Assembly (NCBI GenBank): GCA_050952645.1
Contig: JBMNLI010000014.1
Span: 10,300 to 74,299, forward strand
Direction: 5' to 3'
DNA length: 64,000 bases
Source of the DNA: Bdellovibrionota bacterium
Lineage (GTDB): Bacteria; Bdellovibrionota_C; UBA2361; CAKMMH01
The position numbers and the translations under genes are program-made. Shown here piece by piece: positions 1 through 64,000 of this stretch. Below the pieces are notes generated by a model, which was not told the origin of the DNA, did no database searches, and was given only the letters and a program-made list of their open reading frames with translations. How positions within the stretch are numbered: the stretch's first letter is position 1; every line of letters begins with the position of its first letter.

Positions 1-14
1 CTTAAATTTTTTTG

Positions 15-596
15 TTATATATCATTAGCCGTTAAAAATAATGATTTGCTTAAATTATCAAAAAATTCTTGATAAATTTTCTCATCTAAAATTCTTTCAT
101 ATCTATATTGATCCTTATTATTCCATATAATTCTAGCAAACTGCACTCTAACATTATAGCCTTTATTAATTTTCGATTTGCTAACTGCTAGCACTACGTA
201 AATTTTCTGCACTACATCATAAGTGCGTTCTTGGTGTTGATAGCTTTGCCCCCCAGATAAAGCTACCGCAACTTCAAGCATGGACATAACGATATCGAGA
301 GTTTGGTTTGCTTTTAAATTATCTGCCTCTCTATCTTTTATCGCATTGAAAAATCCTAAACTGCTTTCATTCTCTACTACCGTAAAACCTAAGTCTTGTA
401 ATACTCCTAAAGCGGCTTGCAAAATTTCCATCTCATCTTTCGCTTCAAACCTTTTAGTTTCAAATTGGCGTCTAGCTAAATAATTCACATCAAGTTTATA
501 ATAATTTTCATAATTAACACAACTTGAAAGAATGCTAGCGGTAATAAAAGTGCATAAGATAAATATAATTTTATTAAATTTTAATTTAGTAAGCAT
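15..596 (-). CDS. Hypothetical lipoprotein
   Basis: 193 aa ORF; hydrophobic N-terminus ending in lipobox-like LSSC; directly downstream of the SmpA-like lipoprotein gene. Confidence 0.75.
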   Translation of the reverse strand: MLTKLKFNKIIFILCTFITASILSSCVNYENYYKLDVNYLARRQFETKRFEAKDEMEILQAALGVLQDLGFTVVENESSLGFFNAIKDREADNLKANQTLDIVMSMLEVAVALSGGQSYQHQERTYDVVQKIYVVLAVSKSKINKGYNVRVQFARIIWNNKDQYRYERILDEKIYQEFFDNLSKSLFLTANDI

Positions 597-615
597 TTAA
601 AATAAAATCTAAGCA

Positions 616-1026
616 CTAAAATGCAGAAGTTCTATAAGCAAAATCACGCACTTTGCTTTGGTTATCAAATTTTACGATAATGGTAAGCGTTCTTTGTGTC
701 GATGAAGATAGGCTATTTCGATTAGAATAATCGTAAAATAATACCCACACACCGTGGCGACTCGAAGAAGCTTGAACCGTCGTTGAAACTCTATCGTATA
801 CCCACGTTTCTCTTCGCTTATCATCGGTAGTTATCATATTCGGGCTTCCTAAAACATCTAAAACCTCCGATGCACTCATGCCTATTTTTATCTCTCTTTG
901 TGCTTTTGCAACAGTTAGTCTTTCTTCATTAAGGTTGTAATTTCTAGATGAACACGCTTGAACTAGCGTAAAAACAATTAAAAGAGAAACGATAGGAAAA
1001 ACTTTTTTTGTTATTTTTATTACCAT
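616..1026 (-). CDS. SmpA/OmlA (BamE-like) domain lipoprotein
   Basis: Lipobox VQAC; IKIGMSASEVLDVLGSP...ETWVY and terminal LTIIVKFD match the SmpA/BamE pattern. Confidence 0.7.
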   Translation of the reverse strand: MVIKITKKVFPIVSLLIVFTLVQACSSRNYNLNEERLTVAKAQREIKIGMSASEVLDVLGSPNMITTDDKRRETWVYDRVSTTVQASSSRHGVWVLFYDYSNRNSLSSSTQRTLTIIVKFDNQSKVRDFAYRTSAF

Positions 1027-1176
1027 ATTAAATATCCTTCTATAATGTTTTTTAATTTTATTTTTTTTAACTTTTCAAAAATTTTTTTTTATATTTTAAG
1101 TTCTTTATGTTTTCGATTTATGTTTTCGATTTATAAAAAAGAGAAACGCCATAAAGCTAAAAATACATAAAAACGC

Positions 1177-1923
1177 TTATCTTCTATAATGCCATAAAGC
1201 ATCGAATAAATAAATTCTAAAAATAGAAAAGAACAGCGCTAAAATGTATGAAATTAAAATAGTTGCATAAAAATTATTAAACGGTAAAAGCATAAGTAGC
1301 ATCTCACTTCCTTTGTAAAACGTATTGCTAGGGAGCAATACATCGTTAAAGCTAATCATAAGCAAAACGGCCTTAGGGTTTAATATAATTAAAGGAAGAA
1401 AGAAAATGATGTAAGGCAAAAACCATTCAACGTAATAAGATTTTACGAAATTAAAACTTTCAGCTAGAGTTTCAGTGCCATAGTAATTTTTTAAAATTAT
1501 ACATTCAGGCGCTACGTTAAATAAAATTATTATAATAAAATTTACGATAATTATTAAACTTTTATTAGTTATAAATAAAGTTTGAGCTAATAGGTTTACA
1601 ACAAATAATATAAAAGCGACATTTAAAATAGGGGAGAAAAAAGCAAAGTTCATATCTTTAATATCCTCAAGCCTTAGGCGTGAGGAAGATATCGTTATAG
1701 AAAGCCATTTATAAAATATGCTTAAAGCAAAAATAGCAAACATTCCTGCTAAAAATCCGCCTACGGTAAAACTTGCGCCACTAGGCCCTAATTTAAGCAG
1801 TAATCCTAAAATAAGTTTCGATGCTATTAGTAAAATAGCAGAAAAAGGAATAATTATCCAAGAACGCACTAAGGCGTTATAAGTGTTTTTTAATGCTGTT
1901 AAATAGATTTTTAATAATTTCAT
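1177..1923 (-). CDS. Hypothetical integral membrane protein
   Basis: 248 aa ORF with about 6 hydrophobic segments. Confidence 0.7.
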   Translation of the reverse strand: MKLLKIYLTALKNTYNALVRSWIIIPFSAILLIASKLILGLLLKLGPSGASFTVGGFLAGMFAIFALSIFYKWLSITISSSRLRLEDIKDMNFAFFSPILNVAFILFVVNLLAQTLFITNKSLIIIVNFIIIILFNVAPECIILKNYYGTETLAESFNFVKSYYVEWFLPYIIFFLPLIILNPKAVLLMISFNDVLLPSNTFYKGSEMLLMLLPFNNFYATILISYILALFFSIFRIYLFDALWHYRR

Positions 1924-2021
1924 AATATTATTTTTTTAAAATCTCCTTTTATTTTGTTACTATTTATTCTTTTTACTATTTATTTTTTACTAGTAGTGTT
2001 AATAGCTTTTTTTAAAAAGTC

Positions 2022-3746
2022 TTACTTTTTACTTTCTATTTTATTTTCATCTTTACTTTCGTTTTTACTTTTATCTTTATTTTCATTTTTATTTTTATTT
2101 TCTTCTTTCTTTTTAATGCTATCTTTTATTTTGCTACTAGCCTTGCTTCTAGTTTTGTTTTTTTTAGTGCTTTGCTTTTTACTTATTTTTTTATTTTTCT
2201 CAATATTTTTTTCTACCATCTTTGGCATATAAATCGCAGAATTTTTCTTTGTTGAAAGTTTAAAAACTTCTTTCGTTTCCACCGTTTCGTTTTTATTTAT
2301 TTCGTTTTTGTTCATTTCGCTTTTATCTGTTTCTTTAATATTTTTTTTACTTTTATTTTTATCTTTACTTTTGTCTTTATTGATAAGTTTTATTTTCTTA
2401 TTTTTTTTGGCCCTTTTTTCTTTATTATCTTTTTCTTTTTTACTTTCTTCTTTTTTATCTATTATATTTTCTTTTTTACTTTCATCTGCATCTTCTTTTG
2501 CCTTAGCCTTTATAGGTTTTTTAAAGAAACTAGGCTTCTTATTTAATAATTTACTTTCTCTTATTTTCTTATCTTGCGCCTCAGTTTTTAGTTTTAATGC
2601 CTCGTTTATAATATCTTCTAATTCTTTGCTGTTATTTGTAAATAAAACTAAGTATTTTAATTCTACAAGAGGAGCACGCCTAGCAAGCGAGCGGACATTT
2701 ATGCTATCAGGCTCTTTAGATATAAATTTTTTCCATAATTTAATAGTTGAGATTATAACTTCTTTTTCTTTCTTAGGAACGAAAAGTTTAGTAAATAAAG
2801 TTTTGACAAACGCATCAATCTCATCTTCATTTTCAAATAACTCATTATAGTTTTTATTTTTTTCTAGCGACTTTTTAACGCTTATACTAAAAACTGAAAA
2901 GATTGCAGTTATCGGAATCGCTTGCCCTTTTTGCACCCAATTGTCTATACAAATAAGTGCTAGTGAGGTTTCATTTTTATTATGACTAAGACAAGTGCTA
3001 GTGCTTCCTAGTTCAGGTAAAATAAGGTCTAATACTTTTAATTTTTCTGCTAATTTTAATATTTGGTAAGAGTACCCTGAAGAAAAATCTTTTTTTAACT
3101 CATCGTGAATTCGCATTGCGGGAATTTCACTTAAAAGATGTCTGTTTTCAATTATAGCTTTTCTACTTTCAGGCTCTATTCTAAATCCACATTTTGCGGC
3201 ATGTCTTATCGCTCTCCAAAGTCTTACGGGGTCTTCTATAATTTTTATAGTAGGGTTCCCGATTATTCTTATAATTTTTCTTTGTAAGTCTTTAAACCCT
3301 CCTACATAGTCGATAATAGAAAAAGTGCTTAAATCATAATAAAGTGCATTTATCGTAATATCTCTTCTTACGGCATCCGTAACCTCAGTGCCATAAATAT
3401 TATCCTTTGCTAGCGTTTGAACGTTTTCTATATCAACCTCGTGCACATCTCTAAAAGTAGATAGCTCGATAATTTTATTATCCTTGAAAAAAACGTGAGC
3501 GATTTTAAAGCGTTTGCCTATAATTCTACAGTTTCTAAAAATTGATTTTATTTGTTTCGGTGTGGCGTCCGTTGCTATATCAAAATCTTTAGGTTTCCTG
3601 TTAAGGAGTAAATCTCTTACGCCACCTCCTACTAAATAACCTTTGTATCCACTATTGATTAGTCTATACATCGTCTTTAAGGCGTCTTTATCAATATTTT
3701 TTCTAGATACTATATGCTCGCTTCTTTTATATACCTTTGGTTTCAT
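2022..3746 (-). CDS. pcnB: Poly(A) polymerase I with long Lys-rich C-terminal tail
   Basis: LVGGGVRDLL, PKDFDIAT, PAP-type IIGKRFKIAHV loop, RRDITINALYY, EDPVRL motifs. Confidence 0.92.
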   Translation of the reverse strand: MKPKVYKRSEHIVSRKNIDKDALKTMYRLINSGYKGYLVGGGVRDLLLNRKPKDFDIATDATPKQIKSIFRNCRIIGKRFKIAHVFFKDNKIIELSTFRDVHEVDIENVQTLAKDNIYGTEVTDAVRRDITINALYYDLSTFSIIDYVGGFKDLQRKIIRIIGNPTIKIIEDPVRLWRAIRHAAKCGFRIEPESRKAIIENRHLLSEIPAMRIHDELKKDFSSGYSYQILKLAEKLKVLDLILPELGSTSTCLSHNKNETSLALICIDNWVQKGQAIPITAIFSVFSISVKKSLEKNKNYNELFENEDEIDAFVKTLFTKLFVPKKEKEVIISTIKLWKKFISKEPDSINVRSLARRAPLVELKYLVLFTNNSKELEDIINEALKLKTEAQDKKIRESKLLNKKPSFFKKPIKAKAKEDADESKKENIIDKKEESKKEKDNKEKRAKKNKKIKLINKDKSKDKNKSKKNIKETDKSEMNKNEINKNETVETKEVFKLSTKKNSAIYMPKMVEKNIEKNKKISKKQSTKKNKTRSKASSKIKDSIKKKEENKNKNENKDKSKNESKDENKIESKK

Positions 3747-4017
3747 AAATAATTTTTCTAAATACTGCTAGGATTCATTTTTTTAAAGAAAATAAAACCA
3801 TATAAATTTTAAATAAACACACTATATAATATAAACTAATTCATATCATAAGATAAAGATGAAGAATTATAAAAACTAAAAAAATAAAATATCTAATAAT
3901 TTCAATATGTTATTTTGCAGTTTTTTATTAAAGGAATTATTAAAAATGGTCGATTTCATTATTAAGTGTTAGGTGTGTGTGTTATATCAGTTTATTTATA
4001 GGAGGAAAGATATCAAA

Positions 4018-4260
4018 ATGGCACGAGTAGTTTATCCTTTTGAGTTATCAGATCCCGATTTTACATGGCTAATAAACAATTATTTAGAAGAAAATCCAAA
4101 TATTTTTACCGTGCAGACGGAGGGTTGCCCGATAATTTTACTCTCGAATTGTGAGATTTTTGACCAAAATAATTTTTTAAATGAAAATTTAGATAACCTA
4201 GAATCTTTAGATGATATTGAAAAAGAACTTATCGCTTTATTAAGAAAGCCTAATACTTAA
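4018..4260 (+). CDS. Small hypothetical protein (about 80 aa)
   Basis: ATG at 4018 preceded by AGGAGG RBS; the upstream GTG at 3973 is less likely. Confidence 0.65.
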   Translation: MARVVYPFELSDPDFTWLINNYLEENPNIFTVQTEGCPIILLSNCEIFDQNNFLNENLDNLESLDDIEKELIALLRKPNT

Positions 4261-4346
4261 AAAATAAATACGTAAAAAAACTAATACTTAAAAATTAAGA
4301 TTTTAAAAAGCTAAAAAAAATATTAAGTTAAAATTAAAAAATCACC

Positions 4347-4943
4347 TTAAAACACTTTTACTAAAAGAAGTTGCAAAAGTCCTATTAAAAATCCTAAAAC
4401 GCCACCTACAAGTTCGATAAACTTAAATTCTTTTCTCATAATTTCGTTAAGTAGTAGTTCTAACTTATCTGTAGAAAAATCGTTTACCTTTTTTTCAACG
4501 ATGCTCGATACATCTAAAACATCTTCAAGCTTATTTCCAATTTCAATCACGAGTTCTTGGAGCATTTTATCTATATCGGCTACTAAAGCATTTTTTATTT
4601 TACCTACAAGCTCGGGACTTAAAAACATCGCTACCATAGGAATTACTTTAGGGATTTTCTCATAGATGGCAGTCTCTAATTTATTTCCTATAAGCTCTTT
4701 TATAGTAGGAGATAGAGCAACCTCATTTAAAGTTTTTTGAACATCTCTTGCAGAAAACAATTCGCTAGAAACTATCTTACCTAATTTTTTTGCTAAGTCT
4801 TTTTGCCTTTTAGGAAAAACGCCTTGAACTTTTAAAAATAAAAAACGCACTTCTTTTTTAGGATGGAAAAGCATTTTTATAGCTATGTAGTTAGTAAACC
4901 ATCCTATAAGTGCTGCGATAAATGGTAAAAAATAAGATCCCAT
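4347..4943 (-). CDS. DUF445 family membrane protein
   Basis: IGWFTNYIAIKMLFHP, QGVFPKRQ and ELxFIELVGGVLGFLIG-type termini. Confidence 0.9.
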   Translation of the reverse strand: MGSYFLPFIAALIGWFTNYIAIKMLFHPKKEVRFLFLKVQGVFPKRQKDLAKKLGKIVSSELFSARDVQKTLNEVALSPTIKELIGNKLETAIYEKIPKVIPMVAMFLSPELVGKIKNALVADIDKMLQELVIEIGNKLEDVLDVSSIVEKKVNDFSTDKLELLLNEIMRKEFKFIELVGGVLGFLIGLLQLLLVKVF

Positions 4944-4982
4944 ATTTTAAATTTATCCTTAATAATTCGTTAAATACCACTT

Positions 4983-5648
4983 TTAGAGAGTTTTTCTAGC
5001 CCAAGCCGTTGCTAGAGAGTCTGCGTATTCGTTCCATAAAAAGCCACTATGTGATTCTATCCAAGTTAATTTTGCATTAGGCTTTTCTTTTATCGCTTCA
5101 TAAACTTTTTTAACGAGGTCTAGGTTTTTTATTTCTCCCGTTTTCTTTTTCCAGCCATTTTTTTCCCAGCTAAATATCCATTTGTTAAACGTATTTACGC
5201 AAAGCTCGCTATCTGTGTATACTAATATCTCTTCATTTTTAGGAGCCATCTTAAAAGCGTTTAGTAGTGCCGTTAGTTCCATTCTATTATTAGTAGTCTC
5301 TTTTTCATTTCCATATTTTTGTTCGATAATTTTACCATCTTTGACAAACACTACGCCCCAGCCTCCACTCCCAGGGTTTGGTCTAGCACTTCCATCGGTA
5401 AAAATGCCAGTCTTAGGTCCATTTTTAAATTTTTTAAGCACTTCTTCTAATGTTAAATCCTCTTCCTTAAAAAAATCGCCTTTCGTATCGTAGGCATTAC
5501 TTTTAGCCACGTTTTGCGTGTTTTCGTTATTCTTTTTTTTAGGATTACAATTTTTACAATACTTAGGAGTCCAGTTAGGGTATTTAGCTAGAACCTCGCT
5601 AGGTATTGAAAACGAACTATTACATTTTATACAATTAAAATTTGCCAT
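4983..5648 (-). CDS. rnhA: Ribonuclease HI with N-terminal CxxC..CxxC zinc ribbon
   Basis: FTDGSARPNPGSGGWG, TTNNRMEL, YTDS, KNLDL, HSG..NEYAD motifs; N-terminal CIKC...PKYCKNC. Confidence 0.92.
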   Translation of the reverse strand: MANFNCIKCNSSFSIPSEVLAKYPNWTPKYCKNCNPKKKNNENTQNVAKSNAYDTKGDFFKEEDLTLEEVLKKFKNGPKTGIFTDGSARPNPGSGGWGVVFVKDGKIIEQKYGNEKETTNNRMELTALLNAFKMAPKNEEILVYTDSELCVNTFNKWIFSWEKNGWKKKTGEIKNLDLVKKVYEAIKEKPNAKLTWIESHSGFLWNEYADSLATAWARKTL

Positions 5649-5798
5649 AAGTGATAGAATAAGTTTTTTTTTATTAAAAGTCTATGAAGATATTTAAAGT
5701 TATTAAAGAAAAAAATATTCTTAAAGAGCCTTTAGGTATTTAAATGAAAGTTTTAAAGAGAAAATTTAAATTTAAAATTTAATATGAAAACTTAAAAC

Positions 5799-6521
5799 TT
5801 AAAACGAAACTACGCTCGTTATTTGATATAATTTTTCTTCGTTATTTTTACTTGGAATTTTTATTTTAAACTCGATTAAATCTGGAAGCTTATCTCGCGC
5901 ATACCAACTATCTTGCCACGTATCCTCCTCTTTATCGTAATATTTTATTTTAAATTCGGAGATGTTTTTAATAACTGGGAATGTCATTCTGTAATCGTTT
6001 TGTAGCTCTTTATTCATAACCGGTATTTCATCACGAATGAGCCAGTAGTTTTCCGTAGTGCTATTGTCGTTTTTTCCTTTCTGTTCTTTCTCTCCTTTTT
6101 CAACTCGATATTTTATATATACTAAGTCTGAGACACGCTTTGATTTAGAAATATATTTTCCACGTAAATATTGTTTTGCTTTTCTCGACATAAAGGAAAT
6201 CGTATCGTGGCGAAACTCTTTTTTCTTACTAGTTTCACCGCATAGAAAAATTTTAAACCCTTCGGTAATAGTATTAGAGTTGCATTCAAGGTCTAGGGGC
6301 AAAGATTCTTTTTGTACTAAAGAAAATTCTCTATTTAATCTATTAGTAATGTTGTTTAATATTAAATCCGTTTCTCTTATCTCATCTAGCGTTTTTTTGC
6401 CTCTTATCATTTGAATAACTACACTTTGAGCTATGGTAAACATTATAGCTAAAATACTTATAGCTAGTATCATCTCTACAAAAGTAAATCCAGATTGTGT
6501 TTTAAAATTTTTATTATTCAT
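5799..6521 (-). CDS. gspJ: T2SS minor pseudopilin J-like
   Basis: Prepilin motif GFTFVE; C-terminal WQDSW...LPDLIE typical of GspJ; fourth gene of the G-H-I-J run. Confidence 0.8.
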   Translation of the reverse strand: MNNKNFKTQSGFTFVEMILAISILAIMFTIAQSVVIQMIRGKKTLDEIRETDLILNNITNRLNREFSLVQKESLPLDLECNSNTITEGFKIFLCGETSKKKEFRHDTISFMSRKAKQYLRGKYISKSKRVSDLVYIKYRVEKGEKEQKGKNDNSTTENYWLIRDEIPVMNKELQNDYRMTFPVIKNISEFKIKYYDKEEDTWQDSWYARDKLPDLIEFKIKIPSKNNEEKLYQITSVVSF

Positions 6522-6634
6522 AAATATTTTTTTTATTTTCTTCCTTTTTTATTTTTTCATTTTCTTATTCTTTTTTTCTTTTTTTTCATATTTTTCTTAT
6601 TCTTTTTTTTCTTTTTTCTTTGTTCTTTGTATTT

Positions 6635-7096
6635 TTATATATTTTCAGTGTATCTTATAATATTTAGCTCTTCTCTATTAGTTTCTCCCCAAGAAATTTT
6701 TAGTTCTATAAGTTTTATAATATTTTCTTGCTCTATGCCGATTAGTTTTGGAGAGGTGGCTTTTAATTTAATTTTAAATTTATCTAGAATATCCTTGTCT
6801 TCTTCATCAAACGGGATATCATTTTGACTAAAAAAAACTATAAGCTCCTCATCTTTTTCTTCATCGACGTTTATAGAGACTTTTTCTAGCTCTATGGCAG
6901 CCATAACTTTTCTAGCAAGTCCGAGAGCTACTTTTCTGTTTTGATCGTTAATAGTGCGTGCAATATTCGATTGCTCTAGCCCAAGCATAACGACTAGTGC
7001 AGTAGCTAACATAAAAACTGCTATAGCGATTTCAACTAGAGTAAATCCTTTTTCACATCTCGTTTTTTTTATTTTATTATTTTTATTTATTATCAT
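6635..7096 (-). CDS. gspI: T2SS minor pseudopilin I-like
   Basis: Prepilin motif GFTLVE; size, ISWG end motif and gene order. Confidence 0.75.
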   Translation of the reverse strand: MIINKNNKIKKTRCEKGFTLVEIAIAVFMLATALVVMLGLEQSNIARTINDQNRKVALGLARKVMAAIELEKVSINVDEEKDEELIVFFSQNDIPFDEEDKDILDKFKIKLKATSPKLIGIEQENIIKLIELKISWGETNREELNIIRYTENI

Positions 7097-7913
7097 TAAA
7101 AGTCCACTCGAAATCTTTATACTCGTTATACAGCTCAGTAAATCCTGTAAAAGGATTGATTAGCAATGTATATTCACCTCCTCTATCATTATAAAGATGT
7201 ATCACGCTAAAATCCGTAAATCCTTTAGGGCTAAAAACTATTTGTGCCGATTCTAAATCTTGAGGTGTATATTTAGTATCGAATATCATGATATCTTTTA
7301 TCTTTAAAAAACTAGGAGCATCTTTTAGCTCTGATAGCGATGGAAAATTAGGGGCAGGTAAGAAAGAACGTCCCTCTGTAATTCCTTCTTCTCTTTCTCC
7401 TACCCTTTCTTTTTCTCTTTCTTTTTTTTCTCTTTTCTTTCTAGTGCCGTAAAAGCCTTTTGCTTTGTAATCGCCTTTAGGGGTATATTTGCTTTTTTTA
7501 GTCGTATCTCGTTTAATTTCTCTAGGATAAGCGATTTGTTTATAATAAAAATCTCTTAAATCGTTAGTAGTGTTAGTATTAGCTAAAGTATCGTTTAAGT
7601 TTTCATCTGAAACCGTTGTATCTGAAGTGGAATTTAAGGCACTATTAAAAACGCCTACATTATAGCTAAAATTTCCTTCATCGGTTATATTAAAATTTAG
7701 CACGTATTCACTCTGGTCTGCGATTGCTTGATTATATAAAAAACTTATAGTCTCTCTTATTTGTCTAATGCAACCCTCTTCTTTAAATCTATTTGCAGTC
7801 CCGGTTCTATTACCTACTAAAGCAAAAAGACTTGCCATAAGCAAGAGCACTATGGCAAGTTCTATAAGTGTAAAAGCTTTCTGTTTTTTATTATTAAAAT
7901 TAAAAACACTCAT
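7083..7913 (-). CDS. gspH: T2SS minor pseudopilin H-like with charged insertion
   Basis: AFTLIE prepilin motif; C-terminal IVFSPKG...YTLLINPFTG; lies between gspG and gspI. Confidence 0.75.
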   Translation of the reverse strand: MSVFNFNNKKQKAFTLIELAIVLLLMASLFALVGNRTGTANRFKEEGCIRQIRETISFLYNQAIADQSEYVLNFNITDEGNFSYNVGVFNSALNSTSDTTVSDENLNDTLANTNTTNDLRDFYYKQIAYPREIKRDTTKKSKYTPKGDYKAKGFYGTRKKREKKEREKERVGEREEGITEGRSFLPAPNFPSLSELKDAPSFLKIKDIMIFDTKYTPQDLESAQIVFSPKGFTDFSVIHLYNDRGGEYTLLINPFTGFTELYNEYKDFEWTFNDNK

Positions 7914-7974
7914 TTTTTTTTATTTTGTCTTTTTTATTTTATCTTTTAGCCTTTTACGTATATTTTTTAATTTT

Positions 7975-8382
7975 TTAAGGCCCCGTGATTTCTTGGTCGC
8001 TATCTACTCCCGAGCCACCCGGCTTTTTATCTGCGCCTAATGTTTTTATGGTATAGGAGTTTCCAGACGATTGGTATACGAATGGATTATCCCACGCATC
8101 TAAGACATCTTCTTTATCGGCCATCGGTATGCAGTTGCTCGCCTTACTTGGGCAACCCGTTAAATCGTTTAGTGAGCTAGGGAGGCTATTATATTCTAGT
8201 TGATATTCTGCTATGGTTGATTTTAATTTAGACATTTTTAAGTTGTTTAATTTAGCTTTAGCTTTTTCACCTTGAGAGAAAAGCCCTCCAGTTAAAAAAG
8301 AGAATAATATTGAAAGGATAACTAGAACGATAATAATTTCGATAAGAGTTAATCCTTTTTGATTATGTAGATTATTTTTCAT
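7975..8382 (-). CDS. gspG: T2SS major pseudopilin
   Basis: GLTLIE prepilin motif; DAWDNPFVY and LGADKKPGGSGVDSD Ca-binding loop of GspG. Confidence 0.9.
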   Translation of the reverse strand: MKNNLHNQKGLTLIEIIIVLVILSILFSFLTGGLFSQGEKAKAKLNNLKMSKLKSTIAEYQLEYNSLPSSLNDLTGCPSKASNCIPMADKEDVLDAWDNPFVYQSSGNSYTIKTLGADKKPGGSGVDSDQEITGP

Positions 8383-8880
8383 GATTTTAATTCCTATATA
8401 AAAACGAAAATAAATAATATAAACAAAAAATATTTTTTTAAAGATTATATATGCTAATTAAAAAATATAACAGAGAGAGAAAGGTTTTTATTAGGAAAAA
8501 TTTTAATTGAATTTCGTTTTTTACTCGTCTTTTTAGATTTTGCTAAAAATTGTGAATACTGAAGGCGTAAGCTATATAAAAAAACTTATAAAATATGTAA
8601 GTAAGATAAGGTTAATATTAAATTTCTAGGTATGTCTTAGAGCAACGTCCGTTTTTATTTTAGTCCCTATAAAAGCTAAATTTTAATCTTGTAAGTTTTA
8701 GGTTGGTGATTATATAATATTTTTACTTAAGTTTTTTTATCACGATATATTTTTTATGTATGTAGTGTGTTTTTTTAGAAAAAGCAAATTGGCTTTTATA
8801 GAAAACTATCTATAGTTTAAAGAAAAATTACAACTATATTTAAAGTAATTTATTTTATGCAAATTTCTTTAAAGTCAATT

Positions 8881-8950
8881 TTCTTTTGGGCTTCGTGGGG
8901 CGAGTGATACTAATTTTAAGGTCTTTAACCCACTTAAAACGTGAAGAGCC
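8881..8950 (+). mobile_element. MITE family copy, right half
   Basis: TTTTGGGCTTCGTGGGGCGAGTGATACTAATTTTAAGGTC...CTTAAAACGTGAAGAGCC, closely matching 15517-15584. Confidence 0.85.
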
Positions 8951-11900
8951 TTTTAATTCCTGGTATAAAATTAGATAATGATAGTATAAAGACTACTAAA
9001 CTCCCAGGGAGTTTGTGGAGAAAGGAAAAATATGTAGATTTTGTTCCCGTTGATAAAGAAAGTGAGACGATAAAACTTAGGACAATGAAGGGAGGGAAGA
9101 TTTTTATTAAGTCTGGTATAATATTAGATATATTTAAGTTGTTAGATGATGAGCCTCTCATAGCAGATTCGTTTCATGTAGGTTTTTTTAGGACTGCGCA
9201 AATTTTCGATACATCTAGTTCACCTAAGGGGAGTTCGTCTAGTAGTAGTCCATCATCTAGCAGTTCATCGTCTAGTAGTAGCAGTAGTTTATCTAGTAGC
9301 AGTGCATCTATTAGTAGCAGCTCATCTCTAAGTTCTTCTAGCAGTAGCAGTTTAAGTAGTTCTAGCTCATCTTTAAGTTCTAGTTCTTCTTCTAGTAGTA
9401 AGAACAGTTCGTCTAGTTCATTAAGTAGTAGTAGTTTTAGTAGTTCTAGCTCATCTTTAAGTTCACCTTCAAGTTCATCATCTAGTAGCAAAAGCTCTAG
9501 CAAGAGTAGTTCGCCAAGTTCTTCTAGTTCTGTAAGTTCAAACTTATCGCCAAGTAGTAGCAGTTTGTCTAGTTCGTCTAGTAGTTCTAGTTCTTCATCT
9601 AGTAGTAGTTCTTCTAGTTTTCTAAGTTCAAGCTTATCGCCTAGTAGTAGTAGTTCATCAAGCTCTTCTAGTAAGAGTTCATCTTCAAACAAGAGTTCTT
9701 CACCAAGTAGTAGCTCATCAAGCTCTTCTAGTAAGAGTTCATCTTCAAGCAAGAGTTCTTCACCAAGTAGTAGCTCATCTAGCGAGAGTTCCTCGTCTAG
9801 TAGTAGCAGCAGTGCATCAACAAGTAGTTTTAGCAGTTCTTTAAGTTCAAGTTCATCACCAAGTATTAGCAGTTCGAGTTCAAGTAAAAGTAGCTTATCA
9901 CGTTCATCTAGTAAAAGCAGTTCTTCTAGTTTTTTAAGTTCTAGTTCTTCGCTAAGTAGCAGTTCGAGGAGTTCATTAAGTAGTAGTAGTTTTAGTAAGA
10001 GTTCTTTATCTAGCTTTTCTAGTTCTCTAAGTTCAAGCTTATCACCTAGTAGTAGTTCATCAAGTAAGAGTTCATCATCATTTAGCAAAAGCAGTTCGAG
10101 CAAGAGTAGTTCGCCAAGTAGCAGTTCTTCTAGTTCTTTAAGTAGTAAGAGTAGCTTGCCAAGTGCATCAAGTAAAAGCAGTTTGTCGCCTAGTAGTAGT
10201 TCTTCTTCTAGTAATTTAAGTAGCTTGCCACCAGAGCCTCCTATTACGTCGCCTAGCACTAGTTCTTATTCTAGTAGTTCGTCTAGTAGTAGTAAGAAGC
10301 CACCACTACCGCCAGTAAATCCATCTAGTAGTAGTTTTTCTAGTGAAAGTGAAGATTCCACTTCGAGCACGCCTCAAGAAGTTTGCCCTCCAAATACGGA
10401 AGTTTGTTTTGAGGGGTTATGTTGTCCGATAGGGACTTGTCGCTTTACCATTGTCAATGGTTCTGTTACTGCAAGGTGGTGTGATACTCAAAGTTCTTCA
10501 GCATCATCTTTACCGCCAGTAATTATAAGTGAAAGTTTTTCTTCTTTCTCGAGTGAAAGCTCATCAGAAAGTGAAAGCTCTTTTAGTTTTTCTTCAGCGT
10601 GTCCTCCTTGGAGGCAGTGTGATTATCTTTGTTGTGAAGAGGGGGAGGAGTGTAAAACGTATTTACAAGAAAATGCAGACGGTGAGATTATCCCGATTCC
10701 TAGTTGTGAGAAAGTGAGTAAAAGCTCGTCTAGTTTTTCTTCTGAGACGTTTAGCAGTGAAAGTTTATCTAGTTCTTCTTTAGCGTGTCCTTCTGATAGG
10801 CAGTGTGGGCATTTATGTTGCGAGGATAGCGAAACGTGTAGTATAGAAGTACAAGAAGAAGGCGAGGATATTTATATCGTATATAATTGTATAAAAGAGA
10901 GTGTAAGTTCTAGTGAGAGTTCTTTAGAAAGTGTAGCTTCGAGCGAAAGCTTAGAAAGTAGTAGTTTAAGCAATTCTTCTAGCTCTTTAAGTTCTAGTTC
11001 GAGTAAGAGTAGCTCACCTAGTTCATCTAGTTTAAGTAGCTCTTCTTCTAGTTCATCATCTCCAAGTAGTTCAAGCAGTTCTTCTAGCTCGTCATCTAGT
11101 TTTAGTAGTAGCAGTTCTTCTTCATGCAGTGAAGGTACAGAAATGTGTGGAGACGTTTGTTGCGACCCAAATAAATGTAATTCTGATACTTGCTGCCCTA
11201 ATGAAGATCCTGTGCCGTGTGGAGATAAACCGTGTTGTGATAATGGTAAATGCGCTAATCCTGATGAAAGTCTCTGTTGCCAAGATTGGCAAGTGCCTTT
11301 TAATGGGGGATGTGAAGAGCCGTGCAATGATTGTTGCGATTCAAGAGAGATATCTATTATTAGAAGAGATGCTTATGGAAATCAAATAACTCGTTGTTGT
11401 CCACAGGGTTCAACTTATACCAATGCTCAAGGTAATTTATGGTGTGATAACCCAGCTAAGTGTCAAAATAATGGAGAAACTATGAGACAAATAGGTTTTA
11501 TACAAGAAAGCCATTCTCCACATAAGGTTTATATGTGTTGTAAGGAAGATTTATGGTGGCAAGATCTTAGTTCGGGATATTGGGTATGTGGAGCTAGTAG
11601 TAGCAGTTCATCAAGCTCTTCTAGTAAGAGTTCATCTTCAAACAAGAGTTCTTCACCAAGTAGTAGCTCATCAAGCTCTTCTAGTAAGAGTTCATCTTCA
11701 AGCAAGAGTTCTTCACCAAGTAGTAGCTCATCTAGCGAGAGTTCCTCGTCTAGTAGTAGCAGCAGTGCATCAACAAGTAGTTTTAGCAGTTCTTTAAGTT
11801 CAAGTTCATCACCAAGTATTAGCAGTTCGAGTTCAAGTAAAAGTAGCACATCTAGTGGAAGTTATAATAGTTATGAAGCGGAATCTGTAAGTAGTGTATC

Positions 11901-12261
11901 TAGTAAAAGTTTAGAAAGCCAAGCGAGTTGCGAAAGTGGTTCTTATGCTTGTGGAACTAATTGCTGTTCTAGTGAGCAAGATTGTTATAATGATAGAAGT
12001 GAATGTTGCGATGGTAAGTTTGTAAATGGGACGTGTTGCCCAGCAGAGAGAGTTTACGATGGTTCTAAATGTTGTGATGAGGGTAAAGTTGCTTATACAT
12101 CATACTTAGGAAGTGGTTGCTGTAAAATAGATCATGTATATACGCATGATATTTATGAATATTGTTGTCGTGAACCGTTATGTGGTGGTGAATGTTGTGG
12201 CGAACTAAGAGAATGTAATAATGGCGAATGTGTAGACAAAGAAGGATACTCGGCTAGTTAA
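8941..12261 (+). CDS. Large poly-Ser / Cys-rich repeat protein (start uncertain)
   Basis: 1106 codons open; Ser tracts use mixed AGY/TCN codons; repeated C-P-x(3-5)-C-x(3-4)-CC modules. Confidence 0.8.
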   Translation: MKSLLIPGIKLDNDSIKTTKLPGSLWRKEKYVDFVPVDKESETIKLRTMKGGKIFIKSGIILDIFKLLDDEPLIADSFHVGFFRTAQIFDTSSSPKGSSSSSSPSSSSSSSSSSSSLSSSSASISSSSSLSSSSSSSLSSSSSSLSSSSSSSSKNSSSSSLSSSSFSSSSSSLSSPSSSSSSSKSSSKSSSPSSSSSVSSNLSPSSSSLSSSSSSSSSSSSSSSSSFLSSSLSPSSSSSSSSSSKSSSSNKSSSPSSSSSSSSSKSSSSSKSSSPSSSSSSESSSSSSSSSASTSSFSSSLSSSSSPSISSSSSSKSSLSRSSSKSSSSSFLSSSSSLSSSSRSSLSSSSFSKSSLSSFSSSLSSSLSPSSSSSSKSSSSFSKSSSSKSSSPSSSSSSSLSSKSSLPSASSKSSLSPSSSSSSSNLSSLPPEPPITSPSTSSYSSSSSSSSKKPPLPPVNPSSSSFSSESEDSTSSTPQEVCPPNTEVCFEGLCCPIGTCRFTIVNGSVTARWCDTQSSSASSLPPVIISESFSSFSSESSSESESSFSFSSACPPWRQCDYLCCEEGEECKTYLQENADGEIIPIPSCEKVSKSSSSFSSETFSSESLSSSSLACPSDRQCGHLCCEDSETCSIEVQEEGEDIYIVYNCIKESVSSSESSLESVASSESLESSSLSNSSSSLSSSSSKSSSPSSSSLSSSSSSSSSPSSSSSSSSSSSSFSSSSSSSCSEGTEMCGDVCCDPNKCNSDTCCPNEDPVPCGDKPCCDNGKCANPDESLCCQDWQVPFNGGCEEPCNDCCDSREISIIRRDAYGNQITRCCPQGSTYTNAQGNLWCDNPAKCQNNGETMRQIGFIQESHSPHKVYMCCKEDLWWQDLSSGYWVCGASSSSSSSSSSKSSSSNKSSSPSSSSSSSSSKSSSSSKSSSPSSSSSSESSSSSSSSSASTSSFSSSLSSSSSPSISSSSSSKSSTSSGSYNSYEAESVSSVSSKSLESQASCESGSYACGTNCCSSEQDCYNDRSECCDGKFVNGTCCPAERVYDGSKCCDEGKVAYTSYLGSGCCKIDHVYTHDIYEYCCREPLCGGECCGELRECNNGECVDKEGYSAS
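9641..9894 (+). repeat. About 254-bp intragenic direct repeat, copy 1 (contains a 60-bp tandem duplication)
   Basis: Near-identical to 11594-11847 (offset 1953, in frame; one mismatch seen). Confidence 0.9.
11594..11847 (+). repeat. About 254-bp intragenic direct repeat, copy 2
   Basis: Near-identical to 9641-9894. Confidence 0.9.
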
Positions 12262-12502
12262 GGCTCTCAAAATGTTTCGTTTTCGAGTGGCTTTTCAAAT
12301 TGAAGCTAAAATCTTTTAAAATCAAAAAAACGGCTTTATAATTATTTCTTGCTCAAGAAATATGATTATGTTAATTTATGAATGTTGGTTTTGTGTTTTT
12401 AAAAAGAACGCAAATTTTTTATAAAGAATTATAAAGGATAATTTTTCCTTTATATTCTTTATGGTTTTGATCTCTCCTAGAAAATAGGAGAAGGAGGTTG
12501 TA

Positions 12503-13353
12503 ATGAACTTTAAAACGCTTATGCCCACTATTGTTTTCTCGTTGGTGGGCGTTTTGTAGCTATTGTTTGCCTGTTATGCAGCAGAGTTGTGCAGGACAGG
12601 ATAAAGGTTCGACTAACAATCAGCAAATTATCCTTGCTGAAAAAGCACAATCTAAAGCTTTCCCATTAAATGGGACTGCGGAAGAGAAATTAGCGTATTT
12701 TGACGAACTCAATTTGGAGCTTTTTGAAAGTACACTTAGCACAAAAGTGGCAAAACGCTCCCTTGATGTGGACATGTCTTTGTCCAAAAAGCTTAAATGG
12801 CTTAAAAAATATACGACAAATTATAAAGCTAAAGTGGACGACATTCTACTTCTTGGTGGAAAGAGTGTCTACTTTAAGTGGTTGGGTGAAAATTTAAATT
12901 CGTACGACATTAAAAACTTAGAAGAGTCTATCGATGGGATGCAACTTAAGTTGTCTAAAGCAACTGAGGAAGAGTTTTTAATGGATCGTGAGAATTTAGC
13001 ACTTGTAGCTACTGCAAAGTTTGCTTGCATAAGTTCTTTGCAACGTTTTAAAGACATAAGAGAAAACAAAATCGTTACAAAAAGCGATGCTGTTTTAAAA
13101 GCAAATAACTGAAGCAGAGAGAGAAATTGATAAAATTTTAGCATGTTCTGAAAGTATTTGTCAGCAGGCGATTCATTATCAGAAGGATTTGCTGAAGATC
13201 GTAGAATCGGAATTGCAAAATTATGATATAGTTTTGAGCTTTGAGAGAAATAAATTCTATTTCGAATCAAGAAATGAAAGAGATAGAAAGTTAGCTGAAC
13301 TGCAAGTACAAGCTAAGGCTCAAGCCAAAACTGAAGCCAAGCAACAGCGTTAA
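12503..13353 (+). pseudogene. Exported hypothetical protein (about 282 aa) broken by two +1 homopolymer frameshifts
   Basis: AAGGAGGT RBS before ATG 12503; removing one T (12552-12555) and one A (13103-13105) gives MNFKTLMPTIVFSLVGVCSYC...AKTEAKQQR*, followed by a terminator. Confidence 0.7.
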
Positions 13354-13389
13354 CCGTAAACGAGTAACAAAATTAGTTGGTCAACATTT

Positions 13390-13422
13390 GAGCTCCTTGA
13401 TACGTTAAGGAGCTCTTTTTTT
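13390..13422 (+). terminator. Intrinsic terminator
   Basis: GAGCTCCTT-GATACGTT-AAGGAGCTC followed by T7; lies between convergent genes. Confidence 0.9.
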
Positions 13423-13446
13423 ATTTAATACTCTATATTATATTTA

Positions 13447-14629
13447 TTATATTATCGTAGGGACGGAATAGTCGATGCCATCTACGTCGAAGCCAAAAAG
13501 ATTTATAAAATCCTTTCTTACTCCCTCGATATCCGTTATTTCAGATATATTTTCCGATGTTATCTTATCCCAAGTAGCTGAAATCTTTTCTTGAATATCT
13601 TTGTTTAGCTCTAGATTGTCAACTCTTATTCGTCCCTCATCGTCTAGCTTGCAATCGCCTAAAATATCATTGTCGCTATAAAGGCGCACTATCTGCTCTA
13701 TACAGTCTTCATGCGTGCCTGCCTCTTTCATAAATCGATATAAAAGACTTAAATATAAAGGAACTACTGGGATAGCTGCTGATGCTTGCGTCACGAGTGC
13801 CTTATTTACTGAAATGTAAGATTTGCCTCCAATGTCTTTTATCAATTTATCGATATCTTTAACGGTATTAGTTAAATGCTCTTTAGCTTTTCCAATCGTG
13901 CCATCGTTGTAAATATCCCAAGTAAGTTTAGGCCCGATATAAGAGTAAGCAATGGTTCTAAAATTAGGAGCTAGCAGATCTTCTTTTTTTTAAAAACTCT
14001 ATCCACCTAAGCCAATCTTCTCCTCCCATAACTTTTATAGTTCCATTTATTTCATCTTGAGTAGCAGGCTCTAATGAGATTTCTTTTACCTCTCCTTCGT
14101 ATATATTAACAGTTTTTGAGTTAAATTGCTTGCCTATAGGTTTTAATGTAGATGCATAAGTCTTACCCGTAGTAGGGTCAGTTCTTCTAGGAGCAGCTAG
14201 GCTATAGAGTAAAAATTCTAGCTTCCCAAATTTTTTTCTTATCTCATCGATAATAATTTTTTTATTTTCATCTGAAAAAGCATCCATATTATGAAAGTTA
14301 TAATATACATCTTCATTTTTAAGGTTTTCCTTTAGCGCCTCTACCATATAATACCCTGCCGAAGCAGTCTTTTCTCCCGATGGTTCTTTTTCAAACCCAA
14401 CGCTTATCACATCAGCCTTTAGTCCAAAGCTTAGCACTATGCTAGATGAAATCCCATAGCCAGTTGAACCTCCAAGGACTAATGCATTTTTAAATTTATT
14501 TTTTGTAAAACTCTTCGATTTTACTAGGTTTATCTGATTCTCAATTATTTTTTTACATCCACCACTATGAGCCGTGGTGCATAAAAATCCCCTTATCTTA
14601 GGAACTATTATTCCAGTTTCTCGTTGCAT
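13447..14629 (-). CDS. fabV: Enoyl-ACP reductase FabV / trans-2-enoyl-CoA reductase (frameshift at T8 13984-13991)
   Basis: RGFLCTTAH, GGSTGYG, YSLAAPRR, TIKVMGGEDW; removing one base restores TIAYSYIGP and joins KALVTQASAAIP...HEDCIEQ. Confidence 0.92.
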
Positions 14630-14867
14630 TAAAAAAGCCTCCTAAAAACATTTATACCTTATGATTCATAATAATTTATACTTTAGTAAAACTTAAAACC
14701 AAAAAGGCACTTAAAAATATCTTTATATAATAAAATATTTTTATATAATATTATAAACATAAATAGAGTTCATTTGTAATTTTTAGTGTAGCAACACTTT
14801 ATGAGAAAGAACTAACTAAAAAAGAACTCACTCTTAATAACAAATAGGAAGTATTATAGTTTAAAGT

Positions 14868-15503
14868 ATGAATAAGCGAACTAGTAATATAATAACCATT
14901 CTAGAAAAAAAATATAAAAATTTAAAAAGTGCACTTATTTTTAGTAATCCTTACGAATGTTTGGTATCCGTGATGCTTTCGGCACAATGCACCGATAAAA
15001 AAGTAAATGAAGTGACGCCCGTTCTTTTTCAAAAATATAGATCGCCTAAAGAACTTTCAGAAGCCAAAATAAAGGATGTAGAGAAAATTATCAGGCAAGT
15101 TAATTATTACAAAACAAAGTCAAAGCATATAGTGGAAACTGCAAAAATTATAAGTAATAATTTTTCTAATAACATTCCTACTACTTTTGATGAGCTTATT
15201 TTACTTCCTGGAGTTGGGCAAAAAACTGCAAATGTGGTATTATCTGAACTTGGGCTTGAAGATACGTTTCCAGTAGATACGCACGTTTTTAGAGTTTCAC
15301 ATAGGCTTTCTTTAAGTAATGCAAAAAACGTAAGAGAAACTGAAGAGGATTTAAAAAAGATTATCCCTAAAGAGTATTGGAGAAAAGCTCATCATATGTT
15401 TATATGGCACGGAAGATTAGTTTGCAAGGCACAAAACCCTAAATGCAAAGAGTGCGAGTTAGCAAAGTTGTGTGATTTTTTCGGTTCTTCACGTTTTGGG
15501 TAG
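14868..15503 (+). CDS. nth: Endonuclease III
   Basis: LSAQCTD, LPGVGQKTANV (HhH), VDTHVFR, C-terminal Cx6Cx2Cx5C 4Fe-4S motif. Confidence 0.97.
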   Translation: MNKRTSNIITILEKKYKNLKSALIFSNPYECLVSVMLSAQCTDKKVNEVTPVLFQKYRSPKELSEAKIKDVEKIIRQVNYYKTKSKHIVETAKIISNNFSNNIPTTFDELILLPGVGQKTANVVLSELGLEDTFPVDTHVFRVSHRLSLSNAKNVRETEEDLKKIIPKEYWRKAHHMFIWHGRLVCKAQNPKCKECELAKLCDFFGSSRFG

Positions 15504-15584
15504 GTTAGAAAAATTGTTTTGGGTTCCGTGGGGTGAGTGATACTAATTTTAAGGTCTAAAACCTACCTTAAAACGTGAAGAGCC
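15483..15584 (+). mobile_element. 102-bp MITE with ISL3-like termini and 8-bp target-site duplication
   Basis: Inverted termini GGTTCTTCACGTTTT / AAAACGTGAAGAGCC; ATTTTTTC at both 15475-15482 and 15585-15592. Confidence 0.92.
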
Positions 15585-15668
15585 ATTTTTTCAAAGATAA
15601 AAAATTGGAAAACAAAGATAAACAAAACAAATAAAATAAACAAAATAAAAAAAATAAAAAGGATAAAA

Positions 15669-16658
15669 ATGAGTAATAATCTTGATAATTATAATAGTAT
15701 AAAGGAAACGGCAAATAATGTAGTGCAAAAAGAGATTGAGACGCTTGAAAGCATAAAAACCTCTATCGATGATAATTTTGTAGTAGCAGCAAAAATGATT
15801 CTAGAATTAAAAGAAGATGCAAAGGTAATAGTATCAGGCATGGGAAAAGCTGGCTTTATAGGAATGAAAATCTCTGCAACTTTTGCTAGCACTGGAGTGC
15901 CATCGTTTTTTCTTCATCCAGCAGAAGCAGTACACGGAGACTTAGGTAGATATAGAAAGAATGATATAGCGTTAATTTTATCTAACTCTGGTGAAACTCA
16001 AGAGGTTTTAAGGATTTTACCATCGTTAAAAATTATAGGTTGTCCCGTAATTTCTATTACGGGAAACGAGGCGTCTACTTTAGCAAAAAATAGCGATGTA
16101 GTGCTTTCTTTAAATAAAACTAAAGAGGCTTGCCCTTTAGGTTTAGCGCCGACTAGTTCAACGACTGCAATGCTAGTAATTGGCGATGCTTTAGCGATGG
16201 CAATCTTAAAAGAACGCAATTTTACGGCAGAACAATTTGCGTTTTATCACCCTGGGGGGGCGCTAGGTCGCTCGCTTATGAAAGTAGAGGAAATTATGAG
16301 AAAAGATGATCTGCTTTGTGTGGCAAATGAAAATATGACGGCAAAAGAGGTGATACAAAGCATGACTATCACTAAGGGACGCCCTGGGGCTGCAATTATA
16401 GTAAATGATGATGGGTTCCTAGTTGGAGTTTATACAGATGGAGACCTTAGACGAAATCTAAGTAAAGATTGTAGTTTTCTTGAAGAACCTATAAAAAATA
16501 TTATGGGTAAAAATCCTAAAACTATTTTAGGAGATAAGTTAATCGAGGAAGCTAGCCGAGTGTTAAGAGAGTTCGAGATAGATCAAATAATAGTAGTAAA
16601 TGAAGTAAATAAGCCTGTAGGTTTAGTAGATATACAAGATGTGTATAAGATATTTTAA
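15669..16658 (+). CDS. kdsD: Arabinose-5-phosphate isomerase (KpsF/GutQ family, SIS plus 2 CBS)
   Basis: SGMGKAG, LHPAEAVHGDLG, EACPLGLAPTSST, HPGGALG, TDGDLRR. Confidence 0.95.
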   Translation: MSNNLDNYNSIKETANNVVQKEIETLESIKTSIDDNFVVAAKMILELKEDAKVIVSGMGKAGFIGMKISATFASTGVPSFFLHPAEAVHGDLGRYRKNDIALILSNSGETQEVLRILPSLKIIGCPVISITGNEASTLAKNSDVVLSLNKTKEACPLGLAPTSSTTAMLVIGDALAMAILKERNFTAEQFAFYHPGGALGRSLMKVEEIMRKDDLLCVANENMTAKEVIQSMTITKGRPGAAIIVNDDGFLVGVYTDGDLRRNLSKDCSFLEEPIKNIMGKNPKTILGDKLIEEASRVLREFEIDQIIVVNEVNKPVGLVDIQDVYKIF

Positions 16659-16982
16659 TTTTTTGCCAAAGAATTTATAAAGCCTTATTATAAAGGTTAA
16701 AGGAGAAATTTTTTAGTTAAAAACTTTAGGTAAAAAATAAGATAAAAAAACTAAGGTAAAAATTAAGACAAAAACCAAGATAAAAAAACAAAGATAAAAA
16801 AACAAAGACAAAAATAAAAAATAAAAATAAAAGTCTAATAATATAAGCTACTAGAAAAATTCTTGTAAAAAGAAAAAACCATTTTAAAAATTTCTCATCA
16901 TATAAAATAGGTATTCACGTTTTAAAGTAAAAAATATCTATTTATCAAAGAAGAGTTATTAAAGAGTTATTAAAGAATTATT

Positions 16983-18551
16983 ATGGCATTAGAATTTAAT
17001 TTAGTACAAAAAATGAGTCAACAGCTTGCGATGACGCCGCAGCTTCAGCAAGCTATAAAGCTTTTACAGCTTAATAAGGCTGACTTAAAAGATCTTATAG
17101 AAAAGGAACTCCAAGAAAATCCAGTATTAGAAGATGCAAGAGAACTCGAGCAAAGAAATGAGCAAAGAAATAGTAAAAAAAATAAAGAAGACTTTGCAAA
17201 AGACGCAAAATTAAATTTTTCAGACGATAATTTAGATAATGGAGCAAGGAAACAGAAGAAATCGAATAATGAAAAAAGCGATTGGGAATTATACCAAGAG
17301 CGTTTTGGAGAGCTTCCAAGAACTAAGCGAAGATCTACTAGAGATTTTCAAAATATTCCATCTATAGAAAATACGATATCGCAAAAGCCATCTTTACATG
17401 AACATCTAATAGACCAGCTTCGTTTACTTTCCATATCTAAAAAAGAAGAAGAGCTTTGTTTAGAAATAATTTTAAACTTAGATAATAATGGATTTTTAAA
17501 TATTAGTTATGAAGAGTTAGGAGAGTTTTATAAGGCATCGCTAAGTGAAATAAACGTGGCAATAGATATATTAAAAGAGTTAGAGCCTTGTGGGGTAGGG
17601 GCTAGAAATGTAAAAGAATGTCTATGTTTCCAATTAGAAGCGATAGGCAAAAAGGACTCTTTAGAGATGAAGCTTATAAACGATCATTTAAATAGGCTTG
17701 CAATCAAGCAGTATGAGCAAATAGCCAAGATGGAAAATGTAGACTTAAAAAGTGTATACGTAGCACTTAAAAACATTAAGTCTTTAGAGCCTTATCCAGG
17801 GCGCTTATTTAGCGATGAGACTATAAATTATATAACGCCCGATATATATATTTTGAAAGATAAGGAAAGTGGTAAATGGAGAATAAGTTTTAATAATGAT
17901 GATATGCCAGAGCTAAGAGTTAATCCTGAGTATATAAGGCTAGCAAATAAGCAAAAAGAGTTAGAAAAAAAAGAGTTAGAAATGAGCAAAGGAGAAACCA
18001 AGGGAGAAAGCAAAGAAAATAAAGATAATGATTTAGATAATTCTTCAGATTATTTAACGGAAAAAATAAGAGCTGCATCTTGGTTTATAAAAAGCATAGA
18101 GCAAAGACAAAATACGATATACAAAGTTACTGAAAGTATAATAAAGTTTCAAGAAGATTTTCTTGAAAATGGCATAAGATATTTAAAGCCGATGGTATTA
18201 AAAGATGTAGCAAATGATATAGGCATGCATGAGTCGACCGTTAGCAGAGTAACGACTAACAAGTACGTGCATACGCCTCAAGGCATTTTTGAGTTAAAGT
18301 ATTTTTTTACTAGTGCTATCGGTTCTAGAAACAATCAAGACGTTTCATCGTCTTACATTAAAAAGCTTATCGAAGACCTTATAAATAAGGAAGATAAAAA
18401 TTCGCCTATAAGCGACCAATATATTACATTAGAACTTGCCAAAAAGAATATCGATATAGCAAGAAGAACCGTTGCAAAGTATAGAGAGGGGCTAGGCATT
18501 CTTCCATCATCGAAAAGAAAAAGACAAAATTTAGAAGAAAGATTTTGCTAA
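16983..18551 (+). CDS. rpoN: RNA polymerase sigma-54 factor
   Basis: MTPQLQQAIKLLQL, HESTVSRVT, RpoN box ARRTVAKYRE. Confidence 0.98.
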   Translation: MALEFNLVQKMSQQLAMTPQLQQAIKLLQLNKADLKDLIEKELQENPVLEDARELEQRNEQRNSKKNKEDFAKDAKLNFSDDNLDNGARKQKKSNNEKSDWELYQERFGELPRTKRRSTRDFQNIPSIENTISQKPSLHEHLIDQLRLLSISKKEEELCLEIILNLDNNGFLNISYEELGEFYKASLSEINVAIDILKELEPCGVGARNVKECLCFQLEAIGKKDSLEMKLINDHLNRLAIKQYEQIAKMENVDLKSVYVALKNIKSLEPYPGRLFSDETINYITPDIYILKDKESGKWRISFNNDDMPELRVNPEYIRLANKQKELEKKELEMSKGETKGESKENKDNDLDNSSDYLTEKIRAASWFIKSIEQRQNTIYKVTESIIKFQEDFLENGIRYLKPMVLKDVANDIGMHESTVSRVTTNKYVHTPQGIFELKYFFTSAIGSRNNQDVSSSYIKKLIEDLINKEDKNSPISDQYITLELAKKNIDIARRTVAKYREGLGILPSSKRKRQNLEERFC

Positions 18552-18561
18552 GAACGTTTTG

Positions 18562-19260
18562 TTAAAAAGATAAATCGATATTATCATAAATAGCATTACT
18601 TTTCTTATAGAGAGTAGCCCATTCACGGTCTCCATAACTAAAATGCCACCATTCACCATTGAAAGGGGCGAACTCTTGCTCGTGCATAAGTTTTCTTAAC
18701 ATTATTCTATTTTTAAATTGTTGTTTTGATATGTGAGTAGAAGCAGTGGCAAGTTTTTCTTCCTGAGAAAAATCTCCTATTTCCATTCCCATATCGAGAG
18801 GGAGCTCGTTTATTTCAATACTTAAGTCGACAGCACCACCAGTTGTGTGTCCTGCGACCTCTGGCATTGCAATCTTTATATGTGCTTTTTCTATGGCGTC
18901 GTTATGAGCAATATTAGGGTATTTTTTACAAATATCTTCTAGTGTAATTTTAAAATTTTCCCTTTGTATTTTTAAAGGTCTATAACAATTAAATATAACT
19001 AATTTTGCATCACTATTTATAGTTTTTAATTCGTTTGCAATATTTTTAATTTTCTTTGCAATACTTTCTCTTGCATAGAAAAAAATATTATTCTCATTAT
19101 GGTTTGAGATATTTTTAAGATAGCAAGGAGTTCTGAAAATGACCTTATCTCCTATAACATCTGGTAAGTATAGCATTTCTTCGTTGTTATCTATAACTTG
19201 CATTTCTAATAACTCCGACACTTTGCTAATTTTATTAAAGTCCCAAAATAAATCGTTCAT
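18562..19260 (-). CDS. VanX/DdpX-like D-Ala-D-Ala dipeptidase (M15 Zn peptidase)
   Basis: YRP, HTTGGAVD and EWWHFSYGD motifs; no signal peptide. Confidence 0.88.
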   Translation of the reverse strand: MNDLFWDFNKISKVSELLEMQVIDNNEEMLYLPDVIGDKVIFRTPCYLKNISNHNENNIFFYARESIAKKIKNIANELKTINSDAKLVIFNCYRPLKIQRENFKITLEDICKKYPNIAHNDAIEKAHIKIAMPEVAGHTTGGAVDLSIEINELPLDMGMEIGDFSQEEKLATASTHISKQQFKNRIMLRKLMHEQEFAPFNGEWWHFSYGDREWATLYKKSNAIYDNIDLSF

Positions 19261-19277
19261 ATTATTTTAATTTTTAT

Positions 19278-19388
19278 CATTCTTCACGTTTAAAGGTGGT
19301 TTTAAATTTTCCAAAAAAATTAGTACCACCCCTTCCCCGAGCTCAAAAGAAAAACTATTTTCCTAACCCACTTAAAATGTGAAGAACC
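19278..19388 (-). mobile_element. 111-bp MITE copy (reverse orientation) with 8-bp target-site duplication
   Basis: (CA)TTCTTCACGTTT...AAAATGTGAAGAACC; ATTTTTAT at both 19270-19277 and 19389-19396; internal GTGGTACTAATTTT on the minus strand. Confidence 0.9.
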
Positions 19389-19392
19389 ATTT

Positions 19393-20283
19393 TTATTTAA
19401 GTTTTTGAATTATAGAATCATCAATGTAAAGCTCACCTTTGGCAATAATATCTACAATACCTCCGATAGAGATATTTGTAATTTTGCCGTTATTGATCTT
19501 TGTTTTAACTAAAATCTGTTTATTACTAGGTTGGCGCACTAAGATAGCTAGTCCTTTTTTATCTTTTAAGGTTTTAGCTATCCCAATTGCCGCAGTCCCC
19601 GAACCACAAGCCGTTTCATAGAAAACGCTATCAGTATTTTTAACCCAAACGATAGGAAAGATTTTTATCTCTTCTACGGCTTGTTTATACCAAATCGTAC
19701 CAACGGCTTCAAGGTCTTCTAAGTTTAAATTAGTTCTAATTTGTTTAGAAATTTCAATGTAATTTTTTTCATCAAAATTTAAAACATCCGTATCAATCAA
19801 AACGTGCGTAATACCTTTCATTTCAATGATATCAAGTAAAGTATCGTTATATTTTTTAGTAATATATTTAATATCATTGTCTAATTCTACTAGTGCATCA
19901 ATCCCTTTCTCAGTTTTAAAGCACGTTTCATGAAGCTTTTTGTTGACTCCTGATACTGAAAACTCACAAGTCCAACTTTCGTCAGTTTCATGCTTTAAGG
20001 CAGGGGAACCTTTATCAAGTAGGTAGGCTAAAAAAGCCCTACTTGCGTTTCCGCAAAATTCACCTTCCATCATATCTAATCTTGGAGTTCCATCGGCACA
20101 ATAGCTTACAAAACCAACCTGCTCTCCTCCTAAATGTAAGTTGTGCATAATCTTATTTGAAATAAGCGCCCTATCTTTAGGACTATCAACATGGGGTGAG
20201 TCTATTAGTATGGTAGTATTACCACTAGGACTCATTTTATAAAAATTAAAAGCAATTTTCACAACATTCTCCAATTTGAACAT
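19393..20283 (-). CDS. PLP-independent amino-acid racemase, DapF-fold, CntK/histidine-racemase-like
   Basis: SPSGNTTILI, EQVGF, GEFCGNA and ETACGSG (two catalytic Cys); lacks the canonical DapF KMHGxGNDF start. Confidence 0.82.
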   Translation of the reverse strand: MFKLENVVKIAFNFYKMSPSGNTTILIDSPHVDSPKDRALISNKIMHNLHLGGEQVGFVSYCADGTPRLDMMEGEFCGNASRAFLAYLLDKGSPALKHETDESWTCEFSVSGVNKKLHETCFKTEKGIDALVELDNDIKYITKKYNDTLLDIIEMKGITHVLIDTDVLNFDEKNYIEISKQIRTNLNLEDLEAVGTIWYKQAVEEIKIFPIVWVKNTDSVFYETACGSGTAAIGIAKTLKDKKGLAILVRQPSNKQILVKTKINNGKITNISIGGIVDIIAKGELYIDDSIIQKLK

Positions 20284-20393
20284 ACCATATTTATCACCAA
20301 ATTTATCATCTAAACCTAAAGAAAGCTATTGCAAAAAATAGAGCAATTGGTACACTTTCTGTGTGTAGTTATTTTTTTTATACGAGGTGTTAA

Positions 20394-20708
20394 ATGCAAG
20401 AAGAATCAGGAAGAGTAATAACGACTAATATTTCTTTTAGAAATACGGAAGCTACTGAAGCATTAAAACAATATGCTTCAGAAAAAATAACAAACGTCTT
20501 AAGAAAGTTTGTGCGCCAAGATACTGATGTTTCAATAGTGCTTAGCGTTGAAAAAACTAGACATATAGCCGAGGTAAGCTTTAGAGCAGATGGCGCTGAT
20601 TTTAATGCAAAGCAAGAAAGCACCGATCTTTATGCTTCAATAGATGGTTTAGTAGATAATATCACTTCCCAATTAAGAAGACATAAAGAAAAAATTCAAA
20701 AAAGATAA
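20394..20708 (+). CDS. hpf: Ribosome hibernation promoting factor (short HPF/RaiA)
   Basis: ISFRNTEATEALKQY, DLYASID...QLRRHKEK. Confidence 0.93.
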   Translation: MQEESGRVITTNISFRNTEATEALKQYASEKITNVLRKFVRQDTDVSIVLSVEKTRHIAEVSFRADGADFNAKQESTDLYASIDGLVDNITSQLRRHKEKIQKR

Positions 20709-20715
20709 AATTTAA

Positions 20716-20980
20716 AGCTTTCGCACGTTTTTTTAAATTACTCTCTTTTAAACGTTCTACCTTTAGCTTCCATAAATATGCTAGTTAGGAAAAGATATCG
20801 TTAAATAAGATAGATAAATATTATATCAAAAAATATTATAGTAAGATACCAACGAGAGATATTATAAAGAAATATAAAAGAGAGATAATCGTGTGAAAAC
20901 GTGTGAAAACATGTGAAAACATTGTATAAAACAGCATTGTATAAAATAACAAAGGCCACACAAAAAACGTGCAAGAAAGT
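20716..20980. mobile_element. Degenerate longer element with MITE-like inverted termini
   Basis: CTTTCGCACGTTTTTTT at left, AAAAAACGTGCAAGAAAG at right; internal CGTGTGAAAA 10-mer repeats. Confidence 0.5.
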
Positions 20981-21410
20981 TTGAAATTTAGATAAAAATT
21001 TTATTTAACTTAAGGTTTTTTATATAGGTTTTATGGAATTTCAAAGCATTATTATAGCTTTTTGTAGGTATTTTTAATTTTTAGTGTTTTATTTAATGCA
21101 TTTATTTAATGCTTTATTATTTAATGTAAATATATTTTTTTCTTACCATTTTTTGTTTATTTTTTTACTTATTTTTTATCTATTTTCTAGTTAATTTTCT
21201 TTAAATCCCTATTTAATCTTTCTTTTAGCGACTTTTTAGCGAAAATAGATCAAAAAAACACTGATAAAATAAAAAAATAAACAACTATTCGCAAAAAAGA
21301 TCATCTTAAAATTTAGGTAACGCTATTTTTTTAAAAATAGGGGATATTCTAGTTTTTTGTTTTTTATAAGAAACTATAAAAAATACGTAATTATTTAAGG
21401 GCATAAACTC

Positions 21411-22295
21411 GTGTTATTTAAGTATAAAATACGAAAATTATTAAAAACAAATAATCAAAAATTAGCTATGCAAGTATTAAAAATTATACTAGTAGCTACC
21501 ATTTTGATTATTTTGCTAATTTTAGCTAATGGTTTATTTATAAATTTTCTTAATAGTGAATCGTCCGTAAAAAATAATATTTTATCGGCACTAGATAAAG
21601 ATAATTTAAAATTAAGTCAGGCTAATGCTAATAACGCATTATCAAACGTAAATTATGCTTTAATAACTCAAAAAAATATTTTTGGTAATTTATCTAATAA
21701 CCAAGAAGATAAAGATGTAGAAAGCAGTAGACCTAGCTCTGATATTCCTTTAGCTCTTATCGGAACGGTCATTACAACGGGTTCTGCCCCTTATGCAATA
21801 ATTGAAAATACTAAAGAAAACTTACAAGATGCTTTTTCTACTGGTGATAGCGTATTCGAGTTAGCTACTCTCGTTGCCATATACAAAAACAAAGTAGAAA
21901 TAAGAAGAAATGGAATAATAGAAACTCTTGAGATAGATGCTTTCGACTCAGATGGACAAGATGATGAACAGTCGGGAAATATTCTTTATCTAGATGCAAA
22001 AGAAGTGCAAGCTGCACTTTCTAATCTTCCAGAGGTGATGACGCACGCTCGTGCTATTCCATATTGGCAAGAGGGGCAAGCGGTGGGAGTTAGACTATTT
22101 TCAATAAAGCAAGGTAGTATTTTTGAGAAAGTAGGTTTGAAAAATGGAGATATATTAAAAAATATAAATGGCAAACAACTTGGAGATTTTTCAAAAGCTA
22201 TGGGACTTTTTGAAGAACTTAAAAATGAGACTTCATTAAGTATCAATCTTGAAAGAAATAAAGAAGAAATGAATTTACATTACAAAATAAGGTAA
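21411..22295 (+). CDS. gspC: T2SS protein C with PDZ domain
   Basis: N-terminal TM, LALIGTV...YAIIE HR domain, ARAIPY...IKQGSIFEKVGLKNGDIL PDZ; precedes gspD. Confidence 0.9.
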   Translation: MLFKYKIRKLLKTNNQKLAMQVLKIILVATILIILLILANGLFINFLNSESSVKNNILSALDKDNLKLSQANANNALSNVNYALITQKNIFGNLSNNQEDKDVESSRPSSDIPLALIGTVITTGSAPYAIIENTKENLQDAFSTGDSVFELATLVAIYKNKVEIRRNGIIETLEIDAFDSDGQDDEQSGNILYLDAKEVQAALSNLPEVMTHARAIPYWQEGQAVGVRLFSIKQGSIFEKVGLKNGDILKNINGKQLGDFSKAMGLFEELKNETSLSINLERNKEEMNLHYKIR

Positions 22296-22303
22296 GAAAC
22301 TTT

Positions 22304-25078
22304 ATGAAAACTATATTAAAAAGTAAATTATTAAGTAAAACATTATTATCAAGCTTATCAAGCTTATTGTTATGCTTGTTATTATGTTTAAGTTATTCAT
22401 CTTTATCATTCGCTCAAAGCTCGCAAGCAGATAGTGATGGAAATAGTGATATAATAAGCCTTAGAGCTCAAGATAATCAAAATAATGATGATTTAGCTAA
22501 AGATGCATCGACTGAAATAAACGTAAAAAATGCGGATATAGCAGCAATCGTAAAAGTTTTTAGTAAGAAAACGAAAAGAAATTATATCCTTGATGAAAAT
22601 GTAAGAGGTAAAGTTTCTATATATCTGCCAGGAAAAGTAACGTCTGATGAGGCACTTAGGATATTAGAATCTGTTCTTGCACTTAAAGGTTTTACCTCGG
22701 TTCCAGTAAGTAAAAACTTATGGAAGATTATCCCTGCTAGAGATGCTAAAGGAGCTACTATCCCGACTAAATTAAGTAGCGACATAGATAATGCAACGGC
22801 AGCGGTAGTCACGAGACTAATAAATTTAAAGTACGTAAATGCCGAAGATATGCAACAAATAATTTCTCAAATGATATCTCCAAACGGTATAGTTAACGCT
22901 TATACGGGAACGAACGCTTTAATAATTATCGACTCGGAGGATAACGTTGCAAGGTTAATAGATATTATAAACACTTTAGACGTTCCTTTTACTAGTCAAG
23001 AAATGACTATAGTGCCAATTAAATATGCAGAGGCTACAGATTTAGCAGAGAAATTAAAAGAAATTTTAACTGATGAGAAAAACAATGCGACCATTAACAA
23101 TCTTCGCAACCCAAGAATATTAGGGCAAAATAGGCTTCCACAAGTACCACAACAAGGAGGGGGTGCTAGTGCATCTAGCGGCAAAACTATTGCTTCTAGA
23201 GCAAAAGAACCAAAGATTATAGCTGATGAAAGAACTAACTCTATTATTTTACTTGCCGATGATGAAACGACCGCAAGAATTAAAGCGCTAATAGACCAGT
23301 TAGATAGTCAAGTTGATTTGTCGGGAAATAGATATTACGTTTATCGTTGCCAGCATGCTAATGCTGAGGATTTAGCTGAAGTGTTATCGGGCTTAAGTTC
23401 TAATGCAAAGAGTAGCTCTGAGTCTGCAAATCCAGGGCTACAAAAAACTAGCGATACTAAAACTAGAAACAGAACTCAAGAAAGACTTGCAACGCAAACT
23501 AGAACGCTTGGCACCTCTAGACTAACTCCTAAAAGTAGCGATAGTTTACAATCTGCAACGCTAGGGGAAGACGTTTCAATTACTGCCGATGCTTCTACTA
23601 ACTCTTTAATTATAAGTGCTAGCAAGGCAGATTATAGAAAGATTTTAAATTTACTTTCCGAGCTCGATGTAAAAAGGCGTCAAGTGCTAGTTGAAGCTAT
23701 GCTTATGGAGGTTAATTTAGATGATACTAATAATATGGGGACGGAATGGATGACATCTAATGGCGGAAAAGATGGTGGTTTTTTTGCTAGCAATACTCAA
23801 GGAGGTTTAAATACTTTATTTAGCAACCCAGATCAACTTTCTGGATTTTCTATGGCTGCGGTAAGTGCTGGAAATTTAACTATAGGAAATATAAACGTTC
23901 CTACTCAAAGCGTTTTACTTCAAGCTGCAGCGAAAAGCTCCATAGCTAATGTGCTTAGTGCGCCAAATATTTTAACTGCCGATAACGAAGAAGCGGAGAT
24001 AGTAGTAGGTCAAAACGTTCCGATGCTTGCTAGCACGTCTACATCGTCAGATAATTTAAACAATACTTTTAACCAAATAGATAGACAGGATGTTGGTATT
24101 ACACTTCGTATCACTCCACGAATTAGCGAAGGAGATTTCGTAACGCTAAAAGTATTTACCGAAGTTTCAAACATTATCGATAAGGATCCTAGTTTAGGTT
24201 TTACAACTTCCGTTAAAACTAGTGAAACTACAGTTATAGCAAAAGACAACCAGATGATCGTAACGGGCGGTTTAATATCGGATGATAATACTACTACTGA
24301 AAACGGAGTTCCTTTTCTTAAGGATATTCCAATTCTTGGTCACGTTTTTAAAAATACTGTAAACTCAGTAACGAAGAAGAATCTTTTAATTTTTATAACG
24401 CCAAGAATTATAAGAGATCAGTTCGATGCTAGAAGCTCAACTATAGAAGAAAAAGAAAAATTAGAAGATGTTATTGCTTATAATAATATAACTCCTAATA
24501 GAGAGGGCGTGCTAAATCACCCAAGGATAGATGAGGTCGCTACGAGTGAAAAGTACGAGGGGGCAGTGCCTAGTATAATTACAGCACCTAGAGATAATGA
24601 TAGCACTCTTTTAAAAAGTAGTGGTGAAATTTTAAGATTAAAAGCTTCTCCAAAGCTTCCATCTTTGAAACTTCCAGTTCAAAAAACTAGTAGCGTAAAT
24701 GTTAATAGCAATAATAACAATAAAAATGAACTTCCTAAAGCATCGCTAAATATAGGTAAGATTACTAATAAGAATTTAAGTTCAGATAATCAAAAATATA
24801 TAGTGATGAAAGTTTTATCAAATGGGAAAACGTCGCCTTTTAAAACTTCAAAAAACTTATTTGGCGTAACTATGCCAAGCAATGCTAATGTTAATAGTTT
24901 CTTTGTTCCAGGAGGGCGATATGTGTATAATAATAATGGGGAAAAAATAGAACTAGTTGCGCAGGGAGTTTTTAACAATAAAGATAAAGCGGAATATATC
25001 TACGAGGAGTTAAAGCTCGCATCTTGGAACGAATTAGGTTCTCAAGATTTAATGCGTTCTTGGAGAAAGGCTAATTAA
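22304..25078 (+). CDS. gspD: T2SS secretin
   Basis: N0-N3 domains, QVLVEA, NVLSAPNILTADNEEAEIVVG, RQDVGITLRITP, VPFLKDIPILG; long C-terminal extension. Confidence 0.95.
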   Translation: MKTILKSKLLSKTLLSSLSSLLLCLLLCLSYSSLSFAQSSQADSDGNSDIISLRAQDNQNNDDLAKDASTEINVKNADIAAIVKVFSKKTKRNYILDENVRGKVSIYLPGKVTSDEALRILESVLALKGFTSVPVSKNLWKIIPARDAKGATIPTKLSSDIDNATAAVVTRLINLKYVNAEDMQQIISQMISPNGIVNAYTGTNALIIIDSEDNVARLIDIINTLDVPFTSQEMTIVPIKYAEATDLAEKLKEILTDEKNNATINNLRNPRILGQNRLPQVPQQGGGASASSGKTIASRAKEPKIIADERTNSIILLADDETTARIKALIDQLDSQVDLSGNRYYVYRCQHANAEDLAEVLSGLSSNAKSSSESANPGLQKTSDTKTRNRTQERLATQTRTLGTSRLTPKSSDSLQSATLGEDVSITADASTNSLIISASKADYRKILNLLSELDVKRRQVLVEAMLMEVNLDDTNNMGTEWMTSNGGKDGGFFASNTQGGLNTLFSNPDQLSGFSMAAVSAGNLTIGNINVPTQSVLLQAAAKSSIANVLSAPNILTADNEEAEIVVGQNVPMLASTSTSSDNLNNTFNQIDRQDVGITLRITPRISEGDFVTLKVFTEVSNIIDKDPSLGFTTSVKTSETTVIAKDNQMIVTGGLISDDNTTTENGVPFLKDIPILGHVFKNTVNSVTKKNLLIFITPRIIRDQFDARSSTIEEKEKLEDVIAYNNITPNREGVLNHPRIDEVATSEKYEGAVPSIITAPRDNDSTLLKSSGEILRLKASPKLPSLKLPVQKTSSVNVNSNNNNKNELPKASLNIGKITNKNLSSDNQKYIVMKVLSNGKTSPFKTSKNLFGVTMPSNANVNSFFVPGGRYVYNNNGEKIELVAQGVFNNKDKAEYIYEELKLASWNELGSQDLMRSWRKAN

Positions 25079-25230
25079 ATTTAACATTTAAATTTAAAGG
25101 GTTTTTTTATGTTTTAAGTGAGTTGTAAAAAGTTGTGTAAATAAGTTTATAAAATAAGTTTATAAAAAAAGTTTATAAAAAAAGTGTGATTATAAAAGGA
25201 ATTATAAAGTTATAAAAGGAATTATAAAGA

Positions 25231-26844
25231 ATGAGTAGTGAAGCAAGAAAATTAAATCATAACATAGGTGATTTAAAAGCTTTAGCAAGGTATTTAGGAG
25301 TGCTATATTACGATAAACTTTCTGACCCTATTTTGCCTCAAAAAATTGTAAAGGGTGATTTTAAAAGAATCACAGGCTCTTGGGCAAAAAATTATTTAGC
25401 TATTCCTATTGCAGAGTCGGAAAATGAAATCATAGTCGCTACGTCTGAACCAGATAATATAAACCTTATCGAGCAACTACAAATATGTTTTGGAAAAGCC
25501 GTAAAAATAATTGCAGCTCCAGAAGAAGAAGTTTTAAAAGCCATTAACTCGGTTAAAACGAGACTTATGAACGATCGCTCGAGTGATTTAAAGAGCGATG
25601 ATGATGACGATGGTAACGAGTTTAGCCATGAGTTAAAGATAGACGTTACGGATGCAGAGGATGATGATGCTCCGATTATACGATACGTAAATGCAATGAT
25701 TTTTAAAGCTAACACTGAACGAGCTTCAGATATTCACGTTGAGCCTTATGAAAACGAGGTGAAAGTTAGATTTAGAATAGACGGTGTGCTTTACGATATT
25801 GCTAGTGAAGATAAAATGTTCCAAGCTGGTATTGCTAGTAGAATAAAAATTATGGCAGGTCTTAATATTGCAGAAAAAAGATTGCCACAAGATGGGAGAA
25901 TAGGTCTTAAAATTGCTGGTAAAGATGTAGATATTCGTGTATCTACGATTCCTACCTCATTTGGTGAAAGAATAGTTCTTAGAATTCTCGACCAAACATC
26001 GACCGTGCTAGATTTAGAGCAGCTTGGGATTACTGGGAAAAATCTTGCAACGGTTCAAAATTTAATTACTAAGCCTAATGGTATAATTTTAGTTACTGGG
26101 CCTACGGGTTCTGGTAAGTCTACAACCTTATATTCCTGCTTGTCGTATATAAATAAGCCTGATTTAAATATTTTAACGGTTGAAGATCCTGTCGAGTACC
26201 AACTCCCAGGGATTGGGCAAATGCAAGTAAATCCGAAGATAGGATTCACTTTTGCTTCGGGGCTTCGTGCAATTTTACGTCAAGACCCAGACGTCGTGAT
26301 GGTTGGTGAGATTCGTGATGCAGAAACTGCCGATATTGCTATTCAAGCATCGCTTACGGGACACTTAGTTTTATCTACTCTTCACACGAACGACTCTGCT
26401 GGAGCTATTGCAAGGCTAATAGATATGGGAGTGGAGCCTTTCTTAGTATCTTCAAGTTTGCTTGCTATTATGGCTCAGCGTCTTATAAGACGCCTTTGCC
26501 CAGTATGTAAGGAAGAGTATGAGCTTTCAGATGAAGAGTTAAGAAATTTAGGTATTGCGCCTCATAAATTAAAATCGAGAAAAGCTTATAGGGAAGGGAC
26601 AAAGCCTTGCAGTTTTTGTCAAAATACTAGATATAAAGGGCGAAGTGGCATCCATGAATTGTTGTTAATAGATGAGGATGTGAGAAGTTTAATTACTCAA
26701 AGAATGGACTCTACGACTATAAAGAGAGCAGCTTTTAAGAAAGGTTTTAAAACATTAAGAATGGACGGCGCCACGAAAGTTTTAGCTGGTATAACCTCAG
26801 TTCAAGAAGTATTATTAGTAACTCATGAGAATGAAAATTTATAA
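25231..26844 (+). CDS. gspE: T2SS assembly ATPase
   Basis: ASDIHVEP, RLPQDG, GPTGSGKS, LRQDPDVVMVGEIRD, CPVC/CSFC Zn site. Confidence 0.96.
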   Translation: MSSEARKLNHNIGDLKALARYLGVLYYDKLSDPILPQKIVKGDFKRITGSWAKNYLAIPIAESENEIIVATSEPDNINLIEQLQICFGKAVKIIAAPEEEVLKAINSVKTRLMNDRSSDLKSDDDDDGNEFSHELKIDVTDAEDDDAPIIRYVNAMIFKANTERASDIHVEPYENEVKVRFRIDGVLYDIASEDKMFQAGIASRIKIMAGLNIAEKRLPQDGRIGLKIAGKDVDIRVSTIPTSFGERIVLRILDQTSTVLDLEQLGITGKNLATVQNLITKPNGIILVTGPTGSGKSTTLYSCLSYINKPDLNILTVEDPVEYQLPGIGQMQVNPKIGFTFASGLRAILRQDPDVVMVGEIRDAETADIAIQASLTGHLVLSTLHTNDSAGAIARLIDMGVEPFLVSSSLLAIMAQRLIRRLCPVCKEEYELSDEELRNLGIAPHKLKSRKAYREGTKPCSFCQNTRYKGRSGIHELLLIDEDVRSLITQRMDSTTIKRAAFKKGFKTLRMDGATKVLAGITSVQEVLLVTHENENL

Positions 26845-26916
26845 TAAGAGTTTATAATAAGAGTTTATAATTAAAGTTTATAATTATTAAAGTTTTTGTA
26901 ATAAGGTTAATTAAAG

Positions 26917-28143
26917 ATGCCTATTTTTGAATATAATGCGATATCATCAACTACTGGAAGAAAGATAAAAGGCAATATAGATGCTGAGAATATAAGAATT
27001 GCTAGGCAAAAATTAAAATCTCAAGGTGTTTACGTTACGGATATTCGTGAGGGCTTAGAAAAAAATGCTACCACGAAAAAAGGCGAAATAAATTTTTTAA
27101 AAAATAGAGTTTCTCTTAAAGATTTATCTATTATTACATCGCAGCTTACTACTCTTATCGTTGCGGGGCTTCCTCTAGTTAATGCGCTTCAAGCGCTTGC
27201 TGAGCAAACGGAGTCGAGAAATTTAAGAAGAATTCTAACCGATGTTAGAGAGAGTGTAGAAGAGGGGAACGCCTTTCATAAGTCGCTTGCAAATTTTCCA
27301 AAAGCTTTTCCGAAGTTATACGTAAATATGATTGAAGCTGGGGAGGCTTCAGGAAAATTAGATTCTACTTTAGAAAATTTATCAAAGTATTTAGAAGAGC
27401 AACTCGCTTTAAGAAGACAAGTAATTTCATCTCTATTTTATCCTATATTGATGCTAGTTTTCTGCTTGTTAGTAGTCGTTGGGCTTCTTGCTTTTGTAGT
27501 TCCAAGTATAGTAGAAATATTTGAAAAGCAAGGCGGAACGCTCCCTCTTCCTACGAGAATAGTAGTAGGTATATCGGATATTATTATAAATTATTGGTGG
27601 GTATTTATTTTAGCGATTATAGGAATGGTAGTAGGTTTTAAAAAATATATACAAACGGAGCAAGGAAAATTTAATATAGATTTAATGCTTATAAGGCTTC
27701 CTTTTTTTGGAAAATTGTATACGAAAGTTGCAACGGCACGTGTTGCAAGCACTATCGGAACTCTGTTCGCAGGAGGTGTGCCACTACTTACTTGTCTAGA
27801 TATCGGAAAAAATATAGTAAGCAATGTCCATTTTAGAACATCTCTAGAGCAAGCGAGAGATGGCGTAGAAAAAGGAAAGAGTCTTTCTAGTGAGCTTGGG
27901 AAATCTGGGCTTTTCCCACCACTTTTATCGCATATGATAGCTGTAGGTGAAAAAAGCGGACAATTAGAACAGATGTTAGCACGTGCCGCTAAAGCCTACG
28001 AAGATGAGGTAAAAAATGCCCTTTCTGCCATTACATCAATTATCGAACCTTTAATGATCATATGTTTAGGCGGAATAGTTTTTGCAATAGTGATATCAAT
28101 TTTAATGCCTATGGTTGGAATAATCGATTTGATTCAAGGTTAG
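26917..28143 (+). CDS. gspF: T2SS inner-membrane platform protein
   Basis: Two T2SSF domains (AGEASGKLD...YP; VGEKSGQLE...EP). Confidence 0.95.
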   Translation: MPIFEYNAISSTTGRKIKGNIDAENIRIARQKLKSQGVYVTDIREGLEKNATTKKGEINFLKNRVSLKDLSIITSQLTTLIVAGLPLVNALQALAEQTESRNLRRILTDVRESVEEGNAFHKSLANFPKAFPKLYVNMIEAGEASGKLDSTLENLSKYLEEQLALRRQVISSLFYPILMLVFCLLVVVGLLAFVVPSIVEIFEKQGGTLPLPTRIVVGISDIIINYWWVFILAIIGMVVGFKKYIQTEQGKFNIDLMLIRLPFFGKLYTKVATARVASTIGTLFAGGVPLLTCLDIGKNIVSNVHFRTSLEQARDGVEKGKSLSSELGKSGLFPPLLSHMIAVGEKSGQLEQMLARAAKAYEDEVKNALSAITSIIEPLMIICLGGIVFAIVISILMPMVGIIDLIQG

Positions 28144-28367
28144 GCTTATAATTCTAATTCTCGAACTCAATCTTAAACTTCAATTTTGAACGCTATTTTG
28201 ACTCTATTTTAAAGCGTAATCTCATTGAAGTTTTAAGTATTTTTTAGTATACTAAAGAGCGTTATTTTTAATTTTCAATTATCAGAAAATATCTAGAACA
28301 ACTAGCTACACTTTCTAGTGTTAAGCTTCTAGTAAGACTAAAATTTTAGTAAGGAAATAAACTAATT

Positions 28368-31300
28368 ATGCGTGTATCGAGAATAGAAATTTTTGGATTT
28401 AAATCCTTTATGGATAGGACTGTTTTATCGCTTGGGGGTGGTTTAATAGGAGTGGTTGGCCCAAATGGTTGTGGAAAATCGAATATCGTAGATGCTATAA
28501 AATGGGTTTTAGGGGAAACTCGTGCGAGAAGTTTACGAGGCTCGGTTTTTGAAGATGTGATATTTAATGGCACAGATAAACTTCGCCCTTTAGGTCTTGC
28601 CGAGGTTGCGATTACGGTTCAAGCAAAATCTGAAAGTTTCTTTGATGAAATACTTCCTAATTTAGCGAATGATGAAATAGCAGAGTCTTTAGCAAAAATA
28701 GATGAGGCAGAAAACGAGTTAAATAAAATAGAGCTAAATAAGGTCATGCCTTTAGAAAAAGAAATTTTAGAAAAAGAAGCTAATAAAAAAGAAGCTAATA
28801 AAGATAATAATAATAACACTCCAAAGCTAAGCGTAGTAGTTAATAATTCTAAAGCGAGTTCTAGTAAAGAAGAAACTATAAAAATAGTTAAAGATGTAGA
28901 TGTAGACCTAAAAAATGTAGACCTTGGAAACAGCAATAACGCAAATAAAACTAATAATAGCGTAGATAATAATATTAACGATAATAATAATGATAATAAT
29001 GATAATAATAACGATAATAATAACGATGTAGAAGATTTAAAAGAAAAATCGATGACACTTCTTTCAAGGTTTTCTTGGCTACAAGCTACTAGTGAAGTGC
29101 AAGTGACTAGAAGACTTTATAGAAGCGGAGAGTCTGAATACTTTATAAATAGAGTTCCTTGTAGATTAAAAGATTTAAAAGAGTTATTTAGAGCAATAGG
29201 AATTGGTGCTAGAGCTTATACGATAGTAGCGCAAAACGAAGTAACGAGAATCATCACTGCTAAGCCTGAAGAAAGAAGACAGATGCTAGAGGAAGCGGCT
29301 GGAGTTTTAGGTTTTAAAGATAAAATAGTATCTGCAAATAAAAGGCTAGATGAAACTTTAATAAATGTTTCTAGGCTTAATGATATCATGCAAGAGGTAG
29401 CTAGAGGTGTAAATAATTTAAAACGCCAATCGCAACGAGCTATCGATAGAAAAGGGCTTTTAGAAAGATTAAAAGAGGTAGACCTGACCCTATTTAAAGA
29501 TTCTTACTTTAATAATTGCGAAATTAAAAGCAATTTAGAAGCTCAAAAAGAAAGGCTAAAAGAAGAAGAGTTAGTTTCTAAAAATGGTGTAGATGTTATA
29601 AAGCTTGAAGAGGAAGCTTTAAGGTTAAGTATGTTAGAGCTAGATAGTGAAGGAGAAGAATATAGACTTAAAATAGATTCTATAAAAGAGGAATTAAATA
29701 GACGTGAAAGAAAACTTATAGAACTTCGCTCAGGGCTTAAAGAAAGACTAGTTAGGAAAGAAGCCTTAGAAACTGAAAACGAAAGACTAGATGAACGAAA
29801 AGAAATGCTTGCAAAAAGAAGAGAAGAGGCAAGGAGCGATTTTGAAAAATTAGAGGCAGAGCAAAACGAGTTGAAAGAAAAACTTCAAAGTGTTGAAGCG
29901 ATAGGAGAAGAAGATTTAAAGGCGGCTTCTTTATTAGTAGAGGAAACAAAGGCAAAATTAAATGAAAAAGAAAGAGAGTTAAAGAAAGTAAACGATTCTT
30001 ATATTTCAATAAAAGCTAGACTTGAGGCTATCGAAGAGCAACTTATTGCGGCCTCTCCAGTTTCTCAGCTTAAAAAAACCCTTGGAAATCAAGGTGCAAC
30101 TAGTGAGTTTTTAGAAGAAGCAAAAGGAACGAAGCTATTTTTAGATGGTATATCGATCCCTTCAAAATATGCTAAAGCTCTTCAAGCGGTGCTTGGAGAA
30201 AAGACTGAGTTTTTAGTATCTAAAGAGCCACAAAAACTAATTACTTCTTTTAATAAAATGCTTGAAACTTCAAATAAAAAGGGGCTAGGAATTGGAATTT
30301 TTAAAGAAAATGAAAATGAGTTCACGCAAAATTTAAAAAAAGATATAAATATTCCTTTTCCGCTAATACTAGATTTAATGAAAGTATCATTAGATGTAGA
30401 AAGGTCTGCTAATAATATATTAAAAAATGTTTATGTTATAGAAAATATAAAAGAGGGGATAAGTTTTTTTGAAGCGAATAATAATGAAAAATTTGATGAT
30501 GTTTTATTCGTTAGCTTAGAAGGGGAGCTTCTTACATCTTATAGCTATTACTCTTTAAAGCATGAAGGTGGTTTAGTCCAATTAAAATCTAGAAAGGAAG
30601 AGTATCAAAAAGAATTTAGTGAGCTTTCTAAAGAGCTTTCAAAGTTGAATAATGAAAAGTCTATATTATTTGAAGATGCTAAAAAGGCCGAGTTTAGCTA
30701 TAGGCAAGAGTTAGATGAGGTTAAAAAAAGGCAACTTCAAATAAGAGAGATAAGCAATAAACTTGCGAATGCTAAAGGGCGTTTCGAGTCTCATAAAAGA
30801 CTAGTTTCTCAGCTTGATTACGATTTAGAAAAATTAGAATCTCAATACGATGATATAAAAAGAAGAGATGATAATTTAAGTTTAGAGATTGAAAATATTT
30901 CTAAAGGATTAAGGGAAGCGGAAAACAGAGATGAACAAGAGCTAAAAGATAGTTTAGTAGTGCTAGACAATCAATATAAGCAAGTAAACATAGCTAGGGG
31001 AGAAAAAAGAAGCGAGCTTTCCGATTTTAATAATAGATTAGATGATGCAAGGAAGCGTTATGATATGGCTTTAAGAGCTAGTAATAATTTTGAGCTTAAT
31101 TTGCAAAGAGTTTCTATCGAGCTTGAGAATATAGAAAAAAATATAATAGAAAAATATTCGAGAGATGAATTTTTAGCGCTTATAAATATAGATGAAGAAT
31201 ATATCAAGTTAGAAGAGGAAGAAAAGTTTAGTTTAGTTTCAGAGTTAAATAAAATAAAAGCGAGAATTGAAAGAGAAGGTCCTGTCGACCCTACTGCAAC

Positions 31301-31889
31301 GGAGCGTTATAGCGAAGAGAAAGAAAGGTTAGAAGAACTAGAGAGACAAAAAAATGATTTAGAAAAGGCTATAGATATTCTAGGGAAAACTATAGATAGG
31401 CTAGTTCAAACTTCTCAAACTAGATTTATGAATGTGTTTACTAGAGTTAGAGAAAACTTTAGAGAGTTAGCTCCAAGGTTGTTTGGTGGCGGCTTAGCAG
31501 ATATAGAGTTAAGCGATCCGCAAAAACCTTTAGAATCGGGGGTTGATATTATAGCAAGGCCTCCAGGGAAGAAATTAAAAAGCCTAGAGCTTCTTTCAGG
31601 AGGAGAAAAAACCTTGTGTGCTATTGCGCTTATTTTAGCAACGTTTTTAGAAAGACCTAGTCCGCTATGTGTGTTAGATGAGGTTGATGCACCGCTAGAC
31701 GAGGCAAACTTAATGAGATTTTTAATTCTTATAAAAGAGCTAAGCACGAGAACGCAAGTAATAGTGATTACGCATAATAAGCAAACTATGATGGCATGCA
31801 GTGAGCTTATCGGCGTTACTATGCAAGAGCCAGGGGCTACTAAACTTATTGCAGTTTCGCTAGAAGATGCGATAAAAGAGGCTGTGTAA
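28368..31889 (+). CDS. smc: Chromosome partition protein SMC with head-domain insertion
   Basis: GFKSF, GPNGCGKSN, LSGGEK, LDEVDAPLD, VITH; long coiled coil. Confidence 0.95.
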   Translation: MRVSRIEIFGFKSFMDRTVLSLGGGLIGVVGPNGCGKSNIVDAIKWVLGETRARSLRGSVFEDVIFNGTDKLRPLGLAEVAITVQAKSESFFDEILPNLANDEIAESLAKIDEAENELNKIELNKVMPLEKEILEKEANKKEANKDNNNNTPKLSVVVNNSKASSSKEETIKIVKDVDVDLKNVDLGNSNNANKTNNSVDNNINDNNNDNNDNNNDNNNDVEDLKEKSMTLLSRFSWLQATSEVQVTRRLYRSGESEYFINRVPCRLKDLKELFRAIGIGARAYTIVAQNEVTRIITAKPEERRQMLEEAAGVLGFKDKIVSANKRLDETLINVSRLNDIMQEVARGVNNLKRQSQRAIDRKGLLERLKEVDLTLFKDSYFNNCEIKSNLEAQKERLKEEELVSKNGVDVIKLEEEALRLSMLELDSEGEEYRLKIDSIKEELNRRERKLIELRSGLKERLVRKEALETENERLDERKEMLAKRREEARSDFEKLEAEQNELKEKLQSVEAIGEEDLKAASLLVEETKAKLNEKERELKKVNDSYISIKARLEAIEEQLIAASPVSQLKKTLGNQGATSEFLEEAKGTKLFLDGISIPSKYAKALQAVLGEKTEFLVSKEPQKLITSFNKMLETSNKKGLGIGIFKENENEFTQNLKKDINIPFPLILDLMKVSLDVERSANNILKNVYVIENIKEGISFFEANNNEKFDDVLFVSLEGELLTSYSYYSLKHEGGLVQLKSRKEEYQKEFSELSKELSKLNNEKSILFEDAKKAEFSYRQELDEVKKRQLQIREISNKLANAKGRFESHKRLVSQLDYDLEKLESQYDDIKRRDDNLSLEIENISKGLREAENRDEQELKDSLVVLDNQYKQVNIARGEKRSELSDFNNRLDDARKRYDMALRASNNFELNLQRVSIELENIEKNIIEKYSRDEFLALINIDEEYIKLEEEEKFSLVSELNKIKARIEREGPVDPTATERYSEEKERLEELERQKNDLEKAIDILGKTIDRLVQTSQTRFMNVFTRVRENFRELAPRLFGGGLADIELSDPQKPLESGVDIIARPPGKKLKSLELLSGGEKTLCAIALILATFLERPSPLCVLDEVDAPLDEANLMRFLILIKELSTRTQVIVITHNKQTMMACSELIGVTMQEPGATKLIAVSLEDAIKEAV

Positions 31890-31917
31890 TCTTTGTGTTA
31901 TTTAAAATAAACATTAT

Positions 31918-33030
31918 ATGCAAAAAAATATCTTAGAAAAATTTAATCAATTTAATTTTAATGAATTCTTACAAAATTTATTGTCTTATATCGATAGTAG
32001 TGAAAATCAAATCGATATAGCGTGTATATTTTTAATTATTTTTGCTTTTATATTTATATTAAAAAGAAAACCAGATAAGCAAATAGAGCACGCAAGCGGC
32101 AAGAAAGAGGCTGAAGATAGAAAGGCCATTGTTTATGATAAGCTTAGTAAGAGTAGGGTAAGCTTGCTTACTAAGATAAATAATATTTTTTCTTCGCATT
32201 CAGAGAAGAAAGAGATATTAGAAGATTTAGAGGAGCTTCTTATCTTATCAGATGTAGGAGCTAAGGTATCGGCGCTACTTTGTAAAGAATTAAGTGAAGA
32301 ATTTAAGACCATAAATAGTGAGAGCAAAGAAGAAATATTACTTTCTCTTAAAAGTAAAATAGAGAATATTTTAGGCGAAGATAAGGAAATAGAGTTAGTA
32401 GAGGGTGAGACTAAAATTATAATGGTAGTAGGAGTTAATGGGGTTGGAAAGACGACGACTATTGCTAAGCTTGCAGATAAATGGATAAAGCAAGGAAAAA
32501 AAGTTTTATTAGTAGCGGGGGATACTTTTAGGGCGGCTGCAACTGAGCAGCTTGTTTTTTGGGGTGAAAAAGTAGGAGCAGAGGTTGTAAAGGGAAAAGA
32601 GAACGATAAGCCATCGACCGTAGTTTTCGATGCGATGAAAAGGCTTAAATCCGAAGCATTTGATGTGGTGATTGTAGATACTGCTGGAAGGCTTCACAAC
32701 AAAGCTAATTTAATGCAAGAACTTTCTGGTATTCAAAATGCGATAAAGAAAAATATAGAAAAGGGCGTAGATGAGGTGCTCTTAGTGGTAGATGGAACTA
32801 GTGGACAAAATGCCCTTTCTCAGGCTAAGGAGTTTAATAATGTAGTAGGACTTACTGGAATTATAATAACTAAACTTGACGGAACGCCTAAGGGAGGAAT
32901 TTTAATAGCGATTAAAAAGGCTTTAAATATACCTATATATTTTATAGGTATAGGAGAAAAGCAAGAGGACTTAGTAAGGTTTAATGCTAAAGAGTTTGCT
33001 AGTGCGCTACTAGAAAATAAAGAGTCTTAA
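31918..33030 (+). CDS. ftsY: SRP receptor FtsY
   Basis: GVNGVGKTTT, DTFRAAA, DTAGR, TKLDG; follows smc. Confidence 0.97.
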   Translation: MQKNILEKFNQFNFNEFLQNLLSYIDSSENQIDIACIFLIIFAFIFILKRKPDKQIEHASGKKEAEDRKAIVYDKLSKSRVSLLTKINNIFSSHSEKKEILEDLEELLILSDVGAKVSALLCKELSEEFKTINSESKEEILLSLKSKIENILGEDKEIELVEGETKIIMVVGVNGVGKTTTIAKLADKWIKQGKKVLLVAGDTFRAAATEQLVFWGEKVGAEVVKGKENDKPSTVVFDAMKRLKSEAFDVVIVDTAGRLHNKANLMQELSGIQNAIKKNIEKGVDEVLLVVDGTSGQNALSQAKEFNNVVGLTGIIITKLDGTPKGGILIAIKKALNIPIYFIGIGEKQEDLVRFNAKEFASALLENKES

Positions 33031-33037
33031 TAAAATT

Positions 33038-33098
33038 GTTCTTTATGCTTTTTGGGCTTTGCAGTAGTTGGGTGATGCTAATTTTTAAGATCTTAAAC
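33038..33098 (+). mobile_element. Degenerate MITE remnant
   Basis: GTTCTTTATG...TTTTGGGCTT...GTGATGCTAATTTTTAAGATCTTAAAC shares the family core. Confidence 0.6.
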
Positions 33099-33141
33099 TA
33101 ATTTATCTTTGTTAGTTTAGCTATTGTTAGTTTATTTATTA

Positions 33142-34125
33142 TTAGTTTATCTTTATTAAGTCTTGTTCTCCAAAGAAATTATCAAAATCGTATACTGCAT
33201 CGGCGAAAATGGTTGCAGCTTTTTGATTATCTCTTTTATTTAGTGCATCGAGACCTTGAGTTAGCTTAGCTTCGATAATATTTAAATTATCAGGCTTAGT
33301 ATTTAATTTTTCTATGCTATTAGTTTCGCTCTTACGTTTTTCATATAGCTGTAAACTTGAAACTATGTTTGCAACGGCATCTAGGTAATTGTTATTTTCT
33401 AGTGCTATAAGACCACGAAGTGCTAAACTCCTAGGACTATCTACAAAGACTTGGCATAAATTTAAACATTCATTAGCAGTCGTTAAATCATTAAACTTAA
33501 TAAACATTGCACAAAGCGTATGGTATGAGACGGCCGCAGATTCTTTTGCAAAGTTTTCCCAGTCTTTGTTAGGAAATAAATCTTCAATGTTTACATTCTT
33601 TAAAAGTTCTCTCAAGATTTTTGCACGCATATGATCATCTAAGCTAATTTCACAATTAGATATATCATCGCTAGTGCATACAATAGTGCTAACGCAGTTT
33701 GCAACAGTCGCAAAAACTAGTTTCAAACTTATCTCTTTAAAGTTTCTACGTTCATCTATAGATAGTGATTTAAGAACGCTATTTTTTACACATATTATAT
33801 TAGGTATAGAGATGCTTTCATTTTTTATTAAGTTTACTAAATCTGCTGAGGTTAGTGCATCGATTTCAACGCAATCATTGCTACAAAAAAGGATGGTATC
33901 GCTATTTTTAATATTATTTTTTATAAACTCTACATTGCTTTCTGATATTTCATCATTCGATGATAAAATAGTATAATCATCATCTAGAGAAGATAAAACG
34001 TTTAAAATTTTTCTTCCGTAAGATAAAAGGCAATCATCGTTTATATTTATATTTTTAATTTTTATATCTTGCGAAACTAAATTAGCATTAACTAAACTTT
34101 CTTCATTTACTAGTAAACTAATCAT
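33142..34125 (-). CDS. Hypothetical protein with TPR-like C-terminal helices
   Basis: 327 aa ORF; SPRSLALRGLIALE...AVANIVSSL resembles a TPR. Confidence 0.7.
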   Translation of the reverse strand: MISLLVNEESLVNANLVSQDIKIKNININDDCLLSYGRKILNVLSSLDDDYTILSSNDEISESNVEFIKNNIKNSDTILFCSNDCVEIDALTSADLVNLIKNESISIPNIICVKNSVLKSLSIDERRNFKEISLKLVFATVANCVSTIVCTSDDISNCEISLDDHMRAKILRELLKNVNIEDLFPNKDWENFAKESAAVSYHTLCAMFIKFNDLTTANECLNLCQVFVDSPRSLALRGLIALENNNYLDAVANIVSSLQLYEKRKSETNSIEKLNTKPDNLNIIEAKLTQGLDALNKRDNQKAATIFADAVYDFDNFFGEQDLIKIN

Positions 34126-34407
34126 TTTTTATAACCTTTTAAAATGGAATTTTTTCCTTTTTTAAATATATTTTAAATAAATGACCTTTAGGCCATTATC
34201 GATAATTTAGATGTAGTAAATTGTAAAAGGATACAAAAAAAGAATAAGATAATAAGGGGCTAGCTATTTTAACTCACTTTTTTAAAATAGGGTTTTAAAA
34301 TAAGGTTCTAGGATATTCTATAAGGATATTCGCTAAGGATATATTTTATAATTTATTAGGATAAGTTTTATTTTAATAAAAAAATAAATCACGAAACCTT
34401 TATATAT

Positions 34408-34441
34408 AAAAAAGGAGGATGTTTCTTTCAAAACACCCCCC
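34408..34441 (-). terminator. Intrinsic terminator of rpmB
   Basis: Minus strand GGGGGGTGTTT-TGAAAG-AAACATCCTCC-T6. Confidence 0.8.
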
Positions 34442-34557
34442 AAAAAACATATACTTTTTTTTAATTTTTAATAAAGAGAAAAATGAAAAACAAAATAATT
34501 TTTAAAATTTATTCTAACAAAAAACTTAAATTTTTGTAATTACATACTTATTTATAA

Positions 34558-34797
34558 TTATATAAGATCGTTTAGTGTCAAATTATATTTTTTTAAAGTA
34601 GCAGTTAAGCCTAACTTATCTATAGTTCTTAGCACTCTAGTAGAAACGCGCAATTTAACATGACGCCCCTGCTCTGGTATAAAGATATTTCTAATTTGGA
34701 TATTTGCTTTAAAAATATGTTTAGTTCTATTTTTAGCGTGGCTAACTCTATTACCTCTTTGTGCCGTTTTTCCTGATATTCTACATTTACGAGACAT
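34558..34797 (-). CDS. rpmB: 50S ribosomal protein L28
   Basis: MSRKCRISGK...GNRVSHAKNRTK...LRVST; ATG at 34797 preferred. Confidence 0.96.
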   Translation of the reverse strand: MSRKCRISGKTAQRGNRVSHAKNRTKHIFKANIQIRNIFIPEQGRHVKLRVSTRVLRTIDKLGLTATLKKYNLTLNDLI

Positions 34798-34938
34798 TTT
34801 TCCTACCTTCAAATAATTAAAAAAAATCACAAATCTTTTTAAATTATACTTATATTTTAACAGAAATCAAGGTTTATTTGGTTTTTTTTGCCTCTCTGCT
34901 TTTATTTATATTATTTTATTTATATTATTTTATTTATA

Positions 34939-35667
34939 TTATTTCATCTTATTATAAAGAGTAGTAAGCATCTGAGTGCGAACTTGTGAATATATGTAAT
35001 TATGCCCTAATGGGCTAGGGTGCAAACCATCTTCGCTAAGTATGGTTGTAGGGAGTTGATGTTGTAGGATTATACCACTAATCTTTGGGTATTTTAACAG
35101 TTCGGTATTAAAGGATTTTATAAAATTTAATTGTTTAGGTTTTTTTGTGCTAACGTGAGCAAGAGTGCTAACCGTTATAAAAGGCTTAACCTTAGCTCCA
35201 GATTCCGTTCTTAAAAATTTAATAAGTCTTCTTAATGTCGTTATTGAGCGTCGAACGTTGTTTCTATTTCTTCTATCCCAGAAATCATTCCTGCCCATAT
35301 CTAGAATTATAGCATCTGCATTATAAATTTTTCTTAGCATAGTTGGGTTTTTATATATATTTTGCTTAATATGGCTTAAAATTTGAGCCACGGTTGCCCC
35401 AGGACGTGCTATCTTAGTGATTCTTACCTTTCTCTTAGTATTTGCTCTAAAATCATTATTTAATTTAGTAGTGTAGCCACCTTTATTATTTACGTCTCCA
35501 ACCCCCCTAACGAAACTATCCCCTATAAATAAAATGCGAATTTTTTTGTCTTTATTCCTATCTACAAAACAAGTGCTAAGGTTCGTTTCATCACAGGCAT
35601 ATAAAGAATTAGTAAAAAATGATAAAACAATAAAAATGTTAATAAAGAAAATATTTAAAACCCTCAT
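34939..35667 (-). CDS. Exported SGNH/GDSL hydrolase
   Basis: Signal peptide; FIGDS, GRND and DGLHP blocks. Confidence 0.9.
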   Translation of the reverse strand: MRVLNIFFINIFIVLSFFTNSLYACDETNLSTCFVDRNKDKKIRILFIGDSFVRGVGDVNNKGGYTTKLNNDFRANTKRKVRITKIARPGATVAQILSHIKQNIYKNPTMLRKIYNADAIILDMGRNDFWDRRNRNNVRRSITTLRRLIKFLRTESGAKVKPFITVSTLAHVSTKKPKQLNFIKSFNTELLKYPKISGIILQHQLPTTILSEDGLHPSPLGHNYIYSQVRTQMLTTLYNKMK

Positions 35668-35857
35668 AATTTTTATTATAACAAAAACTTAAAGTTTCGC
35701 AAACAGTTTAGTTCCCCGATAAATCAAGGTTTTTTTCATGTTTGTTAGTATATTTTATTATAAAAATTAAATAAAGTTAAGGTTAAATCAAAAAAATTAA
35801 AGTACTTACGTAAGCTTAATATTTATTTTTAAGCTTTGTGATTTTAACTTTGTTGCT

Positions 35858-37024
35858 TTAATTTTGTGGTTTTATCCAAATCTCTGAATTTCTTTGAAGA
35901 TAATTTAGAACACTGTTTTCTTCAACTCCAATCGTAACCTCAACATGGTCGACATTTTCTTTAGCTTGGATAAAGATAACGTTTTGAAACTCTGGAGGTG
36001 GGAAGAAAGGAAGCTCTAAATTTTTAGACATCAACTTGCAATTAGGTATAGTAAGTTTATAAAGCTCAGATGACGCCTTTGATATAGTAAAATCGGCTTT
36101 CTTATTTAGTGATATTTTAACTATCGATGAATTCGATGCATCGGTATCAAAAAATACTGCACTTAAAACACAAGGGATTTGACTGCTATCGCCTAGATTA
36201 GCTTGCTGCTCTAAAGGCACTCGGCTTTTTTCTGCTTCTTTTATAGTCATTTCGCGAGCTGGCACCAAAGTAGGACTTGCCTTTGTTGGTGCTTGTTCTA
36301 TTCTTCTAGCTCCATCTTGCATGCTAGGAGATGTGCTAGGAGGAGACATAGCAGTAGTAGGCATAGAAGCGATAGCTTTAGTAGGCACGCTTTCTATTCT
36401 ATTTTCTATTCTATCTTGCATTCTATCTTGCATTCTATCTTCTATCCTGTCTTCTATCCTGTCTAGCCTGTTTATTTTTATTACATTAGGCTCACTTAAT
36501 TTCGCCCTTCCCCCTATATCTTGCAAAGTTGGTCGTGTCTCTACTTTTGCTGGCACTTGTGTTGTTGGTTGTGTGAAAGTTTGAGCCGATGCTTGCGTCT
36601 CGCTTAAAGATTTTGCAATCATAACGGTAAGCTCACCTTGTTGCAGAAATGTAGTATAAGAGGGTATAACATCACTTTTTAAATCTATTACTAACCTTGT
36701 AGTATATGGAGGATGCCCACCTAAACGAATAGTCTTTATTTGCGGAACGTTCGTAACGTTTATATTTTCACTTTTGCCAATTTTTATTCCTGTAATATCT
36801 ATAACTAGTCTTGCAGGATTCGTTAATGCAAACTTATTTACGCCACTAATCTTAGGATTATTTGCCTTTAAAACTATATGATTCCCATCTTCTAGTAAGC
36901 TAAATTTTATTCCTTGTCTATTAAAAGAAAATAGTTCACTTAAACTAAAAGCTAAATTTGGAATACTTAATAAAATAAAAAATATAAAAAAGATGGCTCT
37001 TTTTTTATAATTTAAAATACGCAT
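35858..37024 (-). CDS. Exported AMIN-domain protein
   Basis: Signal peptide; FALTNPARLVIDI...IRLGGH..TRLVIDL AMIN pattern; repetitive linker; second beta domain. Confidence 0.8.
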   Translation of the reverse strand: MRILNYKKRAIFFIFFILLSIPNLAFSLSELFSFNRQGIKFSLLEDGNHIVLKANNPKISGVNKFALTNPARLVIDITGIKIGKSENINVTNVPQIKTIRLGGHPPYTTRLVIDLKSDVIPSYTTFLQQGELTVMIAKSLSETQASAQTFTQPTTQVPAKVETRPTLQDIGGRAKLSEPNVIKINRLDRIEDRIEDRMQDRMQDRIENRIESVPTKAIASMPTTAMSPPSTSPSMQDGARRIEQAPTKASPTLVPAREMTIKEAEKSRVPLEQQANLGDSSQIPCVLSAVFFDTDASNSSIVKISLNKKADFTISKASSELYKLTIPNCKLMSKNLELPFFPPPEFQNVIFIQAKENVDHVEVTIGVEENSVLNYLQRNSEIWIKPQN

Positions 37025-37054
37025 TTAAAAACTCCACACAAATAACATAAGTAT

Positions 37055-37119
37055 TGTAATGCAGTACCGTAATACAAGACTGTAATACAAAGCTGTAATG
37101 CAAAATTATGATGCAAATT
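37055..37119. repeat. Five degenerate 13-bp tandem units
   Basis: TGTAATGCAGTAC / CGTAATACAAGAC / TGTAATACAAAGC / TGTAATGCAAAAT / TATGATGCAAATT. Confidence 0.75.
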
Positions 37120-37175
37120 TAAAAAAATCGTATCACTTTTAAAAATTATATAAATATAAGATATTAAGAGCAAGA

Positions 37176-37928
37176 TTATTTTTCTATCCATTCAGGCATT
37201 TCTTCTGCTAGTGAAACTTTAGGAGGATTTAAAATATAACGCAATTTTCTTTCAAAAACTAATAGTGAAGCCTTTTGTTTACTCCTTAATTTTATTATAT
37301 TTGATGATTTCCGAGTATCGACGTATTGCAATGTGATTTCTTTTTCTGAAAGATAATCTTTTTTCTCTTCATCTATATCCATTAAATTAGTTTCATCAGT
37401 ATTTAAATTTTCGCACTCGAATTTTAATTTTTCATTTATAGATGATGCAAAGACTAACTCTCCTCCACCCTGTGATTCTTTAAACATTACTATTGTGTCT
37501 GAAAATAGTGAGACCCAAACTGGAATAAATTCATTGTTATGTATAGCTTGTGATATCCCCTCTAAATCGACATCATTTGCAGGTAATATCTTAGCAAACC
37601 CTTTGAAGATTATCTCTGGTTCTAGATTTCTAGCTTGTTCTAAAAAAGCGAGTCGTCTTACTACGGAACGTGCCGCAAGATATTGGAGCATTAAACTAGG
37701 CTTTAAATTTTTCCAACTTCTTGAAGAAAAAAACTGGAATATTAGTGGAGTGCAAATAAGTACTCCCCAGAAAATAAATTTCATTTTTAGACCGACTGCA
37801 ATCGCTCCAGATATAATTACAGCATTTATGCAAGCTAGCACTCCGCATGTATGAGCCTTATTTAATGCATCAATTTTTTCTTCAGGTGTAATTTTTTGCC
37901 AAAGTTTATCAGCATCAGATAGTAACAT
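37176..37928 (-). CDS. Hypothetical membrane protein (2 TM plus soluble domain)
   Basis: 250 aa ORF with two N-terminal hydrophobic helices. Confidence 0.75.
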   Translation of the reverse strand: MLLSDADKLWQKITPEEKIDALNKAHTCGVLACINAVIISGAIAVGLKMKFIFWGVLICTPLIFQFFSSRSWKNLKPSLMLQYLAARSVVRRLAFLEQARNLEPEIIFKGFAKILPANDVDLEGISQAIHNNEFIPVWVSLFSDTIVMFKESQGGGELVFASSINEKLKFECENLNTDETNLMDIDEEKKDYLSEKEITLQYVDTRKSSNIIKLRSKQKASLLVFERKLRYILNPPKVSLAEEMPEWIEK

Positions 37929-38034
37929 TTTTTCCTTATTTTTATATAAATTTCTATAAAAAAAGAAATTATTTCTTGTTTTCTAGTTATTTTTTTCTTA
38001 TTTTCCTAAGTAATATTATTACATAAACTAAAAA

Positions 38035-38050
38035 TGCACTTTTTATGCCA
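38035..38050 (-). promoter_or_regulatory. Putative sigma-54 (-24/-12) promoter
   Basis: Minus strand TGGCATAAAAAGTGCA has the exact GG-N10-GC spacing, about 107 nt before ATG 37928. Confidence 0.6.
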
Positions 38051-38218
38051 AGTTTTGGGGGTATAGTTTTTATGTAATTTTCTTTTTTAAAGTTTGTTGA
38101 TTAAAGTTCGCTGATTAAATTTTGCCAAATTAGATTTGTTTTTAATGGTATGAATAAAAAAAAGATTATAGTATAATATTTTTTATTTTAGACACTAGTT
38201 TTGATATTTATAATTTAA

Positions 38219-40639
38219 ATGATAAAAAAAATTTTTATATTTTCAATATTTCTTTTTACACTCTCGCTATTTATAGGTGCAGGATTTCTTGCATACGGTT
38301 ATTTCTATATAACTAGAGATTTGCCTAAATTAAATCAAATAGAAGATTATAAACCTGATGCAGTAAGTAAAGTTTTTTCAGCAGATAATGTTTTAATGGC
38401 AGAGTTTTTCGATGAAAAAGGGAGACGCTATCCTGTAAAAATTTCCGATATTCCTCCTATGGTAAGAAACGCTTTCTTAGCAGCAGAAGATGCTTCGTTT
38501 TATAAACATCCAGGGATAAATCCTTTAAGTATAATAAGAGCTCTTATTACAAATATAGTAAAAGGAGGCAAACAAGGTGGTTCAACTATTACTCAACAAG
38601 TAGTAAAAAATCTTTTACTTACTAAAGAAAAAAGTATTGAAAGAAAAATAAAGGAAGCAATTTTATCTTATAGACTTGAGGAAGCTTTTACTAAGGATGA
38701 AATTCTAGAAATGTATTTAAATGAAATTTTCTTTGGCAATAGAGCGTATGGGATTCAAGCTGCTAGCCTTGCATATTTTAGAAAAGATGTAAAAGATTTA
38801 ACTATTGCAGAGGCTGCGATGTTAGCAGGTTTGCCTAAAGCGCCATCTGCAAATTCTCCAATATCACATTTTTCAAGAGCTCAAGGAAGACAGTTTTACG
38901 TGCTAGATCAAATGAAAAAGGAAGGCTTTATTACTAATAAAGAATATAAGCAAGCTAAAAAAGAAAAATTAAAAATTTATAAAAGCGACCTTAATAAAGT
39001 TTTTTATGCACCATTTTACGCAGCTGAGGTAAGGCGTATATTCCAAGAAAAATTCCCTAGCTACAATATTGATTTAGATGGTGTAAAGATATACACGCCA
39101 TTAGATATTAAAGCTAACAAAGTGGCAAAAAAAGCACTTATTAAAGGGTTAAAAGAGATTGATAAAAGGCGTGGCTGGCGTGGTAAAATAGATAGCGTAG
39201 AGTCTTTAAAAAATGAAGATTACTTAGAAAAATATAAAGATATTTTAACTAAAGATGTGCTCCTAGGGGATATTTTGCCAGCAATGGTTTTAGATATAGA
39301 TAAAAATAAAGGGAGCATAAAATTCGTAGTAGGCGAGAAAGAGCTAAGCGTGTATGCAAAAGATTTTACTTGGGCAAATAAAAAGACGATGCCCGATGGA
39401 AGCTTAGCAAGCGTAAGCCCTATAAGAGATTTAGTAAAGGGTGATATTATAGAAGTGTCTTTTGTGAAAGAAGAAAAAGGTTTTAAGCCAATTTTAGATC
39501 AAACTCCAGATATAGAAGGAGCGATAGTTTTAATCAATCCTAAAACTGGAGAAGTAGTTTCTTTAGTTGGAGGAGCAGATTATCAAACTACTCAATTTAA
39601 TAGAGTGACGCAAGCTAAAAGACAGCCTGGCTCCGTTTTTAAGCCTATAGTTTATTTAACAGCGATAGACGCTTACGATTATACTCCTGCTACTGTCGTG
39701 TATGATACTCCTAGAACTTTTAGAGTAAACGATGATTATTGGGTGCCAAATAATTTTGATGGAAAGTTTTTAGGACCTATAACTTTAAGAGAAGCGTTGC
39801 AGAAATCGAGAAATTTAGTTTCAGTAGATATAATAAGTAGCATTGGTGTAGAATCCGTAATTCGCTATGCAAGAAAACTAGGAATAGAAAGTGATTTAGG
39901 AAAAAATTTATCATTATCTTTAGGTAGTGGAGAAGTGTCTCTCTTAGAATTAACGAGAGCTTATGGAGTATTCCCTGCAGGAGGTGTGCTTGCTAATACA
40001 ACGTTTATAACTAGAATAGAAGATAGAAATGGAAACGTTATTTACGATGTTCAAAAAGAGTTAGTAAACAATTCAAAACAGGTAATAGAGGAAGATACCG
40101 CTTTTATAATGTCGTATTTAATGAAAGGCGTTGTAGATAGCGGAACTGGTTATAGAGTTAAGGCTTTAGGACGCCCTGCGGCTGGTAAAACGGGGACTTC
40201 AAATGATTTTATGGATGCTTGGTTTATAGGATTTACTCCCGAGTGGGTAGCAGGTGTTTGGACTGGATTTGATACTAAAACGCTTATCGGAAAAAAAGAA
40301 ACTGGTGGGACGAGCGCTGCGCCTATTTGGCTTTATTTTATGAAAGATTTTTTAGAGTATGAAGAAGACAAAGCATACAAACAAGAAATCGAAGAAAGCA
40401 AAAAAGCCGCAATCGCTAAAGGAGAAGAGTTTAAAATCCCTGCTAAAAAGCAAGCTCCTAATTTTTTACCGCCTCCTAATGTAGTCCCGTATTGGATAGA
40501 TAAGAAAACTGGCGTTAGAGTTGATAAGGACACTAAAGGGGCATTCTTAGAATATTTTAAACAAGGCACGGAGCCAAACTTGCCTATGGAAGATTCTGAA
40601 AGTGAAACTATAGATTACTTAGAGCAAGTAGATTTGTAA
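38219..40639 (+). CDS. mrcA: Class A penicillin-binding protein 1A
   Basis: AEDASFYKH, QGGSTITQQ, RKIKE, SVFK, SRN, GKTGT motifs. Confidence 0.96.
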   Translation: MIKKIFIFSIFLFTLSLFIGAGFLAYGYFYITRDLPKLNQIEDYKPDAVSKVFSADNVLMAEFFDEKGRRYPVKISDIPPMVRNAFLAAEDASFYKHPGINPLSIIRALITNIVKGGKQGGSTITQQVVKNLLLTKEKSIERKIKEAILSYRLEEAFTKDEILEMYLNEIFFGNRAYGIQAASLAYFRKDVKDLTIAEAAMLAGLPKAPSANSPISHFSRAQGRQFYVLDQMKKEGFITNKEYKQAKKEKLKIYKSDLNKVFYAPFYAAEVRRIFQEKFPSYNIDLDGVKIYTPLDIKANKVAKKALIKGLKEIDKRRGWRGKIDSVESLKNEDYLEKYKDILTKDVLLGDILPAMVLDIDKNKGSIKFVVGEKELSVYAKDFTWANKKTMPDGSLASVSPIRDLVKGDIIEVSFVKEEKGFKPILDQTPDIEGAIVLINPKTGEVVSLVGGADYQTTQFNRVTQAKRQPGSVFKPIVYLTAIDAYDYTPATVVYDTPRTFRVNDDYWVPNNFDGKFLGPITLREALQKSRNLVSVDIISSIGVESVIRYARKLGIESDLGKNLSLSLGSGEVSLLELTRAYGVFPAGGVLANTTFITRIEDRNGNVIYDVQKELVNNSKQVIEEDTAFIMSYLMKGVVDSGTGYRVKALGRPAAGKTGTSNDFMDAWFIGFTPEWVAGVWTGFDTKTLIGKKETGGTSAAPIWLYFMKDFLEYEEDKAYKQEIEESKKAAIAKGEEFKIPAKKQAPNFLPPPNVVPYWIDKKTGVRVDKDTKGAFLEYFKQGTEPNLPMEDSESETIDYLEQVDL

Positions 40640-40654
40640 AGAAGCTTTCTCTTA

Positions 40655-40770
40655 AGCTCGCTCTTTTTTAGCTCGCTCTTTTTCTAGCTCGCTCTTTTTA
40701 GCTCGCTCTTTTTCTAGCTCGCTCTTTTTAGCTCGCTCTTTCTAGCTTGCTCTTTCTAGCTTGCTCTTTG
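40655..40770. repeat. Tandem array of 8 AGCT(C/T)GCTCTTT(T/C)n units (13-16 bp)
   Basis: Read directly just after the PBP1A stop; no unique spacers. Confidence 0.9.
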
Positions 40771-40852
40771 AGGGGCTTCTTTAGTTATCTTAAGTTAAAG
40801 AACTTTTAAAAAATTTTTAAGCTAATACAAATTAAGCTAACACGAAAAAAGA

Positions 40853-40967
40853 GGTTCTTTACGTTTTAGGCTTCGTTAGATTCATCTTCGTTGGATTAAG
40901 CTTCGTTAGATGATGTGTGGCACTAATTTTTTAGAATTTTAAAACCACCTTAAAACGTTAAAGAACT
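40853..40967 (+). mobile_element. MITE copy, diverged
   Basis: GGTTCTTTACGTTTT...GTGGCACTAATTTT...CACCTTAAAACGTTAAAGAACT; flanks AAAAAAGA / AAAAAATT (6/8 match). Confidence 0.82.
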
Positions 40968-41072
40968 AAAAAATTGCTATTTCACTACTATTCTCGCTTG
41001 TATTCTCGTTTGGCTCTTATTTATTCTTATTCTTCTTGCCATTCTTAGCTATTCTTTTAGCTATTCTCTTAG

Positions 41073-42881
41073 CTATTCTTTGCTATTCTCATCTTCATAA
41101 TCATCATAACCGTCGTTGTTATTTTCGTTATTATTTTCACTGTTATCTTCATTACTATTTTCATCATCATTTTCATAATCATTTTCATTTTCAGTGTCAT
41201 TTTCAGCATCTTCGCCTTGCCCATCTTCCCTTGGAATATTGATAGTAGTTGCTCTTTTAAAGCATATTGTGTTTCCATTAAATAGAGCATCTTTTAAGCT
41301 GTTTTCTATTTCGTCTGCTATATCTTCTTGAAAATCAACGAATGAGTAAATATTTCTCAAGCTAAATCTTTTAATTTTATCTGCATACTCGCTAGCAAAT
41401 TCTTTTAAAATATTTATAAAAGCATCTTCTGAGAAATTATCATTATCGCCAAGTCCTATATAAAATCTAACATCTTTTATTTGAGGTTCACGTTTATAGT
41501 TAGCACTTTTTTCTTCCTTTTGTAGTTCATTTGCAGAAGAAAAATTTTGTTCTTTATACGATCTATTTTCAGGCCTATTTTCAAACTTCTTTCTTCTATC
41601 TTTTCTATTGCCGTAGGAAGAACTTTCCGATACTTTTATTAAAGAATTGTAAATCATATATTTTATAATATCATCTTTTCTATCCGATTCATTTAATAAT
41701 TGATAGTAAATTTCTAGCTTTTCATTAATATCTTCTGCTTCAGAAATTTTGCTTTCATTGATACTCTTAACATAATTATCGAAACGAGCCTTGCAAACCT
41801 CAGCTACTGTGGGAAGTTGCACTTCAACGATATCAAAATCTAAGCCTTTTCTAACTTGATGAAAATTTATTAAATCTAGTGGGTGAATAAAATTTATTAC
41901 TTTCTTTAAATATCCCTTTTCATTAGTTTTACCCATTCTCGATAAATAGGTATCGCAATTTTCAGGTGTGGAATAATTTATAACGAGCTCTAGATTCCTA
42001 ACATTAATTTGTTTTGCCCCGATATCTGTAGCGATAATTGCATTGATAGCACCATTTTCTAGATCGTTTAATGCGTTCATAACTCTTGAATAATAGGCGT
42101 TGCCTATAAGTTTAGTAGTGCGCATACCATTTTTATTTAAAACCGCTTCAACCATATCTGTATCTGAGGGTTGGTTGCAAAAGATGATTGTCGCAGGTCT
42201 TCCTTGAATTTCTAAAATATCGCATAGTGCATTAAGCTTTGCAGTAAGTTCGGCTCCAAGCATACAAAAATAGTGTTCCGTTTTTACAACCTCTTCCTTT
42301 CCAGCACTTTCGCTAGCGATTCGCGTTTTTACATCTCTAAAAGCTTTTTCAAGTTCATGAGAGATTTCTCTGTTGCAAATAAGCACTTGAGCATCTTTGT
42401 TTAAGCTTTTGATTTTTGTAATGGTATCTATTATTAGCTTGTTATTCTCTTCATTTTCTTCAATACTATCAAAAATTAAAGTATCGATATCTTCTAAATT
42501 ATTTTTACCTTTCTTAAAAGTATCGAGTGAAAGGATTTCTACTTTAAAATTTTTATTATCAAATAAATTTAATTTAGAAAATTCCTCAACTATTCTATCT
42601 TTTGAATCATTATCAGCAACGATTAATGTTTGGTAATTTTCATTATTTATCTTATAAAAAGCTAATAATAAACCACACATTAAAGTTTTTCCACTTAGAG
42701 AATCGCCTTGAATTAAATAGTCTTTTTTGTTTATAATTTCTGGTAAAATTTTTGCTTGTAGAAATGTAGCTTCAGCAATTCCTAAGCTTTCGATTAAATT
42801 TAATATTTCTTGATTATTAAAAATTTTTTCAAAATTAAAATTTATTCTTCCTTTGTTTCGTCCTTTTTCTTCTTGTTGCAT
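41073..42881 (-). CDS. DEAD-box helicase-like protein with degenerate motifs and DbpA/CsdA-type RNA-binding domain
   Basis: ATFLQ, SGKT, IIFCN, ATDIGA, VINY retained; DEAD reads DSIE; C-terminal RFYIGLG...YSFVDF; acidic tail. Confidence 0.82.
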   Translation of the reverse strand: MQQEEKGRNKGRINFNFEKIFNNQEILNLIESLGIAEATFLQAKILPEIINKKDYLIQGDSLSGKTLMCGLLLAFYKINNENYQTLIVADNDSKDRIVEEFSKLNLFDNKNFKVEILSLDTFKKGKNNLEDIDTLIFDSIEENEENNKLIIDTITKIKSLNKDAQVLICNREISHELEKAFRDVKTRIASESAGKEEVVKTEHYFCMLGAELTAKLNALCDILEIQGRPATIIFCNQPSDTDMVEAVLNKNGMRTTKLIGNAYYSRVMNALNDLENGAINAIIATDIGAKQINVRNLELVINYSTPENCDTYLSRMGKTNEKGYLKKVINFIHPLDLINFHQVRKGLDFDIVEVQLPTVAEVCKARFDNYVKSINESKISEAEDINEKLEIYYQLLNESDRKDDIIKYMIYNSLIKVSESSSYGNRKDRRKKFENRPENRSYKEQNFSSANELQKEEKSANYKREPQIKDVRFYIGLGDNDNFSEDAFINILKEFASEYADKIKRFSLRNIYSFVDFQEDIADEIENSLKDALFNGNTICFKRATTINIPREDGQGEDAENDTENENDYENDDENSNEDNSENNNENNNDGYDDYEDENSKE

Positions 42882-43371
42882 ATGTTATCCTAAATAAAAT
42901 TATAATTTATTGTTTGTTATATTGATCATTATCAATAATCAATAGTTTTAAAATTAGTTATAAAACTAAAAATCTCTAAATTAAGCTATAACGATATCAG
43001 CTATAATGATATCAGCTATAACGATATTGACGGTGCCTAGATGATACTTAAAATGATAATAAACAATAATATAATTAAAAAATAATAAATAATATAATAA
43101 ATAATAAAGTCTTAATATAAATCAATCAAAAATTAAACGTAATTTTATATAATCTTAATATAATTATCTTTATATAATAATTATTTTTATATAATCAATG
43201 TATAGCAGAAAGATATATAACTTTATATATCTGTTTTTTTATATAAGACTTAAAATATAATATAACAAAATTATTGCATCTTGTCATTATGTCATATATT
43301 GAAATTTTTTCAAATATTTGTAATAGTTAAATGTAAGTTTTTTCCTAAAATAAAATTTTAAAAAACATATT

Positions 43372-44709
43372 ATGAATAAAATTAAATATATATTATTTTT
43401 TATATGTGCTTTTTTTTTCGTTTCGTGTGCCCAATTAAAGCCAGTGCCTAAAGAAAGGTATATAAATAAAAATTCAAACTATAATAAGCACTATAATAGG
43501 CAGTATAGTGATAATAGTAATAAACAATTAAACACTACATCTAATACTACTAATACTTTAGTAAGTAGCACTTTAGTAGGTAATAATCAAGCAAGATACA
43601 GTGGCGGATATAAAGTAGGAAGCGAAGCGGACACGCAAAGCGAAAGCGCTAAAGATGTAGGCGAAAGCACAAACTCCACACTAGATCATTTAAAAGAAGT
43701 AGCAAGAGAAAACAAAAAAGAGTTTTTTAGTGAAAATAATGATTATGCAGTATCTCCATCGGTTCCTAAGGGAATTTTCACGGTTAGAAATACTAATTTT
43801 ATAACGGTTGGAGAAAAGGGAGATGTTTGGCTTTGGAGTGCAAATTTAAAAAATAGAAGTCACGTTGAAAATTTGGGAACTTGTGTAGATAGAGTAGACT
43901 TAGACCATAATACGCTCGCTTTATTTTGGTCATGCGGAGCTAAGCTCTATACAAAAGAGCTATTAAACGATAAATCTGTAATATCGCTAGATAGAATAAA
44001 AACTAGAGCTAGTGCTTTTACAGTATTTAATAATGCAACGCAATTTTTAGTAGGTGGGGCAGATGGGAAGTTGTATAGGTGGGAAAGCCCTTTAAAGATA
44101 AATATTACAGATTTTAATAATTTTGAAAGATACACGGCGCACTCAACCGTAGTGAGTGCCGTGGCGTTCCATCCTGAGGGGAGAGTCTTTTTTTCGGGAG
44201 ATTGGCAAGGCAAGTTTAAAGCTTGGATCTCTTATAAGGAAGATGAGTTTTCTGGAAAATATGATGAAAATTTATTTGGAGGAAGATTTTTTGAAGAAGG
44301 TTCTATGGTAAAAGACTCAGGAAGAGTAGGAGGAAGTATTGAGAAAATTGTGGTTAGTCCTAATGGAGATTACGTTTTGTTAGGTCTTCAAAATTCGATT
44401 ATAGAGATTTGGAAGCTACGTTCTTTTAAAAAAGTTTTAGATTTTTCAGCTAGTGATTTAAGGCTATTAGATGCCAAGTTTGTTTCTAATAACCAGTTTA
44501 TTACTTTAGCTAGAGATAATAAAATTAAGTTGTGGCAATTTGATGAGATAAAAGATGATTTAGGAGATAGCGATTTTAAAGAAATGCTAATAGGAGAAAA
44601 AGAGTTAGAGGAGCCAGTTTTACTTTACGTCGCTAAAACTAGTGAAATTCTTTTTGCAGATGAAAAGGGCGACTTAAAAAATGTAGATAGCGTAATTGCA
44701 GTAGACTAG
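43372..44709 (+). CDS. WD40/beta-propeller lipoprotein
   Basis: Lipobox FVSC; GGADGKLYRW, AHSTVVSAVAFHPEG, RDNKIKLW repeats. Confidence 0.85.
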   Translation: MNKIKYILFFICAFFFVSCAQLKPVPKERYINKNSNYNKHYNRQYSDNSNKQLNTTSNTTNTLVSSTLVGNNQARYSGGYKVGSEADTQSESAKDVGESTNSTLDHLKEVARENKKEFFSENNDYAVSPSVPKGIFTVRNTNFITVGEKGDVWLWSANLKNRSHVENLGTCVDRVDLDHNTLALFWSCGAKLYTKELLNDKSVISLDRIKTRASAFTVFNNATQFLVGGADGKLYRWESPLKINITDFNNFERYTAHSTVVSAVAFHPEGRVFFSGDWQGKFKAWISYKEDEFSGKYDENLFGGRFFEEGSMVKDSGRVGGSIEKIVVSPNGDYVLLGLQNSIIEIWKLRSFKKVLDFSASDLRLLDAKFVSNNQFITLARDNKIKLWQFDEIKDDLGDSDFKEMLIGEKELEEPVLLYVAKTSEILFADEKGDLKNVDSVIAVD

Positions 44710-44820
44710 TTTATATAATTTTGTTTAGTGATTTTTACCTTATAAACTTTTTTGTGCATATGTATAATTGGCAAATACGATTATTAAATATTTTATTAAA
44801 TACTATTGATAAATAAAGTT

Positions 44821-45342
44821 ATGAAGAAAATATTATTTTTAGTCATTTTTATAACGAGTGTTGTGTTAGATTTTATATCGAAAAGTTTTGTAGTAGATTA
44901 TTTTAAAAATAGCGATACTCATTTTGTTCCCGTTATAAAAAATTTTTTAAATATAGGCTTAACGTTTAACGAGGGAGTAGCTTTTGGTTTTATGACGACT
45001 TGGAGTCCTAATGTAAGATTATTTGCTTTAATCGTTACTAGTGTTATAGCGTTTAGTGTTCTACTATATTTTTTATTTGTAGTTTATAGAGATAATAAAA
45101 TAGCTGTAGCTTTTCTTGCTTTAATTTTTGGGGGAGCGGTTGGAAATATTATCGATAGGTTTCGCTATGGAGCGGTCGTAGATTTTATCGATATATATTA
45201 CAAGCAATACCACTGGCCAATGTTTAATTTAGCAGATTCTTTTATTTGCATAGGTGTTTTCGTTTTGATTTTTTTACCTCATGAGACTAAAGAGATAACA
45301 AAAGTAGAGATGGACGTGGATATGGGAAAAGATATTAAGTAA
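44821..45342 (+). CDS. lspA: Lipoprotein signal peptidase II
   Basis: NEGVAFG, GAVGNIIDR, VVDFI, FNLAD. Confidence 0.97.
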   Translation: MKKILFLVIFITSVVLDFISKSFVVDYFKNSDTHFVPVIKNFLNIGLTFNEGVAFGFMTTWSPNVRLFALIVTSVIAFSVLLYFLFVVYRDNKIAVAFLALIFGGAVGNIIDRFRYGAVVDFIDIYYKQYHWPMFNLADSFICIGVFVLIFLPHETKEITKVEMDVDMGKDIK

Positions 45343-45393
45343 AGACTTTTTTATATTGTGATTTATAACTTTTTGTCCAGCGGATTGTCAACT

Positions 45394-45465
45394 TTCTTTT
45401 AGGCTCTGTGTGTGAAGAGATACTAATTTTTGAGGATTAAAAACCATTTTAAAGCGTGAAGAACT
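45394..45465 (+). mobile_element. MITE copy, right half
   Basis: TTTTAGGCTCTGTG...GAGATACTAATTTT...TTAAAGCGTGAAGAACT. Confidence 0.75.
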
Positions 45466-45497
45466 AATTTTTAATTTATATTTTTTTCATTACTTTA

Positions 45498-47072
45498 GTG
45501 TGTTATATTTTTTTTATGAATAGTAATCTTGTTAAGAAAATTTTTAAAATATTAGAAAAATCTTTATATATTTTACTTATCTTGGTGTATACATACTTTT
45601 TTGTGTTAAGATTAGGTTTTGAGTTTAGATTTCCCATAGCTTACGATTCCCCAGATTTTCAGGCTATAGGGCGTGGCATAGTAAATGGTTTTTATCCATT
45701 TAGAGATTTTTGGGAAGTTAAACCGATTGGCATTTATTTATTACATTATATTTCTTATAGTTTAACGGATACTTTAATAATTTCTCATGTTTTTTTAATA
45801 TTTTGTTATATATCATTATTCCTTTTCCCAATTATTTTTTTTCTTATAAAAGTTCCTAGAAAAAAAAGAACTTTATCTCTTTTCGTTATTTCAGTTGCAT
45901 TAGGCTCATTAGTAGCGGTATATGCTGATTTAAGAGGAGGAAGATTGCTTCCAGATATTTTTGGAATATTTTTTTCTTGTCTCTATATTTTATTTATAAA
46001 CTCATCTTTTTTTATAAAGAAACGAAAATTATCATATTTTATCGCTGGGTTTTTAATGTGCATCGCTTGCAATTTTAAGGAACCATATTTATTTTCTATA
46101 ATTGCATCAAGTTTAATTTTTTCAAACTCATTTAAAGATTTTTTAAGAAAATTTTTTATCCCATTTTTAGTAGCATGCGTATTAGGTGGAGTTTTTTTAT
46201 TATCGTTAGGTTTATTAAAGGATTATTTTGAATATTTATATTATATGGTTTTTTTTCTTAGTGTAGCAGATGGTAATAATATATTTATGCGAACATTTAT
46301 AAATATAAATCATATTTTTAATAATTTAAATTTAGCTTTTAAATTTTCAGGTTTTGTATTTTATTTGTTATTTCTTTTCCCATTTATAGAGGTTACGCAA
46401 AAATATAAAAATATAGCAAATAGGAAAAAATATATTTTAATAAGATTTTTAGTTTTAATTTTTGCTCTATATCTTACTGTAATGGCAGTTCGTTCTAGTG
46501 GCTATCACTACTCTCAGCATAATAGTTTTGCAGTTCCATTTATTTTTGCATTAAGTTTATATTTTATAAAGAATGTAATAAATTTTAAAAATGATTTTCG
46601 TAAAATATATATTTTCGTTTTTAATATTATATTAACTATTACTCTGTTTTTTTTACCTATAAAAGGAATCGTAATAGAAGATTGGAGTGATATGTTTTTA
46701 TGCAAAAATATAAAAGATGAAGCAGAATATATAGATAATGTATTAGACAAATTAGATGAGAAGACTTACGTTTTTTTAGGTTCTTGTGGGCATCATATTT
46801 TGGGTTTTACTAGACATTCCCCTAAAGGGAAATATGCATTTCAAGTTCGAAATTGGAATGCCGAAAAGCTTCCAAACTTTTATGAAAGTATAGTCGATAA
46901 TGTGAAAAATGCTAAATTAGTCGTTTTTGATAGCTACTTTAATAAAAAACTTCAATATCAAATAGAGCCAATTTTAAATAATGCTTTTACTACCGACATC
47001 CCTAATTCACTTAAAGGTATTAAAAAACCTTATTCTAGATATAAAATATATTTTAGTAAGAAAATATCTTAA
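45498..47072 (+). CDS. Polytopic membrane protein, probable GT-C (ArnT/PMT-like) glycosyltransferase
   Basis: Ten or more TM segments; first-loop D followed by PFRDFWEVKP; NFKEP; start may be ATG 45516. Confidence 0.65.
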   Translation: MCYIFFMNSNLVKKIFKILEKSLYILLILVYTYFFVLRLGFEFRFPIAYDSPDFQAIGRGIVNGFYPFRDFWEVKPIGIYLLHYISYSLTDTLIISHVFLIFCYISLFLFPIIFFLIKVPRKKRTLSLFVISVALGSLVAVYADLRGGRLLPDIFGIFFSCLYILFINSSFFIKKRKLSYFIAGFLMCIACNFKEPYLFSIIASSLIFSNSFKDFLRKFFIPFLVACVLGGVFLLSLGLLKDYFEYLYYMVFFLSVADGNNIFMRTFININHIFNNLNLAFKFSGFVFYLLFLFPFIEVTQKYKNIANRKKYILIRFLVLIFALYLTVMAVRSSGYHYSQHNSFAVPFIFALSLYFIKNVINFKNDFRKIYIFVFNIILTITLFFLPIKGIVIEDWSDMFLCKNIKDEAEYIDNVLDKLDEKTYVFLGSCGHHILGFTRHSPKGKYAFQVRNWNAEKLPNFYESIVDNVKNAKLVVFDSYFNKKLQYQIEPILNNAFTTDIPNSLKGIKKPYSRYKIYFSKKIS

Positions 47073-47139
47073 CTATTCTTTTTAAGTCTGTAAGTTTGTA
47101 ATAAAAACTGATTTAAAAGCTTTTTAGATGTAGCATAGA

Positions 47140-47259
47140 GTGCTGTTCGAGCGTGTTTGTAAAAAGCTGTTTTATTCTGACTTCGCCAATGAGGCACCCA
47201 AGAATTTTAAATTAAAATTTACGATAATTGCTTACATTCATAGACGTGGTCAGCGATAA
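47140..47259 (+). other. 39-codon ORF or 3' gene remnant
   Basis: GTG...VLFERVCKKLFYSDFANEAPKNFKLKFTIIAYIHRRGQR*, ending about 10 nt before a terminator; no clear RBS. Confidence 0.35.
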
Positions 47260-47268
47260 TCCAATATT

Positions 47269-47307
47269 GAGCTCCTTAAGATACATGTTTTAAGAGGCTC
47301 TTTTTTT
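47269..47307 (+). terminator. Intrinsic terminator resembling 13390-13422
   Basis: GAGCTCCTTAAGATA-CA-TGTTTTAAGAGGCTC followed by T7. Confidence 0.8.
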
Positions 47308-47456
47308 ATCTTTTTTTATCTACTTTTATCTATTAGTTTTATTTACTAGCTTTAAAATATCTATTGTGCATATTTTCTTGTTCTTGTAAACTTAGACTTG
47401 CAGTTTAGCCTTAATACGTTCTAGTATAAGGCAAGATAGAGATTTTTAAAAATTGT

Positions 47457-47601
47457 AGTTCTTACACGTTTTAAGCGAATTAGAAAAATTGTTTTAGGTT
47501 AGCTTAAAAGAAACGAATGAAACTAGTGGAAATTTTCTTTAGGCTAGTGTGGTAAGTGGTGCTAAATTTATGAGCTTAAATATTTTTAAATGTGCAAGAC
47601 T
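47457..47601 (+). mobile_element. MITE copy, diverged and longer
   Basis: AGTTCTTACACGTTTTAAG..TTAGAAAAATTGTTTT...GTGGTGCTAAATTT...AAATGTGCAAGACT. Confidence 0.75.
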
Positions 47602-47646
47602 TATATATTTAATCATTAGTAATATTTAATTATTATAAGAGTAATT

Positions 47647-47916
47647 ATGAATAAAATATTGTCGTTATTGTCGTTATCCATTTTGTTATTTATGCTCGCT
47701 TCTTGCTCAGTAGGTAGCGATGTAGAACGTTTGCCATCTCGAAGCGTCGGAAACTTAATCGTCGATACTCCAGATGAACAAAAAAAAGAACTTACAGAAC
47801 AAGAAAAAGTTTTTTATCTCCAACAAAAAGAAAGAGATAGACAACAAAAAGATATCGAAGATTTAGAACGGCAAAGATTTTATAATGAAAAAATTAAGAA
47901 TTACGGTTTAGAATAA
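47647..47916 (+). CDS. Small lipoprotein
   Basis: Lipobox LASC; charged helical C-terminus. Confidence 0.8.
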   Translation: MNKILSLLSLSILLFMLASCSVGSDVERLPSRSVGNLIVDTPDEQKKELTEQEKVFYLQQKERDRQQKDIEDLERQRFYNEKIKNYGLE

Positions 47917-48076
47917 ATATAAAAAAATAGAGTAAATATAAAAAAAGCTTTAACAATAATAGTTTGAAAAAAAAGTTTTAATATCGTTTGCTGTTTTTAT
48001 GAATAAGTTTTATTTAAAGTGATGTTTTTTGTTTTTAAGAAATTTTTTTTAAAATAATAATTAGGAAATAAAAAAG

Positions 48077-49129
48077 ATGAGGAAAACATTTTTGGTTTTA
48101 TCGTTATATATAATCGCTTGCTCCGTTTCTGCTTGCTCAAATATAAGTCAAAAAACGACCCTAGGAGCTATAATCGGAGGCTTGGTAGGAGGAAGTGTCG
48201 GAGCCGTTGTCGGCCATCAATCAGATGAGGTTGGGGCAGGAGTGGCTATTGGCGCTGCGGCTGGAGCTGGTATAGGAGCTTTAATCGGAGCTAATTTAGA
48301 AGATGGTAATTCTTCAAGTCCTGATAAAATAATAACTAGCCAAGATAGAGCGTTTTACCCAGTTAATAATAATTTTAGCGATAATTATGAAACTAGTAAT
48401 TTTATAGGCTATAATGAAACTTTTTCGCAAAATGAAAGTGGAAATTTTGCAAAATTTGCCTATAATGATAATAGTTTTAATGGTAATAGTAATTTAAATA
48501 AAGGAGTGTCTTTATATTCTTCAGGATACTACGGCGCTATAAATGGTGGCACTTATTCTAGTGATTATAATAGCAATCTCTTAAATTACGTTAATACTGG
48601 GCAAACTAAAGGTTATTTAGGAGCTTTGAATATAGATAAAGGGATAATGCCTAATAAAATAATGCCAAATAAAGAAGAATATATTACAAATAATTATGCT
48701 ACTAATAATACTTATAATAATAACACTTACGCTAGCATTAATGATATTCCTAATGCACAAAATATAGAGTATCCAAAGGCTTCGTATAGTTGGGATAATA
48801 ATCCAATTAACAAGGAAAGTGGTGTTTCGGTAAATAATGTAAGCCTTAATGCTGATATATATAATGAACTTAGTAATGATTGCGAAAAAGCTAAAGCTAA
48901 GGCTACTCTAGCAAAGCAAACGGAAGTACTCGCAGATAAACTTTTTTATTATAGAAAAGCCTTAAGGTTATGTCCAAGTTCACCCGAGTACCATAATGGG
49001 TTAGGTGAGGTTTATATGGTGCTTAATCGTAGAGAAGATGCAGTGTTCGAGTTTAAGGAGGCTTTAAAATTAAATCCTGAGTTTTATACTGCAAAAAAGA
49101 ATTTAAATATAGCAGAAAACAAATATTAG
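48077..49129 (+). CDS. Glycine-zipper lipoprotein with C-terminal TPR
   Basis: VSAC lipobox; GAIIGGLVGG...GAAAGAGIGALIG; Asn-rich linker; YHNGLGEVY...ALKLNP TPR. Confidence 0.85.
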   Translation: MRKTFLVLSLYIIACSVSACSNISQKTTLGAIIGGLVGGSVGAVVGHQSDEVGAGVAIGAAAGAGIGALIGANLEDGNSSSPDKIITSQDRAFYPVNNNFSDNYETSNFIGYNETFSQNESGNFAKFAYNDNSFNGNSNLNKGVSLYSSGYYGAINGGTYSSDYNSNLLNYVNTGQTKGYLGALNIDKGIMPNKIMPNKEEYITNNYATNNTYNNNTYASINDIPNAQNIEYPKASYSWDNNPINKESGVSVNNVSLNADIYNELSNDCEKAKAKATLAKQTEVLADKLFYYRKALRLCPSSPEYHNGLGEVYMVLNRREDAVFEFKEALKLNPEFYTAKKNLNIAENKY

Positions 49130-49230
49130 TTTTTTAAAGGTTTATAAGTTAAAGATTTAATTTAAGCCTTAATAAATTTTAATATTCGTTTTAATATTCG
49201 TTTGAGTGATTTGTCTGTAGGTAGTTATAT

Positions 49231-50148
49231 ATGAAAAAAATTGTATTAGTATTTTTATTTGCTTTACTTTTTAGTTTTACTTTTAATAGTTATGCAAATA
49301 ATAGTCATGCAGAAGATTTAACTCGAGATGTAAATAATAAGCTAGAAACACCCGATACGACTCCTAATGTAGCAATCGATGTAGATGGTATGGTTGAAAA
49401 AATAGAAACGATAGCTATAAATAATAATATTGATAATAATAAAGTTGATAATAATAATATAGATGATGCTAAAGAAGTAAACGATATAAAAAAAGAAGAT
49501 ACAGATAAAGAAGATACGCAAGAATGGCAAAAAGTTGAGGCTGTAGTTAATAATGTAAATGAAAATATAGATAGCAATATAGAAAATAAAAACATAGATG
49601 AAAAAGATATAACGGATAAAAATATTGAAGATAAAAATATAGAAGATATTAAGAGTAAAGGTCTTTATGATAGCTCGCTCGATTGGATAGATGAAGAGGA
49701 ACAAGCAAAGAAAGAAAAATTTATACTAGATTACAAGCAAGCTAGAACTAATGAGGCAATAGTGGATATTTTAAGAAGTAGGTCGCTAGATGCGAGAGTC
49801 GATGCAAGGGGCATTATAATCAATTTAGAAAATGCATTATTTGAATTTAATAGCGCAACGCTATCTCCTAAAGCACGTCCTCATATAAAAGAAATAGCAA
49901 AGTTTTTACAATCTCTTCCCGAAAGAACCGTTGAGGCACAAGGACACACGGATTCCGTTGGAACCGTTATTTATAATTATAAATTATCGCAAGGTCGTGC
50001 TAAAAATGTCGTTCAAGAACTAGTTGAAAATGGCGTAAGCCGTTCAAGATTAGAGTATAAAGGCTATGGAGAAAGCGATCCTATTGCAACAAATAGAACC
50101 GAAGAGGGCAGAGAAAGAAATAGGCGTGTAGAGTTAGTAGTAAAGTAG
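49231..50148 (+). CDS. OmpA-like peptidoglycan-binding protein
   Basis: Signal peptide; LFEFNSATL, GHTDSVG, NYKLSQGRA, GYGES, NRRVE. Confidence 0.92.
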   Translation: MKKIVLVFLFALLFSFTFNSYANNSHAEDLTRDVNNKLETPDTTPNVAIDVDGMVEKIETIAINNNIDNNKVDNNNIDDAKEVNDIKKEDTDKEDTQEWQKVEAVVNNVNENIDSNIENKNIDEKDITDKNIEDKNIEDIKSKGLYDSSLDWIDEEEQAKKEKFILDYKQARTNEAIVDILRSRSLDARVDARGIIINLENALFEFNSATLSPKARPHIKEIAKFLQSLPERTVEAQGHTDSVGTVIYNYKLSQGRAKNVVQELVENGVSRSRLEYKGYGESDPIATNRTEEGRERNRRVELVVK

Positions 50149-50203
50149 TTTATTACGACTAGCTAAAAATTAAAGATTTTTTTTAAAGATGTAATTTTAT
50201 TAA

Positions 50204-51331
50204 ATGAAAGTAGCAATAGTTCATGATTGGCTTACAGGTATGCGTGGTGGGGAAAGATGCTTAGAGGCGTTCCTAGATATATACCCAGATGCCGATATCT
50301 TTACGATGATACATATAAAAGGCACTACATCTAAAAGGATAGACGGTAGAGTTAAAAAAGTATCATTTCTAAACAAAATCCCAAATATAAAAAAATATTA
50401 TAGGTATTTTTTGCCATTATACCCTTTTGCTATAAAAAGTTTTGATTTTTCAGGATACGATCTAATAATATCTTTAAGTCATGCGGTTGCAAAAAATATC
50501 AACAAACCTAAAAATGCAGTGCATGTTTCGTATATTTTTACACCTATGAGATACGCTTGGGATCAAGCTAAAAATTATTTTGGAAAGCTTACATATTTAT
50601 TATATCCGCTTTTAATTTGTTTAAGGTATTGGGATAAATATCAATCTAAAAATGTCGACTATTTCGTTGCTATAAGTAATTTTGTAAAAGCAAGAGTAAG
50701 ATGCTTTTATAAGCGTAAAGCTTACGTTATTTATCCGCCTTGTCAAAGCAAATGGAAGATAGCGCCTAGTGATGAATTTAAAAAAGGAGAGGCTTTTTTA
50801 CTCGCAGGAGCTATGGTTCCGTATAAATACCCAGATGTGGCAGTCAAGGTTTTTTCAAAGCTCGATTTGCCTCTTTGGGTAGTAGGAACTGGTCCTATGA
50901 AAGAAGAGCTAGAAGTGATAAAAACGCCTAATATTAAATTTTTAGGAAGAATCGATGATAAGGAGTTTTCGCATTATTACCAAAACTCTAGGGCGTTAAT
51001 TTTCCCAGGCAAGGAAGACTTTGGTATAATTCCTATCGAATGCTTAGCTAGTGGAAGACCAGTTATAGGGCTTTACGATGGAGCTCTAAAAGAGACTATA
51101 AAAGGGGTTCGTTACTGGAAGGATGAGAAAATTACTAATCATAATGGAGTTTATATTAAGAAAGGCAAAGATAGAGAGAAAAATTTAAAAGAAGCATTAG
51201 AGTATTTTATAGCAAACGAAGAAAAGTTTTTGTCAAAAAATTGCGTGGAGCAATCGATAAAATACACGGAAGATAATTTTAAAGCTAACTGGAATATATT
51301 TATTAGTGATGTTTTTAATAAAAAGTTTTAA
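50204..51331 (+). CDS. GT4 family glycosyltransferase
   Basis: VHDWLTGMRGGER, TPMRYAWD, EDFGIIPIE. Confidence 0.93.
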   Translation: MKVAIVHDWLTGMRGGERCLEAFLDIYPDADIFTMIHIKGTTSKRIDGRVKKVSFLNKIPNIKKYYRYFLPLYPFAIKSFDFSGYDLIISLSHAVAKNINKPKNAVHVSYIFTPMRYAWDQAKNYFGKLTYLLYPLLICLRYWDKYQSKNVDYFVAISNFVKARVRCFYKRKAYVIYPPCQSKWKIAPSDEFKKGEAFLLAGAMVPYKYPDVAVKVFSKLDLPLWVVGTGPMKEELEVIKTPNIKFLGRIDDKEFSHYYQNSRALIFPGKEDFGIIPIECLASGRPVIGLYDGALKETIKGVRYWKDEKITNHNGVYIKKGKDREKNLKEALEYFIANEEKFLSKNCVEQSIKYTEDNFKANWNIFISDVFNKKF

Positions 51332-51357
51332 ATAAGAAGTTTTAAATAAAAAGAAAT

Positions 51358-51462
51358 AGCTCTCGCACTTTTTAAAAGGTAGCTTTAAACAAAAATTATA
51401 TTTTTCGTTAGTTTAAAATAAAAAATTTAGTATTAATATTTAAGATGTATGCGTAAGAGAGC
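51358..51462. mobile_element. Possible highly degenerate MITE copy
   Basis: AGCTCTCGCACTTTTTAAAAGGT at left, GCGTAAGAGAGC at right; similar length to intact copies. Confidence 0.35.
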
Positions 51463-51547
51463 AAAAAAAGGTAAGACTTAATATAAATTTCTAAAAAGTA
51501 AAGAACTAAAAAAATTAAAAAAAATTAGAAAAGAAAGTTTAAAAAAT

Positions 51548-52954
51548 ATGTTAAAAGAAAGAAGACAACTAGTAGAAGTTTTTTTTGTTATATTCGATCT
51601 GTTTTTTATAGCGGTAGCTTGGGTTCTAGCTTATTACATAAGATTTTATTCAGGGATAGTAATCGTCGATAAGGGGATACCTCCATTTTCACAATATTTT
51701 TGGATCTTGATAGTCGTTTTGCCCATATGGTTTTTAGCTTATAAGCTAGGCGGGCTTTACGTTCCACTAAGAGCGACGGCTCGCAAATCGTATGAAAGTT
51801 TTTTACTTATTAGGGCCAATAGTATCGCAATACTAGTTCTTATCTCTTACACGTATTTAGTGCAAGAAAGAACTTTAGAGGTTTCAAGGTTAGTGCTTTT
51901 TTATTTTGCAGTCTTATCTACACTATTTGGGATATTAGGAAGAAGCGTTTTAAGGCGTTTTTTAAGGGATATAAGAAGAAAGGGTTATAACTTAAAGTTT
52001 ATGCTTATAATAGGTGGAGGAAAGGTAGCAAAGGATGTTGCAGAAAGAATTAGAAAAAGAAAAGACTACGGCATTCAACTAATAGGGTGTTTAAATAAAA
52101 CCGGTGAAAGTAGTAAAGAGATAGATCTCCCAGTTTTAGGGAAATATGAAGATTTAAGAGATATATTAGATAAAAAGCAAATAGATATGGTAGTAGTAGC
52201 TCTTCCATTAGAAGACAATCAAATGCTTCCCGTGGTGATGAAAGTTTTAAGCGATTCGGTAGTCGATGTTAAAATAGTTCCAGATGTTTACCAATTTATA
52301 AGTGTAGGAGGGTTTATCCAAGATTTCGATGGTCTCCCAGTTTTAGGTCTCCAAGAGTCTACTATCGATGGAATCAATTATTGGATAAAAAGAGTGTTCG
52401 ATATTGTAGTATCATTGCTTCTTATAATTCTTTTAGCACCACTTATGCTTTTAATAGCAATCCTTGTAAAATTAACGTCTAGGGGATCTTGTATTTATAA
52501 GCAAGAGAGAATGAGTTTAGATGGCTCATCGTTTCAGATGTTAAAGTTTAGAACGATGAAACAAGATGCTGAAAAATCGGGGCCAGGGTGGACGGTAAAA
52601 AATGATGAAAGAGTCACGGGCTTAGGAAAATTTTTACGTGCTTATAGTCTAGATGAGCTTCCGCAGCTTTTTAATGTTCTAAAGGGTGATATGTCGCTAG
52701 TAGGACCTCGCCCTGAAAGACCAGTGTATATTCAAGAGTTTAGAAAAAAAATTTTCTCATTATATGATAAGACATAAAGTAAAATCTGGCATAACGGGTT
52801 ATGCACAAATAAAGGGGTGGCGAGGGGGGACACTTCGATAGATAAGCGTATAGAGTGCGACTTATATTATATAGAAAACTGGTCGCTTTTCTTTGATTTA
52901 AAAATACTCTTTTTAACTATCTTTAGTGTATTTAAAAAGACGAACGCTTACTAG
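51548..52954 (+). CDS. wcaJ: Undecaprenyl-phosphate glucose phosphotransferase (two 3' frameshifts)
   Basis: KRVFD, KFRTM, SLDELPQL, SLVGPRPE; shifted frames continue HKVKSGITGYAQ and DLYYIENWS to TAG at 52954. Confidence 0.9.
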
Positions 52955-52995
52955 AGGCTTTGTTAATATTCTTAAATTTTATATTTTCAAGTTTT

Positions 52996-53827
52996 ATGAT
53001 AATCAAAAAAATAAAAAATTTAAATTTAGAAGAGATTGCTGAAAGTGGGCAAATTTTTAGAATGAATAAAAATAAAGATAATTCTTTTAATATTATTTCT
53101 AAAGATAAATTTTTAAAAGTTAAAGAAGCTAAGAGTGGTGAGTTTCATTTTTATTGCGAAAGGAAAGAGTTTGAAAATTATTGGAAGAACTTTTTTGATT
53201 TAGAAACTGATTATTCAAAAATTTTAAGTTTGATAGATAAGAATGATAAATTTTTATACGAAGCTAGCAAGGCTGGAAGTGGCATAAGGATATTAAGGCA
53301 AGACCTTTTTGAGACGATTATTAGTTTTATAATTTCTCAGCAAAATAATATTCCTAAGATAAAAAATACCATAGAAAAGCTTTGTAAAAAATTTGGTGAA
53401 TTAAAAGAAGATAAAGAAACGGGATGCAAGTTTTTCGCATTTCCTAAAGCTAAAGATTTGCGTAATATAAAAGACCTTCAAGGCTTATCTTTTAGGATAT
53501 CGAGATAAATATATAAGTGCGTTTTGTCAAAGCGTGTGTAATAAAACTTTTTTATTAGAAGAGTTAGAAAATAAGAGCAATGAAGAAGAGTGTTTAGAAA
53601 AGCTTTTAAGTATTTATGGGGTAGGTAAGAAAGTTGCTAATTGCGTTTTACTTTTTTCGCTTCATAAATTAAATGCTTTTCCTGTAGATACGTGGATAAA
53701 AAAAGTTTTAGAAACAAAGTATGGTAATAATTTTCCTTATAAGAGATACGACGGCTACCTAGGCGTCATTCAGCAGTACATGTTTTTTTACGCAAAGAAA
53801 AAAGAAAAAGAAGAAAAAAATTCTTAA
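52996..53827 (+). CDS. ogg: 8-oxoguanine DNA glycosylase (frameshift at T4 53490-53493)
   Basis: ESGQIFR, GIRILRQD, ISQQNNIPKI; removing one T restores LGYR and joins GVGKKVANC...FPVDTW...QQYMF. Confidence 0.9.
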
Positions 53828-53945
53828 ACTTTTCACGAACATTTTTTTTTATATAATCGATATCTTCTTTAGTGATAAAAATTAGATAAGGCTTTTTAAG
53901 CTTTATTTTAAAAAACTTTTTATATTATTAAAGGAGAAACTAGCG

Positions 53946-54279
53946 ATGAGTATAAATATAAGCCAATTAAAAAATAATTTAAACCAAGTTCAAATGGAAA
54001 ACTATGAGAAAGCAGGCTCTAATGTGGCTGCGTCTTTTGGCAATGCAGAAGATGATTTAATGCAAATTTACACAGCTACAGATGATGCTACTATAAAAAG
54101 TATTGCGAGTAGATTAGGTATAAACGTTGAGAAAAAAAGCGGGTACTGAACTTTTAGAATCAACACAAACCGTAGCAAAATTAAAATATGAAAAAGCATC
54201 TAGGACTTATTCTATGTTTATAAAAATTATGGAAAATGCGCATCAGATGCTTATGAATATTATAAACAAGATAGGTTAA
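53946..54279 (+). CDS. About 110 aa helical protein with T3SS needle/pilin-like C-terminus (frameshift at A7 54132-54138)
   Basis: AAGGAG RBS; removing one A gives ...KYEKASRTYSMFIKIMENAHQMLMNIINKIG*. Confidence 0.65.
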
Positions 54280-54319
54280 TTTTTTTTTATACTTTTAATT
54301 TAATTATTTGGAGGAGTAT

Positions 54320-55328
54320 ATGACTACTATTTCTGAATTAAGACAAGCTTATAGAAAGGAAAACTTAGATGCTACATCTTTAAAAGACTCTATGGCAGAT
54401 ATGATGAATGAGCTTGTAAAAACTAATAAACAAGGTTCAAATATTGGAAATGAAGAAATGGGCGAAGATTTCGTCTATACTTCTCTTGTTTATGATCAAT
54501 TAAAAAAGCAAGACGCTTCATTAGCTGAAACTTTTAAAAGTAAAATTGCCACAGTCTTTAATAGGCTTAATGATAAATCGAGAAGAGAATCTCAACCTTT
54601 GTTTAAGGCTACAAATAGAGTGCTTAGAACGATGGTAAGAGCTGGTGATTTAACGAAAAAAATAAATAAAGTGATGAAGCGTATAGCTTTAGGAAAATCT
54701 CAATTAGATAAAAAACCTAATAGATTGAGAAGAGCGCCAATAGTTATCGATAATAGCGAAACTAAAAATAATGTTGAAGAGATTATCGATAGGATTGGTA
54801 AAAACAGAGTCGCATCTAACGCTACATTAGAGGCTATAGTTGCAAGAAATGCTCGTAAGACTATATCGGTTGAGGCATGGGAGCGAAAAAAAGACTTTCT
54901 AGATGGACTAAAAGCAGCTCCAATAGAAGAGAAAAAAGTAGGTAGCGTAGCATCTGTTAGCGATGTAGAAGAAAAGAAGGTAAATGTATTTAAAGGCACT
55001 ACTAACGATATGGTCTTTGACCCAAAATCGGAATATGGAAAGCCAGTTTTTATTTTACCTCATTTATATTCTAATGTAGAAAAAGTTGCCGATATAAAAA
55101 TGGAAACTACAGATGGTGTGCCATTAGGAGATTTTACGTATGGTGGCACTGAAGAGGGAATTCCTGATAGCAACTATGCTAGAAAATTTTTATTATTTCT
55201 CTCATGAGATGACGCTTCCAAGTAAGATAAATATTTTAATGCGTTTCGAAGGAACTGATGAGTGGTTTTATCAAGCTTTCGATACTAGAGAAATGCACAC
55301 GATAAGATATAGAAGCAAAAGCTTATAA
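54320..55328 (+). CDS. Hypothetical protein, about 335 aa (frameshift near 55183-55191)
   Basis: GGAGGAG RBS before ATG 54320; removing one base joins the 55140-55328 frame. Confidence 0.7.
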
Positions 55329-55447
55329 TATTGGTAATATTTCGCCTTTAGTCATCTTTTCCTTATATATCGGGCTATATATATCGATTATATATATATC
55401 GATGACTTACAAGAAAGAGAAAGAAAAAGAAAGAAAGAGAAAGAAAG

Positions 55448-55502
55448 AAAAGGGACGATGTCTTTTAAAAAGTTGATTTTTAAATAAGCATCGTCCTTTT
55501 TT
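55448..55502 (+). terminator. Intrinsic, possibly bidirectional, terminator
   Basis: AAAGGGACGATG...CATCGTCCTTTT with an inner A/T stem and a T-tract. Confidence 0.75.
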
Positions 55503-55726
55503 ATTGTCTTTTTTATTGTCTTTTTTATTGTCCTTATTATTGCCTTTGTTTTTAATTTTTTTTGCATTATTAGCTTATAACCATTTGGAATTATTGAATA
55601 TTCTAATTAGACAAAAGGTAAATAAATAGTAATATAAGCGATAATAGGTGCTTATTTTTAAAAGACAATGTTCTAAAATATCTTAAAATATTTAAAAAAA
55701 ATATTATTTTTTTTTAAATTTTAAAC

Positions 55727-55753
55727 TAATGTTTAAAGTTTTCATGCCGATAG
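55727..55753 (+). promoter_or_regulatory. Putative sigma-28 (FliA) promoter of flagellin
   Basis: TAAT-N15-GCCGATAG versus consensus TAAA-N15-GCCGATAA; about 100 nt upstream of the flagellin start. Confidence 0.6.
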
Positions 55754-55851
55754 TCTATTCGTAGGTTGTTAATAGGAAAGTTTTATAATTTAAATAAAAT
55801 TTTAGATTTTTTTAAATTTTTTTAAATTTTTGTGTGTGCGGTAAATAGAAT

Positions 55852-57774
55852 TTGGCGATTAAAATAAGGACAGACATATTTGCAATGAATGCAATTAGAG
55901 GCTTATCTAAAAGCTCAAAAGAGCTTTCAGATATCTACTCTAAGTTATCATCTGGAATCAGAATAAATAAAGCCTCCGATGATGCTGCGGGGCTTGCTAT
56001 CGCTTCTTCATTAAATACCGATTGCAGAGTTTTTAATCAGGGACTTAAAAACGTAAATGATGGTATCTCCTTTATACAAATAGCTAGTAATGCTATCTCT
56101 TCACTAAAAGACATCACTATAAGACGCCAAGAACTCGCCGAGCAATCTGCTAATGGTGTTTATTCAGATAAACAAAGAGAAAGTTTAAATGAAGAGTTTA
56201 TAGCATTAGCTAACGAATACCAAAGGATTATAGCTACTACCGAATTTAATGGCTTAAATTTATTAAATGGTAGTATGGAAAAATTATCATTGCAATTAGG
56301 ATATTCCGAGCTAGATTTAGATTTTGGTAAAACGCTAAAAGAACTAAAGACGCTAGGCGTTTACAAAGTGGGCTATTCGGCAGAAAGGTCTTTTACACAA
56401 ACCGTTGCATCTACTAACGGCGGATTTTCGTCAGATATTGCACTCGGTGATGTTAATGGCGATGGCTTTTTAGATATGATAGTTTCAGATTATGGAACTA
56501 AGGAACAGTGTACTAATGGTGGGTATTCTAATACGGTTTCAGTATCTATAGGAAAGGGCGACGGAACTTTTGAAGATGCAGTTTTTTATAGCTTAGGAGT
56601 AGAAAGCAGACCGCACAATGTTTCTTTAGCAGATATAAATAGCGATGGGCATTTAGATATTTTATCAGATATCGCACAAGGCGACGTAGTATACCTTATG
56701 ACTAATAATGGAGATGGCACATTTAATACTAGCGAGACTTTCGACCCAGAGCTAATAGTGTTAAACTCGGTAGCTTCAGGTGATATAAATGGTGATGGCA
56801 ATGTGGATATTATAACTGCAGGAAGAGGCGCATCTGGAAATGGAGTTTTCGTAAATTTAGGTGATGGTGCTGGAAATTTTAGCGCCGCGACGACTGGGCA
56901 AAGCACGCCATCTAGCGTATTTAATTTAAGAGTTGCAGATATAAATGGCGATGGAAATGATGATGTAGTATCTGCAAATAAGGCAAACAATAGCTTTTCA
57001 GTTTTTACATCGAATGGAACGGGGCTAGAGGCTGGAGATGTGTATAATGTCGGAGCTACAGTTTACGATGTGGCAGTAGGCGATTTAGATGGAGATGGAA
57101 AAAGTGATATAGCGGTAGCATCTGGTAATGGCTTACATATTTATAAGCAAAATGAAGATGGAACTTTTTCAAATGTTAAAACTTTTAATGAAGGCTCGAG
57201 AGTTACGGCAGTAGAGATAGACGATATAGATAATGATGGAAGCTTAGATGTCGTGTCTGCACAAAGTTTAGATAATACGGTTACGCTATTTATAAATGAG
57301 GGCGACCTAAAATTTAAAAAACAGACGGCGTATGCAGGAAGCGGAGCTTCTGCAATGGCAGTAGGTGATATAAATAATGATGATGCGTTAGATGTTGCAA
57401 CGGCAAACTCTAGGGCAGCAACGGCAGAGGCGTTGACCGCAGGCGAGGTTCATATGGACATTTTAACTCAGCGCAATGCGCTAAACTCTCTAGATGAGTT
57501 AAAAACGATATTAGAAAAACTATCGAGCTTCCAAGGACAGTTAGGGGCTGTTCAATCGAGATTAGAAACTGCATCTAATGTTATGCAAATATCGAAAGAA
57601 AATAGTAGCGCCGCTGCATCGATTATTTCAGATGTAGATGTTGCAGATGCTAGCTCAAGAATGGTAAGACAAAATATACTTCAAGAGGTTTCTGCATCGA
57701 TCATATCTCATGCGAATTTACAATCAAATATCGCTTTGCAGTTGCTAGATTTTTCTAATGAAACAAAAAAATGA
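55852..57774 (+). CDS. Flagellin with seven FG-GAP/VCBS repeats in the variable region
   Basis: N-terminal KLSSGIRINKASDDAAGLAI...TEFNG; C-terminal LGAVQSRLE...ISDVDVA...ANLQSNIALQLL; seven DxxxDG/D loops between; TTG start. Confidence 0.93.
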   Translation: MAIKIRTDIFAMNAIRGLSKSSKELSDIYSKLSSGIRINKASDDAAGLAIASSLNTDCRVFNQGLKNVNDGISFIQIASNAISSLKDITIRRQELAEQSANGVYSDKQRESLNEEFIALANEYQRIIATTEFNGLNLLNGSMEKLSLQLGYSELDLDFGKTLKELKTLGVYKVGYSAERSFTQTVASTNGGFSSDIALGDVNGDGFLDMIVSDYGTKEQCTNGGYSNTVSVSIGKGDGTFEDAVFYSLGVESRPHNVSLADINSDGHLDILSDIAQGDVVYLMTNNGDGTFNTSETFDPELIVLNSVASGDINGDGNVDIITAGRGASGNGVFVNLGDGAGNFSAATTGQSTPSSVFNLRVADINGDGNDDVVSANKANNSFSVFTSNGTGLEAGDVYNVGATVYDVAVGDLDGDGKSDIAVASGNGLHIYKQNEDGTFSNVKTFNEGSRVTAVEIDDIDNDGSLDVVSAQSLDNTVTLFINEGDLKFKKQTAYAGSGASAMAVGDINNDDALDVATANSRAATAEALTAGEVHMDILTQRNALNSLDELKTILEKLSSFQGQLGAVQSRLETASNVMQISKENSSAAASIISDVDVADASSRMVRQNILQEVSASIISHANLQSNIALQLLDFSNETKK

Positions 57775-58256
57775 TTCTTCGTATTTTCTAGAAGATAAAA
57801 AGAATTATTTTATTTAAAAAAGTAAATCTAGACTTTGTAAAACTCTTAATTTTTTCTAATTATTTTCTTATTTCTTTCTTATTTTTTAATTGTTTTTCTT
57901 TTGATTTTTTTAAAAAAGTTTTCTTAATTTATAATATGCGTAAGTTTATACGCTTAAATTATATGCTTAAATTAAAGGCTTAAAATGAAAATTATCTAAA
58001 TAAAATTACTTAGAAAAATTACTTAAAAAAACTCGTGAAAATTAAGTATAAATTTTAATTACTTTATCTTTAGGTTTGGTTTGAGTTTTTGTAAATAGAT
58101 GGTAATCTAAAAGGCGAGTTTATAGGAAAAAGAGATGAGGTTTTTCTTAATATTTTCTAAAGAAAAGTAAGGCAAATGTTCATAACAACGTTTTTATTTT
58201 AAAAAACTTAAGGTTAGAAAAAAAATCTTCTTTAGAAAATCAAGCACTTACATAAA

Positions 58257-58304
58257 ATACTACATTTTGTGCTTGACGGTTTGCTCGAACACAAGATATT
58301 GTGT
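58257..58304 (+). promoter_or_regulatory. Tandem NrdR boxes overlapping a sigma-70 promoter
   Basis: ATACTACATTTTGTGC (58257-58272) and ACACAAGATATTGTGT (58289-58304), 32 bp apart, match acaCwAtATaTwGtgt; TTGACG at 58273 and TATTGT at 58297. Confidence 0.88.
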
Positions 58305-58422
58305 TTTAAGTGATAAAGAGATAATCACTAAATAAGTTCAAAATTCACGATATTCACTAATAATTTATAGATATTTATCCTAAGTTTATTAGGTTTATTG
58401 TGTAAAAAAATTAAAATAAGGG

Positions 58423-58509
58423 TGGACATCTTTTACAGTGAATCCTAGCAAAAAAACTTTAAACAAAGCTTTAAATATTTTCCATAGGGTTTACTGTAAA
58501 AGGTGTCTA
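58423..58509 (+). promoter_or_regulatory. 25-bp RNA hairpin in the nrdD leader
   Basis: TGGACATCTTTTACAGTGAATCCTA pairs fully with TAGGGTTTACTGTAAAAGGTGTCTA; all four non-Watson-Crick positions are G-U on the + strand. Confidence 0.75.
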
Positions 58510-58553
58510 GAAAAACAAATTCTTTTTATTAAGTATTAGGAGGTTATATCATT

Positions 58554-61349
58554 ATGTTCGCAGGAAATAATTTAGCAGGAAATAGTGCTGTTGAAACGAA
58601 TTTCGCTCTAAGGAATGATTTTGACGGATTTAAAAAGAGAAATGGAATGATCGTAAAGTTCGACATTTCTAAAATTAAAAATGCCGTGCTAAAAGCATTC
58701 GAGGAAGTCCAATATAAAAATCAAATAAATTTTTCTAAAGATGCCCCTGAGGTTATAGCGATGAAAGTTTTAGAAGAATTAAATAATGAAAATGGGATAT
58801 ATTACGTTCATGAAAATGAGAATAAAAAAAGAATCCCTCGCATTGAAGATGTTCAAGATTTAGTAGAGGTGGTTTTAGCTAAAGAGGGGTATTTAGAGGT
58901 TTTAACGTCGTATAAGACTTATAGAAAGCAAAGAGAGATAGCAAGAAATAGAATAAAGGTGCTAAAAGATAGCTCCTCTCAAGATATTGACGTAACCGAC
59001 GCAACACTTTTGTTAGTAGATTCCCATTCGTCAAATATTACTCGTCCATGGGATAGAAAAAGGCTAGTAAATCAGCTTATAGAGGAAACGAACGTAGGCT
59101 CAGAGGTGGCAAATTCGATAGCTAAAGCCGTAGAGAATCAAATTATTACTGCTAAATTTTCTTCTGTAAGCTCCTCTTTAATAAGAGAGTTAGTAAATAA
59201 TGAGTTAGCAATGAGAGGCTACCACGACCAACTTAGAGACTTATCTTCTTATGCATTAAGTAAAAAGTTTATCGAGCAGTTGATATTTAACAAATCGGTA
59301 GAAAATAGCAATGTTGGGTCTAACAACCCAGAGGCTGTAAACTTAGGCATTGCAGAGTTAGTGTTAAAACAATGGGCATTAGACTCTATGTTTTCCCCCG
59401 AGGTAAAAAGGGCGCACGACACCGGGGCTATCCACTTACACGACTTAGGATATCCGCATAGAGTTTATTGTTCATCTCACAGTATAGAGTATATTAAAAA
59501 ATATGGATTAAAAGGCTTGTTAAATTTACACACTGAGTCTAGTCCTGCTAAGAGTGCTTCAGTTTTAACGGGACATTTAAACACGTTCTTAGCTTCGATG
59601 CAAGCTAACTATGCTGGTGCTTTAGGTATCGCTTATATAAATATTCTTTACGCTCCATTATTAGAGGGAAGAGATAAAAAGTATTATAAACAAACTGCTC
59701 AAGAGCTAGTTTTCAACGGTTCTCAAAATGCGTTTTCAAGGGGCGGTCAAACGCTATTTTTAGACTTTAATGTTCATACTGGCATTCCTGAGTATATGAA
59801 AAAAGTTCCTGCTATTGGAGCTGGTGGAAAGTATATGTTGATGCTTTCAGATGGCGCAAAGGTATTCTTAAAAGAAGAGTTAAGAGAAGATAAAGATGCT
59901 GGTGGAAATAGGTTAATGGATCTTTATTATGAAGATGAAACGGGCGAAAGAAGATTAGTTTTAAGAGAACTTGCAGACCAACAAAAAGGCATGATTTACG
60001 ATGAGACCGTTATAGAGGAGCTTAAAAAACGAGGAGAAAAGATAGTAACTTATGGAGATTATGAAAAAGAGGCTAAAGAATTTGCTTTCGCTTTATTAGA
60101 AGTGTTTGGTGAAGGTGATAGCAACGGAAAGATATTCGAGTTTCCAAAATGTGATTTCCATGTAAGCGAAGAAACGTTTACAGACCCTGAGCAATATGAA
60201 GTGTTTTTATATGCTTGTGAGATAGCAAGTAAAAATGGTTCAGTTTACTTTATTTTCGATAGAGACGCAGTGACGCTTTCAGCTTGTTGTAGATTAAGAA
60301 CGACGATAACCGACAATAGAATGCTTTTTCATCCTGAATCTATGAGATTTTGTGGCTTCCAAAATATTACTATAAATATTCCTCAAGCTGCTTACAGAGC
60401 TGCAAAGAAGGGAGAAGCAACCTTAGAGGGTTTATATAAAGAGGTTGATGCGATGATGGAACTCTGTGCAAAAGCTCATTTAGAAAAGAAGATGAAAATA
60501 AAAGATATGATGAGTGAGCAAGGTGGCCCTTTATACCAAGTAGGCAAGCTTGCTTGCGATGGCAAACCTTATATAGAGCTCGACAAATGCACTTATATTA
60601 TAGGTATTATCGGCGTTAATGATGCAGTTAAATTCTTAACTGGCAAGGAGCTTCATGAGTCTGATGAGGCTATGGATTTTGGATTAAAACTCTTAGCTAA
60701 GATGTATTTAAAGAGTAAAGAGTTAGGAGAAAGACATAATTTAAAATTCAGCATCGAAGAAACGCCTGCAGAGAGTGCTTCGAGACGTTTAGCGATGACC
60801 GATTTAGTGTATTTTAATAAGGAAGCTAAATCGACGGTAAAGGGAGATTGTGAAGACGTTGCATATTACACGAACTCTATTCATATCGCTCCTGAGGCGC
60901 CAGTTTCATTAGTAGAGCGTATTAGAAAGCAGAGCATGTATCATAGTATGATTGAGTCAGGGGCTATTATTCATGCGTTTGTTGGTGAAGAAAAGCCATC
61001 ACCTGAGGCGATTAGAAAGTTAATAAAGGATACATTTTTTAAGACACAAGCGGCTCAATTGACCATCTCGCCAGAGTTTACTGATTGTTTAGACTGTCAT
61101 AAAATGACTAGAGGGTTAAATGAAAAATGTCCAAAATGTGGCTCAACAAACGTTGTAGGAGAAACTAGAGTAGTTGGATATTTTTCTAAGATACAAAACT
61201 GGAACAAGTCGAAACGCTTTGGAGAGTTAATAGATAGGCAAAGAGGCTCTTATTCTATAGAGAAAGCGGACGATGTCGTTTTGCGTGATGATATAGACTG
61301 TAGTTCTTGTAAGGGAGAAGAGATATCTTCTAGTGCTTTCTTACAATAA
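58554..61349 (+). CDS. nrdD: Anaerobic (class III) ribonucleoside-triphosphate reductase
   Basis: ATP cone (KKRNG..VKFD..KI), IHLHDL, SACCRL, ETPAES, YYTNS, CLDC/CPKC, glycyl-radical RVVGY. Confidence 0.96.
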   Translation: MFAGNNLAGNSAVETNFALRNDFDGFKKRNGMIVKFDISKIKNAVLKAFEEVQYKNQINFSKDAPEVIAMKVLEELNNENGIYYVHENENKKRIPRIEDVQDLVEVVLAKEGYLEVLTSYKTYRKQREIARNRIKVLKDSSSQDIDVTDATLLLVDSHSSNITRPWDRKRLVNQLIEETNVGSEVANSIAKAVENQIITAKFSSVSSSLIRELVNNELAMRGYHDQLRDLSSYALSKKFIEQLIFNKSVENSNVGSNNPEAVNLGIAELVLKQWALDSMFSPEVKRAHDTGAIHLHDLGYPHRVYCSSHSIEYIKKYGLKGLLNLHTESSPAKSASVLTGHLNTFLASMQANYAGALGIAYINILYAPLLEGRDKKYYKQTAQELVFNGSQNAFSRGGQTLFLDFNVHTGIPEYMKKVPAIGAGGKYMLMLSDGAKVFLKEELREDKDAGGNRLMDLYYEDETGERRLVLRELADQQKGMIYDETVIEELKKRGEKIVTYGDYEKEAKEFAFALLEVFGEGDSNGKIFEFPKCDFHVSEETFTDPEQYEVFLYACEIASKNGSVYFIFDRDAVTLSACCRLRTTITDNRMLFHPESMRFCGFQNITINIPQAAYRAAKKGEATLEGLYKEVDAMMELCAKAHLEKKMKIKDMMSEQGGPLYQVGKLACDGKPYIELDKCTYIIGIIGVNDAVKFLTGKELHESDEAMDFGLKLLAKMYLKSKELGERHNLKFSIEETPAESASRRLAMTDLVYFNKEAKSTVKGDCEDVAYYTNSIHIAPEAPVSLVERIRKQSMYHSMIESGAIIHAFVGEEKPSPEAIRKLIKDTFFKTQAAQLTISPEFTDCLDCHKMTRGLNEKCPKCGSTNVVGETRVVGYFSKIQNWNKSKRFGELIDRQRGSYSIEKADDVVLRDDIDCSSCKGEEISSSAFLQ

Positions 61350-61385
61350 AAAATTAAGATTAAAAAATTTTAAATTAAAAAGTTA

Positions 61386-61417
61386 AGTGGATATGTTTTT
61401 TAGAAAATATATCCACT
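61386..61417 (+). other. Intercistronic hairpin after nrdD
   Basis: AGTGGATATGTTTT / AAAATATATCCACT; no U-tract. Confidence 0.65.
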
Positions 61418-61477
61418 CTATCTTAATAGCTAAAATATAAAGAATTATATAAAGGTATATATATTTAGGAGTAAAAA

Positions 61478-61861
61478 ATGACGAAGCAGTATAGAATTAA
61501 AGTGTATGGGAAGAGAGGGTGTGATAAGTGTGGTGTTTTAAAGTCTAGACTAGCAAAGCTTTTAGAAAATGAGAAATGGCAAGACTTTGAAATGATAGAC
61601 TATGATATTTTAACTGAAGATGGCTTAGTAGCGTTCGTAAAAGAGGAAGTGTTAAATCCTCAAAGAATTCCTTGTTTTTTAGTTCAAAAGAAAAATGAAA
61701 AAGGCGATTACATAAATATGATAAACCCTGCTTGGAAAAATAATAAGTCTGAAGCTTTCGAGCCTTTTAAATTTTTAGGAATGGAAACGGATTATTCTCC
61801 AAAGGGAAATGGCGTAATAATTCCAAAACAAATAGATGCTATTTTAGCGCAAGCAAGATAG
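61478..61861 (+). CDS. Thioredoxin/glutaredoxin-like (NrdH-like) protein
   Basis: IKVYGKRGCDKC CxxC after a beta strand; RIP cis-Pro motif; between nrdD and nrdG. Confidence 0.8.
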   Translation: MTKQYRIKVYGKRGCDKCGVLKSRLAKLLENEKWQDFEMIDYDILTEDGLVAFVKEEVLNPQRIPCFLVQKKNEKGDYINMINPAWKNNKSEAFEPFKFLGMETDYSPKGNGVIIPKQIDAILAQAR

Positions 61862-61870
61862 TATGTTTTT

Positions 61871-61895
61871 TTTAAGATCTCAAAATTAGCATCAC
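61871..61895 (-). mobile_element. MITE core remnant
   Basis: Reverse complement GTGATGCTAATTTTGAGATCTTAAA, nearly identical to 33072-33097. Confidence 0.5.
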
Positions 61896-61959
61896 TTTTT
61901 TAAAACAAAAAAGTGTCTAGTTTAATTTAACAATCAGCTTTTTAAAAGATTATATAGTT

Positions 61960-62664
61960 ATGGTTTCTTTAGAGAAGAAAACTCCATTGTATAGTTATAT
62001 GAAAAATCCCTCTCTTATAGATTTTCCAGGGAATATGGCACTTATTTTTTTTGTAAATGTTTGCAATTTTAGGTGTCGTTTTTGTCACAATAGATCTCTT
62101 TTAGATAAGACTTTAGATACTTTTACTTATGAGTATTTAAATGAAGTTTTAGATAAGTATAAAGACAATTGGGTTGAAGCCGTCGTTATTAGTGGGGGGG
62201 AGCCTTGCACGCATAGCGATATATTTGAGTTAGTGGAGTTTATTTATAAAAAGGATTTTAAAATTAAATTAGATACTAATGGTTCATTTCCTGAAAGGTT
62301 AAGGGAGGTATTGCCACTAGTCGATTACGTAGCGATGGATTTAAAAGCATCGTTAGAGAATTATGAAAAGTTAGTAAAGTTTAATAATACTAAAAAAATT
62401 TTAGAGTCTATAGAAATTTTAAAACAAAGTGGGAAACCTTTTGAGTTAAGGACTACAATTTTAGAAGATTTTCATACGATCGAAGAGATAGATAAGATGC
62501 TCCCACTTTTAAAAGACATTCCTGAGTATTATTTGCAAGCTTTTATCCCAAGGAAGGAAGTTTTAGACCCAGAGCTAAGAGATGCAAAGAGAACCTCTCT
62601 TACTTATCTAGAAAAGTTAGAAGACCATTTAAAGAAAGCTAATGTAAATGTTAAGATAAGATAG
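61960..62664 (+). CDS. nrdG: Class III RNR activating radical-SAM enzyme
   Basis: SLIDFPG, CNFRCRFCHN, SGGEP, KLDTNG, AMDLK, ELRTT. Confidence 0.93.
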   Translation: MVSLEKKTPLYSYMKNPSLIDFPGNMALIFFVNVCNFRCRFCHNRSLLDKTLDTFTYEYLNEVLDKYKDNWVEAVVISGGEPCTHSDIFELVEFIYKKDFKIKLDTNGSFPERLREVLPLVDYVAMDLKASLENYEKLVKFNNTKKILESIEILKQSGKPFELRTTILEDFHTIEEIDKMLPLLKDIPEYYLQAFIPRKEVLDPELRDAKRTSLTYLEKLEDHLKKANVNVKIR

Positions 62665-62933
62665 ATAAAAAATAAAAGTTTAAAGTTTTAAAAATTTTTT
62701 TCATTAGTATATTTTGCTAAAAAATTAAAATTTTAAGAAGATTTGTAAAATTTCATATCTAAATATCACTAAAATATCGTAAAAATAGGCTTTTTAGGCT
62801 AAAAAATCATAAATTTAGAAAACTAAACCCTACATTTTAGCATCAAAATATTTGAAGTATTGTTTTTAGGCTTTTAAAAAAATCTTTAGTTAATTAAATT
62901 TTAACTTAATGATAGAGGTATAATTTTTTATTT

Positions 62934-64000
62934 ATGAGTTTTCTAAAAAAGAAATATCAAAAACGAGAAATACGCTATAAAACTATATATATATTTAAAA
63001 ATCCTTTAAAAATTATAAAAAAATTTCCTAAATTTTTTTCCTATCTTTTCTTTAATCTATTCTTACTTTTATTTTCTGGAGTATTTTTTACTAAGCCCTG
63101 TTTTGCATTCGAGCCTATATTAGATAGCATTAAGCAGGTAGCGAGTAATGGGAACATTACTTGCGCTATTTCCGCAAGTGGAGAGCTTTGGTGCTGGGGA
63201 GTGAGCGAGTTCCTAAACGTGGAAGCTAAACTAGGAAGCTACGTCCCAGTGCCACAAAAAATTACAGAGCTTACGGATGTCAGTTCAGTTAGTATTGGAA
63301 GAAACCATATATGCGCCATTTCTAATAATAAACTTTATTGCTGGGGAAGAAATAGCAATGGACAATTAGGAGTTGAAAATACAGACATCACTACCACTCC
63401 GCAATTAATACTTTCTGAGTTTAATATAAGTAAGGTCGTTGCAGAACACGATAACACCTGTGCTATAACTACAACTGGCGTGCTTTATTGTTGGGGAAAT
63501 AATGAATATGGAAGTGTGGGAAATAATAGTCTTTCGCGATCTGTGCTTTTACCTACTCAAATTTTAACTAATGTAAGTTATGTATCTTTATCTAGCGCAT
63601 CTGCACGTGTTGCGTGTGCTATAAAAACTAATGGAGAACTTTGGTGTTGGGGCGGAAATGCCCAAGGGCAAGTAGGAATTGGCAGTTTAAACGATGTAGT
63701 GCGTTTACCACAAAAAGTGCTTGAAGCCGTTAGTAATGTTAGCTTAAGGTCTTATAATGCTTGTGCTATAAAAATAAATGGGGAACTTTTTTGTTGGGGA
63801 GATAATCAATATACTTATAAACCGATCGCATCAGAAGCGACTAGTAAAGTTTTAACACCACTTAAAATTTTAGATAATACAAAACAAGTTTCAATGGGGC
63901 GCTATCATATATGTGCTATAACTAATAGCGATGAGCTTTACTGTAGAGGAGCAAATAATTATGGACAAATAGGAAAAGGTGCTAGCACATCGAGTTTAAT
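62934..64000 (+). CDS. Exported RCC1/BLIP-II repeat beta-propeller protein (runs off the window end)
   Basis: Not in the ORF track; open from ATG 62934; hydrophobic segment, then repeated TCAI..GELWCWG.N..GQ(L/V)G units. Confidence 0.88.
   Translation, partial: MSFLKKKYQKREIRYKTIYIFKNPLKIIKKFPKFFSYLFFNLFLLLFSGVFFTKPCFAFEPILDSIKQVASNGNITCAISASGELWCWGVSEFLNVEAKLGSYVPVPQKITELTDVSSVSIGRNHICAISNNKLYCWGRNSNGQLGVENTDITTTPQLILSEFNISKVVAEHDNTCAITTTGVLYCWGNNEYGSVGNNSLSRSVLLPTQILTNVSYVSLSSASARVACAIKTNGELWCWGGNAQGQVGIGSLNDVVRLPQKVLEAVSNVSLRSYNACAIKINGELFCWGDNQYTYKPIASEATSKVLTPLKILDNTKQVSMGRYHICAITNSDELYCRGANNYGQIGKGASTSSL

What the first reader, a model, noticed from the sequence alone, without database searches (positions are those of the whole stretch)
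8881..61895. Unannotated MITE family with ISL3-like ends and 8-bp target-site duplications
A ~100-145 bp element with termini GG(T/C)TCTTCACGTTTT...AAAACGTGAAGA(A/G)CC and a conserved inner GTG(A/G)(T/C)(A/G)CTAATTTT core recurs at 8881, 15483, 19278, 33038, 40853, 45394, 47457 and 61871, and possibly 20716 and 51358. Two copies have perfect 8-bp duplications (ATTTTTTC; ATTTTTAT). GG-starting ends and 8-bp AT-rich duplications are known ISL3 traits. No transposase is in the window, so it would be mobilised in trans. About 8-10 copies in 64 kb of varied age suggests a large genomic family. Many sit at gene 3' ends, where the long terminal stem could affect mRNA.
Basis: partly seen in the sequence, partly recalled or inferred. 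Interest (0 to 1): 0.7.

Follow-up and report, generated by a model that had tools for sequence, protein, structure and literature searches.

The report
ISL3-derived miniature transposons hosting an intron
The repeat is a real family of about 166 short, non-coding transposon copies that share their ends and 8-bp target duplications with a now-frameshifted ISL3 insertion sequence in the same genome, which likely once moved them, and 9 of the 10 copies of a class IIC self-splicing intron sit at the internal palindrome of this family; both phenomena are of known kinds.

Summary
Confirmed, and fairly ordinary. Seven of the ten coordinates are family members; 61871 is borderline, and 20716 and 51358 are unsupported. 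The family has about 166 loci (1.3% of the genome; 0 hits in shuffled DNA). Perfect 8-bp duplications flank 16 of 90 paired elements against 0.5 expected. An ISL3 element on contig C10 (1,860 bp) has the same terminal repeats and an 8-bp duplication, but its transposase is frameshifted near codon 28. Five paralogous loci carry the empty site. Copies lie close to gene 3′ ends, but the arms show no covariation. Long subtypes carry an internal palindrome, and 9 of 10 near-identical copies of a class IIC group II intron sit at its arm ends. An ISL3-linked MITE is published for Microcystis, and IIC insertion after inverted repeats is published. The scan noted this family and the intron nesting before, on another piece of this genome, and similar nestings in other genomes. 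Added here: the parent IS, the census, empty alleles and all ten intron sites.

The parts
15483..15584 (+). Full short-form (subtype A) MITE, 102 bp, with terminal inverted repeats of about 24 bp
   Evidence: E 1.6e-25
15475..15482 (+). Left copy of the 8-bp target duplication ATTTTTTC
15585..15592 (+). Right copy of the 8-bp target duplication
14868..15503 (+). Endonuclease III (nth) gene; its last 6 codons and stop codon come from the MITE's left end
19278..19388 (-). Full subtype A MITE, 111 bp, with perfect ATTTTTAT duplications at 19270-19277 and 19389-19396, between convergent genes; the stop codon of ORF 19393-20283 lies in the duplication
8780..8950 (+). 5'-truncated long-form (subtype B) MITE: most of the internal palindrome, an unoccupied intron target at its right arm, the core and the right terminal repeat
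   Evidence: E 1e-51
40853..40966 (+). Decayed full copy with both ends and no perfect duplication
45378..45465 (+). Right-half fragment
47457..47600 (+). Decayed subtype C copy (short internal palindrome), right end degenerate
   Evidence: E 3.5e-13
33027..33098 (+). Decayed internal fragment
   Evidence: E 8.7e-5
61871..61897 (-). Possible core-only remnant; not significant
   Evidence: E 0.23

Best explanation
This is a family of non-coding miniature transposons (MITEs) that share terminal repeats and 8-bp target duplications with an ISL3 insertion sequence in the same genome, whose transposase likely moved them in trans, and whose internal palindrome now likely serves as the main hairpin target of a class IIC group II intron. 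Shown: the shared ends, the duplications, the empty alleles, four size subtypes, the frameshift in the one full-length IS copy, and the positions of the ten intron copies. Inferred: the transposase bound the roughly 24-bp ends and inserted the element into A/T tracts, duplicating 8 bp. Insertions near gene 3' ends and between convergent genes were tolerated, while those near promoters were purged. The short form arose from the long form by deletion between short internal direct repeats, or the reverse. The family is now mostly immobile in this strain. Later, the intron RNP recognised the single-stranded palindrome as a stem followed by RRGC|T (paired by a predicted EBS1 loop, GCUU) and retrohomed independently into existing copies, at either arm.
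For: IS C10:339480-341339: its left end is GGTTCTTCACGTTTTAGGTGGGTT, which differs by at most one base from the printed family consensus; its right end matches too; it is flanked by a perfect AAAAATTT duplication; it is ISL3 by PF01610 and NF033550. Duplication length is specific: perfect 8-mers in 16 of 90 against null mean 0.5 (max 4), while 6-, 7-, 9- and 10-mers do not exceed the null maximum. Allowing a one-base slip at the ends gives 30 of 90 against 1.8. The duplications are 95% A/T. Five loci 93-98% identical across the junction lack the element and hold one copy of the 8-mer. Subtype D carries 219 bp of the IS right end (E 4e-73). Intron: 10 copies with 0-2 substitutions each, while their MITE hosts are mostly 85-96% alike; insertion sites read GGGC|T five times, AAGC|T three times, AGGC|T once and TAGC|A once; 9 of 10 lie inside family loci; the RT's best PDB matches are 7UIM (362 bits) and GsI-IIC RT (337), against LtrA (165).
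Against: No transposition was observed. The only full-length transposase in this 94%-complete assembly is frameshifted, so the enzyme that made these insertions is not on hand as an intact gene. Subtypes A-C share only about 25-45 terminal bases with the IS, so descent from this exact IS is not shown for them. 60 of 90 paired elements lack a perfect duplication even with slip, and 104 of 284 end matches are unpaired. The five empty paralogs document one ancestral insertion, not several. The intron's preference is not robust: under the strictest hairpin definition the palindrome arms are 65% of candidate sites, and 9 of 10 is not significant (Fisher P 0.16). EBS1 is predicted from one local fold only. 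Two of ten intron copies lie on the C-rich strand.
Confidence: 0.88

Rival explanations
1. The element has been domesticated as an RNA structure (terminator or mRNA-stabilising stem) at gene 3' ends and is kept by selection for that role.
For: Strong stem (-41 kcal/mol, z -6.9). 3'-end bias with P 3e-12; 36 convergent contexts against about 24 expected and 18 divergent against 29-36 expected.
Against: Left and right arms match their own partner no better than a shuffled partner (17.58 against 17.60 of 24, P 0.62), and the same holds for the inner palindrome (P 0.28). No Rfam match. No terminator-like site was called at either copy in 14800-20400. Copies are decaying, and the element was not found in 40 relatives, including the same genus. 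Purifying selection against promoter hits also explains the bias.
Confidence: 0.12
2. The internal palindrome is an independent mobile repeat (REP-like or a second MITE) that inserted into the short ISL3 MITE; the intron targets that repeat rather than the ISL3 MITE.
For: The module has its own inverted arms and two lengths (about 53 and 115 bp); 8 of 58 complete modules lie more than 200 bp from a terminal repeat, and some form tandem arrays.
Against: 0 of 58 modules are flanked by a direct repeat of 2, 3, 4, 5, 6 or 8 bases; 50 of 58 lie within 200 bp of an ISL3-type end, and most of the rest keep MITE-internal flanking sequence.
Confidence: 0.15
3. The element is mobilised by a different resident transposase, such as the recently expanded IS1634.
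For: IS1634 has 9 copies at 99.8-100% identity, so it is the recently active transposase found here, whereas the ISL3 gene is broken.
Against: The IS1634 ends are unrelated, and the one copy inspected has a 5-bp duplication. The MITE ends match ISL3.
Confidence: 0.02

Closest known systems
187-nt ISL3-linked MITE of Microcystis aeruginosa PCC 7806 (PMC11448079; passages read)
   Same: Imperfect terminal repeats beginning GGCTCTTC that match resident ISL3 elements; 8-nt direct repeats; stem-loop fold; trans mobilisation inferred from shared ends.
   Different: Different host and internal sequence; four subtypes here; the parent transposase here is frameshifted; the passages read mention no intron in the Microcystis MITE.
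ISL3 family insertion sequences (PF01610, NF033550)
   Same: The C10 element encodes an ISL3 transposase; relatives at about 45-55% identity in Clostridia, Spirochaetales and others; 7 of 23 inspected relatives have ends beginning GG(T/C)TC, and 2 of those have perfect 8-bp duplications.
   Different: The MITE encodes nothing. The IS is 1,860 bp against about 1,400-1,490 bp for those relatives, with a longer non-coding right end.
Class C / IIC group II introns (B.h.I1, GsI-IIC, the intron of PMC10190682)
   Same: CGC triad in domain V, RT plus maturase without endonuclease, 4-nt IBS1 plus IBS3 after a stem, and insertion after 'terminator motifs or other inverted repeats' (PMC1702495, passages).
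   Different: 9 of 10 sites are in one transposon family rather than in terminators; in the long subtype the two arms of the stem are separated by about 80 nt; both arms are used, so the intron occurs in both orientations.
IIC-attC introns (PMC7923331, passages)
   Same: A class C intron repeatedly using the hairpin of another mobile repeat, with the insertion point at the base of the folded structure.
   Different: The target is a MITE palindrome, not an attC site; IBS1/IBS3 is RRGC|T rather than TTGT|T; no lineage-wide specialisation is shown here.

Membership tests
MITE (non-autonomous IS derivative) | Short, non-coding, multi-copy | tested here: met
   About 70-280 bp; 166 loci, 0 hits in shuffled genome
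MITE (non-autonomous IS derivative) | Terminal inverted repeats | tested here: met
   About 24-bp imperfect repeats; 282 profile sites against 1 in shuffled DNA
MITE (non-autonomous IS derivative) | Target-site duplication of fixed length | tested here: met
   8 bp: 16 of 90 against null 0.5; other lengths not above the null maximum
MITE (non-autonomous IS derivative) | Empty (pre-insertion) sites | tested here: met
   Five paralogous loci within the genome, for one insertion event; orthologous nth region without the element in G001 and G002, at about 70-75% DNA identity
MITE (non-autonomous IS derivative) | Mobilisation in trans by the partner transposase | not testable with these tools
   Inferred from shared ends
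ISL3 partner | ISL3 transposase with ends matching the MITE | tested here: met
   C10:339480-341339
ISL3 partner | Intact transposase reading frame | tested here: not met
   Frameshift near codon 28; a truncated sibling copy on C17 reads in frame there; a contig of run X1, possibly the source sample, agrees with the assembly across the site
ISL3 partner | Ends starting GG(C/T)TCT and 8-bp duplications | tested here: met
   same traits reported in PMC11448079; the AT-rich target preference of ISL3 in general is recalled
Class IIC group II intron (passenger) | Group II ribozyme with GUGYG...AY boundaries | tested here: met
   RF02001 and RF00029 above gathering score; boundaries
Class IIC group II intron (passenger) | CGC triad in domain V | tested here: met
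   Read from the 3' fold; criterion from PMC1702495
Class IIC group II intron (passenger) | Class C RT without endonuclease domain | tested here: met
   RVT_1 plus GIIM only; best PDB matches 7UIM and GsI-IIC RT, far above LtrA; that 7UIM is a IIC maturase is recalled; no tree was built
Class IIC group II intron (passenger) | Stem-loop upstream of a 3-4 nt IBS1, with IBS3 | tested here: met
   All 10 pre-insertion sites fold into a stem reaching the junction; IBS1 RRGC in 9 of 10
Class IIC group II intron (passenger) | Absence of EBS2 | not tested
   No full domain I model was built
Class IIC group II intron (passenger) | Insertion into the lagging-strand template | tested here: inconclusive
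   8 of 10 on the G-rich strand; one-sided binomial P about 0.055 by my arithmetic
Structured RNA / terminator family | Covariation supporting the stem; Rfam match | tested here: not met

The most novel reading that the evidence does not exclude
The intron is a MITE specialist, a counterpart of IIC-attC introns. Its EBS1 matches a target that the palindrome presents on both strands, so every long-form MITE copy is a two-sided landing pad usable on whichever strand is exposed at the replication fork, and a stem whose arms are about 80 nt apart suffices. Because the terminal repeats stay intact, the 2.1-kb MITE-plus-intron unit could be carried between genomes by an ISL3 transposase.
Probability: 0.15. 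Interest if true: 0.55.

Novelty: new member of a known kind. Interest (0 to 1): 0.3.

Why it matters
As a MITE it is one more ISL3-linked family, useful for annotating this genome: it makes up 1.3% of the DNA, rewrites at least one protein C-terminus (nth) and interrupts members of a Ser-rich gene family. The more useful point is the clean natural series: a broken parent IS, older MITE copies, a recent intron spread into them, and a recent IS1634 spread into the intron. The 9 occupied and 131 empty palindrome arms give ready substrates to test whether a class IIC intron accepts a long-loop stem and whether fork direction decides which arm is hit.

Tried and rejected
(1) I first took the 2.1-kb end-to-end units for the autonomous IS; they are MITE plus intron. 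An 1,806-bp pairing on C8 was a false pair around an unrelated gene. (2) Strain polymorphism: contigs of four runs laid on window 12400-21400 showed no joint skipping the 15483 or 19278 copy, and contigs of X1 and X4 span the 19278 copy with the element present. Four runs laid on the IS region showed no joint skipping the IS. Depth was low and contigs drop rare variants, so this does not show fixation. No RNA holder was listed. (3) The element was not found in 40 related genomes or in the plasmid collection. ISL3 was not found in G001, G002, G003 or G006; one weak match in G004. The intron RT matched 3 of 40 relatives, at 35-45% identity. (4) An exact-pattern scan of metagenomes for the palindrome-intron junction gave 3 hits, all chance matches with no intron or MITE. 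(5) None of 80 related ISL3 loci had both ends at 17 or more of 24 matches to ours. The short upstream frame of the transposase gave no significant match to relatives, so the frameshift reading rests on spacing and on the sibling fragment. (6) A possible empty site of the IS on C15 has only about 12 bp of left-side homology and is not counted. (7) Covariation tests were negative; these were simple own-partner against shuffled-partner counts, not R-scape. (9) PMC1871835 and PMC98933 are not held. ISfinder was not available.
Full report
Observation. The window is C14:10300-74299 of a 1.95-Mb, 31% G+C assembly in 17 contigs, 94% complete. The copies at 15483-15584 and 19278-19388 are as described, each with a perfect 8-bp duplication. 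I built four subtype profiles from copies on other contigs (21, 21, 6 and 9 sequences) and scored the window. Seven of the ten named positions are members. 61871 is a core-only match at E 0.23, and 20716 and 51358 gave nothing at E<=5. The copy named at 8881 is the inside of a 5'-truncated long form at 8780-8950. No Rfam family matches the window.

Census. The profiles give 188, 212, 202 and 26 genome hits and 0 in a block-shuffled genome; merged, they make 166 loci, 25.8 kb, 1.3% of the assembly. A 24-base end profile finds 282 sites against 1 in shuffled DNA, plus 2 gapped sites; 180 of the 284 pair into 90 elements. These 90 include the IS itself, 7 intron-carrying copies and a few false long pairs; none were dropped. 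Perfect 8-base duplications flank 16 of 90 (null mean 0.5, maximum 4 in 1,000 permutations), and other lengths do not exceed their null maxima. With a one-base slip allowed the count is 30 of 90 against 1.8, and the duplicated bases are 95% A/T. Subtypes: A, about 102 bp; B, about 222 bp, with an internal palindrome of about 115 bp; C, about 155-160 bp, with a palindrome of about 53 bp; D, about 270 bp, whose right 219 bp match the IS right end. Median pairwise identity within subtypes is 79-90% and no pair is identical, which points to an older spread. Poly-T length changes inflate this divergence.

Partner IS. One ISL3 transposase was found in the genome (NF033550 above cut-off), inside a 1,860-bp element at C10:339480-341339 with the family's ends and a perfect AAAAATTT duplication. 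Its gene is split. An ATG frame ends after 32 codons, and the 423-codon frame with the zinc-finger-like cysteines and the DDE domain opens in another frame. In relatives the start lies about 45 residues before the first CxxC (read), which fits only across the shift. A truncated sibling copy at C17:340016 reads in frame at that point. A contig of run X1 matches the assembly across the site without gaps; X1 may be the source sample. I infer a real loss-of-function frameshift, though recoding or a shortened enzyme is not excluded. Of 23 related ISL3 loci inspected, 7 have ends beginning GG(T/C)TC and 2 of these have perfect 8-bp duplications.

Empty sites. I removed each of the 90 elements and one duplication in silico and searched the genome. 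The insertions at C6:23218 and C12:89290 have five empty paralogs, 93-98% identical over 140 bases and holding the 8-mer once. The other junction-spanning hits were tandem copies of the element itself or weak matches. The filled copies share flanks, so this documents one insertion that was later duplicated; the window's 8780-8950 copy has the same right flank. In G001 and G002 the nth gene is followed directly by the next gene with no element. In the window the element supplies nth's last six codons and stop, and removing it restores a lysine-rich tail like that of G001. Public contigs showed no strain lacking the two full window copies or the IS, at low depth.

Gene context. With crude ORF calls (1,384 genes of at least 120 aa), 162 of 166 loci could be placed: 108 tandem, 36 convergent (about 24 expected) and 18 divergent (29-36 expected). 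Distances of 30 bp or less: 73 of 180 to 3' ends against 11 of 144 to 5' ends (Fisher P 3e-12). The bias is real. The element folds strongly as RNA, as any element with terminal inverted repeats must. The arms do not covary, nor do the palindrome arms, and no terminator was called at the two copies scanned. Sequence-level conservation of transposase-binding ends, plus removal of promoter-proximal insertions, is the simpler reading; this step is inference.

The intron. The 2.1-kb forms carry a 1,894-bp group II intron with a 433-aa RT-maturase and no endonuclease domain. The RT is closest to 7UIM and GsI-IIC RT, and domain V has the CGC triad. There are 10 copies, with 0-2 substitutions and 0-5 indel bases each; one is interrupted by IS1634. 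Nine lie in family loci, exactly at an arm end of the palindrome: six at the right arm, three at the left arm in the opposite orientation. The tenth follows a unique hairpin 98 bp from a family locus. A hairpin loop near intron position 302 offers GCUU, which can pair with all nine RRGC sites using G-U pairs (predicted). Host MITEs differ by about 4-15% while the introns are nearly identical, and the C6 host has an intron-free twin on C12, so the intron entered existing copies independently; nothing shows the composite moving as a unit. Whether this is preference or supply is open. Palindrome arms are 9%, 43%, 38% or 65% of empty hairpin-plus-IBS sites under four definitions, giving Fisher P from 1e-8 to 0.16; the two short-loop definitions cannot count the long module and overstate the effect. 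Occupancy is 9 of 140 arms. A junction between the intron and the left arm also appears in run X5.

Comparison with print. An ISL3-linked 187-nt MITE with GGCTCTTC ends and 8-nt repeats is described in Microcystis (PMC11448079, passages). IIC introns insert after terminators or other inverted repeats (PMC1702495, passages; PMC4424553, passages; PMC8919778, passages; PMC3522654, passages) and at attC hairpins (PMC7923331, passages). The stem, spacer, IBS1 and IBS3 geometry is solved (PMC10190682, passages). A MITE review has no occurrence of 'intron' or 'ISL3' (PMC10969869, term search). Thiomargarita has a MITE inside a group I intron, the reverse nesting (PMC4853749, passages). PMC2828477 (passages) and PMC12584367 (abstract) did not bear on the point. 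In eight searches (listings only, apart from the papers named) I saw no paper describing a IIC intron concentrated in a MITE family. The library lacks most subscription papers, including the primary papers on IIC targeting, so this is weak evidence of absence. No supplements were read.

Earlier notes of the scan. After my own analysis I found that this family and the intron nesting were noted on another piece of the same genome (e1-737245, e1-737246; four insertion sites there), and that IIC introns in MITE hairpins were noted in several other genomes. These are unchecked AI notes. The label 'uncultured Bdellovibrionota' comes from them and I did not test it. One note led me to open the Microcystis paper, which was already in my listing, and PMC1702495.

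Verdict. It is a new member of a known kind, with a tidy but expected secondary use as an intron target. Interest 0.3.

Noticed in passing
G000:C10:341121-341339 and subtype D loci (e.g. C12:9344-9618, C17:210605-210879): The IS right end and subtype D carry an inverted pair of 9-mers resembling DnaA boxes (name recalled). 10 of the genome's 25 exact TTATCCACA matches lie in these 3.4 kb. The copies share descent, so this is one event; a replication link to transposition is untested.
   Followed up: partly
G000:C14:8403-10260 (just left of the window) and 8 other loci: IS1634-family element, 1,858 bp, 9 copies at 99.8-100% identity; one sits inside an intron copy (C10:108923-110780) with a 5-bp duplication.
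   Followed up: partly
window 8941-12261: 1,106-aa serine-rich ORF with no Pfam match, a member of a multi-copy family with a conserved 5' segment. Its GTG start lies inside the MITE's right terminal repeat, in frame with the rest of the interrupted gene. A 259-bp internal duplication is at 9641/11594.
   Followed up: partly
window 8586-8656: 71 bp identical to the right flank of the subtype D copy at C7:126422-126690, just upstream of the truncated copy; suggests a local rearrangement between repeats.
   Followed up: no
G000:C10:108291-108585, C17:71283-71743, C9:42962-43575, C12:187287-187768: Tandem arrays of whole MITEs or of their internal segments; one intron copy sits in such an array.
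   Followed up: partly
window 19393-20283 (-): ORF resembling histidine racemase CntK / diaminopimelate epimerase, below curated cut-offs; its stop codon lies in the MITE's target duplication.
   Followed up: no
window 21411-28143: Type II secretion gene cluster (T2SSC, secretin, T2SSE, T2SSF), with a T2SSG gene at 7975-8382.
   Followed up: no
window 40665-40766: Tandem 14-16-bp repeat just upstream of the 40853 copy.
   Followed up: no
window 56449-57405 and 63154-63962: Coding repeats with periods of about 150 bp in two ORFs (families D20 and D17); they look like beta-propeller repeat proteins (impression, not tested).
   Followed up: no
window 25101-25124: A lone left-end-like match (score 23) between the secretin and T2SSE genes, not extended by any subtype profile.
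   Followed up: partly

Follow-up and report, generated by a model that had tools for sequence, protein, structure and literature searches.

The first of three adjacent genes in the window, the 64,000-nucleotide stretch of DNA analyzed here, is likely to encode the needle-like subunit of a non-flagellar type III system (T3SS) for which no SctC was detected, with the second gene as its partner and the third, a flagellin, standing separate. We give this reading a probability of about two in three. The three genes are not one module.

As an earlier, sequence-only reading of this region had described, the genes are co-oriented between housekeeping genes (ogg and nrdD), and a terminator separates the flagellin from the first two. 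The features of the locus are the following:

52960..53827, plus strand: upstream neighbor, 8-oxoguanine glycosylase (ogg), split by an assembly error at 53490
53836..53862, plus strand: degenerate copy, before gene 1, of an order-wide promoter-like box; downstream half intact, upstream half decayed
53946..54279, plus strand: gene 1, about 110 aa, probable SctF-like (needle-type) helical hairpin; one extra assembly base, 54141
54320..55328, plus strand: gene 2, about 335 aa, member of a class-wide multicopy family; one extra assembly base, 55187
55447..55510, plus strand: intrinsic-terminator-like hairpin (55447-55502) and U tail in the interval between gene 2 and the flagellin
55726..55753, plus strand: box resembling a promoter of the FliA (sigma-28) type, upstream of the flagellin
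55852..57774, plus strand: flagellin, 640 aa, with seven FG-GAP repeats, from domain matches
58554..61349, plus strand: downstream neighbor, anaerobic ribonucleotide reductase NrdD

The open reading frames of 67 aa (gene 1) and 295 aa (gene 2) are assembly artefacts, contradicted by the reads and by the intact frames of relatives. The base at 54141 is absent from the short-read contig in one of four runs, the sole run with a contig spanning the site, and the base at 55187 is absent from the short-read contigs in three of the four, the fourth run giving no cover. In the relatives, gene 1 is a single frame of 102–120 aa and gene 2 a single frame of 334–342 aa. The lack of Sec signals claimed for the three genes was confirmed by a proxy, rather than a signal-peptide predictor, that looked for a 10-residue Kyte-Doolittle window of at least 2.0 in the first 35 aa: none of the 51 rows of the gene-1 family had such a Sec-like hydrophobic N-terminus, 2 of the 36 rows of the gene-2 family did, and the flagellin reached at most 1.27. 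The hairpin at 55447-55502 has a z of −5.9, and none of 200 shuffles was equally good; a scan for consensus sigma-70 promoters and terminators performed at chance level and missed this hairpin.

The gene-1 family profile, built from 51 rows, was searched against 177,635 PDB sequences. Its best match was the peptide of a needle–chaperone complex (7y6c_F, E 0.0015), followed by YscF (2p58_B, E 0.021). A short gene-1 member from G041 (G000 is the window's genome, and the other G numbers are the related genomes compared) obtained an Atlas score of 0.93, with 200 of 256 features in common, to clusters in which 24–32% of members have PF09392, the SctF needle family. The predicted model (pLDDT 73) folds as a helical hairpin in which the C-terminal helix is long, plus an extra short helix. 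Comparison of sequences at the profile level establishes the homology of gene 1 to needle proteins despite family scores below the cut-offs, and the product is probably SctF-like, needle-like and exported by a type III route. The top PDB profile matches and the Atlas result thus bear out the needle-like character first attributed to gene 1.

Against curated families the sequence scores of the gene-1 family are weak, below the cut-offs. PF09392 was matched by 3 of the 51 members at E ≤ 0.1 (best 5.7e-4) and PF06429, the flagellar rod/hook C-terminal family, by 7 of 51 (best 0.0028). Nothing coherent was obtained when the 51 rows were compared with NCBIfam, and a word-indexed protein search returned 22 close relatives and nothing further. 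The fold matches of the model were generic helical ones: Foldseek gave nothing at E ≤ 0.001, with PrgI at rank 27, and a second fold search gave a best Z of 8.0 to unrelated helical proteins, with a needle chain (Z 7.2) among the ties. A PxxP turn between the helices is a feature of needle proteins, and no conserved proline pair was found in the gene-1 family alignment or consensus.

The position of the needle-like gene is complementary between lineages, inside an operon in the sister orders and outside it in the order of the window's genome. In the sister orders, a gene matched by the gene-1 profile was located inside the sigma–sctJ–sctV operon in all seven loci, each time between a small gene, A4, and a short sctV that are 314–582 bp apart. 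One of these genes scored 15.3 bits against PF09392, below the cut-off of 29.4, and the profile of the sister-order genes also finds needle proteins in the PDB. In this order all 21 of 21 loci lack that gene in the slot between A4 and sctV (20 with a gap of −4 to 120 bp, the remaining one with 283 bp). Gene 1 is located on its own, apart from the apparatus genes, and its locus often adjoins prfA–prmC, fabF or murA. Gene 1 was matched in 81 of the 91 genomes of the order, although a few of these matches are A4 instead (e.g., in G037). Gene 1 resembles the in-operon genes of the sister orders over no more than the final 41 columns (HHalign 96.7%), and the match of the A4 family to these genes is just as good; therefore, the orthology of gene 1 and the in-operon genes rests on position.

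The alternative that best survives, although we consider it unlikely, is that A4 is the needle or rod and gene 1 an exported periplasmic rod element or an extension filament (EspA-, Bsp22- or Hrp-pilus-like). It would accommodate the existence of three small axial-type proteins (A4, gene 1 and a 97-aa SctI-like protein matching PF17001 at E 0.029), the C-terminal helix that A4 and gene 1 have in common (HHalign 93%), the absence of any SctC-type secretin among those found, and the size of the gene-1 family, which at 76–130 aa, with a variable helical insert in the loop, is long for a needle subunit. However, at E ≤ 10 the PDB search with the A4 profile gave no needle protein, whereas the searches with the gene-1 and sister-order profiles did.

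An upstream box is common to gene 1 and to genes of the sctJ–sctV operon across the order. It was learned from 36 gene-1 upstream regions (consensus RGMAACTT-N13-NCGAWT), and its regular expression and thresholds were picked after the sequences had been seen, in related genomes that are not independent. The box was present at 14 bits or more before 18 of 20 held-out A4 genes vs. 2 of 192 neighboring control genes, and at 11.9 or more before 16 of the 21 operon sigma genes of the order vs. 5 of 192 controls. The sigma factor in question is FliA-like and is encoded beside sctJ in the non-flagellar operon. No box was found before the operon sigma gene in the seven sister-order loci or in G000. 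In this last genome the gene-1 box scores 5.7 (rank 485 of 1724 genes), and a genome-wide scan detected 5 genes vs. 3 shuffled at 14 bits or more, without enrichment, and defined no regulon.

These data also bear on the proposal of a chance resemblance, which we judge highly improbable: gene 1 would be a small helical protein unrelated to needles, with an amphipathic C-terminal helix that happens to look like theirs, and genes 1 and 2 would be unconnected to secretion. The gene-1 family does score below the curated cut-offs and the matched region is a single helix, but two separate searches (PDB and Atlas) place needle proteins at the top, and both the operon position in the sister orders and the box in common with held-out T3SS genes are independent of needle similarity.

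Gene 2 had been described as an orphan, which proved incorrect, since its multicopy family is present in 75 of the 78 genomes of the class. A copy is found directly 3′ of gene 1 in 13 of 50 genomes, belonging to six families, and the gene-1 locus lacks gene 2 in the other 37. The gene-1-adjacent copies fall in one clade (100/99), where they are 11 of the 13 rows. Among the other 25 rows of the family, 9 have the same box as gene 1 and 12 have instead a sigma-54-like box, according to a loose pattern that had no control. The predicted fold comprises an all-helical N-terminal domain and an Ig-like beta-sandwich C-terminal domain. No Pfam family was matched at E ≤ 0.01 by six family members, the PDB sequences yielded no convincing match and the Atlas none; the fold search reached a best Z of 6.3 with Ig/FnIII/expansin-like sandwiches, with no clear match.

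Additionally, the export machinery was surveyed. G000 encodes three export gates, FlhA and two further FHIPEP genes scoring best to SctV, and this pattern is repeated across the 41 genomes searched. It also encodes FliF and two SctJ, three FliP/SctR, and FliI and one SctN-like ATPase; because a single non-flagellar ATPase is available for two gates, the two non-flagellar gene sets may be one machine. Homologues of SctR, S, T, U, V, J, N, and Q were found apart from the flagellar set, mostly below the NCBIfam equivalog cut-offs, and the single SctU seen has 202 aa. One sctV lies inside a Tad operon in G000 and in six of six other loci, and no Tad-type secretin was found. The long SctV has only distant matches on plasmids (about 35–37% identity over the longer alignments). 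Each of the 41 genomes has at most two PF00263 secretin genes, and all 12 secretins classified (2 in G000 and 10 in five sister-order genomes) were GspD or PilQ. In five genomes no secretin reaches the TIGR02516 cut-off for SctC; a dedicated SctC was not found in these incomplete genomes, in which a very divergent pore could escape detection. Among the genes scanned, none was recognized as encoding a tip, a translocon or a needle chaperone.

Regarding the third gene, matches to Flagellin_N (113.8 bits) and Flagellin_C (58 bits), both above their cut-offs, with seven FG-GAP repeats between them (approximately aa 200–514), agree with its first description as a propeller flagellin, the beta-propeller itself being a prediction. 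A weak TcdB_toxin_midN match overlaps an FG-GAP repeat and was not taken as evidence of a toxin. The gene is one of four flagellin genes in G000, and FG-GAP flagellin genes are multicopy across the order. The flagellin follows the gene 1–gene 2 pair in 3 of the 11 genomes with downstream DNA (G000, G001, and G003), all of the window's family. G002 also belongs to that family and has the flagellin on another contig. In family f2 the pair is present and only flagellin cores were matched, and the other families examined lack the linkage. The box before the flagellin, with a 16-nt spacer here, fits the FliA consensus more closely in G001 and G003 than in G000. This flagellin is probably a separately controlled neighbor, loosely linked to the pair. 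Of the linkage first proposed for the three genes, the part joining genes 1 and 2 holds in those 13 genomes; for the flagellin, the relatives show the unlinking that the sequence-only reading had named as refuting its model.

The flagellar set of G000 includes FlhA, FlhB, FliF, FliI, FliD, FliM, FliA, and MotA. The motAB and chemotaxis genes, suggested earlier as a check, were found in part: motA and a short motB-like gene are present, and CheW and MCP were not found in G000 (93.75% complete). Three genomes (G021, G023, and G034) have no flagellin or FlhA-scoring match and keep gene 1 and both SctV genes, which indicates that gene 1 is independent of flagella. The model of the sequence-only reading, in which one flagellar apparatus exports the three products to build an adhesive appendage, is the least probable of all and is largely refuted by gene distribution: the adjacency and common orientation in G000, G001, and G003, the absence of Sec-like N-termini, a flagellum that, with no CheW or MCP found and a short motB, may not serve chemotactic swimming, and one gene-2 relative that precedes a flagellin (G011) and some that adjoin motA-like genes speak for it, but the linkage is lost in G002 and absent from the other families examined, gene 1 persists in three of three genomes in which no flagellin or FlhA was matched, the flagellin is preceded by a terminator and by another type of promoter, and the sister orders carry the needle-like gene in a non-flagellar operon. 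The evidence points to non-flagellar export of gene 1, and its distribution is uncoupled from that of the flagellin.

If gene 1 encodes the needle subunit of a non-flagellar T3SS, as we favor, the FliA-like sigma factor beside sctJ would read the box and switch on gene 1 together with the sigma gene itself and the small gene that precedes sctV. The shorter of the SctV gates would export the gene-1 product in unfolded form, and this product could polymerize via the C-terminal helix to give a hollow rod or needle. Without SctC, that structure might stop in the periplasm or pass through the outer membrane by way of a borrowed secretin (PilQ or GspD) or of an unrecognized pore. The same gate may export the gene-2 product at a later stage, with the beta-sandwich as a putative surface-binding domain, and the propeller flagellin may be a minor FliA-dependent subunit of the filament, displaying an adhesive domain. 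A role against prey bacteria is suggested by analogy with Myxococcus only. A broader picture is possible rather than probable: a class-wide needle without a secretin (the predicted state of the ancestor common to all injectisomes), together with a sigma-28-like regulon, a gate in the Tad operon, contact with prey, and gene 2 as founder of a substrate family. If true, a whole uncultured class related to Bdellovibrionota would carry a working, needle-bearing, secretin-less type III machine. On the favored reading, the needle gene of a T3SS operon can move elsewhere and drop below the family cut-offs. Detached needle genes could also have escaped notice in systems that are today described as needle-less.

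Compared with the SctF needles (YscF, PrgI, MxiH, and EscF; PF09392), gene 1 is alike in its small size, its predicted helical hairpin, its matching C-terminal helix and the absence of a Sec-like signal, and differs in its length of 76–130 aa with a variable loop insert, in lacking a PxxP consensus, in its scores below the cut-offs and in its detachment from the apparatus genes. Accessory outer domains have been described in flagellins, among them those of the WD40-repeat cluster #55 (Fields et al., 2024; PMC11532411). Like these, the present flagellin has a folded domain (here a predicted propeller) between conserved flagellin ends; its repeats are of the FG-GAP type, and such genes are multicopy across the order.

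The 'Myxo' T3SS* of Myxococcales, with long and short loci, works with the Tad-like Kil system (PMC3459982, PMC12075869, PMC10849154). It is similar to the system proposed here in that each genome has two sets of non-flagellar genes that co-occur with Tad, without a dedicated secretin (here, none found) and without a recognizable tip or translocon (here, among the genes scanned). It is described there without SctF, whereas a needle-like gene is conserved here. Moreover, unlike in Myxococcales, one sctV is inside the Tad operon, with no Tad-type secretin found, the genes are scattered and a FliA-like sigma factor is encoded in the operon. The physical placement of sctV inside a Tad operon bears on the coupling of both machines during predation. 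The joint Tad and secretin-less T3SS is described in reviews as limited to one myxobacterial suborder (PMC12428579, PMC10849154), and it has also been proposed for Bradymonas (PMC11509652). The literature covered, most subscription papers being outside it, gave no account of the secretin-less needle system proposed here, nor of flagellins with FG-GAP repeats from this lineage.

In the evolution of the injectisome from the flagellum, a needle-without-secretin stage is assumed. Abby and Rocha (2012; PMC3459982) proposed an ancestral non-flagellar T3SS that had no secretin and built an SctF-based periplasmic or extracellular structure, and named only needle-less descendants of that stage. A needle-like gene with no SctC found is the gene content of most genomes examined here, the same content as that inferred for the ancestor; therefore, the needle-without-secretin stage may be open to study in this lineage.

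Between ogg and nrdD, the three plus-strand genes described by the sequence-only reading were present, the first two at other lengths than those read.

53946..54279, plus strand: gene 1, SctF-like candidate
54320..55328, plus strand: gene 2, predicted all-helical N domain and Ig-like C domain
55852..57774, plus strand: propeller-carrying flagellin, 640 aa

A terminator-like hairpin ahead of the flagellin was also confirmed (55447-55502); its predicted folding is much stronger than that of shuffled sequences. The assembly carries an extra base at 54141 in gene 1 (missing from short-read contigs of one run) and another at 55187 in gene 2 (missing from those of three runs); therefore, the corrected lengths are about 110 and 335 aa, and the genes of relatives agree. 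Further extra bases at 52752, 52824 and 53490, likewise lacking from short-read contigs, split the neighbouring sugar transferase and ogg genes (51548-53827), so other "broken" genes of this genome (1.95 Mb, 93.75% complete) need a read check. Near-identical DNA was detected in digester, landfill and bioreactor metagenomes.

The gene-1 locus was surveyed in 50 genomes of the order, and gene 2 was found directly behind gene 1 in 13 of them, spread over six families. When 36 rows of the gene-2 family were placed in a tree, all 11 rows located behind gene 1 fell within one clade of 13 (100/99), and since they share this clade the pairing probably arose once. The flagellin, by contrast, follows the pair in only 3 of the 11 genomes with downstream DNA (G000, the source genome, and the relatives G001 and G003; flanks of about 1.3-1.5 kb), and in the relative G002 it lies on a different contig. 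Thus, the three genes are not the single adhesive module, exported by a flagellar-type apparatus, that had been proposed: synteny across relatives upheld the link between genes 1 and 2 in part of the order but not that with the flagellin. Elsewhere in the order, propeller-bearing flagellins occur commonly and as multicopy genes, and neither gene 1 nor gene 2 was found at eight such loci of other families. In one family the pair was present and the flagellin search matched cores only, and three genomes (G021, G023 and G034) kept gene 1 with neither a flagellin match nor an FlhA-scoring gate found. Because of this loose linkage and the retention of gene 1 in those three genomes, the flagellin is a neighbour of the pair and not its partner.

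The flagellin itself bears seven FG-GAP repeats between conserved ends and may be adhesive. Much of the order (G008, G011, G012, G013 and others) shows an expansion of such flagellins to many copies, some of them arrayed in tandem. A WD40-repeat flagellin cluster is listed in the part consulted of Fields et al. (PMC11532411), and the portion of PMC6248924 seen does not mention FG-GAP.

The 51-row gene-1 family profile, compared with all PDB sequences, gave needle-system peptides as top matches (7y6c_F, E 0.0015; YscF, E 0.021). In the Atlas, a short family member was grouped with clusters of the needle family PF09392 (0.93), and the predicted structure forms a hairpin whose C-terminal helix is long. 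Counting against a needle identity, PF09392 itself was matched by only 3 of the 51 members at E<=0.1, the flagellar rod/hook C-terminal family was matched by 7 of the 51, and the family shows no conserved PxxP turn. Within the order, 81 of 91 genomes had a gene-1 match, in most cases one per genome, a few weak matches being a paralogue. Two paralogues stand in tandem in G027 (extracted locus L124, 5538-6235), one with a long loop insert.

Gene 2, which had been called an orphan, belongs to a family that 75 of 78 genomes in the class contain, generally as multiple copies. Its predicted structure (pLDDT 83.5) has an N-terminal domain made of helices and, at the C-terminal end, an Ig-like sandwich, and family, PDB, fold and Atlas searches returned neither a family match nor a clear fold match. 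No Sec-like N-terminus was seen; this, together with the operon position and a shared upstream box, makes a type-III substrate the likeliest reading, with a chance of about one in two. The gene-2 family may serve flagellar and non-flagellar systems alike. A separate paralogue clade (L066, L077, L079 and others) carries sigma-54-like boxes, and three of its members adjoin motA-like genes.

The source genome encodes a flagellum (FlhA, FlhB, FliF, FliI, FliD, FliM, FliA and MotA). A check of motility and chemotaxis genes recovered MotA and a short MotB-like protein, but neither CheW nor MCP was found in this 93.75% complete genome. After motA (contig C15; L050, 8591-9587) come a 144-aa membrane protein and the 191-aa MotB-like protein, in which only the plug motif was detected. 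Besides the flagellar gate there are two others, with their own SctJ, SctR, SctS and SctT-like genes and one non-flagellar, SctN-like ATPase.

C12, 108500-119200 (L040, 8546-19171): Tad operon with flp, cpaB, tadA, tadB, tadC, long sctV and an 800-aa kinase-like gene
L043, 8172-8885: FliA-like sigma gene heading the short-sctV operon
L043, 3937-5760: short sctV, 608 aa
C15 (L046, 115-7533): second T3SS cluster, with FHA-domain protein, sctJ, sctO/Q/R/S/T-like genes and a 202-aa SctU-like gene

The long SctV lies within the Tad operon, with the kinase-like gene after it, here and at 6/6 other loci (L171-L176). The second cluster also holds a small gene and a TPR chaperone resembling SctX/SctY. 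Short SctV aligned over its full length (584 positions, 257 bits, below cut-off) to NCBIfam PRK05910, which we take to be a chlamydial FlhA-like protein. Its operon is headed by the sigma gene in 28/28 loci (also L128-L147 and L164-L170) and, in 21 loci of the order, continues with sctJ, a sctQ-like gene, the small gene A4 and short sctV last. In sister orders a second small gene stands between A4 and sctV (7/7 loci); the gene-1 profile matches it, and needle proteins do so weakly. In the window's order this slot is empty (21/21). Gene 1 would thus be that gene, relocated outside the operon, a reading drawn from position because the profile similarity covers the last helix only and is equally high for A4.

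The box RGMAACTT-N13-NCGAWT, a pattern picked after looking at the sequences, preceded gene 1 in 29 of 36 upstream regions (200 shuffles: mean 0.8, maximum 5). A matrix trained on these regions scored at least 14 bits ahead of 18 of the 20 held-out A4 genes, versus 2 of 192 control genes, and at least 11.9 ahead of 16 of the order's 21 operon sigma genes, versus 5 of 192. We infer that the operon's own sigma reads the box; its gene usually has a copy within the order, and autoregulation is possible. No box was found before the seven sister-order sigma genes. Among 25 gene-2 family rows not behind gene 1, nine had the box and 12 others a sigma-54-like one. Decay of the upstream half of the gene-1 box was seen in 3/4 genomes of the window's family, and in the source genome gene 1 ranks 485 of 1724 by box score and A4 ranks 3. 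Instead of this box, the flagellin is preceded by a FliA-type promoter-like one.

Secretin (PF00263) genes numbered at most two in each of 41 genomes. Those classified, both of the source genome and ten from five genomes of sister orders, are either GspD or PilQ; in five genomes, the SctC model TIGR02516 matched only GspD/PilQ genes, all below cut-off, and PF13629 gave zero matches. A dedicated SctC was not found in these incomplete genomes, and a divergent pore may exist. No Tad-type secretin was found for the sctV-bearing Tad system in the source genome and six others. The type II genes gspC, D, E and F occupy 21411-28143, the secretin there being GspD.

Most likely, the sigma-controlled operon would build an inner-membrane type III gate exporting the gene-1 protein, which would polymerise into a rod or needle, either periplasmic or directed outward via a borrowed or unrecognised pore. 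The gene-2 protein would be a later cargo, and the propeller flagellin would be a minor component of the flagellum, which is a separate structure. By analogy with Myxococcus, the system might act in prey contact.

In the parts consulted, Abby and Rocha (PMC3459982) describe Myxococcales systems in which both secretin and SctF are lacking, and put forward an ancestor that had SctF but no secretin. The system described here may be ancestral in this sense or secondarily reduced. The passages seen of Herrou et al. (PMC12075869) and the reviews PMC12428579 and PMC10849154 have a needle-less T3SS* acting alongside the Tad-like Kil system, and a similar pairing of T3SS* and a Tad-like system is proposed for Bradymonas in the text available of PMC11509652. 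Such a system is not reported in the sections seen of PMC10469934, on Bdellovibrionota bins, and the main texts searched held no description of the system in this lineage. Gene 1 is a sign of a real variant of non-flagellar type III secretion that spans a bacterial class and has apparently not been described.
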